Assembly (NCBI GenBank): GCA_029858565.1
Contig: JAOUEV010000024.1
Span: 1-48,024 of the forward strand
Direction of reading: 5' to 3'
Origin: Nitrospirota bacterium
GTDB lineage: Bacteria; Nitrospirota; UBA9217
Length of the DNA: 48,024 nt
Positions 1 through 48,024 of this stretch are shown piece after piece; positions within the stretch are counted from its first letter, which is position 1, and the number at the start of each line of letters is the position of its first letter. The translations under genes and the position numbers were made by a program. The notes under the pieces were generated by a model. That model searched no databases. It had not been told where the DNA came from and saw only the letters and a list, made by a program, of their open reading frames with translations.

Positions 1-64
1 ACCGGTGGATCCCAAATCCCTCATCATGACCGTGCTGGACCTGCTCCCTCCGAGCTATAAGTAA
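1..64 (+). CDS. 3' end of probable response-regulator receiver protein (partial)
   Basis: Frame 2 reads PVDPKSLIMTVLDLLPPSYK*, resembling the (K)P-beta5/alpha5 end of a REC domain; TAA at 62-64. Confidence 0.5.
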   Translation, partial: PVDPKSLIMTVLDLLPPSYK

Positions 65-128
65 GTTTCACACCAGTTGTTTCGATTTTTCCCCGGATCG
101 ACACTCATATATTCAGTCAGATACATTA

Positions 129-137
129 TGGTATAAT
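129..137 (+). promoter_or_regulatory. Extended -10 promoter (TGGTATAAT)
   Basis: Consensus TGnTATAAT about 65 nt before the ATG at 202; SD AAGGAGG present. Confidence 0.55.
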
Positions 138-201
138 GCTGAAGAGTGCAATGTGATGCATATGCACTGATGAATTTCATGCTTCATTAAGGAGGCCGGC
201 C

Positions 202-1623
202 ATGGAGTTGAATGCTTCATCGAAAGTGAACGACCTGCTGAATCGCTACCCCTTTCTCAAGGACTACCTTGTCGGTTTGAACCCCGAGTTCAAGATGCTC
301 GACAATCCTTTCATGCGCAAGACCGTGGGCAGGATCGCCTCGCTCGGCAAGGTCGCGATGATCGGCGGCATGGACGTGAGGGATCTGCTGAACGGCATTG
401 CCGCGGAGATCAAGAAAAAGACCGGCGAGACCGTTGCCATTTCTGTCAAGGAAGGCGGCGTGAATGAGGACGCTGCGCGCATCGAGACCATGAAGAACAT
501 CATTAAGGAACTCCATGCGGGCAAGGATGTGGAAAGCCAAAAGAAGAAGTTCCAGGAGCTGATCAAGGATGTGGCGCCCTGGGAGATCGCCCAGATGGAG
601 CAGCGATTGATCGCCGAGGGCATGCCTGAAACCGAGATCAAGAGCCTCTGCGACGTCCATGTGCAGGTCTTCAAGGAGGCCCTGGAGCACAAGACCGTTC
701 CCGGTTTGCCTGCGGGCCATCCGGTGCACACGCTGATGCTTGAGAACCGCGAAGCAGAAGCGATCCTTGCGGAGATCGACAAGGTCGCCGACTTCCGCGC
801 TGAGAAGGATGTGCTGCTCAAGCTCCTGGACAAACTTGCCGAGATCGACAAACATTTCGTGCGCAAGGAGAACCAGCTTTTTCCGATACTTGAGCAAAAG
901 GGCGTGACCGGGCCTTCCAAGGTCATGTGGGCGCTCCATGACGATATCCGGGGCTTCATCAAGGATGTGCGCAAGCGGGTCTTGGATGGGAACATGGAGC
1001 CTGTTGCGCGGCAGGCGCTTGCCAAGATGGTGAACGACATGATCTATAAGGAAGAACACATCCTGTTCCCCATGGCGCTTGAAACACTTTCCGAGGAGGA
1101 ATGGGTCAAGGCCGCGAAAGGCGAGGAAGAAGCGGGCTACGCGTGGATCAAGCCGGACTCAAAATGGAAGCCGGTCGCGGAATCGTTCCCGCCGCAACTG
1201 CTGGCTGAAAGGACCGGCAGCCTGAACCTGGACACAGGTCAGCTCACGCCGGACCAGGTGAACCTGATCCTGACCCACCTGCCGGTCGACATCTCCTTTG
1301 TAAATGAGAATGACGAGGTGGCTTACTATTCCGCATCGCCGGAGCGCATCTTTCCCCGGAGCCCCGGGGTCATCGGCAGGAAGGTCCAGAACTGCCATCC
1401 ACCGAAGAGCGTTGACACGGTCGAAAAGATCCTGGCGTCTTTTAAAGCCGGTACGAAGAGCAGCGCCGAATTCTGGATCCAGATGCGCGGCAGGATGCTC
1501 CATATCCGATACTTTGCCGTGCGCGACCAGGCTGGGGTTTATCGCGGCTGCCTGGAAGTGAGCCAGGATATCACGGAGATCCAGAAGCTGACGGGCAACA
1601 AGCGGCTGCTGGACTGGGAGTAG
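202..1623 (+). CDS. DUF1858/DUF438 hemerythrin-like + PAS_10 domain protein
   Basis: LCDVH, GHPVHTLMLEN, H..RKENQLFP, VMWALHDDIR, MIYKEEHILFP and C-terminal CHPPKS/EFWIQ motifs. Confidence 0.85.
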   Translation: MELNASSKVNDLLNRYPFLKDYLVGLNPEFKMLDNPFMRKTVGRIASLGKVAMIGGMDVRDLLNGIAAEIKKKTGETVAISVKEGGVNEDAARIETMKNIIKELHAGKDVESQKKKFQELIKDVAPWEIAQMEQRLIAEGMPETEIKSLCDVHVQVFKEALEHKTVPGLPAGHPVHTLMLENREAEAILAEIDKVADFRAEKDVLLKLLDKLAEIDKHFVRKENQLFPILEQKGVTGPSKVMWALHDDIRGFIKDVRKRVLDGNMEPVARQALAKMVNDMIYKEEHILFPMALETLSEEEWVKAAKGEEEAGYAWIKPDSKWKPVAESFPPQLLAERTGSLNLDTGQLTPDQVNLILTHLPVDISFVNENDEVAYYSASPERIFPRSPGVIGRKVQNCHPPKSVDTVEKILASFKAGTKSSAEFWIQMRGRMLHIRYFAVRDQAGVYRGCLEVSQDITEIQKLTGNKRLLDWE

Positions 1624-1639
1624 AAAAACCTGCATGCCT

Positions 1640-1717
1640 TTTCACCGCAGAGGACGCGGAGGAAAGCAAGGCATGAAGAATGAATTCTCCGCGCCCTCTG
1701 CGTCTTCGGCGGTGAAA
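1640..1717. repeat. Inverted tandem-repeat element, 9-mer type (GCAGAGGAC)
   Basis: TTTCACCGCAGAGGACGCGGAGG...CTCCGCGCCCTCTGCGTCTTCGGCGGTGAAA. Confidence 0.85.
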
Positions 1718-1740
1718 TCTTTCAGCAGGTTGCTGAAATT

Positions 1741-2685
1741 ATGAATATTCTCATTTGCGGCATGGGAGCGCTCGGGACCGTGTTCGGGGTGCTCCTGAAA
1801 GATGCGGGTCACTCTGTATTCGGCCTTGCCAAAGACCGGCAATTGTCCGCCTTGCAGGGGAAGAAGCTCGCGGTGACGGGCATCTGGGGCGGGCACGAGG
1901 CAGTGCTGGACCAGGTCGAAAGCTCGATCGAGCCGCTTCGCAGCGTCAATTTTGACCTTGTCGTGCTCACGGTGAAATCCTACGACACGGCCGAGGCAAT
2001 CGCCGAACTGAAGCCGCTCGTGGGCAGGAATACGCTGGTCATGGTTGCGCAGAACGGCTATGGCAACTACGAGACCGTTGCGCGAGCGGTCGGCAAGGAA
2101 CATGCGCTGCTGGCACGCGTTATCTTCGGCGTGAAGCTCCTTGCCTTGGCGAGCGCGGAGGTGACGGTGATCGCCGACGCGGTGCGCATCGGTCAGCCGG
2201 ACAATGCTGTTCCTGAAGCACAGGTGCGGGAGGTCGCCGCCGTGATCAACAGCGCGGGCATCCCTGCGGAATATGCCGCGAACATAACCGCGATCCTGTG
2301 GGACAAGATCCTCTACAACGCGGCATTGAACCCGCTGGGAGCTCTGCTCGAATGTACGTATGGTCAGCTTGCCGAAAACCAGGATAGCAGGCTGCTGATG
2401 GACCGGGTCATCGACGAGATCTTTCTGGTCGCCGGCGCGCAGGGGATCAGCCTCAACTGGCGTTCAGCCGAGGACTATCGCGTCCATTTTTACGGGAGGC
2501 TCGTTCCGCCGACGGCTGTGCACTATCCATCCATGTATCATGACATGAAAGCGGGGAAACGCCTCGAGATCGACGCGTTGAACGGAGCAATCGTCCGGCT
2601 TGCCCGGGAGCAGGGCGTCTCTGTACCGGCGAACGAGGTGATCGTGCGTTTGATCCGTGCGAAGGAGGCGCTGCACCGGATATGA
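1741..2685 (+). CDS. panE: 2-dehydropantoate 2-reductase
   Basis: GMGALG Rossmann motif, VKSYD, QNGYG, WDK..YNAALNPL, SMYHD, EIDALNG. Confidence 0.9.
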   Translation: MNILICGMGALGTVFGVLLKDAGHSVFGLAKDRQLSALQGKKLAVTGIWGGHEAVLDQVESSIEPLRSVNFDLVVLTVKSYDTAEAIAELKPLVGRNTLVMVAQNGYGNYETVARAVGKEHALLARVIFGVKLLALASAEVTVIADAVRIGQPDNAVPEAQVREVAAVINSAGIPAEYAANITAILWDKILYNAALNPLGALLECTYGQLAENQDSRLLMDRVIDEIFLVAGAQGISLNWRSAEDYRVHFYGRLVPPTAVHYPSMYHDMKAGKRLEIDALNGAIVRLAREQGVSVPANEVIVRLIRAKEALHRI

Positions 2686-2713
2686 TCAATGGAACGCCTC
2701 CCGATCTTTCCGC

Positions 2714-2742
2714 TTGACATCACCCCGAAGTTTCACTACAAT
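2714..2742 (+). promoter_or_regulatory. Sigma70-type promoter
   Basis: TTGACA-17-TACAAT. Confidence 0.7.
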
Positions 2743-2748
2743 CGCCCC

Positions 2749-3074
2749 ATCCTTTCCGAAGTTGCAAGACCTGCAGTACCCCCTGAACGTAAGAACGTGG
2801 TCAACTTGTTCGCCAGCGGTTTTTGCTGAACGATCGGTGTCCGATCCGCTGGTGATCATCAGCGCGAACGCACGGCCGTGCGTGCGACCCGCTGCCTTGA
2901 TCGATGCGCGGAGAACGAGCGTATCCTGCATGCCCGCATCCTCTGGCGTCGGGTGTTCACGGGGAACTGCCGCGGTCGGGAGCGCAGGGAGATCCTGCGG
3001 ACCGGCAGCGCGAAGCACAGGCTCAGGAACGCTACGTTCTGCGGTTAACCTTTTATCGGATCAAAGGAGGTCAC
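2749..3074 (+). ncRNA. Candidate structured 5' leader or ncRNA
   Basis: About 325 nt between promoter and ATG with several stems and two long-range pairings; no family recognised. Confidence 0.3.
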
Positions 3075-4628
3075 ATGGGTCTTTCCAGGTATCATCGGTT
3101 CGTCATGGTTTTTCTTGTTTTGCCAGCACTCATTCTTTCCGGCTGCGCAGGGCCAAGAAAATTGCAGCAGGCGGAGGAACGCTATGGCACTGATTCAGAA
3201 GCCCTGTCCGTATTTCACCGCACGATGGAAGGGGACGGCGGTCTCGGGCTGCGTTTTCCCGGGTATTTGATCGGGATCGAGAAAGCCAAGCGAAGCAAGA
3301 TCGGCATGCCGGGAAAGTGCGCATGGTATCAACGCAAGGCGACAGCGGATGCGGACGGTCTTGACCGTTCCTATTTCAACGGGAACGATGAATATTATGG
3401 GGAGGTAAAAGGCATCCTCGATGATTGCAAAAGAAGTTTTGTCAGCCACATCGTCCAGTATGAGCTCGCCCAGGACCTCCACGGTCTGCCCTTTATACGG
3501 GAGCAATTCATTCATAATGCCTACGACAGGACACTGCTGGACCAGCAGGCCTATGATGCCGGGAAGTACGCTCTGCTCACGAAGCTCAAACAGAACATCC
3601 GGAACAGGCTGACGGCGGCGCGGACCCAGGAGCCCTATACCCACATCATGGTCTACTCCATGGGATGGAACACCGATCAGCAGGAAGCGCTCCGGAACTA
3701 CAACAGCCTCTTGTACCTGATGCTGCAGGAGCGGAACGGCCGGCCCTTCAAGCCGCTCTTCATCGGCATTTCCTGGCCGTCGGAATGGAACTGGCCGGTC
3801 CTGGAAACCCTGGGACAACTGATCAGCTACGGAACAAAGGCCAATGACGCCGACGAGGTCGGCATGGTTTGGATAAGCCAGCTTCTTCGGCAGGTTCTCA
3901 TCCCCCTCAAGCAGGAGGAACAGAAGGACGGACATGAGCTGCCGATCATCATGGTGGGCCACAGTTTCGGCGCCCGTGCGATAACAAGCGGGGTCTTCGG
4001 ATATCCCAGCGCAGCGACAAAGGACCATTCAGCGAAGGATGTCGATCTGGTCATCGGTCTCCAGGGCGCATTTTCCGTTAAACGGTTCATGCAGGAGGTC
4101 GGCGGCGAAGGCGGACCATACCGTGATTTCAAGGAATATGCGAACAAGTTCGTGTATACCTGGAGCCGGCATGACACTGCGAACACGAGCGCTTTCTGGT
4201 CCCGTCACATCGGAGGGCGGAGCGGTTACAAAGCCACCTGCGGGAACCGGGCGTTCGCGCAGTACGCGATCAAGGCGGATGTCCGGCAGGGGAAGAAGTG
4301 CGATGGCGAGTTCTGCGAACACAACAGCGAGGACCTTGAGTATCGCGGCGTTGCGCTTCCCGCGGTGGTGCCTGCGGGCAACACAGCAGCGCCGTGGAAA
4401 GACAGCTTTGCCGATCCAACGACGATATCCATCGTTGACGCGACCGAAATGGTCCGCTACGTTCCCTATGCAAAAGGCGGCAAGGCGCATAGCGATATTT
4501 ATACGCCGGGCATAGCCAATTTCACCTGGGATGTTCTGGTGGACGCGGCCGAGGCGTCCCGCGGCAAGATGGCGCGCTTCAGCAGGGAAGGCGCGTCACT
4601 TAATCCCACCGGCGAGGTCGTGAAATAA
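3075..4628 (+). CDS. Lipoprotein with alpha/beta-hydrolase domain (DUF900-like)
   Basis: SD AAAGGAGG before ATG 3075; lipobox LILSG-C; MGWN, ISWPS, GHSFG nucleophile elbow, late HS. Confidence 0.7.
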   Translation: MGLSRYHRFVMVFLVLPALILSGCAGPRKLQQAEERYGTDSEALSVFHRTMEGDGGLGLRFPGYLIGIEKAKRSKIGMPGKCAWYQRKATADADGLDRSYFNGNDEYYGEVKGILDDCKRSFVSHIVQYELAQDLHGLPFIREQFIHNAYDRTLLDQQAYDAGKYALLTKLKQNIRNRLTAARTQEPYTHIMVYSMGWNTDQQEALRNYNSLLYLMLQERNGRPFKPLFIGISWPSEWNWPVLETLGQLISYGTKANDADEVGMVWISQLLRQVLIPLKQEEQKDGHELPIIMVGHSFGARAITSGVFGYPSAATKDHSAKDVDLVIGLQGAFSVKRFMQEVGGEGGPYRDFKEYANKFVYTWSRHDTANTSAFWSRHIGGRSGYKATCGNRAFAQYAIKADVRQGKKCDGEFCEHNSEDLEYRGVALPAVVPAGNTAAPWKDSFADPTTISIVDATEMVRYVPYAKGGKAHSDIYTPGIANFTWDVLVDAAEASRGKMARFSREGASLNPTGEVVK

Positions 4629-4666
4629 CCGTCTGTCTGATCTGCGGTAACCGCCCCGATTTCAGC

Positions 4667-4706
4667 GGCTGAGGCAGGGGGGGAGATGCTGCTCCCCTGC
4701 CTTAGC
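4667..4706 (+). terminator. Hairpin after lipoprotein gene (probable terminator)
   Basis: GGCTGAGGCAGGGG...CCCCTGCCTTAGCT stem; weak U tract. Confidence 0.45.
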
Positions 4707-4844
4707 TGTCATTTCCTGTCCGTTCGGCCGGGTTTTGCGGGATTTTCAGCTGCCGCTTCTTCATCCGGTTCTTCGCTCTTGAAATCCTCTTTTTAATTTG
4801 CTAGATTATCCTCCCGAAACGATACAATCCTGCGAGGTGCCGCC

Positions 4845-6752
4845 ATGTCCGTTCAAAAGATGGAGTTCAAAACCGAAGTAAAAGAGCTGCTCAACCTGAT
4901 GATCCATTCCCTCTACTCCCACAAGGAGATATTCCTCCGGGAGCTGATCTCGAACGCCTCGGACGCGATCGACAAGGCCCGGCACGAATCGCTCACGAAC
5001 AAAGAGATTATCGAAGCCTGCGGTGAGTGGAAGATCAAGATCATTCCCGATACAACAGCCGGGACGCTGACGATCAGGGACAACGGCATCGGAATGTCCA
5101 GGGACGAGGCCGTGGCGGAGCTCGGAACCATCGCCCACTCGGGCACCCGGGAGTTCATGCAGGCGCTCAAGGATGCTTCGCAAAAGGACAAGCCGGGCCT
5201 GATCGGACAATTCGGCGTGGGATTCTATTCAGCATATATGGTGGCTGACAAGGTAGTCGTGGTCTCGCGCAAAGCAACGGAAAAGACGTCCAGTGCCATC
5301 AAGTGGGAGTCGATCGCAGATGGATCGTTCACCATCGGGGATGCGGAAAAGGACCGGCCGGGCACTGATGTGATCCTGCACCTCCGGGAGGAGGATAAGA
5401 AATACCTGCAGGAGTGGGAGATCCGGGATGTGGTCAGAAAGTATTCCGATTACATCGAGCATCCGGTTGTCATGGACATCACGCGGGAACAGGAAGACCC
5501 CGCTGACAAGGAAAAGCGGATCAAGACGACCGAAGAGGAAACGCTCAACTCGCGCAAGGCGATCTGGCTCAAGGACCCGTCGGAGATCAAGCCCGAGGAA
5601 TATAACGACTTCTACAAGCATGTGTCCCACGATTTTACAGATCCCGCCAAAGTTATTCACTACCGGGCGGAAGGCACTTCGGAATTCACCATGCTTCTCT
5701 ATGTTCCCCAGCACGCTCCCTACGGTATCCTGTACCGGGATTTCAAGATCGGGCCGATGCTCTATGTGAAGCGCGTCCAGATCATGGACCACTGCGCGGA
5801 AGTGCTGCCGGAGTACCTGCGGTTCGTCAAAGGCGTGGTGGATTCCTCTGACCTGCCGTTGAACGTCTCCCGCGAGATCCTGCAGTCGAACCGGCATATC
5901 GAGGTAATAAAGAAGAACATCGTCAAGAAGGTGCTCGACACCCTGGCGGAGATGAAAAAGAACGACGCACCGGGCTACGAGAAGTTCCACAAGGAGTTCG
6001 GCCGCGTGCTGAAAGAAGGGATCCATTTCGATTTCAGCCGCAAGGAGCAGATCGCCGACCTGCTGCTCTATGCCTCCACCAGGACCGATGCGGGAAAACT
6101 CACGACCCTTGACGAGTATGTGAAGAACATGCCGATCGCCCAGGATGCGATCTACTACATCACGGGCAGGCCGGACGAGAATATCCTGCAGTCGCCCTAT
6201 CTCGAAGCCTTCCGCACAAAAGGGTACGAGGTCCTGATCCTGACCGACGACATCGACGACCTTATCATGCTGGACCTGCAGGAGTACAAGGGCAAGAAGA
6301 TCAAGTCGGTGATCAAGGGTGATGTGAGCCTGGACAAGGAGAAACAGGCGGAGAAAGAGGCGCAGAAGGGCAAGTTCGAGAAGCTCCTTTCCCGGCTCAA
6401 GGACCGGCTGAAGGACGAAGTAAAGGACGTGCGGCTCTCGGGCAGGCTCACGGATTCGGCCTGCTGCCTGGTCGCCGAAGAAGGCGGGCTGGATCCGCAG
6501 ATGGAAAAGATGCTCAGGTCCATGGGACAGGATGTGCCGTCGCAAAAGCGCATCCTGGAGATCAATGCCGAACACCCGGTATTCGCGGTCATGAACAGCA
6601 TGGTGGAGCAGGGTGGTTCGGACGAGCAGGTGCAGGAGTATGTCGATCTCTTGTACAACCAGGCGCTTTTGCTCGAAGGGTCGAAGCTCAAGGATCCTGC
6701 CGGGTTCGCCCGATCGATCTCGAAGCTGATGGCAGGGGGAGGGAAGAAGTAG
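4845..6752 (+). CDS. htpG: Chaperone HtpG (Hsp90)
   Basis: LYSHKEIFLRELISNASDA, DNGIGM, IGQFGVGFYS, LPLNVSREILQ. Confidence 0.97.
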   Translation: MSVQKMEFKTEVKELLNLMIHSLYSHKEIFLRELISNASDAIDKARHESLTNKEIIEACGEWKIKIIPDTTAGTLTIRDNGIGMSRDEAVAELGTIAHSGTREFMQALKDASQKDKPGLIGQFGVGFYSAYMVADKVVVVSRKATEKTSSAIKWESIADGSFTIGDAEKDRPGTDVILHLREEDKKYLQEWEIRDVVRKYSDYIEHPVVMDITREQEDPADKEKRIKTTEEETLNSRKAIWLKDPSEIKPEEYNDFYKHVSHDFTDPAKVIHYRAEGTSEFTMLLYVPQHAPYGILYRDFKIGPMLYVKRVQIMDHCAEVLPEYLRFVKGVVDSSDLPLNVSREILQSNRHIEVIKKNIVKKVLDTLAEMKKNDAPGYEKFHKEFGRVLKEGIHFDFSRKEQIADLLLYASTRTDAGKLTTLDEYVKNMPIAQDAIYYITGRPDENILQSPYLEAFRTKGYEVLILTDDIDDLIMLDLQEYKGKKIKSVIKGDVSLDKEKQAEKEAQKGKFEKLLSRLKDRLKDEVKDVRLSGRLTDSACCLVAEEGGLDPQMEKMLRSMGQDVPSQKRILEINAEHPVFAVMNSMVEQGGSDEQVQEYVDLLYNQALLLEGSKLKDPAGFARSISKLMAGGGKK

Positions 6753-6879
6753 GATAAATAATGCAGGCAGGTCCATGTTATTGGAATGACAGCGAATCTT
6801 CAAAAATCTCACTTGAATTGCAGATTTGATGTATGCTATAGTTCAGTAGGTGGGATTGTTAATAATAATAGGTGTATTT

Positions 6880-7116
6880 ATGACCAAGAAAAAAGCGTAT
6901 AAAAGTGATTACATATTTGTGACCCCATCATTTCTGATGGGAATGGGGAGTGTTTTGAATATTGCAGGAAATTATTTTTCTATTTCTCAAGCAGTTACTC
7001 CTGAGGATGCGGATTATCGGGCAATCGAATCTGATTGGGGGATTGTGGGCCGTGATATCCTATCGGCTACAGAGCAAATCGAAAACGAACAGACTCGCTC
7101 GCAGAAGAGCCGATAA
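6880..7116 (+). CDS. Small hypothetical protein preceding DUF2335 gene (low GC)
   Basis: AT-rich ORF with FLMGMGSVLNI...AIESDWGIVGRDI; upstream TTGAAT-18-TATAGT promoter. Confidence 0.6.
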   Translation: MTKKKAYKSDYIFVTPSFLMGMGSVLNIAGNYFSISQAVTPEDADYRAIESDWGIVGRDILSATEQIENEQTRSQKSR

Positions 7117-7128
7117 CCTACGGACACC

Positions 7129-7623
7129 ATGAAACAAAAAACGGAGCAAACTGTTGATAAAAAAGACGCTAGCAAGAAAGATGATAATGCTAGTGTTCCA
7201 ATGCCAAAAGAGTTGGAGCCCGTGCTCAAGGACCTGCCTGGGCCAACGCAGCAAAAAATACTGAAAGCTTTTAAAAGTGTCTCAATTCATCAAAGTTTCA
7301 GCGGTCCGATTCCTCCCCCCAATATCCTCAAGGGCTACAACGATGTTGTAAAAGATGGTGCCGAGAGAATTATGTCAATGGCTGAGAGGCAATCGAACCA
7401 CCGGATTACGCTGGAAGATCACGCTATTCGTGAGGAGTTGAGACAAAGTGGACGGGGACAGATATTCGGCTTTGTCTTAGGTATTGTCGGCTTGGGATTG
7501 GCAACGTATCTCGCTATATATGGTCATGAAGTGATAGCTGGCGTTTTCGGCACAACAACGATAGTCGGTCTGGTAGCCGTATTCGTTATCGGGAAAAAAG
7601 CACAAAAGCAGGAAGAAGAGTAG
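7129..7623 (+). CDS. DUF2335 family membrane protein
   Basis: FSGPIPPP..L.GY...DGAERIMSMAE.QSNHR followed by two TM helices. Confidence 0.8.
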   Translation: MKQKTEQTVDKKDASKKDDNASVPMPKELEPVLKDLPGPTQQKILKAFKSVSIHQSFSGPIPPPNILKGYNDVVKDGAERIMSMAERQSNHRITLEDHAIREELRQSGRGQIFGFVLGIVGLGLATYLAIYGHEVIAGVFGTTTIVGLVAVFVIGKKAQKQEEE

Positions 7624-7644
7624 GGGATTCACTCCTTGAAAATC

Positions 7645-7674
7645 AAAAAAGCCGGGGAAGCTTCCCCGGCTTTT
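7645..7674. terminator. Bidirectional intrinsic terminator
   Basis: AAAAAAGCCGGGGAAGCTTCCCCGGCTTTT between convergent genes. Confidence 0.85.
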
Positions 7675-7698
7675 GCCGTTTTCGCAATGAAATAAACG

Positions 7699-8553
7699 TT
7701 ACAACCGCACCGCGACCCCCCGCTCCTTCAGGTATTCCTTCGTCTGCCGGATCGTGTATTCCTTGAAGTGGAAGATCGAGGCCGCCAGGCAGGCGTCGGC
7801 CTTTGCCTTCACGAACCCGTCGTAGATATGCTCCAGATTGCCGACGCCGCCGGATGCGATGACCGGGATCGAGACCGCTTCGGACACCGCCCTGGTCAGC
7901 TCCAGGTCATATCCGGTCTTCTGTCCATCCTGGTTCATGCTGGTGAGCAGGATCTCTCCCGCCCCATACTCTTCCATCTTTTTTGCCCAGGCAACCGCGT
8001 CGATGCCCATGGGCTTTCTGCCGCCGTGAGTATACACTTCCCACATTGCGGATTGCGGATTGCCGATTGCGGATTCAGACAGGAACAAATCCTTATACTT
8101 CGGATCGTCGGCCCATTTGAGGGGCGGCTTGAAATCCGGGTCATGAGCGACGACGCGTTTGGCGTCTATGGCCACGACAATGCACTGGGAACCGAAGCGG
8201 TTGGACGCGGCTTTGATGAACTCGGGATCAAGGACCGCGGTGGTGTTGATCGAGACCTTGTCCGCGCCGGCAAGCAGCAGGTTCCGGATGTCGTCGAGCA
8301 CTTTGATGCCGCCGCCCACAGTGAGGGGCATGAAGACCTGCTCCGCGGTCCTGCGCACCACGTCAAGGATGATGCCCCGCTCCTCATGAGAGGCGGTGAT
8401 ATCCAGGAACGTGAGCTCGTCGGCGCCCTGTTCGTCATAAGCCTTGGCGATCTCCACCGGGTCTCCGGCGTCGCGCAGGTTCACGAAGCTCACGCCTTTG
8501 ACCACGCGGCCGGCTTTCACATCCAGGCAGGGAATGATACGTTTTGTCAGCAT
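7699..8553 (-). CDS. hisF: Imidazole glycerol phosphate synthase cyclase subunit, with expanded 37-aa loop
   Basis: [36 protein letters not shown]. Confidence 0.97.
8045..8075. repeat. ATTGCGG heptamer array inside hisF
   Basis: ATTGCGG ATTGCGG ATTGCCG ATTGCGG ATT; encodes [11 protein letters not shown]. Confidence 0.85.
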
Positions 8554-8597
8554 AGGAAGGTCACCATCCGATAGCGAATATCCTGTTCTCCCAGCAT

Positions 8598-8993
8598 TTA
8601 TTCTTCCCCGGTTTTGAACCGCATGCTCAGGAGAGGTATGTTTCTGAGCAATGGGGCCGAGAGCAGGTAAAGGAGCAACCCGACCGCGTCCGCGCCGAGA
8701 TCAAGGAGAGAAAAGTTCCTTTGAGGAAGAAAGTATTGAGCGATCTCTATCGCAAGTCCGTAGCCAAGAAGCGAGATCGCCTTGAGCCCGAGGAAATCCT
8801 TTTTTGGCCAGGAAAAGTCCACGAGCAGCGCAAGCGTGTAAAACGCGGCCAGATGGTTGATCTTGTCATTAATGTCCTTTGCGACCGGGACCTGCATGTT
8901 TGTTGTCGCGAGAAAGGAAATCGCGCATAAGGTTATTGCCAACATCACCCGATAGAGAAGGACCAGTTGTGATTTCCTCATAATGACTGACAA
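8598..8993 (-). CDS. VanZ family membrane protein
   Basis: [30 protein letters not shown]. Confidence 0.85.
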
Positions 8994-8999
8994 GCGGTT

Positions 9000-9746
9000 T
9001 CACCGCGCGCATTGACTGTCGTTCATCTTGACGAAATCAATTGCCTCGCGAAGGTTCAGTGAGCCGCTGTAGATCGCTTTGCCCGTGATCACGCCGGAGA
9101 CGCCGGCATGGCGCACCGTGAGCAGGTTCTCGATGTCCTTCATGGTGTGCACGCCGCCCGAGGCGATGACCGGGATGTGCAGCGCCTTTGCCAGGTCGCG
9201 GGTCGCCTCGACGTTCGGGCCGGAGAGCATGCCGTCCCGCTTGATATCCGTGTAGATGATCGCGATGACGCCATGCTCCTGCATCTGGACCGCCAGGTCG
9301 ACCGCTTTCACCTTCGTGACCTCGGCCCATCCCTTGATTGCCACCAGGCCCTCTTTCGCGTCGATGCCCACAATGATCTTGCCCGGAAACGCCTTGCAGG
9401 CCTCCTGCACAAAGGCCGGGTTCTCGATGGCCGCGGTGCCAAGGATGATGCGATCGATGCCGATCGAGACCAGGGAGAGGATCGTGGCCATGTCGCGGAT
9501 CCCGCCGCCCACTTCGATGGGGATCCTGATGGCCTGCCGGATCGCCTTGATGGCGTCCAGGTTCTTGGGTACGCCGGCAAAGGCGCCGTTCAGGTCCACC
9601 ACGTGCAGGAGCTCCGCACCCTGAGACTCCCAGTGCTTTGCCATGGCGCCGGGGTCCTCGCCGTAGACCGTGGCTTTGTCCATGAGCCCCTGCTGGAGCC
9701 GGACGCATTTGCCTTCTTTAAGATCGATCGCGGGTATGATAAGCAT
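9000..9746 (-). CDS. hisA: ProFAR isomerase
   Basis: [42 protein letters not shown]. Confidence 0.97.
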
Positions 9747-9754
9747 GTAAACCT

Positions 9755-9836
9755 CGGTAGCCGGTAGCCTGTTGCCGGTAGCCTGGAAATAAAAAGCGGT
9801 TGGTTTCCCGGCTACTGGACCCTGGCTACAGGACCC
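9755..9836. repeat. Inverted tandem-repeat element, 7-mer type (CGGTAGC)
   Basis: CGGTAGC CGGTAGC CTGTTGC CGGTAGC...CCGGCTA CTGGACC CTGGCTA CAGGACC between hisH and hisA. Confidence 0.75.
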
Positions 9837-10453
9837 TATCCTTTTTGTTCTCCAAAACGCTTAAGAATCGCAAGTCCCAGCGCCTGGCTCTTTTCCGGAT
9901 GGAACTGGGTCGCGAAGATGTTGTCCTTCCAGACGCTTGAAACGAATTCTGTCCCATAGTCGGTTGTTGTGGCGATGACTCCCTTGTCCTCAGGCACCAC
10001 ATGGAAGGAGTGGACAAAGTAAAAATGGCTGTTGTCCGGAACGTCCGCAAGGGCCGGTGGCCGGCGCTTGATGGACACCGAGTTCCAGCCCATGTGCGGG
10101 ATCTTCAGGTCCTTGTACTCGGGACCTTTGAAGCGAATAACCTTGCCTTTGATTATGTCCAGGCCTTTTGACAGGCCGAACTCCTCGCTCTCGGTGAACA
10201 GAAGTTGAAGCCCCAGGCAGATGCCGAGGAAGGGCTTGCCCGAAGCGATGCTCTTCTGCACCGCGTCGATCAAACCGTACTCCTCAAGGTTCCGCATGCA
10301 GTCCGGGAACGCGCCGACGCCCGGCAGCACGACCTTGGAAGCGTCGAGGATCGTATGGGGCTCGCGGGTCACCACTGCCTCGCGGCCCATGCGCTCGAAG
10401 CCTTTCTGCACGCTTCGCAGGTTTCCCATTCCGTAATCGATGATAGCAATCAT
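9836..10453 (-). CDS. hisH: Imidazole glycerol phosphate synthase glutaminase subunit
   Basis: DYGMGNL, PGVGAF, GICLG, PHMGWN, QFHPEKS. Confidence 0.97.
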
Positions 10454-10461
10454 AACAGCCC

Positions 10462-10542
10462 TTTTGACACTGATGACACTGACAAATCCTGTGAACAGGT
10501 CGGTCTTTTCATAGTGTTCTTCAGTGTCCTCAGTGTCGAAAA
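10462..10542. repeat. Inverted tandem-repeat element, 9-mer type (GACACTGAK)
   Basis: GACACTGATGACACTGA...TCAGTGTCCTCAGTGTC between hisB and hisH. Confidence 0.85.
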
Positions 10543-10545
10543 CTT

Positions 10546-11136
10546 CTAGATTTTGCCCTTCGTCGACAGCACTCCCTTGATCCGCCGATCGACCGTGGTC
10601 GCCTGGTCCAGGGCGCGTCCGAAGGCCTTGAAGATCCCTTCCAGCATGTGGTGCACGTCACGTCCGTAGAACAGGTTGATGTGCAGGTTCATGCCCGCGT
10701 GGTTGGCGACGGACTGGAAAAAATCCTCGGCAAGGCCGGGATCGAAGTCCTTGAGCTTGTACTTTTTCGGCAGGTCGACGTTGTACACGAGGAACGGCCT
10801 GCCCGAAAGGTCCAGCACCACCTGCGCCAGGGTCTCGTCCATGGGCACGGTGGCCTCGCCGTAGCGCCGGATGCCCTTGCTGTCTCCCAGGGCCTTCTTG
10901 AGCGCCTGGCCGAACGCGATCCCCAGGTCCTCGACCGAGTGATGGTCGTCGATGTGCGTATCGCCCTTTGCCTTGAGGGTCAGGTCAAAGAACCCGTGCT
11001 TGGCGATGTGCGAGAACATGTGGTCCATAAACGGCACGCCGGTCTTGATGCTGTACACGCCGGTGCCGTCCAGGTCCAGGGTGATCCTGATGTCGGTCTC
11101 TTTGGTCTTTCGGTCGATCGTTGTTTTACGGGCCAT
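10546..11136 (-). CDS. hisB: Imidazoleglycerol-phosphate dehydratase
   Basis: [34 protein letters not shown]. Confidence 0.97.
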
Positions 11137-11158
11137 AGAACCCCCAAAAAATCAAGAG

Positions 11159-11230
11159 CAGGATTATTATGAACAAGGATTAATAGGATTAAGGATCAGA
11201 GGTCGTAATCCTGCTAATCCTCTAATCCGG
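11159..11230. repeat. Inverted tandem-repeat element, GGATTA type
   Basis: GGATTA x3-4 facing TAATCC x3 between hisC and hisB. Confidence 0.75.
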
Positions 11231-11240
11231 GGCTGCTGTA

Positions 11241-12314
11241 TTAATCCTTGCTTAAGATGCTTCTCAGGTTCTTCAGGAATTCTCTGTTCTGCGCCGGTGT
11301 TCCGATGGTCACCCGCAGGCAGCCTTTGAGCGGGCCCGGGCGGTCGAGGTTCTTCACCAGGATGCCGCGCTTCTTGAGCGCCTGAAAGACCTTGGTTGCG
11401 TCCTTCTCGATCCAGATCAGCAGAAAGTTCGTTTCCGAAGGAAAGGGGGTGACCCCCGGAGTCCTGAGAAGGGCCTGGTACAGCTTCGTGCGCTCTGCAA
11501 CAAGGACCGCGATCTGCTGGTCCAGCACCTTGCGCTGCCTGAGCGCTGCGAGCCCGGCTGCCTGGGAAAGCGCATTGATGTTGTAGGGCAGCCTGACCTT
11601 GTTCAACTCGTCAACAACGGCCGGTGCTGCCGTGAGAACGCCGATCCTGAGCCCCGCGAGGCCGATCTTGGACAGCGTGCGCAGGACGATCATGTTCGGA
11701 TGCTTGGAGAGCTGCGGGAGCCACGATCTGCCAGAAAAACTGTAGTAGGCCTCGTCGATCACCACGGCCGCGTTCACGTTGAGCAGGACCTTGCGGACCG
11801 CATCGTCGGAATAGCGGTTGCCGGTCGGGTTGTTCGGGCTGGCGAGAAAGACCACTCGTGCACCGGTCTGGCGCGCTTTTTTAATGACCGCGTCCGCGTC
11901 AAGATCGAACTCCCCGGTCAGCGGCACGGTCACGACATCCTGGGACAGCGCCCGCGCAGTGATCTCATACATTGCAAAGGTCGGCGACGGGGCAAGCACC
12001 GGCCCGCCAAAGGCGAGAATGATCGCCTGGATCAGTTCGTCGGACCCGTTGCCCAGGAGCATCCGGTCCGGCCGAATGTTCCACATCGCGCCGATCGCAG
12101 ACTTCAGCTTCTTTGCCGTCGGATCGGGATAGAGGTTCAGCGGTGCAGAGGAAAGCGAGGCTGCCAGCTCCCGCCGGGCCGCGGAGGGAAGCGGGTAGGG
12201 GTTCTCCATCGCATCGAGCTTGATGCGCACCGGGGTCTCGTCGACATGGTAGGCTTTGAGCGCCCGTACCGCGGGTTTGACGAGCCCGACGACGGCTGAT
12301 GATGATCTCTTCAT
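11241..12314 (-). CDS. hisC: Histidinol-phosphate aminotransferase
   Basis: LDAMENP, GNGSDELI, SPNNPTG, DEAY, RTLSK..LAGLRIG. Confidence 0.95.
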   Translation of the reverse strand: MKRSSSAVVGLVKPAVRALKAYHVDETPVRIKLDAMENPYPLPSAARRELAASLSSAPLNLYPDPTAKKLKSAIGAMWNIRPDRMLLGNGSDELIQAIILAFGGPVLAPSPTFAMYEITARALSQDVVTVPLTGEFDLDADAVIKKARQTGARVVFLASPNNPTGNRYSDDAVRKVLLNVNAAVVIDEAYYSFSGRSWLPQLSKHPNMIVLRTLSKIGLAGLRIGVLTAAPAVVDELNKVRLPYNINALSQAAGLAALRQRKVLDQQIAVLVAERTKLYQALLRTPGVTPFPSETNFLLIWIEKDATKVFQALKKRGILVKNLDRPGPLKGCLRVTIGTPAQNREFLKNLRSILSKD

Positions 12315-12390
12315 GGAACGATAATATACCGGAAAGGAAGGGGGGGTACAAGGGGAAAAAGGTCGCCTGCCGCAGGTATCGCCTGTGAAT

Positions 12391-12426
12391 AAAAAAGGCA
12401 GGTTCCCCGGGGGAACCTGCCTTTTT
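12391..12426 (-). terminator. Intrinsic terminator of csp gene
   Basis: AAAAAAGGCAGGTTCCCC-G-GGGGAACCTGCCTTTTT. Confidence 0.85.
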
Positions 12427-12444
12427 GCGAGGTCGTCTTGGTTA

Positions 12445-12645
12445 CTACGCCTTTACGACATTCGCCGCTTTCGGGCCCTTGGGGCTGTCTTCGACATCGA
12501 ACGTCACAGCCTGACCTTCGGCCAGCGACTTGAAGCCGCTGTCCTGGATCGCGGAAAAGTGGACAAACACATCACTGCCGTCCTCGCTTGCAATGAAGCC
12601 AAAACCCTTGGCGTCATTGAACCACTTCACGGTTCCTTTTGCCAT
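12445..12645 (-). CDS. cspA: Cold-shock protein (66 aa)
   Basis: [18 protein letters not shown]...DVFVHFSAI; SD GGAGG; the longer listed ORF is over-extended. Confidence 0.95.
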
Positions 12646-12832
12646 GTTCGCGCTACCTCCTTCCGTGAAATTTGACGCGTGCGGAGTCTGTCCACAAAAA
12701 AAAACCACAAAGCGTGGAGCTTTGCGGCCTGTTAGAACGACAAAGACTTCCGAACGACGGATTATAATCGCATTGCCTTGCGGAAAAGTCAAGCACATTT
12801 TTTCGGTCAGCGGGACCTCCTGCTTGCACCGG

Positions 12833-13192
12833 TCACCAGACTTCTTCGTCCTCTTTGCGCCACGCGGGATCGACGAGGCAGATAAACACCAGGTCCCGGG
12901 TTCCGGGGTTGTGTATCTGCTGTTTCGCGCCGGGCGGGATATAGACCGTATCCCCGGGAAGGACCGGAGATGTCTCGCCATCGATATGCATGATCCCTTC
13001 GCCTTCCATGATAAAATAGACCTCCGAGGTGGTGAGCCGGTGCAGGCGCGTGGTCACTCCCGGCCGAACGATCGCGTGCGCAAGGCTGTAGCGGAGTTTT
13101 AGGTCCGCCTTGTCCGGATGGAGCAGCTCGCGGAGGATGCTGTTGTCGCCGGCTATGAATTCCGGGCACTCCGTAAGACGACGAATGAGCAT
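12833..13192 (-). CDS. Cupin domain protein
   Basis: [24 protein letters not shown]. Confidence 0.85.
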
Positions 13193-13217
13193 GATCTTCC
13201 TTTTCAACTTCAGGCGT

Positions 13218-15461
13218 TCAGGCTTCCGGTTCACTGTCCTTGATGACCCTGGCCACGACCTCTCCCAATTCCCGTATGCGGTAGGGTTTGCTTACCATAC
13301 CTTTAAAGCCGTAAGCCTGGAAATCAGCCATGATCGGGTCCTGAGAATAACCGCTCGAAACGATCGCTTTCACCTCGGGGTCCAGCTCCCGGATGCGGGC
13401 GACCGTGTCCTGGCCTCCCATGCCGCCGGGAATGGTAAGGTCCATGATCACCGCATCAAAGGGTGCGCCTGACTCGCGTGCCGCGAAGTAGCTTTCGATA
13501 GCCTCGCTTCCGTCGCTTACCGCGGTCACGGTATACCCCAGCCGTGTCAGCATATCAGCGGTCGTGTCGCGCATGTCCGCGTCATCGTCCATGATCAGCA
13601 CCCTGCCCGATCCCTGCGCGATCTTGCCGGCCCGCGAGGGCGGGGCGGCCTTGCTTTCCGAGGCCGGGAGGAACAGGGAAAATTGCGCGCCCTTGCCGAG
13701 TTCCGACGTGACCGTGATGTGACCGTCATGGCGCCGGATGATCGAAAAGGTCGCTGCCAGTCCGAGACCGCTTCCCTTCTGCTTGGTGGTGAAGTAAGGA
13801 TCGAAAATCTTCGGCAAGTGCTCTTTCGGGATGCCCGTGCCCTCATCGCTTATTGTTACCTTGACGTATCTGCCTGCTTTGAGCGGAGGTGCATCACGCT
13901 CCCCGATGTTTACGTTCTCGCCGACGATGCGGATGATCCCGCCGTCGGGCATGGCCTGGTCCGCGTTGATCAGGATATTGCTGAAGACCTGCATCATCTG
14001 TCCCTCATCGGCGTCCACGGCCCAAAGGTCAGCGGGAAGCGAAAGCTCATGCAGGACCCGGGAGCCGTGGAGCGAGAAACCCGCGGCCTCGGCTATGACC
14101 GCGGAAAGCGAGGTCGGGCGCTTCACCGGCGCACCGCCGCGGGAGAAGGTGAGCAGCTGCTGGGTAAGCTCCTGGGCGCGGATCGACGCGCTCTCGGCCT
14201 TGGTCAGCTGGGTATAGGCCCGGCTTCCCGGATCGACATCGATCATCGCCATGGAGATATTGCCCATGATGGCACCGAGGAGATTGTTGAAGTCATGGGC
14301 GATCCCGCCGGCCAGCAGTCCAAGGGATTCGAGCTTTTGGATCCGGGCGAGTTCTCCCTCCATGCGGACACGCTCGGCGATCTCGAACTGCAGATGCTGG
14401 TTCGCTTCCTGGAGTTCCGAGGTGCGCTCGTCGACCAGACATTCGAGCTGCTCCCGGTGGCGGTTCAGTTCTTCCTCGCTCCGCTTCCGGCTCGTGATGT
14501 CCCGGATGATGCTGATCATGGCAATGGGCGTGCCTTGTGCATTGTTCACCAGTGACGTGGAGAGCCAGATCGGGAAGTCATGGCCGTCCTTGTGATGGAC
14601 GAGTACCTCGCCGCTCCACCGGCCTTTTTCCCGAAGCGCCGGAAGGATCTCATCGCTGGCAAAGCCGGCGTCCACGTTCAGATGGTCTACCTGCGTGCCT
14701 GTAAGTTCGTCAGAGCTGTAACCGTATATTTCCTCAACAGCCTTGTTGGAATAAATGATATGCCCGTTCAGGTCAACGATCTGAACACCATCCATGGCCT
14801 CTTCGATGGCCGTAGAGAAAAGCTTCAGGTTCTCTTCAAAACGTTTATGCTCGGTGATATCCCGGACAGCTTCAATGCCCGCAACGATCTCACCCCGCGC
14901 GTTCCGGAGGGGTGCTGAATTGATCTCGATGTGGATGGTCCCGCGCTCACTGCTGCGGGTCTTTTCCAGGGTGTGCATCCGGCCGTCCGCACAGGAGCGG
15001 GCTACCGGACATTCGGGACAAAGGCTGGTCCGGTTGGAATAGGCCTCATAGCAGGTCTTGCCGAGATGGTCTCCCACAAGGGCCTTGTGCACCTGGTTCT
15101 GATAGAGGATGCGGTAGTTGCGGTCCTGGATGCTGATCCCGTCGGGGATCGCGGCGATGACCGCCTCGGACCGGGCTTTCTCGTCCTCCAGATTGGCAAG
15201 CGCGGTGCGGAGCCTTTCTTCCGCTCGCTTGCGGCGGGCCAGCGTACTGCTGATCACGGTGCCGAAGAGGAAAAAGGAGAGGAGGACAAATAAGCGGAAA
15301 TAAAGTTCGTGGGGAGATATTTCGGTGATAAGTGATTCGATGAACGTGCCGACGCCGAAGACCCAGGCGTCTATGGCAGCGTCCATGATCCAAACGCCGA
15401 TCGCGCCAAGAAGGGACAGCAGTACGACCTTGTCTTCATAGCGAATCTTGGGATGTTTCAT
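13218..15461 (-). CDS. Membrane-bound hybrid sensor histidine kinase (2 PAS, HisKA, HATPase, REC)
   Basis: GGIAHDFNN, DEGTGI, FDPYFTTK, GSGLGL, MDLTIPG, KPY. Confidence 0.93.
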   Translation of the reverse strand: MKHPKIRYEDKVVLLSLLGAIGVWIMDAAIDAWVFGVGTFIESLITEISPHELYFRLFVLLSFFLFGTVISSTLARRKRAEERLRTALANLEDEKARSEAVIAAIPDGISIQDRNYRILYQNQVHKALVGDHLGKTCYEAYSNRTSLCPECPVARSCADGRMHTLEKTRSSERGTIHIEINSAPLRNARGEIVAGIEAVRDITEHKRFEENLKLFSTAIEEAMDGVQIVDLNGHIIYSNKAVEEIYGYSSDELTGTQVDHLNVDAGFASDEILPALREKGRWSGEVLVHHKDGHDFPIWLSTSLVNNAQGTPIAMISIIRDITSRKRSEEELNRHREQLECLVDERTSELQEANQHLQFEIAERVRMEGELARIQKLESLGLLAGGIAHDFNNLLGAIMGNISMAMIDVDPGSRAYTQLTKAESASIRAQELTQQLLTFSRGGAPVKRPTSLSAVIAEAAGFSLHGSRVLHELSLPADLWAVDADEGQMMQVFSNILINADQAMPDGGIIRIVGENVNIGERDAPPLKAGRYVKVTISDEGTGIPKEHLPKIFDPYFTTKQKGSGLGLAATFSIIRRHDGHITVTSELGKGAQFSLFLPASESKAAPPSRAGKIAQGSGRVLIMDDDADMRDTTADMLTRLGYTVTAVSDGSEAIESYFAARESGAPFDAVIMDLTIPGGMGGQDTVARIRELDPEVKAIVSSGYSQDPIMADFQAYGFKGMVSKPYRIRELGEVVARVIKDSEPEA

Positions 15462-15496
15462 GAGCAGACCTCGTGCTCCGGAGGAAGGTACGAGGA

Positions 15497-15525
15497 AGTC
15501 TATCGCAGCATGGAGCGTTTGTCAA
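15497..15525 (-). promoter_or_regulatory. Sigma70 promoter of kinase gene
   Basis: TTGACA-17-TAGACT on minus strand. Confidence 0.55.
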
Positions 15526-15585
15526 CGGAAAGCGGAGATCGCGAAAGCGGAGATCGAGGCAGGGCTCCGGCCGCGTGTTGACCAG

Positions 15586-15626
15586 AAAAAACGCGAGAGG
15601 TGCCCTCGTGAAGAACACCCCTCGCG
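15586..15626 (-). terminator. Intrinsic terminator after TPR gene
   Basis: Minus strand CGCGAGGGGTGTTC...GGGCACCTCTCGCG followed by T6. Confidence 0.6.
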
Positions 15627-15679
15627 GTTACCGGATTCCCTGTTTGCGGTAGGGACAGCGCATGGATGCGCGAACCCTT

Positions 15680-16240
15680 CTATTTCATTGCCTGCAGGTT
15701 CTGGATTTCCTGGCGGATCTGGATGGCGTCAGGCGCTCCCGGTGCCAGAGCGAGATATTTTTCGAACATCTTGATGCCTTCGGCACGCCGGTTCAGATCA
15801 AAGGCGAGCACGACTCCCGAGTTCCTGTTGGCGTTAATATGGTCGGGTTTGAGCTTCAGGGCTTTCCGGTACTCCTCCAGCGCTTTCTCCGGCTGGCCCA
15901 CGCCGCGGTAGCAGGTTCCCATGTCGACACGGACATCAACATTCTTGGGATCGATCTCCAGGGAGCGCTGATAGGAAATGATGGCGTCGGAGAATCGCTG
16001 GGCGTCCATCTGTGCATTGCCCAGGGCTATCCAGCCGTTGGCGTTCTTCGGGTTCTCCCTGACCAGCGCCTCAAGGTGTTTGATCTCCTCGGCGCTTTTG
16101 ACCATCACCGGCGGAGCGACGATCTGGCTGCCCTGTCCTGCCTGGCCCTGGCCCCACTGTGATGATTGCTGCTGCTTGCAGCCGGAAAGCATCGGAAGGA
16201 ACATGAAAATCGTTGCAACGATCATGACACGTTTCAGCAT
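15680..16240 (-). CDS. TPR-repeat lipoprotein
   Basis: Lipobox LSG-C; TPR motifs (NPKNANGWIALGN, DPKNVDVRVDMG). Confidence 0.85.
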   Translation of the reverse strand: MLKRVMIVATIFMFLPMLSGCKQQQSSQWGQGQAGQGSQIVAPPVMVKSAEEIKHLEALVRENPKNANGWIALGNAQMDAQRFSDAIISYQRSLEIDPKNVDVRVDMGTCYRGVGQPEKALEEYRKALKLKPDHINANRNSGVVLAFDLNRRAEGIKMFEKYLALAPGAPDAIQIRQEIQNLQAMK

Positions 16241-16295
16241 CTGGTGGAACCTCCTGGAGCGCGGAGCATTGTCAGGCGTCCGCGAATATTGGGGA

Positions 16296-16325
16296 CTTAT
16301 ACCATGAATTCCCCGGGTTTGTCAA
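16296..16325 (-). promoter_or_regulatory. Promoter of TPR gene
   Basis: TTGACA-18-TATAAG with TG extension. Confidence 0.5.
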
Positions 16326-16469
16326 TTTGCGGAAGTCAGTAACAGAAGTCGGCAGCACATGAATATGACGGAAGAACTGTGCCGGTTGCGCCATCTGCGC
16401 AGGTCATCAGCCGTGACTGAAAAATGACCGAAATACCAAGGGAACCAAGGGATATGTCAAGAAAAGATA

Positions 16470-16498
16470 TTGACAAACAGAGTTCCCTCGGGTATATT
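16470..16498 (+). promoter_or_regulatory. rho promoter
   Basis: TTGACA-17-TATATT. Confidence 0.7.
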
Positions 16499-16810
16499 CT
16501 TCAACAAGCAGGCGTCGCTACCACTACACATACACTACATCTAGCCATCACAACCCCAGGTCGCACGACTTAACCCAACGAATACAAACACATCGCATTC
16601 AAATCGAAAGGTAGTACACAGCGTAGATACGACAGTCAGATGCAGGCAGTAAAGACACGCGATGCGTGGTCCTCCGGACCCTATCTCGCCTAGCCTGAAT
16701 CCGCCAATTTTCGGGAGTATAACGAAACCAGTCCCTTCCACCCCCTCATATCTGCGCCTCCGCCGCTGTGCGGCCCATGGCGCCCCAAGGAGCACAAAGG
16801 AGTAGTACAC

Positions 16811-18058
<1,248 letters not shown>

Positions 18059-18208
18059 GGATCCGCGCTGCCGCATGATTTTTTGCTTGTTTTTTGAAAG
18101 GGTTTTAGGTAATATTACGGCTCTGCGCTCCTGTCCTTCCCTGGAATCCAGACGCGAGGGATCGGGAGAGCCGATAGTCTGCTGTACCCGCTTTTGAGGA
18201 GGAACACC

Positions 18209-18412
18209 ATGAAACAGGATCTGCATCCCAACTACAAGGTCACGACCATTCACTGCGCCTGCGGCACGTCTTTCGAGACCCGTTCCACGCAGGGAACCAC
18301 GGTAAAGCTCGATATCTGCTCGAACTGCCATCCCTTTTTCACCGGCAAGCAGAAACTGATCGATACCGAGGGACGCGTCGACAAGTTCCGCAAGAAGTAC
18401 AACAAGGCCTAG
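18209..18412 (+). CDS. rpmE: 50S ribosomal protein L31 (Zn-binding C+ type)
   Basis: [29 protein letters not shown]; SD GAGGAGG. Confidence 0.97.
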
Positions 18413-18463
18413 TACGGCAGCGACCCTTCCGAAGCACGACCACCCCACCACGAGGTCCAGGCA

Positions 18464-19366
18464 TTGTCCGAAAAACTGTCCATAGGCGGTCAGGCGGTGA
18501 TCGAGGGCGTGATGATGCGTTCTCCGCACGCCTTTACCGTTGCCGTTCGCAGGGGAGGAAGGCCTGACGGATCGATCGCCCTGCTCAAGGAGACGATCCG
18601 GCCCATCGGGGACCGTTTCCCCCTGCTCAAGAAGAAGGTGCTTCGCGGTTCCGTGACGCTCTTCGAAGCGCTCTGGCTCGGGATCCGTGCGCTCAATTTC
18701 TCGGCGAACGAGGCATTGGAGAGCGAGGACGGCAAGAAGGAGGAGATCAGCCCTCTCGCCATGATGGGGACAATGGTCCTTGCCCTGGCTTTCTCGCTCG
18801 GTCTTTTCCTGGGGCTGCCCCTGCTCTTGACCCATCTGCTGGGCTCCCAATATGCGGCATTCAAGGGGAACGTGCTGTTCAACCTGACCGACGGCGCGAT
18901 CCGGGTGACGCTCTTCCTCGGGTATGTCTCCGGCATCTCGTTCATGAAGGACATCCGCCGGGTATTCCAGTACCACGGCGCGGAGCATAAAGTGATCGGC
19001 GCGTTCGAGTCGGGGGTCCCGTTGACGGTGGAGAACGCAAGGACCTACTCCCGCATCCATCCGCGTTGCGGCACCAGTTTTTTGATGGTGGTCATCGTGC
19101 TTTCCATCCTGCTGTTCTCCCTGATCCCCGCCGGATGGCCGCTCTGGGCAAAGGGAGTTTCCCGCATCATGCTCATGCCGCTTATTGCCGGGCTGTCCTA
19201 TGAGTTCATCAAGTGGAGTGCATGCAAACGGGACAACCGTGTTGTGGAAGCATTGATGCTGCCGGGACTGCTCCTGCAGCGTCTCACAACGCGGGAGCCG
19301 TCGGATGATCAAATAGAAGTGGCCATCAGGGCCATGGACGAGGCCCTTGCCATGGAACCCCGCTGA
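18464..19366 (+). CDS. DUF1385 family membrane protein
   Basis: GGQAVIEGVMMR, YHGAEHK, HPRCGTSF, LQRLTTREP; usual rpmE-prfA context. Confidence 0.9.
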   Translation: MSEKLSIGGQAVIEGVMMRSPHAFTVAVRRGGRPDGSIALLKETIRPIGDRFPLLKKKVLRGSVTLFEALWLGIRALNFSANEALESEDGKKEEISPLAMMGTMVLALAFSLGLFLGLPLLLTHLLGSQYAAFKGNVLFNLTDGAIRVTLFLGYVSGISFMKDIRRVFQYHGAEHKVIGAFESGVPLTVENARTYSRIHPRCGTSFLMVVIVLSILLFSLIPAGWPLWAKGVSRIMLMPLIAGLSYEFIKWSACKRDNRVVEALMLPGLLLQRLTTREPSDDQIEVAIRAMDEALAMEPR

Positions 19367-19379
19367 CGCGGGGTTTTTT
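19356..19379 (+). terminator. Terminator-like hairpin overlapping DUF1385 stop
   Basis: AACCCCGCTGACGCGGGGTTTTTT. Confidence 0.6.
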
Positions 19380-19398
19380 GTTGGAACATCATTATGGG

Positions 19399-19426
19399 GA
19401 GGGCGGGTTGTAAACCCGCCTCTGCA
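19399..19426 (-). repeat. Single REP-like palindrome
   Basis: Minus strand TGCAGAGGCGGGTTTACAACCCGCCCT, resembling GTAG-type REPs. Confidence 0.55.
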
Positions 19427-19437
19427 CTTTATCGGCT

Positions 19438-20514
19438 ATGTTTAAAAAACTCGAAGCTGTTGCGGGAAAATACGACGAACTGACGCGGCTCCTGGCCGAT
19501 CCCTCGGTAGCCGCCGACCACCAGAAGTACCAGAAGTACTCCAAGGAACGGTCGGATATCGAGGATGTGGTCCTGCAGTACCGGGCCTATCGGGACGTCC
19601 TGCGCCAGATCAAGGAAGCCACGGAGATCAGCCAGGACAAGTCCGCAGATCCGGAAATGCGGTCCATGGCGGATTCCGAGCTCAAGGACCTTGAGCCCCG
19701 GGTCCCGCTGATGGAACAGGAACTGCGGCTGCTGCTGGTGCCGAAGGATCCCCGTGACGACAAGAACATCTTCCTCGAGATCCGGGCGGGCGCGGGCGGC
19801 GACGAGGCCGGGCTGTTCGCTGCGGAACTGTTCCGGATGTACTCCCGCTATGCCGAGAAGAAGCGCTGGAAGGTCACGTTGCTCGATATGAGCACTACCG
19901 GCGTGGGCGGCGCAAAAGAGATCGTTGCCCAGATCCAGGGCAAGGGTGTGTTCAGCCGTCTCAAGTACGAGAGCGGTGTCCACCGGGTGCAGCGCGTACC
20001 CGCCACGGAATCCGCGGGCAGGATTCACACATCGACCGTGACCGTTGCCGTGATCCCCGAAGCCGAGGATGTGGACGTCCAGATCGAGCAGAAGGACCTT
20101 CGCATCGATACCTACTGCTCTTCCGGTCCCGGCGGCCAGAGCGTGAACACGACCTATTCTGCGGTCCGCATCACCCATATTCCCACGGGCGAGGTGGTGG
20201 CCTGCCAGGACGAGCGTTCCCAGCTCAAGAACCGTGAAAAGGCCATGAAGATCCTCAAATCGAGGATCCTTGAGAAAGAGCGGGAAAAGCGCGAGGCCGA
20301 GCAGGCCGCGGAGCGGAAGTCCCAGGTGGGCACCGGCGACCGCAGCGAGAAGATCAGGACCTACAATTTTCCCCAGAGCCGGGTGACGGACCATCGGGTA
20401 GGCGTGTCGCTCTACAAGATCGACGCGGTCATGGATGGCGATATCGACGAGTTCATCGACGGCCTGACCGCACATGACAACGCGGAGCGGCTGCAGCAGA
20501 TGGAAGTGAAGTGA
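19438..20514 (+). CDS. prfA: Peptide chain release factor 1
   Basis: EIRAGAGG.EA, HRVQRVP.TE, PAT tripeptide, GGQ, RTYNFPQ. Confidence 0.98.
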   Translation: MFKKLEAVAGKYDELTRLLADPSVAADHQKYQKYSKERSDIEDVVLQYRAYRDVLRQIKEATEISQDKSADPEMRSMADSELKDLEPRVPLMEQELRLLLVPKDPRDDKNIFLEIRAGAGGDEAGLFAAELFRMYSRYAEKKRWKVTLLDMSTTGVGGAKEIVAQIQGKGVFSRLKYESGVHRVQRVPATESAGRIHTSTVTVAVIPEAEDVDVQIEQKDLRIDTYCSSGPGGQSVNTTYSAVRITHIPTGEVVACQDERSQLKNREKAMKILKSRILEKEREKREAEQAAERKSQVGTGDRSEKIRTYNFPQSRVTDHRVGVSLYKIDAVMDGDIDEFIDGLTAHDNAERLQQMEVK

Positions 20515-20518
20515 TCAA

Positions 20519-20589
20519 ATTGCGGATTTCGGATTGCGGATTGCAGATTGAACTGAAAAATCCGAAATCTACAATCCGCAATCCGCAAT
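20519..20589. repeat. Inverted tandem-repeat element, 7-mer ATTGCGG type
   Basis: ATTGCGG ATTTCGG ATTGCGG ATTGCAG...AATCCGA AATCTAC AATCCGC AATCCGC AAT. Confidence 0.9.
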
Positions 20590-20594
20590 CGAAC

Positions 20595-21479
20595 GTGACC
20601 ATATCTGAGATCATAGCAACGGCGGCTGCCCGGCTGGCGGCGCACAAGATCGAGAACAGCCGGCTTGATGCCGAAGTGCTTCTCGGTCATGTCCTGAACC
20701 GGGACCGTGCGTGGCTTATCGCCCACTACCCGGACCAGATCAGCGACAGCGAGATGCAGTACTACGAACACCTGGTCGAACGCAGGGCGGTCCGCGAACC
20801 GCTTCAATACATCACCGCGAAGCAGGAGTTTTGGGGCCTGGACTTCCTGGTTACTCCCGATGTCCTGATCCCCCGGCCCGAGACGGAACTGGTGGTGGAA
20901 AACGCGCGTTCCCTTTTGCGGGATGCGCTGCGGCCGGTGGTCATCGATCTTTGCACCGGATCGGGCTGTATCGCCATCTGCCTGGCCCGTGAGCTGACCA
21001 CTGCCCGGATCTTTGCGACCGACCGTTCGGCTGAAGCGCTGACCGTGGCACGGACCAATGCCAACCATCATGGCGTTGAGCAGCGGATACGGTTCATCGA
21101 AGGAGACCTGTTCGGCCCCTTGAACGTGGCGGATATGGACGGCTCAGTCAGCGTCATTACGGCGAATCCGCCTTACGTGCCGATCGGCGATATGGCGGGT
21201 CTCCAGCCGGAGGTGCGGGACTTCGAACCGGAGCTGGCGCTCCTGGCCGGACCCGAGGGTACCGAGGTTGCGGGAAGGATCATTTCCGAGGCTCCGCGGT
21301 ATCTGCGCTCAGGCGGCAGCCTTGTCATGGAATTCGGCATGGGACAGGCCGGGGTGCTGCGGGGGATGGCGGACAGAACTGGTGCTTACTCGACAATCGA
21401 TGTTCTTAAGGATCTGGCAGGGATCGATCGGGTCCTTGTCGCGGCAAAGAAGCAAAATTTTGATACGGATGCACGCTGA
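20595..21479 (+). CDS. prmC: Release factor glutamine methyltransferase (alternative in-frame start 20511)
   Basis: EPLQYI, VLIPRPETE, DLCTGSGCIA, NPPY, KDLAG.DR. Confidence 0.95.
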   Translation: MTISEIIATAAARLAAHKIENSRLDAEVLLGHVLNRDRAWLIAHYPDQISDSEMQYYEHLVERRAVREPLQYITAKQEFWGLDFLVTPDVLIPRPETELVVENARSLLRDALRPVVIDLCTGSGCIAICLARELTTARIFATDRSAEALTVARTNANHHGVEQRIRFIEGDLFGPLNVADMDGSVSVITANPPYVPIGDMAGLQPEVRDFEPELALLAGPEGTEVAGRIISEAPRYLRSGGSLVMEFGMGQAGVLRGMADRTGAYSTIDVLKDLAGIDRVLVAAKKQNFDTDAR

Positions 21480-21552
21480 TGGACACGGATGGAGGCATAT
21501 CAAGGATCCAGGATGTTGATGCATCCGTGCGCATCGGTGTATATCCGCGGCC
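21462..21552. repeat. Inverted tandem-repeat element, 10-mer type (ACGGATGSAC)
   Basis: ACGGATGCAC GCTGATGGAC ACGGATG...CATCCGTGCG CATCGGTGTA TATCCGCGG; contains the prmC stop. Confidence 0.85.
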
Positions 21553-21567
21553 GACAGGTTTGAAGTT

Positions 21568-22815
21568 ATGAAAAGTATTGTCATCAACGGCGGCAGAAAG
21601 TTGTCCGGCGAGGTTTCGATCAGCGGATCGAAGAACGCGGCGCTGCCGATCATCGCGGCTTCGCTCTTGTGCGAGGGCGAACACCGTATCGCAAATGTCC
21701 CGTCGCTGGTGGACGTGAAGACCCTTGCGAAGATCATGCGCAACATGGGAGTTTCCGTTGAGCTGACGGACCACGAGGCGGTCATTGATTCGACCAGGCT
21801 CGCAAGTCCCGAGGCTCCCTATGACCTTGTCCGTACCATGCGCGCGTCGGTCCTGGTGCTGGGTCCGCTCGTGGCGCGCTTTGGCAAGGCCCGGGTCTCC
21901 CTGCCAGGCGGCTGCGCCATCGGCGCCCGGCCGGTGAACCTGCATATCATGGGGCTCGAAAAAATGGGCGCCGAGGTCTCGATCGAACACGGCTATATCG
22001 AAGCGAAGGCAAAACGGCTCAGCGGGGCCCAGATCTATTTCGATATTGTGACCGTAACCGGCACCGAGAACCTGATGATGGCGGCTGCTCTGGCGGACGG
22101 CGAGACGGTCCTGGAGAACGCGGCAAAAGAACCGGAGGTCGTCGATCTCGCGAACGCACTGATCCAGATGGGTGCGCGGATCGAAGGCGCGGGGACCGAT
22201 ATCATCAGGATCAAGGGTGTTGAGAAGCTCCGTCCCATGGATCACCGGGTGCTACCCGATCGTATCGAGACCGGAACATTCATCATTGCCGGCGCGATCA
22301 CCAGCGGGAATATCGTTATCAGGAACTGCGCGCCCCAGCATCTGGACGCGCTCCTGTCAAAGGTCTCAGAGGCCGGCGCGCAGATCGCGGTCGACAAGGA
22401 TATTATCAGGGTCACGGGGACCGGCGGCATCAAACCGGTGAACGTCAAGACCCTGCCGCATCCGGGATTTCCCACGGACATGCAGGCCCAGATCATGAGC
22501 CTCATGTGCCTGGCCAGGGGCACGAGCGTCATCAATGAGACGATCTTCGAGAACCGGTTCACCCACGTTGCGGAACTGCGGCGCATGGGCGCGGACATCG
22601 TGATCGAGGGCGGCAGCGCCATTGTCAAGGGCGTGCCGAAGCTTCTGGGCGCTCCGGTCATGGCAACGGACCTGCGGGCGAGCGCATCGCTCATCCTCGC
22701 AGGCTTGGCTGCCGAGGGACAGACCGTGATATCGCGCATCTATCACCTGGACCGCGGATACGAGGACATCGAAGGGAAACTGTCGGCGCTGGGAGCGGAC
22801 GTTAAGAGAGTCTGA
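21568..22815 (+). CDS. murA: UDP-N-acetylglucosamine 1-carboxyvinyltransferase
   Basis: [40 protein letters not shown]. Confidence 0.98.
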
Positions 22816-22818
22816 AGC

Positions 22819-22869
22819 AATTGCGGATTGCGGAATGCGGATTAAAATCCGCAATCCGAAATCCGAAAT
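22819..22869. repeat. Inverted tandem-repeat element, 7-mer ATTGCGG type
   Basis: ATTGCGGATTGCGGAATGCGGATT-AA-AATCCGCAATCCGAAATCCGAAAT. Confidence 0.9.
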
Positions 22870-22881
22870 GGGAAGGGTTTT

Positions 22882-24174
22882 ATGAAGATCATCGATTCGC
22901 AGCAAAAGGACATCCAGGCCGAGCTCAAGCGCATCATCAACCGCGGCGAGTCCGCTACGGAAGAAGTAGCCGTGACGGTCAAGGAGGTCGTGGAGCGCGT
23001 GCGCAAGGAAGGGGACCCCGCGGTCCTGGAGTACACCGAGAAGTTCGACCGCGTGACGCTGACCCTGAAGGACATCCGGGTCACTCCTGAGGAGATCAAG
23101 GACGCCTATGCCAAGGTCGACCTGAAAAAGGTCGACGCCTTGAAGCTCGCGGCGCAGAACATCCGGACCTTCCATGAAAAGCAGAAGATCACTTCCTGGG
23201 TCAGCCAGGAGGCTGACGGGGTCATTCTCGGCCAGCTTGCCCGACCCATCAGGAGCGCCGGTGTCTACGTGCCCGGCGGCAAGGCCTGCTATCCTTCGTC
23301 GGTGCTGATGAACGTGATCCCGGCCAAGGTCGCCGGAGTGGAGCAGCTGGTGATGTGCTCGCCCGTGCCGGGCGGGATCATGAATCCCTATATTCTCGTG
23401 GCAGCGGACATTGCCGGCGTTTCGGAGATCTACAAGATCGGCGGAGCCCAGGCGATCGCGGCCATGGCCTATGGAACTGCCACGATCCCGAAAGTTGACA
23501 AGATCGTCGGTCCGGGGAACATCTATGTGGCAACGGCAAAACGCTATGTCTTCGGCCAGGTGGACATCGACATGATCGCCGGGCCGAGCGAAGTGCTGGT
23601 CATTGCCGATGAAAGCGCGGACCCGGTGTTCGTTGCTTCGGACCTTCTCTCCCAGGCGGAGCATGATGAGCTGGCCTCGGCCATCCTGGTCACGCCGTCG
23701 CGCGCGCTTGCTGATAAGGTGGACGCGGAAGTGGACCGCCAGATGGCGAGCCTCATCAGGAAAGAGATCGCCCGCAAGGCCATCGACCGGTTCGGCATGA
23801 TCGTGCTCGTCAAGGACCTTGCCGAGGCCGCTGACGTTTCCAACTCCATCGCGCCGGAACACCTGGAGCTGTCCGTTGAGAAGCCCTTCGAACTGCTGAG
23901 CCTTGTCAAGAACGCCGGCGCGATATTCCTGGGCCACTACACGCCCGAGTCCGTGGGCGATTACGTCGCCGGGCCGAACCACGTGCTTCCCACGGGCGGC
24001 ACGGCCCGGTTCTTCTCGCCGCTTTCCACGGACAGCTTTATGAAGAAGTCCAGCCTGCTGTTCTATACCAAAGAGGGGCTGGACAAGGTGGGCGAGGCAG
24101 TGATGCAGATCGCCGATGTGGAGGGCCTGGAAGCGCACGGGAATACCATCAAGGTGAGGATGGGAAAGCGCTGA
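22882..24174 (+). CDS. hisD: Histidinol dehydrogenase
   Basis: YVPGG, GGAQAIAA.AYG, IDMIAGPSE, SQAEH, APEHLE, GPNHVLPT. Confidence 0.98.
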   Translation: MKIIDSQQKDIQAELKRIINRGESATEEVAVTVKEVVERVRKEGDPAVLEYTEKFDRVTLTLKDIRVTPEEIKDAYAKVDLKKVDALKLAAQNIRTFHEKQKITSWVSQEADGVILGQLARPIRSAGVYVPGGKACYPSSVLMNVIPAKVAGVEQLVMCSPVPGGIMNPYILVAADIAGVSEIYKIGGAQAIAAMAYGTATIPKVDKIVGPGNIYVATAKRYVFGQVDIDMIAGPSEVLVIADESADPVFVASDLLSQAEHDELASAILVTPSRALADKVDAEVDRQMASLIRKEIARKAIDRFGMIVLVKDLAEAADVSNSIAPEHLELSVEKPFELLSLVKNAGAIFLGHYTPESVGDYVAGPNHVLPTGGTARFFSPLSTDSFMKKSSLLFYTKEGLDKVGEAVMQIADVEGLEAHGNTIKVRMGKR

Positions 24175-24179
24175 TCTGC

Positions 24180-24283
24180 AACCACAGATGAACACGGGTA
24201 CGGCGTTGCCGTACACACCGATAATCCTTACGACCGTGTTAATCCGTGGTTATAATTGACTTCATCTGTGTTAATCTGTGGTT
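24180..24283. repeat. Inverted tandem-repeat element, 10-mer type, with duplicated right arm
   Basis: AACCACAGATGAACACGG...ACCGTGTTAATCCGTGGTT...ATCTGTGTTAATCTGTGGTT. Confidence 0.8.
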
Positions 24284-24298
24284 CCTGGGGAGTGTAAA

Positions 24299-25222
24299 AT
24301 GTCTATAAAATCGAAAAAGAAAATTACCAAGCCTGCGGTTGCGCCTTTCGGCCAGCGGCTCAAGCTCGGCCTGCCCAAGGGCAGTTTGCAGGAGTCCACG
24401 TTCAAGCTCTTCGGCAAGGCGGGATATCGGCTCCAGGTGAGCTCACGGAGCTACTATCCGTCGATAGACGATCCGGACATCGACTGCATCATGGTCCGGG
24501 CGCAGGAAATGGCCAGGTATGTGGACAGCGGGATCTTCGATGTGGGCCTCACGGGCAAGGACTGGATCCTGGAGCAGAACGCAGACGTGGTGGAGGTTGC
24601 GGAGCTGCGCTATGCCAAGGGCGGCCTGAATCCGGTGCGCTGGGTCGTTGCCGTGCCCGAGGATTCCAGGATCAGGACCATCAAGGATCTGAAGGGCAAG
24701 CGTATTGCCACGGAACTGGTGGGCTATACCAAGCGCTATCTAAAATCAAAAGGCGTGACCGCGAATGTGGAATTCTCCTGGGGCGCCACGGAAGTAAAAC
24801 CGCCGCAATTGGCCGATGCGATCGTGGAGCTGACCGAGACCGGTTCCTCGCTCCGGGCGAACAAACTCCGGATCGTCGAAGTGATGCTCGAGTCCACGAC
24901 CCGCCTCATCGCGAACAAGAAGGCCTGGAACGATCCCTGGCGCAGGAAGAAGATCGAGAACATGTCCATGCTGCTCCAGGGCGCTCTTGCCGCAGAGGAG
25001 AAGGTCGGTCTTAAGATGAACGTGCCGAAGAAGGCATTGAAGGAGATCTGCGGCATCCTTCCTGCCATGCACTCTCCCACGATCTCGCACCAGGCCGACC
25101 CCGAGTGGGTCAGCCTTGAGGTCATGCTTGACGAGAAGCAGGCCCGGAACCTGATCCCCCGGCTCAAACGCAGGGGTGCTTCCGGGATCATTGAGTATCC
25201 CCTGAACAAAGTTATCCCCTAA
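24299..25222 (+). CDS. hisG: ATP phosphoribosyltransferase, long form
   Basis: LPKGSL, RAQEM, D.GLTGKD, IATE, WGATE, TETGSSL..N; C-terminal regulatory domain. Confidence 0.95.
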
Positions 25223-25228
25223 ATGCGA

Positions 25229-25255
25229 AGGGCGGCCTTATGGCCGCCCTTTTTT
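25229..25255 (+). terminator. Intrinsic terminator
   Basis: AGGGCGGCCTTATGGCCGCCCTTTTTT. Confidence 0.85.
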
Positions 25256-25331
25256 GTGAGGCGAGAAGAACGTATTCTGTTCAAGAAGCGAGGAATTGCA
25301 CAATGAGGAATTGAGACCTCGTGCCTGTCCG

Positions 25332-25976
25332 TCATCCCTTCCTGATCTGCACATCCCGGTAATTGTCCTCCAGGTCTTCTTTTAAGCCCCTGTAATTTCC
25401 CATCTCCGTTGTTCTTATAACGATCTTTCGGAATCCCTCTTTCACTCCTTCGTAAGAGGTCAGTATCCCCTGGAGGTGGAAATTATGCCGTCGGACAATG
25501 TCCGCAACCTCGCGGATCGAGCCCGGCCGGTCCTCGATGGTCACGCAAATGCGGTGGCCGCCGTGGCGTACGCCGGTGATGTCCACCATCGCCCGGTAGA
25601 TGTCCCGGTCCGAGATGATGCCGCACAGACACCCGTTGTCAAGCACCGGGAGGCAGCCGATGTTATTGTCCAGCATGATCATTGCCGCCTCCTCGACAGG
25701 CGTGTCGGGCGTCGTCGTGATCACCTTCGGCCGCATGACATCCTTGATCCTGGTATTGGCGAGAAGGTAGTGCAGTTCGTAGATGTCGAGGGTCGTTGCC
25801 TTGGACGGGCTGAACTCCTTGATGTCCCGGTCCGAGAGGATGCCCTTTACCTTGCTGCCCTTGACGATCGGCAGGTGCTTGATGCCCTTTTCCTTCATCA
25901 CGGCGATGGCATTGGACAGAAAATCATGACTTTCCAGGGTGTATACCTTTTGGGTCATCCAGTCGGATACGTACAT
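25332..25976 (-). CDS. acuB: CBS + ACT domain protein (AcuB-like)
   Basis: Two CBS domains, SPSKATTLDIYELHYLL, EDRPG ACT motif. Confidence 0.85.
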   Translation of the reverse strand: MYVSDWMTQKVYTLESHDFLSNAIAVMKEKGIKHLPIVKGSKVKGILSDRDIKEFSPSKATTLDIYELHYLLANTRIKDVMRPKVITTTPDTPVEEAAMIMLDNNIGCLPVLDNGCLCGIISDRDIYRAMVDITGVRHGGHRICVTIEDRPGSIREVADIVRRHNFHLQGILTSYEGVKEGFRKIVIRTTEMGNYRGLKEDLEDNYRDVQIRKG

Positions 25977-25995
25977 GGCCTGCCTCCGTTCTCCT

Positions 25996-26700
25996 TCACA
26001 TTCCCAGATAGGCGGTCTTGACGTGCGGATCGCTCAACAGGTCCTTGCCCGTGCCTTGCATCGAGACCTTTCCGTGCTCCAGCACGTAGGCCCGGTCTGC
26101 GATGGCAAGTGTCTGCTTCACATTCTGCTCAACGATCAGGACCGTCGCACCTTCCGACCGGATCTTCCTGATGACATCGAAGATCTCCCGGACAAGGATG
26201 GGCGCCAGGCCCAGCGATGGTTCGTCGAACATCAGGAGCTTGGGCAGGGACATGAGCCCCCTGCCGATGGCGACCATCTGTTGCTCCCCGCCGGACAGCG
26301 TCCCGGCCAGCTGCTTTCTGCGCTCGCTCAGCCGCGGAAAGAGCGCGAACACCATCTCTTTGGTCTGAGCACGCTTCCTTTTCGCATCTCCCCGCAAGGA
26401 ACCCATGTCCAGGTTCTCCTCCACGGTCATTTCCACAAAGAGCCTGCGGGCCTCGGGGCAGAGCGCCATGCCCCGCTCGATACGATGGAACGACTCAACA
26501 GGCCCCAGGTCCTCGTTGTTGAACATGATCGTGCCGTTCCTCGGGCGAAGGAGCCCGGAGACCGTTTTGAGGGTCGTGGATTTGCCCGCACCGTTCGCGC
26601 CTATGAGCGCGACGACCTCTCCCTGTTTGACGTTGAAGGAGATGTCCCAGATGACCTGGACGTCGCCGTAGGAGACATCGATGTTCCTTACTTCAAGCAC
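25996..26700 (-). CDS. livF: Branched-chain amino acid ABC ATPase
   Basis: GANGAGKST, LSGGEQQM, DEPSLGLAP, VEQN. Confidence 0.92.
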   Translation of the reverse strand: MLEVRNIDVSYGDVQVIWDISFNVKQGEVVALIGANGAGKSTTLKTVSGLLRPRNGTIMFNNEDLGPVESFHRIERGMALCPEARRLFVEMTVEENLDMGSLRGDAKRKRAQTKEMVFALFPRLSERRKQLAGTLSGGEQQMVAIGRGLMSLPKLLMFDEPSLGLAPILVREIFDVIRKIRSEGATVLIVEQNVKQTLAIADRAYVLEHGKVSMQGTGKDLLSDPHVKTAYLGM

Positions 26701-27415
26701 TCTGCGCCTCTCCCAGATAGGCCTCTATCACCTGCGGATTCTTCCCGATATCCGCCGGCGTGCCTTCGGCTATCTTCTCGCCGTAGTTCAGCACCACGAT
26801 CCGGTCCGAAATGGACATGATGACCCGCATGTGGTGCTCGATGATCATGATGGTAATACCCCGGTCCTTGATCTTCCTGATGATGCCGATGGAATCTTCC
26901 AGTTCCGACGGATTCAGCCCGGCGAAGGATTCATCAAGCAGCAGCAGCTCGGGCCGGGTCGCGAGCGCGCGGGCGATCTCGAGCCGCTTGCGCTTGCCCA
27001 GCGGGAGGCCTTTCGAGATCACGTCGCGGTTCGCTGCAAGGCCGGTGAACGTCAGGACCTCGTCGGCGATCCCCTCGGCCTCGGCCTTGTTCTTCGCGCG
27101 CAGGAATGCCGAGGCAATGACATTGTCCTGCACCGACATCCGCTGGAGCGGTTTGACCACCTGGAACGTGCGGGCCATGCCGCGTTTGCAGATCTGGTGG
27201 GGTTTGAGGCCCGAGATGCGTTCACCCTTGAACAGGACCTCGCCGCGGGAAGGGGCATGGAAACCGTTCACCACGTTGAACATCGTGGTCTTTCCCGCGC
27301 CGTTCGGACCGATGAGGCCGAGGATCTCTCCCTTGGTGATCTCGAACGTGACATCCTTCACTGCGGTGATGCCGCCGAAGAACCGGGAGACCTTTTTGAC
27401 CTCAAGAAGGCTCAT
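26693..27415 (-). CDS. livG: Branched-chain amino acid ABC ATPase
   Basis: FGG..AV, GPNGAGKTT, ARTFQ, IEH, EAYLG. Confidence 0.92.
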   Translation of the reverse strand: MSLLEVKKVSRFFGGITAVKDVTFEITKGEILGLIGPNGAGKTTMFNVVNGFHAPSRGEVLFKGERISGLKPHQICKRGMARTFQVVKPLQRMSVQDNVIASAFLRAKNKAEAEGIADEVLTFTGLAANRDVISKGLPLGKRKRLEIARALATRPELLLLDESFAGLNPSELEDSIGIIRKIKDRGITIMIIEHHMRVIMSISDRIVVLNYGEKIAEGTPADIGKNPQVIEAYLGEAQSA

Positions 27416-28353
27416 GGCGCCGCCTTCCTGGTCCGGAAGAGATTCCGGATCTTGGAAAAGTCACCCACGATGCCGTTGGGCAGGAATATGATGATGACGA
27501 TCAGCAGCACGCCGAAGAGGGTGTGATGGGCCGTACCCAGCTTGGGGATCGACCGGATCAACTCGGCAAGGAGGACCATGATCACTGCCCCGACGACGGG
27601 GCCTGCGCTGGTCGCGGCGCCGCCGACCATGACCACCATGATCGTGATGATCGATATGTCGTGGAGCGCGAAGACCACCTTGGGGTCGATGTACCCCATG
27701 TAGTTCATGTAGAAGGCGCCGGCCAGGCCGGTAATGACCCCGGAGATCACCAGCGCGATGGTCTTGTATCTGGTCGTGTCAATGCCGAGCGATTCGGCGG
27801 CGTCCTGGTCTTCGCGGATGGCCACGAAATAGTACCCGAGCTTTGAGCCGATGATCTTTTTCACGGCGACAAAGGCGCCGACCGCCATGAGAAGAATGAT
27901 GTAGTAGTACCACGTCTTGTCGATCCAGGTGCGCTTGTCCAGCTGGATGCCCACGTCACCGTTGGTCAGGCCGACGAGGTTCTCCGCGGTGATGCGCATG
28001 ATCACCCCGATGGACAGGGTGGCGAGGGCGAAGTAGGGGCCGCGCAGCCGCAGGCAGATATATCCCAGCAGGAGGGCAAAGAGCGCCACCACGAACACGC
28101 TCGCCGGGATGCCCCACCAGGCCGAGAGGTGAAGCTTGTTGTAGAGCATCGCCGCGGTGTAGGCGCCGACTCCGAAGAACGCGGCGTGGCCGAAGGAGAC
28201 CTGGCCGCAATAGCCGCCGAGCAGGTTCCAGGCCATGCCGATCACCGACCACATGATCACCAGGATGGCGATGTGCATCCAGTAGGAGCTCAGGCCCAGG
28301 AGCGGCAGGACCGCGAGGATCGTCAGAGTTATGTAAGGAAGATAGGTTTTCAT
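27412..28353 (-). CDS. livM: Branched-chain amino acid ABC permease
   Basis: GQVSFGHAAFFGVGAY, RLRGPYFALATL, AIREDQDAAESLG. Confidence 0.9.
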   Translation of the reverse strand: MKTYLPYITLTILAVLPLLGLSSYWMHIAILVIMWSVIGMAWNLLGGYCGQVSFGHAAFFGVGAYTAAMLYNKLHLSAWWGIPASVFVVALFALLLGYICLRLRGPYFALATLSIGVIMRITAENLVGLTNGDVGIQLDKRTWIDKTWYYYIILLMAVGAFVAVKKIIGSKLGYYFVAIREDQDAAESLGIDTTRYKTIALVISGVITGLAGAFYMNYMGYIDPKVVFALHDISIITIMVVMVGGAATSAGPVVGAVIMVLLAELIRSIPKLGTAHHTLFGVLLIVIIIFLPNGIVGDFSKIRNLFRTRKAAP

Positions 28354-28362
28354 AAAAATCTA

Positions 28363-28445
28363 TTTAGACACTGAGGACACTGAAAAAATAGGAAAAAGCA
28401 ATAAGCAGAGTTACCAACGATTCTTCAGTGTCCTCCGTGTCAAAA
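28363..28445. repeat. Inverted tandem-repeat element, 9-mer type (sister of 10462-10542)
   Basis: GACACTGAGGACACTGA...TCAGTGTCCTCCGTGTC. Confidence 0.85.
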
Positions 28446-28457
28446 AACTGTTTTGCA

Positions 28458-29387
28458 TCATTTCCCCAGCTTCCTGCTCCTGAGCAGCGACGCCACGCCA
28501 CCGGGGATAAAGATCAGCACGGCAACGAAGATCATGAACCTGCCGACGGGCGCCCAGCCCATGCCGATATAGGTCGCTGTCAGGGACTCGAATATTCCGA
28601 GGATCAGGCCGCCGATGATCGCGCCGACCGTGGAACCCAGGCCGCCCAGGATGGTGATCACAAAGGAGATGAGCGTGAACTGGCCGCCGATGTCGGGATA
28701 GATGTAGTAGATCGGGATGAACAGGCACCCTGCGGTGCCCACGAGGGCCGAGCCGATGCCGAAGGTGATGACCCGCATCCGCTGGACATTCACGCCCATG
28801 AGCTGTGCCGCGTCCAGGTCCTGCGCCGTGGCGCGTATGGATTTGCCGGTATCCGTCCTGGTCAGGAAGAACCAGAGCCCGGCGGTGATCAGGAGCGCCA
28901 CGGTGAACGAGACCGTCCAGGGCAGGGACAGGGATATGTCGACCGGCGAGTCCTTCCAGTAGTCGCGGAGGTACCACGCCTTGGTGGCATAGGGAACAGG
29001 GGTCTGGCGGTAGTCGGACTGGAAAATGATGGTCGCGAGGTTCGCCAGCACCATGCCGATGCCGACCGTAAGGATCACCTGGTTCTCCGGGATGATCGCC
29101 TCGACGCGCAGCACCGGGTTGATCAGGAATTTCTGGATAGCCACGCCCAAGAGGAACAGGGCCGGCGCGGCAACGAGGATGGACAGGTACGGATCGATAT
29201 GGAACGCCGAGAACAGGACGTAGGCGATGTACATGGCCACCATCATGAGCTCGCCGTGAGCGAGATTGATGATCTTCATCACGCCCATGATGATGGTCAT
29301 GCCGATACCGATCAGCGCGTAGAGCCCGCCGAGCAGAATGCCGGAGATGAGCGTCTGGAGCAAAACTTCCAACTGGATAGAGGACAT
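28458..29387 (-). CDS. livH: Branched-chain amino acid ABC permease
   Basis: GGLYAL, INLAHGE, G..IRA.AQD..AA.LMGVN, LGGLGS; SD GAGG before 29387. Confidence 0.9.
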   Translation of the reverse strand: MSSIQLEVLLQTLISGILLGGLYALIGIGMTIIMGVMKIINLAHGELMMVAMYIAYVLFSAFHIDPYLSILVAAPALFLLGVAIQKFLINPVLRVEAIIPENQVILTVGIGMVLANLATIIFQSDYRQTPVPYATKAWYLRDYWKDSPVDISLSLPWTVSFTVALLITAGLWFFLTRTDTGKSIRATAQDLDAAQLMGVNVQRMRVITFGIGSALVGTAGCLFIPIYYIYPDIGGQFTLISFVITILGGLGSTVGAIIGGLILGIFESLTATYIGMGWAPVGRFMIFVAVLIFIPGGVASLLRSRKLGK

Positions 29388-29402
29388 GAAAACCTCAAAT
29401 GC

Positions 29403-29476
29403 ACTGCGGAATGCGGAAAGCGGAATGCGGAGTGAGAGGCGAAGGATCACAACTTCGCACTCGCCACTCCGCACTT
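29403..29476. repeat. Inverted tandem-repeat element, 7-mer AATGCGG type
   Basis: ACTGCGG AATGCGG AAAGCGG AATGCGG AGTG...TTCGCAC TCGCCAC TCCGCAC. Confidence 0.8.
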
Positions 29477-29479
29477 AAC

Positions 29480-30670
29480 TCATTTCCGGTCCTTCCACGA
29501 CGGCACGGGATACACATAGGGCTTGCTGGCATGGGACTTGGGCCAAATGGTCTCGAACTCGCCCTTCTGCACCTGGATGGCAAGGGTCTCGTGGAAGTTC
29601 TGGTTCTGGTAGCCTTCCTTGTCCTCGAACTTCACCGGTCCATAGGCGGTCTTCAGGTTCGTGGCCTTCAGCGCGTCGCGGATGGCATCTGCTGTCCAGT
29701 CCTTGGCGCGGTTCAGTGCGTCCGCAGCCACATACAGAGCGGCATAGGCAGAGGCGCCGTGGTAGGAGGGATAGTCGCCGTGCTTTGCTTTATACTTGTC
29801 AGCGAATTCCCTGGCGCCGGGATACTTGAGCTGCGGGGTCCACAGCGTGGCGCTGACCACATATTCCGCCGCGTCCTGGGCGCCCTTGATGAACTCGGGT
29901 ATGGCAAATCCGGCGGCGCCGCCGGCATAGAGCTTCATATCGATCCGCAGTTCTTTTGCCTGCTTCATGATCAGCTGCGCTTCGTTGGCATAGGCAACGG
30001 TATAGACGACGTCAGGCTGGGCCGCCTTGACCTTGGACAGCAGGGGCTTGAAATCGATCGCGCCGGTCTCGAACTTCTCCTTGACCACGACCTTCGCGCC
30101 CATGGGGGCGGCGTCCTTTTCCATGGCGTCTGCGCCCGAGGTGCCGAAGGCCGAGCTCTCGTAGAGGATGGCAATGGTCTTGGGCTTGACGACCTCCTTC
30201 AGGAAGGATACGACCGCGTCGCCATAGTGGGCGTTCACCTGGTTCTGGCGGAACACATATTTGTAGTTCTTCTGGGTGATGTCGTCATCGGCGCTTGCCA
30301 CGACCAGGTAGGGGGTCTTGCGTTCCTCGGCAATAGCGGCTACCGCTTTGGCGCAGGACGAGGTGTATTCACCGACAATGATCGGCTGCTTCTTCGTATC
30401 GATCAGCTTTTCCACGATCGAACGCGCGATCTCGGGTTTGCCTGTCGAGTCTTCAAAGGACAGGGCGATCTTCCTGCCCTTGACCCCGCCCTTGGCATTG
30501 ATCTCCTCAGCAGCGATCTCGTAGGAGCGTTTCATGATCTCACCGAACTTAGCCGGTTTTCCGGTAAGCGGCAGCGGGATAACCAGATCGAACGCGTCCG
30601 CCGCAAGAACGGGTGCCGCGAACAGACCGAACAGGAACAGCAGGGAGACAGCAACGGCGAGATGTTTCAT
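29480..30670 (-). CDS. livK: Branched-chain amino acid ABC substrate-binding protein
   Basis: Signal peptide, PLTG, EINAKGGV.GR, periplasmic binding protein type 1 pattern. Confidence 0.88.
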   Translation of the reverse strand: MKHLAVAVSLLFLFGLFAAPVLAADAFDLVIPLPLTGKPAKFGEIMKRSYEIAAEEINAKGGVKGRKIALSFEDSTGKPEIARSIVEKLIDTKKQPIIVGEYTSSCAKAVAAIAEERKTPYLVVASADDDITQKNYKYVFRQNQVNAHYGDAVVSFLKEVVKPKTIAILYESSAFGTSGADAMEKDAAPMGAKVVVKEKFETGAIDFKPLLSKVKAAQPDVVYTVAYANEAQLIMKQAKELRIDMKLYAGGAAGFAIPEFIKGAQDAAEYVVSATLWTPQLKYPGAREFADKYKAKHGDYPSYHGASAYAALYVAADALNRAKDWTADAIRDALKATNLKTAYGPVKFEDKEGYQNQNFHETLAIQVQKGEFETIWPKSHASKPYVYPVPSWKDRK

Positions 30671-30783
30671 GGGAGGCCTCCTTCAGGCAAGCGGGATTGA
30701 GCAATAGGGATAGTTTATGGATTGATTAGAATCATTAATAGCACAAGGAGGGGGTTATTTCAACGTCAATTTTCAGTTTTACA

Positions 30784-31524
30784 TCATGTGGACCGTGTTT
30801 TCAGGAATTCCCGGTTCAGTTTTGCGATGAACCGGACCCTGATGCCTTTGGGACAGGCGGATTCGCACTCATAGTGATTGCCGCAGTTCCCGAATCCCTG
30901 GCGGAGCATTTCCTCGGTCATCATGCAGACCCGCCTTCCCGCCTCGATCTTCCCCTGGGGAAGGCTGGCAAGGTGGGTCACCTTGGCGGCAGTGAAGAGC
31001 ATGGCCGAGCCGTTCGGGCACGCGGCAACGCAGGCGCCGCAGCCGATGCATTCAGCAGCGTCCATGGCCGTATCGGCATCACTTTTGGGGATGAGGATCG
31101 CGTTGCCGTCAGCAACGCCGCCGGTATGGACCGAGATATAGCCTCCGGACTGGATGATCCTGTCCAGGCTCCCGCGGTCGATAACCAGGTCCTTGACCAC
31201 CGGAAAGGCCAGGGCGCGAAAAGGCTCGATATAGATGGTGTCGCCATCCTGGTAGTTCCGCATATGGAGCTGACAGGTGGTGGTGAGCTTGCGCGGACCA
31301 TGGGGTGTTCCGTTCACTGCCTGGCCGCAGGCGCCGCAGATGCCCTCGCGGCAGTCGCTGTCAAAAGCGATGGGTTCCTCGCCCCGCCTGATCAGGTCCT
31401 CGTTCACCACATCGAGCATCTCGAGAAAGGACATGTCAGGCGAGATGTCCCGTGCCTCGTACTGGACGAGCCTGCCTTTTTCCTTCGGTCCTGCCTGGCG
31501 CCAGACATACAGCGTAAGGTTCAT
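30784..31524 (-). CDS. sdhB: Succinate dehydrogenase/fumarate reductase Fe-S subunit
   Basis: [32 protein letters not shown]. Confidence 0.95.
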
Positions 31525-31564
31525 TTCTTTCCCTCGGTTATACGTGGGGCTATTCGATGGATAC

Positions 31565-31633
31565 AGGGCTAAAGGATGGCGGCTTAAGAAGAGCCGATTT
31601 CTAATCCCTTAATCCTGATAGTCCTCTTAACCC
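31565..31633. repeat. Degenerate GGATTA/TAATCC inverted tandem element
   Basis: TAATCCCT TAATCCTGA TAGTCCTCT TAACCCT with a degenerate left arm, between sdhA and sdhB. Confidence 0.55.
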
Positions 31634-33547
31634 TTACTTATAGTTTCTCACCGCCAGCTCCACGTTCTCGAACGTCAGCGGTTCCTTATGCAGCGCAGGT
31701 TCTTTGCCTTCACCCTGATATTCCCACGCCGCGATATGGGCGAAGTTCGCGTCGTCCCGCTTGGCCTCATGGTCCGGCGTCTGGTGCTCGATGCGAAAGT
31801 GGCCGCCGCAGGATTCCTCGCGGAGAAGCGCGTCGCGGGTCATGAGCTCGCTGAACTCCAGGAAGTCGGCGACCCTGCCGGCCTTCTCGAGCTGCTGGTT
31901 AAGCTGCTCTCCGGTGCCGGGAACCTTCACGTTCTCCCAGAATTCTGCGCGCAGCTCAGGGATGCGCTTGAGCGCGCTGGTGAGGCTCTCCTTGCTTCTC
32001 GCCATGCCGACGTTCTCCCACATGAGCCTGCCGAGCTCGCGATGGAAATCACTTGCCGTCCTCTTCCCTTTGACCTGAAGCAGTTTTTCCGTGTATGCCG
32101 CGGCAGCCTCGCGGGATTGCCGGAATTCCTGGTGGTCGGCCCGTACCGCACCGGGAGCGACCCGGGCCAGATAATCCGCCAGGGTGTAGGGGATAATGAA
32201 GTAGCCGTCTGCCAGCCCCTGCATCAGGGCGCTCGCGCCCAGCCGGTTAGCGCCGTGATCTGAGAAATTCGCTTCTCCGAGCGCGAACAAGCCGGGGACC
32301 GTGCTCATGAGGTTGTAGTCCACCCACAGTCCGCCCATGGAGTAGTGCGGCGCGGGATAGATGCGCATGGGACGCCGGTAGGCGTTCTCATCGGTGATCC
32401 GCTCGTACATCTCAAAGAGATTGCCGTAGCGTTCCCGGATCGTGCTCTCTCCCAGCCGTTCGATGGCGTTCCGGAAATCGAGATACACGCCCCGTCTGCC
32501 GGGCCCGACCCCGCGGCCTTCGTCGCAGACCTCCTTGGCTGCGCGCGACGCGATGTCGCGGGGAGCCAGGTTCCCGTATGCGGGATATTTCCGCTCGAGA
32601 TAGTAGTCGCGGTCACTTTCCGGGATGCTGCCCGGCTCCCGCTTGTCGTCCCGGTCCTTCGGCACCCATACCCTGCCGTCGTTCCTGAGGGATTCCGACA
32701 TGAGCGTGAGCTTGGACTGGTGGTCCCCGGTCACGGGGATGCAGGTGGGGTGGATCTGGGTGAAGCAGGGATTGGCGAAAAAAGCCCCCTTCTTGAACGC
32801 ACGGAACGCGGCGGTCACGTTCGAGCCGATCGCGTTCGTGGAGAGATAGAATACATTGGTGTAGCCGCCGGTGGCCAGGCAGACGGCGTCACCGGCAAAG
32901 GACGCAACCTTGCCGGTCACCAGGTCACGGACCGTGATCCCCCTCGCGTGGCCGTCAACGACCACGAGGTCGAGCATCTCGGTCCGGGGGTGGAGGAGGA
33001 CGGAACCGAGCCGGACCTGCCGCATGAGGCTGCCGTAGGCGCCGAGCAGAAGTTGCTGTCCTGTCTGACCCCGGGCATAGAAGGTTCGCGAGACCTGGGC
33101 GCCGCCAAAGGACCGGTTGTCCAGGTAACCAGCGTAGTCGCGGGCAAAGGGCACACCCTGGGCCACTGCCTGGTCGATGATGTTCGCGCTCACCTGCGCA
33201 AGGCGGTAGACGTTCGCCTCGCGGGACCGGAAATCGCCGCCCTTGATCGTGTCCTGGAACAGGCGCCAGATGCTGTCCCCGTCGTTCGGGTAGTTCTTTG
33301 CCGCGTTGATGCCGCCCTGGGCAGCGATGCTGTGGCCGCGGCGCGGCGAGTCCTGGAAGCAGAAAGCGTCTACAGTGTAGCCGAGTTCTCCGAGCGTGGC
33401 CGCGGCGGAAGCCCCGGCAAGGCCGGTGCCGACCACGATCACGCGGTACTTGCGCTTGTTCGCGGGAGCAACAAGCTTCAGCTCCTGCTTTCTGCGGTCC
33501 CATTTTTCCTGAAGGGGGCCGGAAGGTATTTTAGGATCGAGTGTCAT
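31634..33547 (-). CDS. sdhA: Succinate dehydrogenase/fumarate reductase flavoprotein
   Basis: [49 protein letters not shown]. Confidence 0.96.
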
Positions 33548-33581
33548 AGATTCTATCTCATACAAGTCAAAAGCAACTGCG

Positions 33582-33679
33582 TCTCGCGCAAAGACGCAAA
33601 GACGCAAAGGAAAGCCTTAAATTAGAAAACGGGTAAATGTTATTTGCCTTTCTTTGCGGCTTAGCGTCTTTGCGCGAGA
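33582..33679. repeat. Inverted tandem-repeat element, 8-mer CGCAAAGA type
   Basis: TCTCGCGCAAAGACGCAAAGACGCAAAG...CTTTGCGGCTTAGCGTCTTTGCGCGAGA. Confidence 0.9.
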
Positions 33680-33693
33680 TAGTAGTTCTCTTT

Positions 33694-34359
33694 TCACTTC
33701 AGCAATCCCATAACGATCGCCGCCGGTATCGCCGCATAGGCCAGCAGCAGGATGAGCGCTGCAAGCCGGCTTCCTTTTTTAATATAAGGAAAGCTTTTTT
33801 CCCCGTTCAAGCCCCAGGTCTGGAAAGAGCTCTGGATCCCATGGGACAAATGCAGCCAGACCGCGAGCAGTCCCGCCGCATAGACCAAGAGGATGCCGAT
33901 CCTGCGGAAGGCTGCAAAGACCATGGCGAAGACGTCCGGCCTGCCCGCGGCATCGGGATGGGTGACCGCAGCTGTTGACGGATCGATGGTCTGAAAGGTG
34001 AAGTGAAGAAGGTGATAGATAAGGAACGAGCCGATCGCAGTTCCGGTCCAGATCATGTTCCTGCTGCTGAACGTCGACGCGGCATATTCCTGGACAGCAT
34101 AGGTCCGCGGCTTGGCCTCACGGTTCTCGATGGTCACCTGGATGCCGTAGAAAACGTGGAGCATGATGGCGGCGAGCATCACTGACCGGAATATCCAGAG
34201 CAGGAGGGGAAGCGCGTGGAGCCCTGCAGCGTAAGCGTTCAGGGTCCGGTAAAAGATTGTCGAGTTGCCCAGAACGTGCAGGATGATGAAGATGATCATC
34301 AGCTGGCCTGTGGCGGCCATCAGGAGCTTTCTGGCGACAGTGGATGCAGGGAGGGACAT
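33694..34359 (-). CDS. sdhC: Succinate dehydrogenase cytochrome b subunit (5 TM)
   Basis: RK..MA.TG, H..GN, HLLHF, HLSHG..S.FQT.G. Confidence 0.92.
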   Translation of the reverse strand: MSLPASTVARKLLMAATGQLMIIFIILHVLGNSTIFYRTLNAYAAGLHALPLLLWIFRSVMLAAIMLHVFYGIQVTIENREAKPRTYAVQEYAASTFSSRNMIWTGTAIGSFLIYHLLHFTFQTIDPSTAAVTHPDAAGRPDVFAMVFAAFRRIGILLVYAAGLLAVWLHLSHGIQSSFQTWGLNGEKSFPYIKKGSRLAALILLLAYAAIPAAIVMGLLK

Positions 34360-34394
34360 TCTTCAACCTCGGATCATATTCAAAGCGCATCTAT

Positions 34395-34492
34395 TTTACC
34401 ACGGAGGCACAGAGGACACGGAGATAATACCTCGATTATTCGGCAGACGCCAGGTTCTTGTCCGCGTCTCCCTGTCACCGCGTCACCGTGTC
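34395..34492. repeat. Tandem-repeat element with non-matching arms (9-mer left, 8-mer right)
   Basis: ACCACGGAGGCACAGAGGACACGGAG...TCCGCGTC TCCCTGTC ACCGCGTC ACCGTGTC. Confidence 0.75.
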
Positions 34493-34495
34493 AGT

Positions 34496-35881
34496 TTATT
34501 GCTGCCCCGCGCCGCTCCCGGTCAGCTTCCCGGGATCGAGCAGCCGGTCCAGCTCTTCCCGTGAAAGGTCCGTCATCTCGGCCGCCACATCCCTGATCGG
34601 CCGGCCTTCCTTATATGCTTGCTTCGCGATCTCGGCTGCCCGGTCATAGCCGATCACGCTGTTCAGCGCCGTGACCAGGATGGGATTGCGGTCGAGCGAT
34701 GCCGCTATGCGGTCCCTGTTCACGGTGAACCCCGCGATCGCCTTGTCCGCAAAGAGCCGGCTCGCGTTCCCGAGCAGGGTGATGGACTGGAGCAGGTCGT
34801 GGGCGACCAGGGGCATCATGACGTTCAGTTCGAAGTTGCCGTGGGAGTTGCTGATCGCGATCGCCGCGTCATTCCCGATCACCCGGGCCGACACCATCAT
34901 CATCATCTCGCACATGACCGGGTTCACCTTGCCGGGCATGATGCTCGATCCCGGCTGGAGCGGCGGAAGGCTGATCTCTCCCAATCCCGCGAGCGGGCCG
35001 CTGTTCATCCACCGGAGGTCGTTCGCCATCTTGATGAACGATGTTGCCGCGGTCCTCAGCTGGCCCGAGAGCTCCGCTGCCGTGTCCAGGGTCGCCTGGG
35101 CCGCGAAGTGGTCCTGAGCCTCACGAAAAGGGATGCCGGTCCGCTTTTCCAGACGGGCAGCGATCTTCCGTCCGAAGCCCGCCGGGGCATTGATGCCGGT
35201 TCCGACCGCCGTACCCCCGATCGCCAGCCGGGCCAGCCGCGGCAGACAGGACTCGATGCGTTCGATCGATTGATGGACCTGGAACGCCCACCCGCCGATC
35301 TCCTGCGCCATCGTGACCGGCATGGCATCCATGAGATGGGTCCGGCCGGTCTTGACGATGTCGCCGAGCTCGGCTTCCCGTTTGCGCAGGGTCGATTCAA
35401 GGTGAGCGAGGGAAGGCAGAAGCAATTCCTTGAGCTGCAGGTAGGCGCTCACATGGATCGCCGCGGGGATCACGTCGTTCGACGACTGGCCGCTGTTCAC
35501 ATGGTTGTTCGGATGGGCCGCGGGTTCTCCCAGAGCCCGCGCACGAGAAGCGATGACCTCGTTGGCGTTCATGTTCGTGGAGGTTCCGGAGCCGGTCTGG
35601 AAGATATCGAGCGGAAAGTGGCTGTCCCATTTCCCTTCGGCGACCTCGAGCGCGGCCTCGCGAACGGCCCTTGCCGGTCCCGCGTCGATCAGGCCCAGCT
35701 CTCCGTTCTCTTCGGCAGCCGCGGCCTTGATCAGCCCCAGAGCACGGATAAAGACCCGGGGAAAGCCGATGCCGCTCACCGGGAAGTTCTCGACCGCCCG
35801 CTGGGTCTGGGCGCCGTAGAGCGCATCAACAGGGACTTTTATCTCGCCGAGGGAATCTTTTTCTATTCTATAGTCGGTCAT
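34496..35881 (-). CDS. fumC: Class II fumarate hydratase
   Basis: QTGSGTSTNMNANEV, GRTHLMDA, PGSSIMPGKVNP. Confidence 0.96.
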   Translation of the reverse strand: MTDYRIEKDSLGEIKVPVDALYGAQTQRAVENFPVSGIGFPRVFIRALGLIKAAAAEENGELGLIDAGPARAVREAALEVAEGKWDSHFPLDIFQTGSGTSTNMNANEVIASRARALGEPAAHPNNHVNSGQSSNDVIPAAIHVSAYLQLKELLLPSLAHLESTLRKREAELGDIVKTGRTHLMDAMPVTMAQEIGGWAFQVHQSIERIESCLPRLARLAIGGTAVGTGINAPAGFGRKIAARLEKRTGIPFREAQDHFAAQATLDTAAELSGQLRTAATSFIKMANDLRWMNSGPLAGLGEISLPPLQPGSSIMPGKVNPVMCEMMMMVSARVIGNDAAIAISNSHGNFELNVMMPLVAHDLLQSITLLGNASRLFADKAIAGFTVNRDRIAASLDRNPILVTALNSVIGYDRAAEIAKQAYKEGRPIRDVAAEMTDLSREELDRLLDPGKLTGSGAGQQ

Positions 35882-35885
35882 AGGG

Positions 35886-36001
35886 CAGTCGTAAGTCAGT
35901 CGTGAAACAGTCAAGAAGCAGTCGAGATGCAGTCTGGAACGTCATGAAACAGTCGTAAATCAGTCAAGATGCAGTCGTGAAGTTGTCATAGGTTGTCGAG
36001 A
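35886..36001 (+). repeat. Tandem array of about 11 copies of an 11-mer CAGTC-N6
   Basis: CAGTCGTAAGT CAGTCGTGAAA CAGTCAAGAAG CAGTCGAGATG...; inverted partial copy at 36221-36238. Confidence 0.9.
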
Positions 36002-36013
36002 GGCCGCCTATAA

Positions 36014-36214
36014 TCAGTCGGCATTCAAGTACTTCATGAAACCATTTATCAATTTCCCGGTTTCTAGAGCTGCATCATATGCTCCCTGGAATTCCTTCTT
36101 GGCAATATATCCGAGATCCAAAGCAACATAAAGCTGGCTCTGAACTTCGGCGGTGGAACCGAGAGAAATACCGAGGAAACGTTTGAATTCCTTATCGCCC
36201 GTTCGCGCAAATCC
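36014..36214 (-). pseudogene. 5'-truncated four-helix-bundle (23S rRNA IVP-like) protein gene
   Basis: Manual translation GFARTGDKEFKRFLGISLGSTAEVQSQLYVALDLGYI...LINGFMKYLNAD*; lacks the N-terminal half and a start codon; lower GC. Confidence 0.85.
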
Positions 36215-36235
36215 TGCTGTAAGACTGCTTTTCGA

Positions 36236-37654
36236 CTATCTCTCCGCCAATCCCGTCTTCCTCGCCGCCTCCGATACCGCGTGCGCTACCGCATGGACGA
36301 CCCGTTTCTCAAAGGGGCTCGGGACGATGTAGTCCTCGTGAAGTTCTTCGGTCTTTACCATATGGGCGATGGCGTTTGCGGCGGCGAGTTTCACTTCCTC
36401 GTTCACGCCTTTCGCGTGCACGTCCAGCAGGCCGCGGAAGATGCCGGGATAGGCGAGCATATTGTTGATCTGGTTCGGGAAGTCGGACCTGCCTGTTGCC
36501 ATGATCTTCACAAGCGGCAGCGCCACGTCGGGAGAGATCTCCGGGTCCGGATTCGCAAGCGCGAAGACAATGGGGTCCTTTGCCATGCCTTTAATGTCCT
36601 TGGCTGTGATCACGTTCGGCGCGGACACGCCGATGAACACGTTCGCGCCGGCCATGGCGTCGGAGATCGTGCCTTTGATCCTGCGGGGGTTCGTGATCTT
36701 CGCGAGCGCCGAGAGGTGAGGATTCATGTGCGTGCGTCTGCCGGCGTAGACCGTGCCCTGGCTGTCGCAGACCGTGATGTCCCTGATGCCGTAGGCCAGC
36801 AGGATCTTGGCGATCGCGGTGCCTGCGGCGCCCGCGCCGACCATGGCCACCCTGAACTTCCTGATGTCCTTCCTGAGCAGCCGGCCCACATTGATCAGCG
36901 CGGAAAGGGCCACGACCGCGGTGCCGTGCTGGTCGTCGTGGATCACCGGCATGGCCAGGGCCTTTCGGAGACGCATCTCGATATCAAAGCAGCGCGGAGC
37001 GGAGATGTCCTCGAGATTCATGCCGCCGAAGGGTGTGGCGATGTTCTTGACGGTCTCCACGATCTCGTCGGGGTCCTTGGTCCGGAGCGCGATGGGGAAG
37101 GCGTCGATATCCGCGAACTCCTTGAAGATCATGGCCTTGCCTTCCATCACCGGCATGGCAGCATCCGGTCCGATGTCACCGAGGCCGAGCACCGCGGTGC
37201 CGTCGGTGATGATGGCCACGGTGTTCTTCTTGATCGTATAGCGGTAGACGTGTTCGGGATGGTGAAAGATATCCATGCAGACCCGGGCGACCCCGGGAGT
37301 ATAGACCTGGGACAGGTCGCTCCGGTCGCGGATCTGCATTTTGCTCCGGATCTCGATCTTGCCGCCCTCGTGGGACGAGAAGGTGCGGTCCATGGTCTTC
37401 AGCACCCGTACGCCGCCCACGGCCCTGATCGAGGCGGCGATCTCTTTTTCATGCTCCGCGTCACGCGCGTCCACGGTCACGTCGCGGATGATCTTGCCCC
37501 GTTCCGCGCGCACGATGTCCACAGCGCCAAGATTGCCGCCCGCGATGCTGATGGCGGTCGCGATCTGGGCGAACTTGCCGATCACATTGTCGATCTCCAG
37601 GCGCATCTGGATGCTGTAGCTGGGGCTGGTGGAGCAGGTATAAGGTGCCTTCAT
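36236..37654 (-). CDS. NAD(P)-dependent malic enzyme with N-terminal ACT domain
   Basis: YTPGVA, DGTAVLGLGDIG, EGKA..FK, NLEDI.AP.CF, HDDQHGTA, ATGRSD.PNQ.NN; SD AAGGAG before 37654. Confidence 0.93.
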   Translation of the reverse strand: MKAPYTCSTSPSYSIQMRLEIDNVIGKFAQIATAISIAGGNLGAVDIVRAERGKIIRDVTVDARDAEHEKEIAASIRAVGGVRVLKTMDRTFSSHEGGKIEIRSKMQIRDRSDLSQVYTPGVARVCMDIFHHPEHVYRYTIKKNTVAIITDGTAVLGLGDIGPDAAMPVMEGKAMIFKEFADIDAFPIALRTKDPDEIVETVKNIATPFGGMNLEDISAPRCFDIEMRLRKALAMPVIHDDQHGTAVVALSALINVGRLLRKDIRKFRVAMVGAGAAGTAIAKILLAYGIRDITVCDSQGTVYAGRRTHMNPHLSALAKITNPRRIKGTISDAMAGANVFIGVSAPNVITAKDIKGMAKDPIVFALANPDPEISPDVALPLVKIMATGRSDFPNQINNMLAYPGIFRGLLDVHAKGVNEEVKLAAANAIAHMVKTEELHEDYIVPSPFEKRVVHAVAHAVSEAARKTGLAER

Positions 37655-37838
37655 GGCATCCGCTCCTTCAATCAAGAGGAAATCTGCCGGATAAACAACG
37701 TTAACAGGGATGCAGGGCTTTGTCAAGACACTCCGGCGGGCCCTCCCGGCGGACAGTCTCCTTGATTTCCCGCCTGATATATAGTAGCCTTGAATCAGGT
37801 CCGCGGGACAACCTATTCCAGGGACAGGTGCGGGAACC

Positions 37839-39110
37839 ATGACGAAACAGCATGAGCAGCTCCACCGGGATGAAACAGTGCTCAGGAGCATGGGCATGAC
37901 CGAATTGCGTTCGATCTACGAGGATATGGGTCTCACGCAGGAGGAACTGGCCATTTTGACCCGACCCCGGCGGATAGTGACCGCGACCTTTCCGGTCACC
38001 TTGAAGAACGGAAGAATCCGCATGTTCCTGGGCCACCGGGTCCTGTACAACGATGCCCGGGGGCCTGCCAAGGGCGGCATTCGCTTCCATCCCGACCTGA
38101 CCGTGGAGGACGTGAGCGAGCTCGCCTTTCTCATGGCGCTCAAATGCGCCGTAGTGAACATTCCCTTTGGCGGGTCCAAGGGCGGGGTGAAGGTGAATCC
38201 GGCGGAACTTGATTCTCACGAACTGGAGCAGGTGACGCGCGCCTACATCCGCGCCGTTGCCGATGACATCGGGCCGTACAAGGACATACCGGCGCCTGAT
38301 GTGTACACGGACGAGCGGACCATGGCCTGGATCCTTGACGAGTACGAGCGCATCATGCGGCGTCACCAGCCGGCGGTCGTGACGGGCAAGCCTCCGGCCC
38401 TGGGAGGGATCGAGGCCCGGCGCTATTCCACCGCACTGGGCGGCGTGCATGTGCTGGAAGAGGCCATGAAGGAGCGCGGTCTGACGCCGAAAGGCGCGCG
38501 CGCCGCGGTCCAGGGATTCGGCAACGTGGGCGAGAACATGGCGCGGCTGCTGCATGAGCGAGGCTGCCGGGTGGTCGCGGTGAGCGATGTGAACGGAGGT
38601 ACAGCCAACCCGTCCGGTCTGGATATTGAGGCGCTCCGGCGGCACAAGGCCGGATCGGGTACCGTGGCCGGCTTTTCCGGAGGGAAAAGGATCTCGAACG
38701 AGGAACTGCTCGCCGTGGACTGCGAAATCCTGGTGCCCGCGGCCTTGTCGAACCAGCTCCATGCGGGGAACGCGAAGGAGGTCAAGGCCTCGATCGTGCT
38801 CGAACTCGCCAACGGCCCGACAACCGTTGACGCAGACGACATGTTCTATGCCCGCGATATCATGGTGGTCCCGGACATCCTTGCCAATGCCGGCGGAGTG
38901 GTGGTGAGCTACTTCGAGTGGGTCCAGAACCTGAGCAATGACTTCTGGCCGGAGGAGAAAGTGCTGAAGCGGCTGCACAGGACCATGACCACTGCTTTCA
39001 GCGACGTCCATGCCAGGTGCCGGGGAGGAAAGTGCCGTCTGCGCAAAGCAGCCTACGAACTGGGCGTTCGCAGGATCCTCGATGCCGAGCGTCTGCGAGG
39101 AAATCTTTGA
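37839..39110 (+). CDS. gdhA: Glu/Leu/Phe/Val dehydrogenase (glutamate dehydrogenase)
   Basis: KGGIRFHP, PFGGSKGG, DIPAPD, VTGKP, QGFGNVG, NAGGVVVSYFEW. Confidence 0.9.
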   Translation: MTKQHEQLHRDETVLRSMGMTELRSIYEDMGLTQEELAILTRPRRIVTATFPVTLKNGRIRMFLGHRVLYNDARGPAKGGIRFHPDLTVEDVSELAFLMALKCAVVNIPFGGSKGGVKVNPAELDSHELEQVTRAYIRAVADDIGPYKDIPAPDVYTDERTMAWILDEYERIMRRHQPAVVTGKPPALGGIEARRYSTALGGVHVLEEAMKERGLTPKGARAAVQGFGNVGENMARLLHERGCRVVAVSDVNGGTANPSGLDIEALRRHKAGSGTVAGFSGGKRISNEELLAVDCEILVPAALSNQLHAGNAKEVKASIVLELANGPTTVDADDMFYARDIMVVPDILANAGGVVVSYFEWVQNLSNDFWPEEKVLKRLHRTMTTAFSDVHARCRGGKCRLRKAAYELGVRRILDAERLRGNL

Positions 39111-39237
39111 TAAGGGCCATCGCGCTGCAACGCGCCGGTCATTGTATCCTTTGTAGTAGAGACGGTCAATTCTTCCGGTAATTGTCACCTCTTCAGATAA
39201 TTCTGCAGCAAAACTTCCATTCTGTGTCACCAATGAT

Positions 39238-39279
39238 ACATAGGAGTTCATTTTGCTTAAGCAAAATGAACTCCTATGT
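39238..39279. repeat. Perfect 42-bp spacerless palindrome
   Basis: ACATAGGAGTTCATTTTGCTT|AAGCAAAATGAACTCCTATGT, 21/21 pairs checked by hand. Confidence 0.95.
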
Positions 39280-39520
39280 TCTAATGCGCAAAACAGATCA
39301 TTTGGCAGCTCAAACATGGCCGGAGGCAACCTGCAGAAAAACAATGAGTTGTTTGTTGTGCTGATGAAAAGCACCTGGTGACGCATGCTCAATATTGCCG
39401 GGTATGGTTGTTGCAAATATATTTTTTCAGGAACCAATAAATCATGCTGCTCTGGAAGGAGTATAGGTGAAGTAATCAACCTAAGTGCGACAACAGGGAA
39501 GAAAGTGCAGGTGATGAGAT

Positions 39521-39964
39521 ATGGATAAGCGGCTGGAGAGGGAAATCGACCGGCAGGTCGAGAACTATCGGCGTGCGATGCTCTATCTTGCCAGAACGTG
39601 CGACTGGGACGAGTTCAAGACGCGGGCAGGAGGATTGTTCGATTATCTTGAGCAGGTGGAAGCGCTGGTACGGGAACGGAAATTCTTTCAGACATTTTTT
39701 ACCATTCTTGCATTTCTGGTCGTTGCCGCGCTGCTCATCACCGGCTGGGATCCCGGGGATGATCCCGCGTTGCAGCGATTTAAGCAGAATCTGTTGCTCA
39801 TGGCGCTCGCGGCGTCGAGCTTTGAGCTCTTCTTTTATATAAATTTCCGCAAATATGTCGAGATCCGGGCATCGCTGGTCAGCGCTCGTCGGGAGGCCTT
39901 CATCAGGAACATGCTGCAGGATTTCCGGAAGTACGCTGAACAGCAGATGATGAAGGCGGCGTGA
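39521..39964 (+). CDS. Hypothetical two-TM membrane protein
   Basis: ORF with SD AGGTG; two hydrophobic helices. Confidence 0.7.
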   Translation: MDKRLEREIDRQVENYRRAMLYLARTCDWDEFKTRAGGLFDYLEQVEALVRERKFFQTFFTILAFLVVAALLITGWDPGDDPALQRFKQNLLLMALAASSFELFFYINFRKYVEIRASLVSARREAFIRNMLQDFRKYAEQQMMKAA

Positions 39965-40221
39965 GTGAATCAATAATGCACGCCGCAAGGGTCGCGGAGC
40001 GCGGTCAAGGAAAACAGATGCTTGCTGCTTCTCCGGGAACGCTGTGCGCACTGCCGTAGAAAAGGTCCCGGTCTCCACTTTCCTGCGTTCAAACCATTAC
40101 ACCGCTACGACCGATCTTCTTTTCCCGCACGTGCCTCGATATCCCCTTTGCGATAGAAAACCTTGAACCTGCCGGCACGACTGTAGTATGCTCAGTAGCA
40201 CAGGGGGCAGGTAAGAGCAGA

Positions 40222-40710
40222 ATGACCAAAAGCAGAGCATTCTATTCCAAAGGTATTAAGTTCGCGTGCCAGGGCTGCGGCGCCTGCTGCGCTGCCCGGG
40301 AACATCACACCTACGTCTACCTTTCCTTTGGCGACCGCAAGCGGTTTGCCGCCCGTCTGAAGATCACCACCGCGGAGTTCACCAGGAAATATACCGAGGC
40401 GTCCGACGGCTTCGTGCACCTCAAGGACCCGGAAAAGGACTGCCCCTTTCTGAAGGACAATCGCTGCATCGCCCACGAGGCGCGGCCCTGGCAGTGCCGC
40501 ACCTGGCCTTTCTGGCCCGAGAACATGCACCCCAAGGTCTGGGAGAGGGATGTGGCAGCGTTCTGTCCGGGCATCGGCAAGGGCAGGCTCTATACAGCTG
40601 AAGAGATCGACGAGATCATGGAGCGCAGGATGGAAGTAAAGGGAGAGGGGGATCAGTCCGGAGCTGCTGCTGAGACCGATCTGAAGAAACGGGAGAAACC
40701 GACAAAATAA
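40222..40710 (+). CDS. YkgJ family cysteine-cluster protein
   Basis: FACQGCGACC, CPFL, C..HEARPWQCRTWPFW, CPGIG.G. Confidence 0.9.
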   Translation: MTKSRAFYSKGIKFACQGCGACCAAREHHTYVYLSFGDRKRFAARLKITTAEFTRKYTEASDGFVHLKDPEKDCPFLKDNRCIAHEARPWQCRTWPFWPENMHPKVWERDVAAFCPGIGKGRLYTAEEIDEIMERRMEVKGEGDQSGAAAETDLKKREKPTK

Positions 40711-40815
40711 GGATTAACGGATTACAGGATTAGAGGATTACAGTACCTCATGGTTTCTTAATCCTTCAATCCTCATAATCCCGCCTCTTATTTGCTAATC
40801 CTTCCTTTGAATCCT
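40711..40815. repeat. Inverted tandem-repeat element, 8-mer GGATTANN type
   Basis: GGATTAAC GGATTACA GGATTAGA GGATTACA...TAATCCTT CAATCCTC ATAATCC...TAATCC..GAATCCT; fills the whole ykgJ-aat gap. Confidence 0.85.
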
Positions 40816-41493
40816 ATGCCAGTATTCCGCATCACCAACGATCTTGTCTTTCCCCATCCCGGCCTCGCGGAGGAGGACGGTTTGCTCGCTGTGGGCGGGG
40901 ACCTGTCAACGGAGCGGCTGCTGCTCGCGTACCGCAACGGCATCTTCCCGTGGTACAGCAAGGGCGACCCGATACTGTGGTGGTCGCCGGACCCGCGGTG
41001 CGTGCTCCTTCCGGAGAAGCTGAAGGTCTCGACCCGCCTGCGTCGTACGTTGAACCGCAAGGATCTCACCGTGACCTTTGACCGGTCCTTTAACGAGGTC
41101 ATCAATCACTGCGCCACGGTGAAGCGCACGGGCCAGCGGGGGACGTGGATCACCCAGGAAATGATAGCGGCCTATAAGAAATTGAACCAGGAAGGGTATG
41201 CCCACTCTGTGGAGGTCCTGCTGGACGGAGAGCTTGCGGGCGGTCTTTATGGCGTGTCAGTAGGCAAGGTGTTCTGCGGGGAATCCATGTTCTCGCTCCG
41301 GCCGGACGCGTCCAAGATCGCGCTGGTCCACCTGGCAGCGCGGCTTCGGGAGTGGAAATTTCCGATCATTGACTGCCAGGTGACGAATCCCTATCTGCTC
41401 AGCATGGGCGCTGAGGAGATCAGCAGAGCCTCTTTCCTCGAACAGGTGCGAAAACTCGGGGGACAGAAAGGGCATGTCGGACCGTGGGAATGA
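40816..41493 (+). CDS. aat: Leucyl/phenylalanyl-tRNA-protein transferase
   Basis: GLLAVGGDL, GIFPW, WWSPDPR, GTWI, AHSVE, GESMFS, ASK.A, DCQ. Confidence 0.95.
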   Translation: MPVFRITNDLVFPHPGLAEEDGLLAVGGDLSTERLLLAYRNGIFPWYSKGDPILWWSPDPRCVLLPEKLKVSTRLRRTLNRKDLTVTFDRSFNEVINHCATVKRTGQRGTWITQEMIAAYKKLNQEGYAHSVEVLLDGELAGGLYGVSVGKVFCGESMFSLRPDASKIALVHLAARLREWKFPIIDCQVTNPYLLSMGAEEISRASFLEQVRKLGGQKGHVGPWE

Positions 41494-41631
41494 TCGCGGG
41501 AGCTTTTTTGCCGCATTGGTCGGAAATGCCGCGGGTTGATGTGCGAGGGAGCATTCATGTTGCCCTTGGCAACAATTAATTCTGTGATACCTGCCGTTTA
41601 CTGGTTTTTTGCCGCAGGGGTATGTGGTACA

Positions 41632-41901
41632 ATGCACCCGTTATCGCGAGCAGGCCTGGAGATCACGTTCCTGATAACGCTGCTCTTCAATTAATCCCAA
41701 GAACGCGTCACCGGTGGTATTCAGCCACGAGATCCACGTGAAGTCCAGGGGCATCAAGTGCACTGCCTGCCACTACCAGATCTTCCAGATGTCCAAGGGA
41801 TCGAGCAAGATCGACATGTCGATGATCACCAAGGGAACTTCTGCGGCAACTGCCACAATGGCCAGAAATCCTTTGACGTGAAGGATCCGAAGAACTGCTG
41901 A
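41632..41901 (+). pseudogene. Degraded c7-type triheme cytochrome gene
   Basis: Signal-like MHPLSRAG..LLFN*, then VVFSHEIH..CTACH..IF.M, a frameshift, FCGNCHNG.KSF..NC* truncated before the third CxxCH is complete. Confidence 0.8.
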
Positions 41902-41909
41902 GGCAAGCC

Positions 41910-42275
41910 ATGAAAACCAGAAAGAACATCATTGTCGTCGGCGACCGGGTGCTGATCGAACTGGACGAGCGCATGGACAAGACATCGTCGGGGCTCTATC
42001 TCCCTCCCACGGTCAAGGAGAAGGAAAAGGTCCAGGGCGGACATGTGGTCAAGACCGGGCCGGGGTATGCGATCCCGGAGACCACGCCGGACGAGGCATG
42101 GAAGACCGGCAAAAAGGAAGTGAAATATCTTCCGCTCCAGGCGGCCGAGGGCGACTACGCGCTCTTTTTGAAGGACTCGGCCATGGAGATCGAGTTCGAG
42201 GACAAGAAATATCTCATTGTTCCTCATTCGGCAATTCTGGCACTCGTCCGGACCGAGCTTTCCGACGAAGTCTGA
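41910..42275 (+). CDS. Co-chaperone GroES family protein (orphan)
   Basis: GDRVLI, KTSSGLYLP, G.VV..GPG, GD, EIEFE.KKYLIV....IL. Confidence 0.85.
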   Translation: MKTRKNIIVVGDRVLIELDERMDKTSSGLYLPPTVKEKEKVQGGHVVKTGPGYAIPETTPDEAWKTGKKEVKYLPLQAAEGDYALFLKDSAMEIEFEDKKYLIVPHSAILALVRTELSDEV

Positions 42276-42445
42276 TGGCCTGTCCCACTACGTATCTATG
42301 GCTGGCAGCCCCGGCTGCTGATATCCGGCCTTTCCGGTCGCTCATCCGCAAACAATCGTTTTGCTGAAAAGGGTGCTATTATAGAAGTGTACGCTATATG
42401 CGGTGACCGCTGGATGTCCGTTGCCGCCCGGAGGGGGCTCGGTTC

Positions 42446-42973
42446 ATGAAACGGGTATGCGCCTGGTGCAGAAAGGACCTGGGATCAGTGGAATCGGAAA
42501 ACCATTCTGCCGACACCGTGAGCCATGGGATCTGTTCCGACTGTTCGAGCATGCTCAGGCCGCAGTTCGGAATGTCCATTGACAGATATATCGATACGCT
42601 TCCGGTGCCGGTCCTGGCCACGGAAGTGTATAATGGCCGCATCATCGTCAAGGCTGCGAACGAACCGGCGTGCAAGGCCGTGGGCAAGGAGCTCCGTGAG
42701 GTTGTCCAGCATCTTGCCGGGAATGTGTTCGAGTGCGATCATGCACGCCTGCCCGAAGGGTGCGGGCGGACCATGCATTGCTCGGGCTGCGCTATCCGGC
42801 GCTCGGTCATGACGACCTTCGAGACCGGCGAGCCGCAGGGCATGGTCCCGGCGACGCTCTCACGCTTCGCTCCTGACGCGCCGACGGTCGTGGCCATGAC
42901 CATCACGACCGTAAAGATCGGGGACCTGGTCGTGCTGCGGGTCGACCGCATGGGACCGGAAGGACCGGCTTGA
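42446..42973 (+). CDS. Cys-rich hypothetical protein with PAS-like region (paralog A)
   Basis: CAWC, HGICSDC, C-x8-C-x5-CSGC. Confidence 0.75.
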   Translation: MKRVCAWCRKDLGSVESENHSADTVSHGICSDCSSMLRPQFGMSIDRYIDTLPVPVLATEVYNGRIIVKAANEPACKAVGKELREVVQHLAGNVFECDHARLPEGCGRTMHCSGCAIRRSVMTTFETGEPQGMVPATLSRFAPDAPTVVAMTITTVKIGDLVVLRVDRMGPEGPA

Positions 42974-43003
42974 AGCACACGAGGGCCATCAGGGAGCGAC
43001 AGC

Positions 43004-43522
43004 ATGCTTATCATTGTCAATGACACGCCCCGCGCAGGGTCCTATCTGCTTGCCGTGGTCCGGCTGAGCAGCAAGCCGCTCCTGATCATGGCGGCGACGG
43101 TCCTGGTCGTGCCTGCGCTGTTGTTCCTGCTCCTTGCCTCGATGGTGCAGACCGACATGCTCTTTCTCGGGAGCAGGAAGCTCTGGCTCTGGCTGGCCGG
43201 GCTCACGCCGTTCCTGCTCGCGTCGGTGATAGCGGCCACGGTCTCGGGCAGCGTATGGGGCCAGTGGCGAAAGTCGCCGCAGTTGAACGAACCGCGCACC
43301 CTGGTGTTCTCCGACGAGGGCATGGTGGTGATCGGCAAGACCTACGCGGTCAGAAGCTCCTGGTCCGATATCGCGGGCGGTGAGGTCTGGGCCGGTCAGT
43401 TGCTCTTCAGGACGGTGCAGGGAGCAGTGCATGTGCTGTCGCTCCGTTCGATCGGGAGCGGGGAACAGACGCGGAAATTGTTCGAACTGCTACGGTCCGT
43501 GCTCGGCGTCCGGTTCCGATAA
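43004..43522 (+). CDS. YcxB-like membrane protein
   Basis: Two TM helices, then FSDEG.......W.DI pattern. Confidence 0.55.
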   Translation: MLIIVNDTPRAGSYLLAVVRLSSKPLLIMAATVLVVPALLFLLLASMVQTDMLFLGSRKLWLWLAGLTPFLLASVIAATVSGSVWGQWRKSPQLNEPRTLVFSDEGMVVIGKTYAVRSSWSDIAGGEVWAGQLLFRTVQGAVHVLSLRSIGSGEQTRKLFELLRSVLGVRFR

Positions 43523-43565
43523 GACGGTCAGGCGGCGCGCAGGTGATACAGCGCCGGGGGACTTC

Positions 43566-43940
43566 ATGGAACTAAAACGTACACCGGTCGAGGAACTGGT
43601 CTTCACGGTCGCCGGATTCGAGGCGATCATGGGCGAAGCTGGCTTCGCCCTCGGCCAGTCCGATCCCCAGGCCATACGCGACCTGTCCTATCGTGCCCGC
43701 TATTTGCGGATGAGCAGCGGCCCGGAGCCCCGCTTGTACGCCTATCTGGAATACTATCTCGCGGCCCGCGCGTTCAGCCTGAAGATCAGTCCCGCGCCGG
43801 AGGACGGAAATGAACCCTACCGTTTTCTGGTGAAGAACCACAAGGGTAGCCTGAAGGAGCTGCTGGAAGGGTATTTCGCAGCGGTCCGGAACGGCGCCCT
43901 CCATCACCACGCGGGCCCTTCGGGTCCCCGGGCACGATGA
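43566..43940 (+). CDS. Hypothetical protein
   Basis: ATG 43566 after GGGGG; typical GC3 codon use. Confidence 0.6.
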
Positions 43941-44058
43941 TGAACCGGACCATCAGCGCAGTCCTGGCGTCCATTCTCTTCTTTGCCGCGCCCGCCGGCC
44001 CGTTCAGGGAGCGATCGGGACGTCGACGACTAATTGCGGCGTCGGAAGGAGCTTTCCT

Positions 44059-45567
44059 ATGGCAAACGGCAAGGCATTCCAGGTGTTCCGCGAGAGCATC
44101 AGCCTGAAGTTGCTGGCTATCGTGGCCGCTGTCTGCGCGGTCGGCATCCTCGGTTCGAGCTTCGCGATCACGGGCAAGACAAAGGCGGAGCTGCGGGCGT
44201 CCCTGACCTCGAAGGGGCAGGGGTTTGCCGCGTTCCTTGCCGAGGTCATGAAGGAACCGCTGCGCGCTGATGATCGGCAGAAGCTCGATATGATCGCGCG
44301 CCGGACCGTGCAGGACCGCGACGTGCTGTTCGCCGGGGTCCAGGACCGGAACAATGCGTTCATGACATCGGCCGATGCGTCCATCGGCATGCTGCCCGAG
44401 GAGATCCGCTCCCGCGTGTCCGCGCTTTCGCGGGACGGCTCCCTGCAGGCCACTGTTGATGCGCTGCAGGCGCAGGACGGGGTGATCATGCTGAAAGCGC
44501 CGTTGGAACACGATGGCCAGCGGATCGGGACCATCGTGATCGGCATGTCCGAAGCGGCCATGCGTTCACGGATCAGCGCGACCATCCTCTTTGTCTTTGT
44601 CGTGAACATGATCACCGGCGCCTTCGTCGGCGGGGCGATCTTCTTCGCATCCCGGCGCCTCATCGTGCGGCCCATCACCGCGCTGACCGGCGTTGCGGAG
44701 CGGATCGCCCGGGGAGATCTTACCGTGACCATCAGCGCGGAAAGCGAGGATGAGACGGGGAAATTGACCGACGTCATGGGAGTCATGGCGGACCGGATCG
44801 ACGACGTGGTCTCCGACGTGAAGAGCACGGCTCAGGTCCTCGCGTCGGAGAGCAGCCAGATCGCCGAGAGCGCGGCGCAGATGAGCCAGGGCGCGACAAC
44901 GCAGGCGGCATCGGCGGAGGAAGCCTCGGCCTCGATCGAGCAGATGGCGGCCACGATCAGGCAGAACGCGGAGAATTCCCGGGAGACGGAGAAGATCGCG
45001 GCCAAGGCCGCGGAAGACGCTTCGGACGGCCGCAGGTCGGTCTCCAACGCGGTCCTTGCCATGCGGCAGATCGCCGAAAAGATCACGGTCATTGAGGAGA
45101 TCGCGCGGCAGACGAACCTTCTCGCCCTGAACGCGGCGATCGAGGCGGCCCGCGCCGGCGACCTGGGCAAGGGGTTCGCCGTGGTCGCCGCCGAGGTCCG
45201 CAAACTGGCCGAGCGGAGCCGCATGGCGGCAGCGGAGATCGGGGAAATATCAACGACCAGTGTTGAGGTGGCGGAGATGGCCGGAGAGATGCTGGACAAG
45301 CTCGTACCGGACATCCAGCGGACCGCGGACATGGTGCAGGAGATCAGCGCAGCCTGCGGGGAGCAGGCGACGGGTGTGGACCAGATCAGCGAATCAATCC
45401 TGCAGCTGAACGAGGTGGTGCAGCAGAACGCCGGGGCGGCCGAGGAGCTGTCGTCGTCGTCCGAGGAACTTGCGGCACAGGCGGATCAGCTGCGGCAGGC
45501 GATCTCCTACTTCATCGTCAAAGGAAGTACAGCGCCCGGGGTGGCCAAACCGGAGCCGCGGACCTGA
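44059..45567 (+). CDS. Methyl-accepting chemotaxis protein
   Basis: Two [43 protein letters not shown]. Confidence 0.95.
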
Positions 45568-45588
45568 AGGTCTGACAGGAGCACGGGG

Positions 45589-46107
45589 ATGGACGTTCAA
45601 GACGACGAAAAACAGAGCTGCTCATGGTGCGGTGAGGACCTGGACACGATCGAGATCGGCATCGATATCGATCAGAGGTTCAGCCAGGGGATCTGCAAGA
45701 GGTGTATCGACCACTTCCTCTTCCAGAAAGGCGTTCCCCTGCGGCAGTATCTTGACAGCCTTCCCTGGCCGGTGCTGGTGGTGGACGGTGACGCGGTCGT
45801 GCAAATGGCGAACGCTCAGGCGCGCGACATGCTCGGCAAGAAGGACTTTGAAACGGAAGAGCAAACAAGCGGCTTGGTATTCGAATGCGCTCATGCCCGA
45901 TTGCCCGGCGGATGCGGGCGGTCCGTGCATTGCTCGGGGTGCACCATCAGGATGTCGATCAAGAGGACCTGGGAGACCGGCGAACCGCTGAACAAGGTCC
46001 CGGCCACACTGACCACCTCGGACCCTGAGGCGCCCGCGAAAGTGGATTTGCTGATCACGACCTACAAGGCGGGAGACATGGTGATGTTGCGGGTGGACCG
46101 GCTCTGA
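45589..46107 (+). CDS. Cys-rich hypothetical protein with PAS-like region (paralog B)
   Basis: CSWC, QGICKRC, LDSLP.PVLVVD......AN, C-x8-C-x5-CSGC. Confidence 0.75.
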   Translation: MDVQDDEKQSCSWCGEDLDTIEIGIDIDQRFSQGICKRCIDHFLFQKGVPLRQYLDSLPWPVLVVDGDAVVQMANAQARDMLGKKDFETEEQTSGLVFECAHARLPGGCGRSVHCSGCTIRMSIKRTWETGEPLNKVPATLTTSDPEAPAKVDLLITTYKAGDMVMLRVDRL

Positions 46108-46168
46108 TGAGCCGGCGCCGCATGTCCGGTCTGTCTTTTTGAACAGCACGGGAAAGGAACGCGTGACC

Positions 46169-46888
46169 ATGGAGCGATTCTCAAAGCAGGACGTCCTGAT
46201 GACCGCGGCCGGGAGCGGCGACGCGACGAACGCGGACCTGTCGGGGATCAACCTGAGCAACACCGAACTCGTCGGCGTCCGCTTCAACGGCTCGAACCTT
46301 TCGGGCGCTAACCTGTCCGGCGCCAACCTGAGCGGAGCGACCTTCCTGAACTGCGCGCTTTCCGGCATCAATCTGGGAAGCGCCAACTGCACGGGAGCGT
46401 CCTTCCGCGGCGCAGATCTCACCAAGGCGGACCTCACCTTTTCCGTGCTGACCGGAGCCGACCTCACCGCGGCGGTCCTGCGGAACGCGGATATGACGAA
46501 CGCCCGGACAACGGCCGCCTGCTTCGAACAGGCCGATCTGACCGAGGCGAACCTGCAGATGACCGACGGCGGCATGACACGGTTCCGCGGAGCGCGGATG
46601 GCGCGGGCCAACTTTCGCGGCGCCAGCATGATCGCCGCGGACCTTTCAGCGTGCGACCTGAGCCGGGCAAAACTGTACGGCACTGACCTTTCCGCGGCGA
46701 ACCTGAGGGGAGCAACGCTCGAAGGCGCCGACATCCTGGACGCCACTTTCATCGCGGCGGACCTCACGGAGGTCAATCTGATCAGCGCCCGGGTCCGGCG
46801 CGCAGACATGACGCGCGCGCAGCTCAGCGGCCTCAAGTACGACGACAGTCTGCAGGAAACGATCGCGCGGTACGACAGAAAAAAATGA
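46169..46888 (+). CDS. Pentapeptide repeat protein
   Basis: Long run of A(D/N)L(S/T)x repeats; SD GGAAAGGA. Confidence 0.92.
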   Translation: MERFSKQDVLMTAAGSGDATNADLSGINLSNTELVGVRFNGSNLSGANLSGANLSGATFLNCALSGINLGSANCTGASFRGADLTKADLTFSVLTGADLTAAVLRNADMTNARTTAACFEQADLTEANLQMTDGGMTRFRGARMARANFRGASMIAADLSACDLSRAKLYGTDLSAANLRGATLEGADILDATFIAADLTEVNLISARVRRADMTRAQLSGLKYDDSLQETIARYDRKK

Positions 46889-47101
46889 CCCTGTGGTATG
46901 CGGCCGCAGTTGCATGGAATTTCCGGTCACGATGCGGGCGGCACCGGCTGCTCACGACCGGTGAGGAACGAATCCAGGCTGCCTGTGGAGCGGCAGATTG
47001 ATTTCCCGGCCCTCTTCTGCTACTTTATGCGTGGCGATGACACGGGAACAGTGCGGAGTGATCATCGCTATCACCTGGTCTTTCTTCTGAAAGGGGTTCT
47101 C

Positions 47102-47335
47102 ATGGCAGGCATCATAATCCGTAAACCCGTTGTAGGCTTTGCATCGGGTACCATCATAGGCCTTCTCGGTCTGCTCCTGGTCCAGATGGACAGTGCTCCG
47201 GCCGCGGCAACGGGCATCGTCCGCTGGATGTTCAAGATCGCGGGCTGGTTCATGCTCTTTGTCGGCGCAGGTTCCTATGTAACAGCCCTGTACGGCATTT
47301 GGCAAGGCCGGAACAGAAGATCGCAGAACAACTGA
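47102..47335 (+). CDS. Small two-TM hypothetical protein
   Basis: SD AAGGGG; two hydrophobic segments. Confidence 0.55.
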   Translation: MAGIIIRKPVVGFASGTIIGLLGLLLVQMDSAPAAATGIVRWMFKIAGWFMLFVGAGSYVTALYGIWQGRNRRSQNN

Positions 47336-47350
47336 AAACAGCGCCCCCGG

Positions 47351-47392
47351 CCTAGGAAGTTCTTCCTAGGAACAAATACCCCGGAACCTAGG
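47351..47392. promoter_or_regulatory. Putative transcription-factor operator (CCTAGG x3)
   Basis: CCTAGGAA-GTTC-TTCCTAGG palindrome plus a direct repeat 22 bp further on. Confidence 0.5.
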
Positions 47393-47472
47393 AACGAATG
47401 CCGATTTCCCTTTTTCCTGCTGCGCGGTATGGTTAGGTCAGAAAGAAAGAACAGAACAGCGGGAAGGAGGGA

Positions 47473-47847
47473 ATGGACATGTTGACAAAAGGCGGACATA
47501 AGGCGGCGGCAGGAACCTACTGGAACATGGAGAATGGCGAACGGATCGACCTTGAACAGGAGGGGACGCTTCCGGGGAAGGCAAGCACGACCTATATCAA
47601 GGCGCCCGGCGCCCTGGTGCTCGTAGCGGGTCCGTTCCTCGGCCTGGTCTTCGCGGTATTCCTTCCCTTCATAGGTATCGTGATGTTCATGTCCTTCCTT
47701 GGCGGAAAGATCATCGAAGCCATGGCGAACGCGGCAGCCGGCGTCGTGACTTTCGGCTGGCGCCCGATCGAAGCATATCTGACGGGCAGAAAAGGCAAAA
47801 AGACCGATAGGCCGCGGAAGAGCAACAGGGACACGCACAAGCGGTAA
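47473..47847 (+). CDS. Hypothetical membrane protein
   Basis: SD AAGGAGG; GTYWN N-terminal domain, GPFLGLVF..FLPFIGI TM hairpin, GWRP.EAYL.G. Confidence 0.75.
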   Translation: MDMLTKGGHKAAAGTYWNMENGERIDLEQEGTLPGKASTTYIKAPGALVLVAGPFLGLVFAVFLPFIGIVMFMSFLGGKIIEAMANAAAGVVTFGWRPIEAYLTGRKGKKTDRPRKSNRDTHKR

Positions 47848-47872
47848 AAGTGATCCGGATGAACGATCGTGG

Positions 47873-47904
47873 AGCGGGACAGCAAATGCTGCCCCGCTTT
47901 TTTT
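47873..47904 (+). terminator. Intrinsic terminator (intron target)
   Basis: AGCGGGACAGCA-AA-TGCTGCCCCGCT followed by a T run. Confidence 0.85.
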
Positions 47905-47907
47905 GTG

Positions 47908-48024
47908 GTGCGCCCAGCATGGGCGCACTCCTATGGGTGCAAGTCCCATCGTAAGTTGATCACGACGAACGAAGCGAAGCGCAACTGCATGAGGGCGACC
48001 GAGTGTGGGAAGGAAGCGCAGAGC
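47908..48024 (+). mobile_element. Group II intron class IIC, 5' end (truncated by window)
   Basis: GTGCGCCCAGCATGGGCGCA 5' end, GGGTGCAAGTCCC stem and GAAGGAAGC, 3 nt after the terminator U tract. Confidence 0.88.

Follow-up and report, generated by a model that had tools for sequence, protein, structure and literature searches.

The window, a 48,024-nt stretch of Nitrospirota bacterium contig JAOUEV010000024.1 (assembly GCA_029858565.1), carries arrays of inverted tandem micro-repeats at 15 sites, all lying between genes. Gene names were taken from NCBIfam and junctions from the gene calls of this analysis, and the RNA folding of each site was scored against 200 dinucleotide shuffles (fold in kcal/mol and z-score in brackets below; hairpins and arms are listed without strand).

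1640..1717: cargo-less hairpin, 9-nt units CGCAGAGGA / CGCGGAGGA, unnamed gene / panE junction (-42.6, z -6.13)
9755..9835: cargo-less hairpin, 7-nt units GGTAGCC, hisH-hisA junction (-32.4, z -2.78, a weaker case)
10462..10541: cargo-less hairpin, 9-nt units GACACTGAK, hisB-hisH junction (-33.6, z -5.83)
11155..11255: cargo-less hairpin, GGATTAA-type units, hisC-hisB junction (-33.9, z -5.76)
20519..20592: cargo-less hairpin, 7-nt units GCGGATT, prfA-prmC junction (-32.4, z -5.47)
21467..21546: cargo-less hairpin, ~10-nt units of ACACGGATGG type, prmC-murA junction (-37.7, z -4.41)
22819..22870: cargo-less hairpin, 7-nt units GCGGATT, murA-hisD junction (-25.8, z -5.55)
24178..24285: composite hairpin, CCACAGATGAACACGG-type units, one left arm, two right arms and a small inner hairpin, hisD-hisG junction (-38.6, z -4.07)
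28367..28441: cargo-less hairpin, 9-nt units GACACTGAG, branched-chain amino acid ABC transporter operon (-32.8, z -5.90)
29403..29475: cargo-less hairpin, 7-nt units GCGGAAT / GCGGAGT, branched-chain amino acid ABC transporter operon (-32.8, z -4.40)
31556..31626: degenerate hairpin, GGATTAAG-type units, sdhA-sdhB junction (-22.1, z -2.39, a weak case)
33580..33681: cargo-less hairpin, 8-nt units NCGCAAAG, three per arm, sdhC-sdhA junction (-47.7, z -8.32)
34395..34480: hairpin with CCACGGAGG-type left arm and degenerate right arm, fumC-sdhC junction (-30.8, z -2.17, a weak case)
35886..36020: expanded array of 11-nt units (CAGTCGTGAAA type, ~11 of them), arm on the fumC side of a four-helix-bundle cassette now decayed (array alone z +1.39)
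36041..36226, minus strand: remnant of a four-helix-bundle '23S rRNA IVS protein' gene, C-terminal part (PF05635, E 5.2e-13, model positions 45-106 of 106; hmmsearch E 2.2e-13)
36215..36240: stub left of this cassette's arm on the mae side, AGACTGCTTTTCGACT, with 14/16 bases complementary to 35920-35935
40703..40809: cargo-less hairpin, 8-nt units GGATTANN, upstream of aat (-32.4, z -5.60)

An element consists of two arms of ~25-35 nt, each made of 2-5 tandem units of 7-11 nt, with the purine-rich version first and its complement second. The initial annotation had proposed one shared tandem-plus-inverted architecture for about 15 sites, and this was borne out: tandem 7-11 nt units of the period it had assigned were found at 15/15 sites and an inverted partner array no more than ~120 nt away at 14/15, the exception being 35886, where the partner, on the far side of the gene remnant, has mostly been lost by deletion. 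The z-score was -4 or lower at 11/15 sites, with weaker folds at 9755, 31565 and 34395 (z -2.2 to -2.8), and the lone array at 35886 (z +1.4) is without a fold of its own. The remnant enclosed at that site had been noticed earlier as well, and its assignment to PF05635 holds; in relative G012 the same junction carries the full-length gene, flanked by arms homologous to those of the 35886 cassette.

A strict detector, which called a site when a tandem unit of 6-12 nt had an inverted match 12 nt or longer no more than 120 nt away, recovered 9/15 window sites and identified 198 hairpins genome-wide, compared with 14 and 11 in two simulated order-3 Markov genomes. The purine-first order was present in 170/198 and characterises nearly all real elements; 26/198 matches lie deep within ORFs, of which 10 are purine-first, and most of these 26 are chance matches. 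The elements have a mean fold of ~ -40 kcal/mol and, like IVS, terminal inverted repeats that form a long stem (~20-30 bp). Dozens of different unit sequences occur within this one genome, and a family of ~31 copies, including the hairpin at 33580..33681, has a common arm sequence of 25-30 nt with the ends TCTCGCGC...GCGCGAGA. Elements nested one within another were also observed. Approximately 170 of the hairpins are short, 14 of them in the window; these 14 contain no ORF, and no trace of decayed cargo was found in short-copy loops. The proposal that the hairpins are empty sites of a system moving small cargo genes is retained in part: its cargo idea is largely right, in that full-size copies do enclose one small gene, and 'empty site' is better read as 'cargo-less copy'. 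By inspection, the loops of identical-arm copies are non-homologous, differing in both length and sequence, with loop sharing only among local or assembly duplicates. As these loops also hold no cargo remnant, recent copy-and-paste is unsupported.

Each of the 15 window sites is at a co-directional junction, of which the window has 38, and the elements occupy every junction of prfA-prmC-murA-hisD-hisG (4/4), hisC-hisB-hisH-hisA (3/3) and mae-fumC-sdhC-sdhA-sdhB (4/4), in agreement with what had been claimed on both counts. Genome-wide, they were found at 147/2584 co-directional and 9/278 convergent junctions, with 10/166 elements in divergent spacers, and their density is three-fold higher in co-directional (0.34 per kb) than in convergent/divergent spacers (0.11 per kb, p 1e-5). 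The distance from stop codon to element is mostly < 50 nt, with ~17 nt in the middle of the sorted list. Strong stems placed directly past stop codons would suit transcription terminators of a type needing no U tract; however, these stems fill all junctions of essential multi-gene operons and are found at few convergent junctions, whereas canonical sites with a hairpin and T-tract mark 68/226 convergent (30%) and 124/1607 co-directional (7.7%) junctions. A U tail is absent, TTTT following within 12 nt downstream in 13/172 elements, and a consensus terminator scan was without enrichment (10 found, 12.9 expected). The elements are not terminators, as the initial annotation had held on the lack of U tails, and a U-independent type is extremely improbable.

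Full-size copies carry one co-directional gene of ~120-125 codons per loop, and 10/10 evaluated cargo genes were co-directional with their neighbours. In this genome, 7/7 GxxExxY (PF13366) nuclease genes and 3-4/5 PF05635 genes (three clear and two degenerate, the window remnant included) lie between inverted arrays, some loci having a hairpin-gene-hairpin layout. In other genomes, inverted arms flank 56/77 GxxExxY loci (Planctomycetota, Verrucomicrobiota, Acidobacteriota, Bacteroidota, Cyanobacteriota and others; shifted controls 2/140) and 20/29 four-helix-bundle loci of this phylum (controls 0/54), confirming the statement in the initial annotation that such arrays often flank both gene types. 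A RefSeq-annotated example was found in Bernardetia, between two co-directional genes. The elements occur in many bacterial phyla. Arms of GxxExxY cargo mostly have 8-9 nt units of CRCNRAG type and those of four-helix-bundle cargo mostly 7-nt units; this is a tendency only, as octamer arms of CACAGAG type also occur at some four-helix-bundle genes. Unit families are shared by the flanks of cargo genes and the short hairpins, much as MITEs or foldback transposons share inverted repeats with a gene-bearing (autonomous) copy.

For 28 genomes of the family, the number of octamer-arm pattern matches was compared with PF13366 copy number, and the two were correlated (Spearman 0.91). The 21 genomes with PF13366 had 30-436 matches (median 4.9 times control) and the seven without it 3-26 (1.07 times control), with agreement in within-genus contrasts (g11, g29); within the family, octamer arms are found only in genomes holding the nuclease gene. 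Many octamer arms and no PF13366 were found in G051 (100% complete), G097 and G091; PF05635 is present in the first two, and G091 (78% complete) has neither gene. Arm type tracks the protein tree weakly, with 13 changes compared with 15.3 in shuffles, the shuffle minimum also being 13.

The GxxExxY protein has D72, E82 and K84 without exception across 60 sequences, and its model (pLDDT 95.1) had Cas4, lambda-exonuclease-like enzymes and Hjc as the nearest solved folds in Foldseek, at moderate similarity (TM 0.4-0.55). It thus combines the catalytic D...ExK residues with the restriction-endonuclease-like fold of the PD-(D/E)XK class and, judging from conservation and the predicted model, this putative nuclease looks active. 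The four-helix-bundle proteins have E 1e-40 against PF05635 and also match 2rld and 2gsc, both solved as pentamers; we know of no catalytic role for them.

Alignment of junctions in relatives, suggested earlier as a check, revealed filled, decayed, empty and element-free alleles, the presence and absence at orthologous sites expected of foldback elements. One junction is filled in G000, has these arms with a decayed gene in G008 and retains a single arm in G012; it is without an element in G001, G005 and G006 and has other hairpins in G002, G003, G007 and G009. Orthologous cassettes at a nuoF-like to nuoG-like junction of four genomes have arms that differ yet stay complementary, showing that both arms change in concert. 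At the murA-hisD junction, five relatives also carry the GCGGATT unit family, with 3-4 units per arm. No insertion or removal event and no polymorphism between near-identical strains was observed, the closest relatives in metagenomes being 89% identical in HisD. Among metagenome loci, the same junctions were occupied by different unit families at 12/40 and 14/38. Seven related genomes, some of them complete, lack hairpins of this kind altogether, with genes abutting at the corresponding junctions, so the hairpins are dispensable. No target-site duplication was visible in aligned family members; the empty orthologous sites compared are too diverged to reveal one.

One alternative is that the hairpins are host RNA structures selected in operons, as processing sites or exonuclease barriers, and that the small genes are secondary squatters in harmless loops. 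REP sequences act as barriers against exonucleases in E. coli, and such selection is suggested here by the three-fold density in co-directional spacers, by the very stable stems, by the concerted change of both arms and by the occupation of the same junctions with different unit families in relatives. However, the seven relatives manage without any hairpins, the elements nest, and the arm sequence is conserved across phyla, beyond pairing, along with the nuclease gene. Wobble pairs in the arms gave no sense-strand RNA signature in either cargo or short elements: arm mismatches of cargo elements, read on the sense strand, were A-C in 70 and G-U in 45 cases (p 0.025), and short elements folded slightly better as sense RNA (83 vs 64, p 0.11). 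Selection on a sense RNA duplex is thus unsupported, and we consider this explanation unlikely.

The absence of strand bias would fit a role at the DNA level, and the paired tandem units could, by analogy with the proposal for Geobacter metallireducens, be binding sites for nucleoid or global regulators such as IHF or HU; opposite-strand pairs of sites with 3-5 tandem units (TCTCCGTS, MTYCTGA, GTTGCTYN) are described there, although the available sections offer the regulator role as a conjecture (PMC2700814). One or two nucleoid proteins could hardly account for dozens of unit sequences in one genome, the sites are found within operons and not at promoters (10/166 in divergent spacers), and the association with cargo would go unexplained, which leaves this role improbable. 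Both-strand symmetry would also fit a process at the DNA level in which replication slippage and the correction of palindromes by template switching leave functionless, immobile by-products in spacers, with a coincidental cargo link. Unit number does vary, between 3 and 4 at the murA-hisD orthologues and among Coxiella strains according to the available part of PMC4990558, and one window arm has expanded to ~11 units. Against slippage stand the ~31 copies with one arm sequence and the same ends, the recurrence of the same arms beside the same gene family in distant phyla, the lack of arms in genomes that lack the genes, and the flank controls (2/140 and 0/54); this reading is already disfavoured and appears very improbable.

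Several known systems resemble the elements in part. REP/REPIN sequences are likewise abundant extragenic hairpin palindromes located within operons and at operon ends, but REPs have one sequence per genome and go together with a REP-flanked RAYT gene, whereas dozens of unit families with tandem sub-repeats are present here. A REP/REPIN system with RAYT was rejected, since 0/12 PF01797 genes of this genome, the candidates for a Y1 transposase, were flanked by elements, and 1/12 had one at a distance of up to 1.5 kb. In Drosophila, the inverted arms of FB elements are composed of tandem sub-repeats, the loops vary, and genes are present in some copies. MITEs and eukaryotic foldback transposons share with the present elements these sub-repeat arms and variable loops, nesting, presence/absence between genomes and the coexistence of many short copies with a few gene-bearing ones having the same arms; they differ in that loops here are unrelated between copies and that the candidate enzyme is a 125-residue PD-(D/E)XK nuclease and no known transposase. 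Integron cassettes with attC also combine small promoter-less genes, read-through expression and imperfect hairpins of conserved shape and variable sequence, but they are stacked beside an integrase gene and attI and have R/L boxes, whereas the elements here are single, scattered in operon spacers and have arms of tandem micro-repeats. I-Ssp6803I is a small PD-(D/E)XK homing endonuclease, and the putative GxxExxY nuclease would resemble such enzymes and Hjc-type resolvases in size, predicted fold class, invariant D...ExK residues and the housing of its gene in a structured dispensable insert; unlike homing endonucleases, it has no intron or intein context, and the fold matches are moderate (TM 0.4-0.55).

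RNase III removes the 23S rRNA IVS from the transcript, and the cut ends stay unligated. The Coxiella IVS, an RNase III substrate, has tandem heptamers, a terminal stem of 28 bp and an ORF for the same four-helix-bundle protein, and carriers of S23p/four-helix-bundle IVS include Coxiella, Leptospira and Xanthomonas, as given in the available text (PMC4990558). The likeness extends to the ~28 bp stem, heptamers that vary by strain, one small decay-prone PF05635 ORF in the loop and a sporadic distribution (PMC4990558, in the parts available), although here the PF05635 ORF is found in the loops of full-size copies only. Unlike the 23S rRNA IVS, which lies in helix 25 or 45 of 23S rRNA, the window copies are all between protein-coding genes, most copies of this genome are cargo-less, and a second cargo, the nuclease, is common. 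The 23S rRNA gene of this genome (3001 nt, against a 2925-position model) has no large insert, and scans detected no rRNA at any of 29 four-helix-bundle loci in relatives or at the 11 loci with cargo in this genome.

The 'putative global regulator binding sites' of classes 1-3 catalogued in Geobacter metallireducens are paired tandem octamer/heptamer sites (PMC2700814, available sections). As far as those sections describe them, their 3-5 tandem units of 7-8 nt, opposite-strand pairing, variable distance and tens of copies recur in the elements here, TCTCCGTS is the complement of CACGGAGA units of this genome and MTYCTGA that of TCAGGAG/TCAGAAG units in relatives, and the arms at Geobacter GxxExxY loci have GTTGCGNC units, one letter from the class 1 consensus GTTGCTYN (PMC2700814). 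The available sections treat the sites as protein binding sites and do not connect them with hairpins, cargo genes or IVS (PMC2700814). The initial annotation had considered the system undescribed; this stands only in part, as the Geobacter paired sites and Coxiella IVS heptamers are already published (PMC2700814, PMC4990558, each seen in its available part), and no paper linking the Coxiella-type IVS with the Geobacter 'regulator sites' was found.

Taken together, the elements are probably selfish DNA of foldback (hairpin-bounded) type, belonging to one class with the 23S rRNA IVS and residing in the short spacers of co-transcribed genes. Counted against a selfish cassette are the lack of a homologue in 50,697 phage records and its occurrence in only 8 plasmid records. 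Spread of the foldback elements would depend on nuclease action upon the arms, as hairpin, cruciform or repeated binding site, and host recombination may copy or exchange sequence between arms. In the operon transcript the arms would pair as a long duplex cut by RNase III, cutting that experiments have demonstrated for the rRNA IVS relatives, so that insertion between genes would be tolerated; an rnc (RNase III) gene is present in this genome. A wider reading is offered tentatively, as possible but doubtful: GxxExxY proteins may be the endonucleases of pan-bacterial minimal mobile cassettes, recognising the tandem-unit arms, whether extruded as hairpin or cruciform DNA or read as a row of binding sites, and thereby seeding copies of the sequence enclosed by them, with the four-helix-bundle 'IVS proteins' as co-riders, the rRNA IVS as copies that landed in rRNA, and RNase III cutting that would make the cassettes 'introns without ligation'. 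If true, RNase III-cut cassettes would be harmless in operons, which would explain the saturation of every housekeeping-operon junction.

All 15 positions at which the initial annotation had described tandem micro-repeats followed by their inverted copies were found to carry two to five head-to-tail units of 7-11 nt, a spacer and then the reverse-complement units. RNA folding against 200 dinucleotide shuffles showed 11 of the 15 to be far stabler than the shuffled sequences (z from -4.1 to -8.3) and three to fold more weakly (z from -2.2 to -2.8), while the 11-nt array at 35886 did not fold by itself because a gene remnant separates it from its partner arm. Using our own gene calls and NCBIfam names, all 15 sites were placed at co-directional junctions, and the full occupancy claimed for prfA-prmC-murA-hisD-hisG, hisC-hisB-hisH-hisA and mae-fumC-sdhC-sdhA-sdhB was borne out at every junction, so that the observation held as a whole. 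Rfam gave no family match in the window, and the extra matches returned there by a relaxed detector were noise only. Examples of the units, together with the gene remnant that had been noted inside one copy, are as follows.

Window arms, units and their inverted partners: GCGGATT...AATCCGC; GACACTGAG...CTCAGTGTC; NCGCAAAG...CTTTGCGN; CCACGGAGG...CCTCCGTGG
Window 36041-36226, minus strand: remnant of a four-helix-bundle '23S rRNA IVS protein' gene (IVS, intervening sequence), covering PF05635 positions 45-106

A perfect 42-nt palindrome at window 39238-39279 (ACATAGGAGTTCATTTTGC TTAA GCAAAATGAACTCCTATGT), lying in the spacer (410 nt) that follows the glutamate dehydrogenase gene, has no micro-repeat make-up.

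The assembly that holds the window as contig C47 (3.92 Mb, 144 contigs; genome G000) was surveyed using a strict detector requiring a tandem 6-12 nt unit and, no more than 120 nt away, an inverted match of 12 nt or longer. It returned 198 elements, compared with 14 and 11 for two genomes simulated by an order-3 Markov model. Twenty-six of these lay deep within ORFs, most being the expected false positives; the other 172 were distributed over co-directional (147), convergent (9) and divergent (10) spacers and contig ends (6), with densities per kb of spacer of 0.34, 0.11 and 0.11 for the three spacer types, respectively (chi-square p 1e-5). Gene orientation in this genome is strongly shared, 2584 of 3145 neighbouring pairs running in the same direction by our own gene calls. 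The purine-rich arm came first in 170 of the 198 elements, covering almost all real ones, and since a palindrome is identical on both strands, this order reflects a genuine polarity rather than a strand effect. Several families can be distinguished among the units, each with conserved arms: about 31 copies share tCTCGCGCAAAG-CCGCAAAG-NCGCAAAG-RAA ... TTYCTTTGCG...GCGCGAGA, and the loops of copies with conserved arms differ both in sequence and in length (~4-190 nt). At four places in the genome one element is nested in the loop of another.

The micro-repeat hairpins are not terminators, as the initial annotation had held from their lack of U tails. TTTT follows only 13 of the 172 elements, and a consensus terminator scan of window 19000-37000 gave 10 sites versus 12.9 expected. 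Hairpin-plus-T-tract terminators in the genome occur at 68 of 226 convergent, 124 of 1607 co-directional and 17 of 254 divergent junctions, a distribution across junction types opposite to that of the micro-repeat hairpins. At window ~12389-12427 an A tract, a GC stem (GGCAGGTTCCCC/GGGGAACCTGCC) and a T tract make up a canonical bidirectional terminator, indicating that the genome uses ordinary terminators; this one adjoins a small cold-shock-like minus-strand ORF absent from our own gene calls. A link to REP/RAYT systems was rejected, as the 12 Y1-transposase (PF01797) genes of the genome are not associated with the elements. These PF01797 genes, of ~300 codons (e.g. C88:30641-31591 and C72:1699-2556), bear their own flanking short tandem repeats, such as tatgcgcttatatgcgcttatatgcgc, unrelated to the hairpin arms.

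Two gene families, both described in the initial annotation as often flanked by such arrays, were recovered between them. The genome contains seven matches to PF13366 (GxxExxY) and five to PF05635 (four-helix bundle) above the curated cut-off. Each of the seven GxxExxY genes is bracketed by inverted tandem arrays whose units belong to the families seen in the short hairpins, with arm matches of 16/17, 23/23, 23/25, 20/21, 18/20, 25/28 and 24/24 bases. Three of the five four-helix-bundle genes are clearly enclosed in this way (25/31, 14/14 and 29/31 bases), the fourth has degenerate GGATTA arrays, and the fifth is the window remnant (arm match 14/16), bounded on the fumC side by an array of some 11 units, each 11 nt long, and on the mae side by a two-unit stub. 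All 10 evaluated cassettes are co-directional with their neighbours. At G000:C100:32548-33277, as at loci L068 and L123, a GxxExxY gene was observed with a complete hairpin on each side, both in direct orientation, the loop sequence in G000 being common to both. This is the arrangement that one crossover between a resident hairpin and a circle carrying the gene plus a hairpin would be expected to produce.

Outside this genome, a three-sequence GxxExxY protein alignment retrieved 80 loci, a set biased by this query towards the subfamily of loci L057/L058/L053, from genomes labelled as Planctomycetota, Verrucomicrobiota, Acidobacteriota, Bacteroidota and Cyanobacteriota (Nostoc), as well as Chloroflexota, Pseudomonadota, Gemmatimonadota, a Rhabdochlamydiaceae genome and others. 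Flanking sequence sufficed for 77 loci, and in 56 of them an inverted match scoring at least 13 across the gene was detected, versus 2 of 140 shifted controls. The arms of these 56 nearly all consist of three 8-nt units, e.g. CTCACGCAAAG-GCGCAAAG-NCGCAAAG; they are purine-first in 43, the remaining 13 being arranged as pyrimidine arm-gene-purine arm or hairpin-gene-hairpin. In a Bernardetia RefSeq record, a gene annotated as 'GxxExxY protein' and bearing CACAGAG arms on both sides lies between two co-directional genes. Among 151 genomes of this phylum, 20 of 29 four-helix-bundle loci carry inverted arms versus 0 of 54 controls, mostly of 7-nt units with some of the 8-nt CACAGAG type. None of these 29 loci is located in rRNA, and the same holds for this genome's 11 cargo loci.

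Counts of the two-unit pattern CRCNRAGNCRCNRAG track PF13366 gene number in 28 sampled genomes of the family (Spearman 0.91), the p-values of the association being overstated because related genomes are not independent samples. The 21 genomes with PF13366 have 30-436 pattern matches (median 4.9x the reversed-pattern control), and the seven that lack it, and also lack PF05635, have 3-26 (1.07x control); genera g11 and g29 each contain both states. Beyond the family, many octamer arms were found in G051 (100% complete) and G097, both with PF05635 and no PF13366, and in G091 (78% complete), with neither gene, and several genomes have a single GxxExxY gene without spread of the arms. Arm type tracks the GxxExxY protein tree weakly (13 changes vs 15.3 in shuffles, with 18 of 60 rows lacking arms above threshold and 10 typed 'other' left out of the count).

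Alignment of the same junctions in related genomes, which the initial annotation had proposed, yielded filled, decayed, one-arm and element-free alleles. At mae-fumC, the 11-nt unit type of the window array recurs in G012, a relative from a different genus, as four to five units flanking a full-length four-helix-bundle gene, which identifies the window copy as a decayed cassette; other arrays occupy this junction in two genomes of the window's genus. The junction after C115:26318-27715 holds a GxxExxY cassette in G000, the same arms with a decayed gene in G008, one arm only in G012, hairpins from other families in G002, G003, G007 and G009, and no element in G001, G005 and G006, where the genes abut. 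At the nuoF-like/nuoG-like junction an orthologous GxxExxY gene is common to G000, G001, G010 and G012, with different arms in each (CCACGGAAGAGGCGGATA, GACACTGAGGACACTGA, GACACTGAAGGACACTGA and GACACAGAAGAGGCGGATA, respectively). Matching changes in the right arm in G000, G001 and G010 indicate that both arms change in concert; in G012 pairing persists in the outer and inner parts, and the middle of the right arm is expanded. Relatives carry GCGGATT, CACGGAG, TCAGGAG/TCAGAAG, ATTGAAA, CCACGGAT or no hairpin at murA-hisD and hisD-hisG (unit numbers at murA-hisD being read by eye), and among metagenome junctions with HisD identity of 78-89% a detectable element is present in 14 of 38 and 12 of 40. 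A metagenome scan for near-identical strains reached 89% HisD identity at closest and gave no close-strain polymorphism.

From the element-free orthologous junctions, the nesting, the many conserved-arm copies, the conservation of arms with the gene across phyla and the co-occurrence of arms with cargo genes, we infer that the elements are mobile. Points against mobility are the lack of any visible target duplication, the unrelated loops free of cargo remnants, the lack of polymorphism between close strains, the weak tracking of the protein tree by arm type, the scarcity of cargo homologues on plasmids (few copies) and in phages (none found), and the missing association with the 12 Y1-transposase genes. 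The proposal that the loops are decayed cargo was rejected, as no cargo remnant was detected in the loops of 172 elements using profiles that recover known cargo in control spacers, although this is weak evidence because the loops are short. The cassette idea of the initial annotation is partly supported, namely as regards cargo between arms and allele states at junctions. The best reading is a widespread IVS-like foldback family whose cargo is one of two alternative genes and many of whose copies are cargo-less; in this genome its members saturate housekeeping operon junctions.

If the arms pair in the transcript, duplexes of 25-35 bp would form, and an RNase III gene is present in the genome. 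The Coxiella IVS, as described in PMC4990558, has a 28-bp terminal stem with three tandem GACAGAT heptamers of strain-variable number, is cut by RNase III at the start of the first repeat, and encodes an ORF of the same family as the four-helix-bundle cargo; this parallel is the strongest argument that the arms may be an RNase III substrate. The folding and mismatch tests add nothing to the RNA case: short elements fold better in sense than in antisense by a slight edge (83 vs 64, p 0.11), the G-U pair counts being 415 (sense) and 362 (antisense), and mismatches in the sense strand of cargo-element arms are more often A-C (70) than G-U (45; p 0.025). The constraint could equally act on the arms as DNA, in the form of a hairpin, a cruciform or a series of binding sites.

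Residues G28, G30, E33, Y36, D72, E82, K84, N113 and F114 are invariant in 60 GxxExxY sequences. A sequence search against solved structures gave no match for GxxExxY; its AlphaFold model (pLDDT 95.1) has as nearest folds Cas4 SSO0001, TT1808, lambda-exonuclease-like enzymes, MGME1 and Hjc (TM 0.4-0.55), and together these data fit a small PD-(D/E)XK nuclease, probably active and assigned to no subfamily. The four-helix-bundle proteins match solved entries 2rld and 2gsc.

Curated descriptions of the two families may mention flanking repeats. Both are very common 'hypothetical' families, lacking an assigned function and near-absent from the searched literature, which excluded subscription journals; GxxExxY had passing mentions in two papers only, the unit strings returned no paper, the papers among the matches listed for the family names did not describe the hairpin architecture, and none was found that joins hairpins, both cargo families and IVS. 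The PD-(D/E)XK catalogue enters PF13366 as 'unknown' (PMC3424549). The Geobacter metallireducens genome paper describes tandem octamer and heptamer sites paired across the two strands with variable spacing, conjectures that they are bound by IHF or HU, and gives consensus units that are complements of those found here (PMC2700814). The overlap with the present elements may be greater than credited. Two surveys report 18 four-helix-bundle genes inside cas loci, e.g. between cmr3 and cmr2 (PMC3936711), and a four-helix-bundle ORF in rRNA insertions of CPR bacteria (PMC11270868). As cargo of one kind of hairpin-bounded element, both families gain a shared, testable context, which joins the puzzle of rRNA IVS origin, the Geobacter multicopy 'regulator sites' and the four-helix-bundle genes in cas operons. 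Should the nuclease drive mobility, the elements would represent a new type of minimal mobile element, one with a PD-(D/E)XK enzyme; should RNase III cut at the arms, processing sites would number in the hundreds at the operon junctions of such genomes, with bearing on operon annotation and expression models.

Predictors of terminators, CRISPR arrays and gene starts can be led astray by such arrays. Several longest-ORF starts here crossed arrays, those of prmC, a livH-like gene, sdhA and fumC traversing hairpins (window 20511-20600, 29398-29474, 33607 and 35914, respectively), and automatic annotation of hairpin-rich genomes likely over-extends gene starts. At G000:C76:9988-11616, several AGTGCGG heptamer arrays lie in and around an ORF that is CbiD-like by eye and translate through as SAECG-like peptide repeats. 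At G000:C14:127945-128700, tRNA genes are flanked by GCGGATT-type and GCGGAGT-type arrays, and the 3' part of one tRNA is repeated ~200 nt downstream, resembling an attachment-site scar; four-helix-bundle cassettes of relatives also adjoin tRNA genes (loci L197, L207 and L215).

Follow-up and report, generated by a model that had tools for sequence, protein, structure and literature searches.

The minus strand between the NADP malic enzyme-like gene and the class II fumarate hydratase/aspartase family (fumarase) gene of a Nitrospirota bacterium carries the 3' part of a four-helix-bundle protein gene next to a tandem array of 11-nt units (the window is the whole stretch of DNA analysed, 48,024 nt in length). 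This locus is very probably the decayed remainder, left by a deletion, of an element in which such a gene is bracketed by inverted arrays. An intact ortholog at the same malic enzyme-fumarase (maeB-fumC) site in the related genome G012 indicates that the gene has lost its 5' half in the window, together with the greater part of one array. The element has the design of the S23p-bearing intervening sequences (IVSs) of 23S rRNA, its closest known counterpart, outside rRNA and co-oriented with host genes.

The minus-strand translation of window positions 36014-36250 reads LAER, stop, SKSSLTAGFARTGDKEFKRFLGISLGSTAEVQSQLYVALDLGYIAKKEFQGAYDAALETGKLINGFMKYLNAD, stop, and positions 36014-36235 encode the C-terminal 57% of a PF05635/TIGR02436 four-helix-bundle protein without a start codon. 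The peptide named in the original prediction is contained in SKSSLTAGFARTGDKEFKRFLGISLGSTAEVQSQLYVALDLGYIAKKEFQGAYDAALETGKLINGFMKYLNAD, with the reading extending to the stop codon at 36014-36016. In the HMM search that the prediction had proposed, the 73-aa remnant exceeded the curated cut-offs of both families, scoring 52.8 bits against Pfam PF05635 (cut-off 33.8; profile positions 46-106 of 106) and 55.3 bits against TIGR02436 (cut-off 24; profile positions 43-108 of 109). As the matched profile positions are C-terminal only, the remnant corresponds to the part beyond the NIAEG motif; the N-terminal helices and the NxxE (NIAEG) motif of a full-length PF05635 domain are absent from it, and with both this motif and the start codon deleted it is a remnant and not a gene. 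It has no ribosome-binding site and is in frame with the malic enzyme gene, a TAG alone standing between the two. The ORF list holds a single 35-aa TTG ORF at this place and nothing else, so that the remnant had escaped it, as had been pointed out. No Rfam matches were obtained in 35500-36600, and no sigma-70-like promoter or intrinsic-terminator-like site was found in 35600-36500. The contig of a second assembler (run X1) spans 35600-36500 with 0 differences, an agreement that is not independent data because X1 is possibly the source sample; runs X2 and X3 cover this stretch in parts only, and no RNA run was found to contain it. The features of the locus are given in Table 1.

Table 1. Features of the malic enzyme-fumarase locus, in window coordinates
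Feature	Position	Strand	Details
Class II fumarate hydratase/aspartase family gene, downstream host	34499..35881	minus	TIGR00979 547 bits, below the equivalog cut-off of 664.75
Downstream (3') arm	35886..35981	minus	Period 11, eight exact cores
Spacer, stop codon to regular array	35982..36013	minus	Two degenerate TGTC units, read from the sequence
3' part of four-helix-bundle gene	36014..36214	minus	66 codons from GFAR, plus stop codon at 36014-36016
Probable deletion junction	36215..36222	minus	Few bases that separate the stub's last CAGTC from the G codon of GFAR, the first codon retained
Stub of upstream (5') arm, TAGTCGAAAAGCAGTC	36223..36238	minus	1.5 inverted units
NADP malic enzyme-like gene, upstream host	36236..37654	minus	NF009501 354 bits, below the model's curated cut-off of 1178

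The downstream arm consists of GACTG-N6 units on the gene strand (CAGTC-N6 on the plus strand) and ends 4 nt from the fumarase ATG (35879-35881). Tandem Repeats Finder (TRF) gave 35886-35981 a period of 11 and 8.9 copies, with the consensus CAGTCGTGAAA; the cores read from the sequence, eight exact and about three degenerate, agree with the estimate of about 11 units made beforehand. The pattern CAGTC-N6-CAGTC (at most one mismatch) has 11 matches in the window versus 3.41 +/- 1.89 in shuffles of it, none of 100 shuffles reaching 11. The 1.5 inverted units that had been noticed on the other side of the remnant are likewise present as the stub, which aligns with the first 1.5 units of the G012 array starting at the malic enzyme stop codon, and whose bases 36236-36238 (TAG) are the malic enzyme stop codon of the window. 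The remnant and the malic enzyme and fumarase genes have one common orientation, in a locus that comprises sdhA, sdhC, fumarase, malic enzyme and glutamate dehydrogenase.

The intact element of G012 runs from the end of the malic enzyme gene through seven CAGTC units, a 122-aa gene and five GACTG units to the fumarase ATG, with the same 4-nt gap before this ATG as in the window. The G codon of GFAR lies 24 nt from the malic enzyme stop codon in the window versus 287 nt in G012, and about 263 bp of the G012 element are absent from the window, a missing block that is visible in the DNA alignment, with a breakpoint placed only approximately. This bears out the earlier suggestion that the rest of the array and the 5' half of the gene were lost by deletion. 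The event took the first 56 codons, the leader and the upstream units except 1.5, leaving the downstream arm without a pairing partner and the gene remnant without a start codon; the orphaned arm (8-11 units) now forms the leader of the fumarase gene. The remnant is 70% identical to the G012 ortholog (alignment A1), or 73% over the 66 shared codons, for which pN is 0.16 and pS 0.80. By this measure the remnant coding sequence still looks selected, and the deletion is therefore recent relative to the split from G012. The arms of G012 fold at -76.0 kcal/mol versus -42.8 +/- 3.7 in 200 shuffles (z = -9.0); terminal inverted repeats forming a stem around the ORF, as in an IVS, are thus present in intact G012 and lost in the window. 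The N6 spacers of CAGTC-type arms are complementary between the arms only in part. The G012 ortholog matches the solved structure 2gsc with E = 2.7e-17, and 2gsc and 2rld, its nearest relatives among solved structures, both contain five chains.

Inverted arrays of short tandem repeats bracket four-helix-bundle genes, and separately GxxExxY genes, across many phyla. All four intact paralogs in the genome of the window are flanked by inverted arrays, and every paralog has a unit of its own. Using single proteins as queries, 80 homolog loci were collected from named records of many phyla, of which 74 had a flank long enough for the test; an inverted-repeat score of z >= 5 was reached by 51 of these 74, compared with 0 of 135 positions shifted by 900 nt, in keeping with the expectation that intact homologs carry flanking inverted arrays. 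The 23 loci that did not reach this score include some with mis-set start codons. The presence of a 5-mer two or more times in each arm was an unspecific criterion, passed by 17 of 62 controls, and the 125 of 144 loci that it selects are therefore not evidence, the z-score criterion being used in its place. Arms have a median length of 32 nt and are mostly tandem heptamers, period 7 being found in 74 of 125 loci whose arms contain a repeated core. The period near one helical turn that had been noted for the array is that of the present locus (period 11) and is peculiar to it. GxxExxY genes (TIGR04256) show the same inverted-array design with octamers. The upstream neighbour is co-oriented with the element gene in 88 of 99 loci and the downstream neighbour in 69 of 90, as judged by crude gene calls in which strands derive from the longest ORFs and not from annotation.

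Across 82 arm alignments, sense-RNA G-U-compatible mismatches numbered 130, antisense-only G-U mismatches 124 and transversions 269. No RNA-strand signature was found in these stem mismatches, and without a sense-strand excess of G-U, selected pairing in the sense transcript is not visible in this test, which register slips within tandem arrays blur. The G-rich upstream arm was considered as a gene-strand asymmetry and rejected, because both strands of an inverted repeat give the same reading; the asymmetry therefore belongs to the hairpin and says nothing about the direction of the gene.

In the test that the original prediction had proposed, repeat unit and protein clade were found to go together, even between phyla. 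The share of locus pairs with a common repeated inverted 6-mer rises from less than 1% at 25-45% protein identity to 14% at 55-65% and 42% at 65-80%, reaching seven of eight pairs above 80%. Among pairs from different named phyla, sharing was seen in 13 of 1587 below 45% identity, 7 of 569 at 45-55%, 49 of 457 at 55-65% and 11 of 39 at 65% or more, a trend matched by none of 1000 permutations. All 14 loci of the GGATTA clade, with 53-63% protein identity and hosts under six phylum labels, carry GGATT two or more times upstream and AATCC two or more times downstream. Such tracking is confounded with descent, as it would also be expected if gene and arms were merely inherited together.

Flanking units also occur as dispersed arrays and as hairpins empty of a gene. 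GGATTA arrays of three units are present in two of 41 related genomes, exactly the two that carry a GGATTA-clade protein; GGATTA was used in place of GGATT-N2-3, under which two unit types are mixed, and the reversed pattern is no valid control for G029, where reversal yields a rotation of this repeat. CAGTC-N6 in three copies occurs at five places in G012, once around the gene and four times as an empty hairpin. A gene flanked by a dispersed unit, as in the REPIN/RAYT type, is seen for GGATTA and for CAGTC in G012; it is absent for the ATTGCGG type, the commonest units of the window's genome (49 arrays), which bracket none of its four-helix-bundle genes, and for G010 (90% complete, 490 contigs), with 111 GGATT[G/T]C pattern matches and no PF05635 match. 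The proposed tie of empty hairpins to a cargo protein does not, given G010, extend to all of them.

CAGTC arrays are found at two loci in G001, where the nearest relative of the G012 protein (53% identity) has GTACC units. The presumed orthologous empty hairpins of G000 (C85) and G001 (C131) keep the CAGTC cores while the N6 spacers vary, and the arms of an empty hairpin at window positions 1640-1717 hardly differ from the ones around GxxExxY genes in G019 and G024. What fills the maeB-fumC spacer differs in G001, in G002 and in a contig of run X2. Orthologous positions persist across genera at maeB-fumC in G000 and G012, and the downstream gene start is shared within each of the groups L020/L024/L025, L021/L026 and L011/L018. 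The genome of the window has 2111 tandem-repeat rows, 285 of them period 7 with at least three copies, and in 64 cases two adjacent arrays are inverted to one another across a loop no longer than 130 nt. Pairing by TRF of arrays 300-3000 nt apart was discarded as a census of filled hairpins, having mostly joined neighbouring independent hairpins; those so paired enclosed ordinary genes, among them a tRNA gene and genes resembling pilin genes.

The 23S rRNA IVSs of Coxiella, Leptospira and Xanthomonas have the same protein family in the loop and a long terminal stem (PMC4990558, in its available text). That of Coxiella contains an S23p ORF, tandem heptamers ahead of the ORF and a 28-bp terminal stem cut by RNase III; the number of heptamers varies between strains, and the ORF also decays (available text of PMC4990558). 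Unlike these, the present element lies between protein-coding genes and not in helix 25 or 45, both of its arms are built of clade-specific tandem units, and cargo-less copies of it are dispersed in the genome. Kinship with the DGR accessory protein Avd, a four-helix-bundle pentamer, and the binding of nucleic acid by Avd, both of which had been stated in the original prediction, are in print, the accessible part of a preprint likening the Avd pentamer to S23 ribosomal proteins and describing an 11-bp RNA stem-loop gripped by all five protomers (bioRxiv 10.1101/2023.10.23.563531). Avd is absent from the solved-structure sequence matches at E <= 0.001, and, unlike in a DGR, no reverse transcriptase, template repeat or variable repeat lies beside the remnant of the window.

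RAYT is a tyrosine (HUH) transposase, and the STRRs of cyanobacteria are short intergenic arrays of 2-6 heptamers in direct repeat, often near start codons. The present element resembles REP/REPIN elements with their RAYT gene (PMC3116915, as far as its text is available) in having a gene bracketed by inverted short repeats, dispersed hairpin copies for some of the units and a repeat type that follows the clade. The proteins here, however, are a four-helix bundle (PF05635) and a small PD-(D/E)xK-like protein (TIGR04256), not a HUH/Y1 transposase, the repeats are tandem arrays and not single palindromes, and mobility of the element is putative. There is also a likeness to the TAACTGA arrays of Beggiatoaceae, which consist of 2-6 intergenic heptamers, often near start codons, and comprise 169 direct-repeat sets versus one inverted; the term 'four helix' is absent from the available text of that paper (PMC4679880). 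A search of openly accessible article texts returned no paper in which four-helix-bundle or GxxExxY genes outside rRNA are described as bracketed by inverted tandem arrays.

Taken as a whole, the locus is probably best explained as a decayed element built like a 23S rRNA IVS and sited between protein genes. The gene of such an element would be promoterless and carried on host transcripts, the paired arms may be cut by RNase III by analogy with rRNA intervening sequences, and a pentameric, Avd-like protein would bind its own clade-specific repeats. Processing of the stem at the RNA level has an even chance of being correct, and the odds are likewise even that the encoded protein recognises the arrays by their sequence. 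It is doubtful that the arms act only as an RNA stem for processing (an RNase III site) or insulation (a protective 5'/3' duplex) that encloses a passenger gene, with repeats that the protein does not read and a unit that follows the clade solely through joint inheritance or transfer of gene and arms. The strong pairing of the arms (in G012 and in the loci with z >= 5), the co-orientation of the upstream host gene and the abundance of arrays in G010, which has no four-helix-bundle gene, agree with such a role, as does the RNase III excision known for the Coxiella rRNA intervening sequence (available text of PMC4990558). Selection on pairing only predicts drift, yet GGATTA is kept in 14 loci under six phylum labels and CAGTC cores are kept while N6 spacers vary, including in the G000 and G001 hairpins, and the absence of a sense-strand G-U excess also speaks against it.

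Alternatively, four-helix-bundle (S23p/Avd-like) and GxxExxY proteins might read the repeats that bracket them and maintain or spread matching cargo-less hairpins, a tentative proposal of a widespread REPIN/RAYT-like system. If true, the classical 23S rRNA IVS would be a special case that landed in rRNA, and many unexplained bacterial intergenic heptamer and octamer arrays would be the footprint of this system. Its operation on DNA, in which the proteins would bind the inverted arrays of their own element and spread or maintain matching empty hairpins with host factors, or PD-(D/E)xK-type GxxExxY as a nuclease, as partners, is unlikely. In favour of action on DNA are the dispersal of a gene-flanking inverted unit in the same genome, the confinement of GGATTA arrays to the two genomes with the matching clade, the one filled and four empty CAGTC hairpins of G012, the resemblance of the empty hairpin at 1640-1717 to GxxExxY-bracketing arms, the strand-symmetric mismatches and the differing maeB-fumC fillers. 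Against it, four-helix-bundle proteins have no catalytic activity that we know of, orthologous positions kept across genera imply slow turnover, G010 has more than 100 arrays and no PF05635 match, and the co-occurrence counts are small, with two lineages for GGATTA. It is quite improbable that hairpins and genes have independent origins, replication slippage creating hairpins throughout these genomes as generic intergenic structures, into which small genes insert or in whose loops they survive best, with no functional link between the two. The numerous tandem repeats, period-7 arrays and adjacent inverted pairs of the window's genome, the lack of a matching gene for its commonest units, and also G010, are compatible with this origin, which leaves unexplained the tracking of unit and clade between phyla, the restriction of GGATTA to two clade-bearing genomes and the occurrence of two unrelated protein families with periods of their own, 7 versus 8.

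To our knowledge, the S23p/23S_rRNA_IVP and GxxExxY families, both large and present in many phyla, have no assigned function, and bacterial intergenic tandem heptamers likewise have no explanation. The present data tie these three together through a defined architecture, an array hairpin whose loop contains a gene with the orientation of the host genes, and through a clade-specific repeat code; binding of the protein to its own repeats is the concrete hypothesis that they offer for testing. On the IVS-like reading, rRNA would be just one of the landing sites of a broader class to which the rRNA intervening sequences belong, and remnants such as the one described here escape ORF-based annotation. 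Cultured carriers among the loci include Desulfacinum infernum DSM 9756 (L137), Desulfacinum hydrothermale DSM 13146 (L051) and Thiohalocapsa marina DSM 19078 (L074).

Translation of the minus strand from 36250 to 36014 runs through the end of the malic enzyme-like gene maeB (...LAER), its TAG stop and then an in-frame open stretch of 73 residues, placed, as originally predicted, between that gene and the fumarase-like gene fumC. The stretch matches Pfam PF05635 (23S_rRNA_IVP) at 52.8 bits (cut-off 33.8) over profile positions 46-106 of 106, and therefore starts right after the conserved NIAEG motif; it also matches TIGR02436 ('four helix bundle protein') at 55.3 bits. Together with the downstream array and the inverse upstream stub (table), these matches confirm the predicted four-helix-bundle remnant with inverted arrays, including the proposed HMM check of the peptide. 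The remnant lacks a start codon and only a 35-aa TTG ORF is listed inside it, so the ORF track had indeed missed it. The downstream array has eight exact and about three degenerate CAGTC cores and ends 4 nt from the fumarase-like ATG (35879-35881), while the TAG within the stub is the malic enzyme stop codon. CAGTC-N6-CAGTC, allowing at most one mismatch, has 11 matches in the window against 3.4 +/- 1.9 in shuffles, with 0 of 100 shuffles reaching 11. A contig from another assembler (run X1, possibly the source sample) spans 35600-36500 with 0 differences, and no promoter-like or terminator-like site was found in this interval of the window. The remnant shares its frame with the malic enzyme gene, the TAG alone lying between them, so that read-through would add 73 residues; this shared frame may be a one-in-three chance.

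Coordinates of arrays, hairpins and genes in the window and on other contigs (C) of its genome
Feature	Position	Repeat unit or sequence	Details
Four-helix-bundle remnant and preceding TAG	window 36014-36238, minus	SKSSLTAGFARTGDKEF...MKYLNAD	stop at 36014-36016
Array downstream of the remnant on the gene strand	window 35886-35981	CAGTC-N6	period 11, 8.9 copies (Tandem Repeats Finder)
Upstream stub	window 36223-36238, minus	TAGTCGAAAAGCAGTC	1.5 units, inverse orientation
Cargo-less hairpin	window 1640-1717	CGCAGAGG octamers	
Cargo-less hairpin	window 20519-20590	ATTGCGG heptamers	
Cargo-less hairpin	window 22820-22869	ATTGCGG heptamers	
Cargo-less hairpin	window 28354-28454	GACACTGA octamers	
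Cargo-less hairpin	window 33582-33679	CGCAAAGA octamers	
GGATTA-type arrays	window 11160-11228; 40709-40743	GGATTA-type	
Palindrome	window 39238-39279	ACATAGGAGTTCATTTTGCTT, then its reverse complement	perfect, loopless, 21+21 nt; unlike array hairpins
Cargo-less hairpin	C85:38474-38574	CAGTC/GACTG	weaker
PF05635 gene	C123	GGATTA	spacings about 16 nt
PF05635 gene	C7	GACGAGAG	
PF05635 gene	C94	AAGAATTAAG-like	
PF05635 gene	C93	AGTGCGG heptamers	
GxxExxY genes	C142:9750-10103; C142:57080-57430; C58:12095-12436; C14:144546-144887; C115:27786-28130; C100:32807-33154; C62:104226-104570		

A DNA search for the maeB-fumC gene order in 26 genomes (the window's own and 25 relatives) also found it in G012, a genome of another genus of the same family, in which the spacer holds a complete element. 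There the malic enzyme TAG stop is followed by seven CAGTC units of period 11, a leader of 28 nt, a four-helix-bundle gene (122 aa), five GACTG units and, 4 nt further, the fumarase ATG. The remnant is 70% identical to the matching part of the G012 protein in a 25-row alignment, and 73% over 66 shared codons. The stop codon and the codon of G in GFAR lie 287 nt apart in G012 and 24 nt apart in the window, which has thus lost about 263 bp: the upstream units except for 1.5 of them, the leader and 56 codons. This intact copy upholds the predicted deletion of the remaining array and the 5' half of the gene, with a breakpoint somewhere in 36215-36222 that cannot be placed to the base, and the window copy is dead. 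The 66 codons shared with G012 give a pN of 0.16 and a pS of 0.80, so most of the divergence built up while the protein was under selection, and the deletion is recent compared with the separation of the two genomes. The silent-site difference between them is 0.80 in the four-helix-bundle gene (36017-36214 against G012 locus L040) and 0.45 in the adjoining 200 malic enzyme codons (36239-36838 against L040).

The spacer seems prone to turnover. Two other genomes of the same genus, G001 (L041) and G002 (L039), keep the gene order with different non-coding fillers of ~350 and ~210 nt, and a contig from sequencing run X2 joins the two genes by 155 other letters of non-coding filler. Other short arrays are present in the G001 and G002 spacers, and no four-helix-bundle or GxxExxY matches are listed on the contigs bearing them. 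The genomes of relatives contain many more incomplete or broken matches to PF05635 and TIGR04256, either covering half the profile or carrying internal stops, indicating that decay like that of the remnant is common.

The array-flanked arrangement extends across the four-helix-bundle family. All four intact PF05635 genes of the window's genome lie between inverted arrays, each with a different unit. Of 80 loci that encode proteins related to that of G012, taken from named records across many phyla, 74 had flanks long enough to test; in these the 200 nt 5' of the gene were aligned to the reverse-complemented 200 nt on its 3' side. Inverted flanks at z >= 5 against shuffles were present in 51 of the 74, and none appeared at 135 controls set 900 nt away within these loci, contrary to the possibility, raised originally as a refutation, that intact homologs lack such arrays; several of the 23 loci below z 5 had their upstream arm swallowed by the start-codon rule used. 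The arms are tandem repeats (e.g. AGTCCAA, GGTTTCT, AGTTGCG, GGTTTGT) with a median length of 32 nt; the median gap between the upstream arm and the ATG is 33 nt, and that between the stop and the downstream arm 14 nt. Among 125 loci with a repeated core, the period is 7 in 74, 8 in 15 and 11 solely in the G012 element, making the 'one helical turn' of the original prediction a local peculiarity.

GxxExxY proteins (TIGR04256) form a second cargo family. By eye, five or six of the seven GxxExxY genes in the window's genome lie between inverted octamer arrays, and across this genome and its relatives inverted flanks at z >= 5 occur in 27 of 34 loci against 0 of 62 controls, with units of the form CRCRRAGN. 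Many cargo-less hairpins of the window's genome are built of such octamers, and the arms of the window hairpin at 1640-1717 are almost identical to those bracketing GxxExxY genes in two related genomes, G019 and G024 (loci L208 and L210).

The repeat unit tracks the protein clade, as had been proposed for checking. In 144 loci, pairs with a common 6-mer repeated in both arms made up about 2% of 382 pairs below 25% protein identity, under 1% at 25-45%, 14% at 55-65%, 42% at 65-80% and 7 of 8 above 80%. For hosts of different phylum names the corresponding counts were 13/1587 below 45%, 7/569 at 45-55%, 49/457 at 55-65% and 11/39 at 65% or more, a rise matched in strength by 0 of 1000 permutations. 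GGATTA/TAATCC arrays accompany every relative of the C123 protein at 53-63% identity, in Thermodesulfobacteriota, Actinomycetota, Nitrospirota, Aquificota, Chloroflexota and Bipolaricaulota. Silent sites are saturated at this identity, so conservation of GGATTA points to selection on the unit sequence beyond pairing; co-inheritance of gene and arms also contributes to the tracking and is inseparable here from such selection.

The distribution of units within genomes bears on whether the cargo protein recognises the arrays. Runs of three GGATTA units spaced 1-3 nt apart are confined to two of 41 related genomes, the window's own (12 matches) and G029 (16 matches), the only two with the GGATTA-clade protein (100% and 57% identity); the next-best matches, at most 53% identical, belong to clades with other units. 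Three CAGTC-N6 units occur at five loci in G012 (one filled and four cargo-less hairpins), at two in G001 and at the locus in the window; G028 has a single unrelated case, a perfect repeat, and the remaining 37 genomes gave no match. The weaker CAGTC/GACTG hairpin on C85 appears orthologous to a cargo-less hairpin of G001. Cargo-less hairpins in the window each consist of two inverted tandem arrays. Against strict dependence, GTACC units flank the nearest relative of the G012 protein in G001, the commonest units of the window's genome flank none of its four-helix-bundle genes, and a pattern of three tandem GGATT[G/T]C-type units matches 111 times in G010, which has no PF05635 match. The G010 genome, 90% complete in 490 contigs, has four GxxExxY matches. 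Taken together, the sequence comparisons support the predicted tie of the arrays to the cargo protein but do not prove it.

The closest known counterpart is the 23S rRNA intervening sequence, which in Coxiella, as described in passages of PMC4990558, carries a decaying S23p ORF, a terminal stem of 28 bp at which RNase III cuts, and two or three tandem heptamers ahead of the ORF. From that description, protein family, stem and tandem units are common to both, whereas the present elements lie outside rRNA, have arrays as both arms, a clade-specific unit and dispersed cargo-less copies. Avd of diversity-generating retroelements, according to part of bioRxiv 10.1101/2023.10.23.563531, is a barrel-shaped pentamer that resembles S23 ribosomal proteins and grips an 11-bp RNA stem-loop with each of its five protomers, making repeat binding by four-helix-bundle proteins plausible by analogy; five chains are also present in each of the solved structures of relatives, 2gsc and 2rld. 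23S_rRNA_IVP genes have been reported wedged amid cas genes (PMC3936711) and within insertions in the rRNA of CPR bacteria (bioRxiv 10.1101/2024.02.27.582315), in passages that do not mention flanking arrays. No description of the array-flanked design outside rRNA was found in the main text of openly readable papers. The dead window copy is of value as a pointer to a general and apparently undescribed design, common to two protein families of unknown function.

On crude ORF calls, the longest upstream ORF runs in the direction of the four-helix-bundle gene in 88 of 99 loci, and the longest downstream ORF does so in 69 of 90, which fits a promoterless gene read from host transcripts and suggests action in RNA. 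For the two arms in G012 the predicted folding energy is -76.0 kcal/mol, compared with -42.8 +/- 3.7 after shuffling. Mismatches in 82 arm alignments showed no strand signature, with 130 that would be G-U on the sense RNA, 124 that would be G-U only on the antisense and 269 transversions. No RNA sequencing run was found to contain the locus in the window. The 5' arm is G-rich in 84 and C-rich in 13 of 103 scored four-helix-bundle loci, and among 48 cargo-less hairpins of the window's genome a G-rich 5' with a C-rich 3' arm outnumbers the reverse by 34 to 11, a polarity that reads alike on either strand of an inverted repeat.
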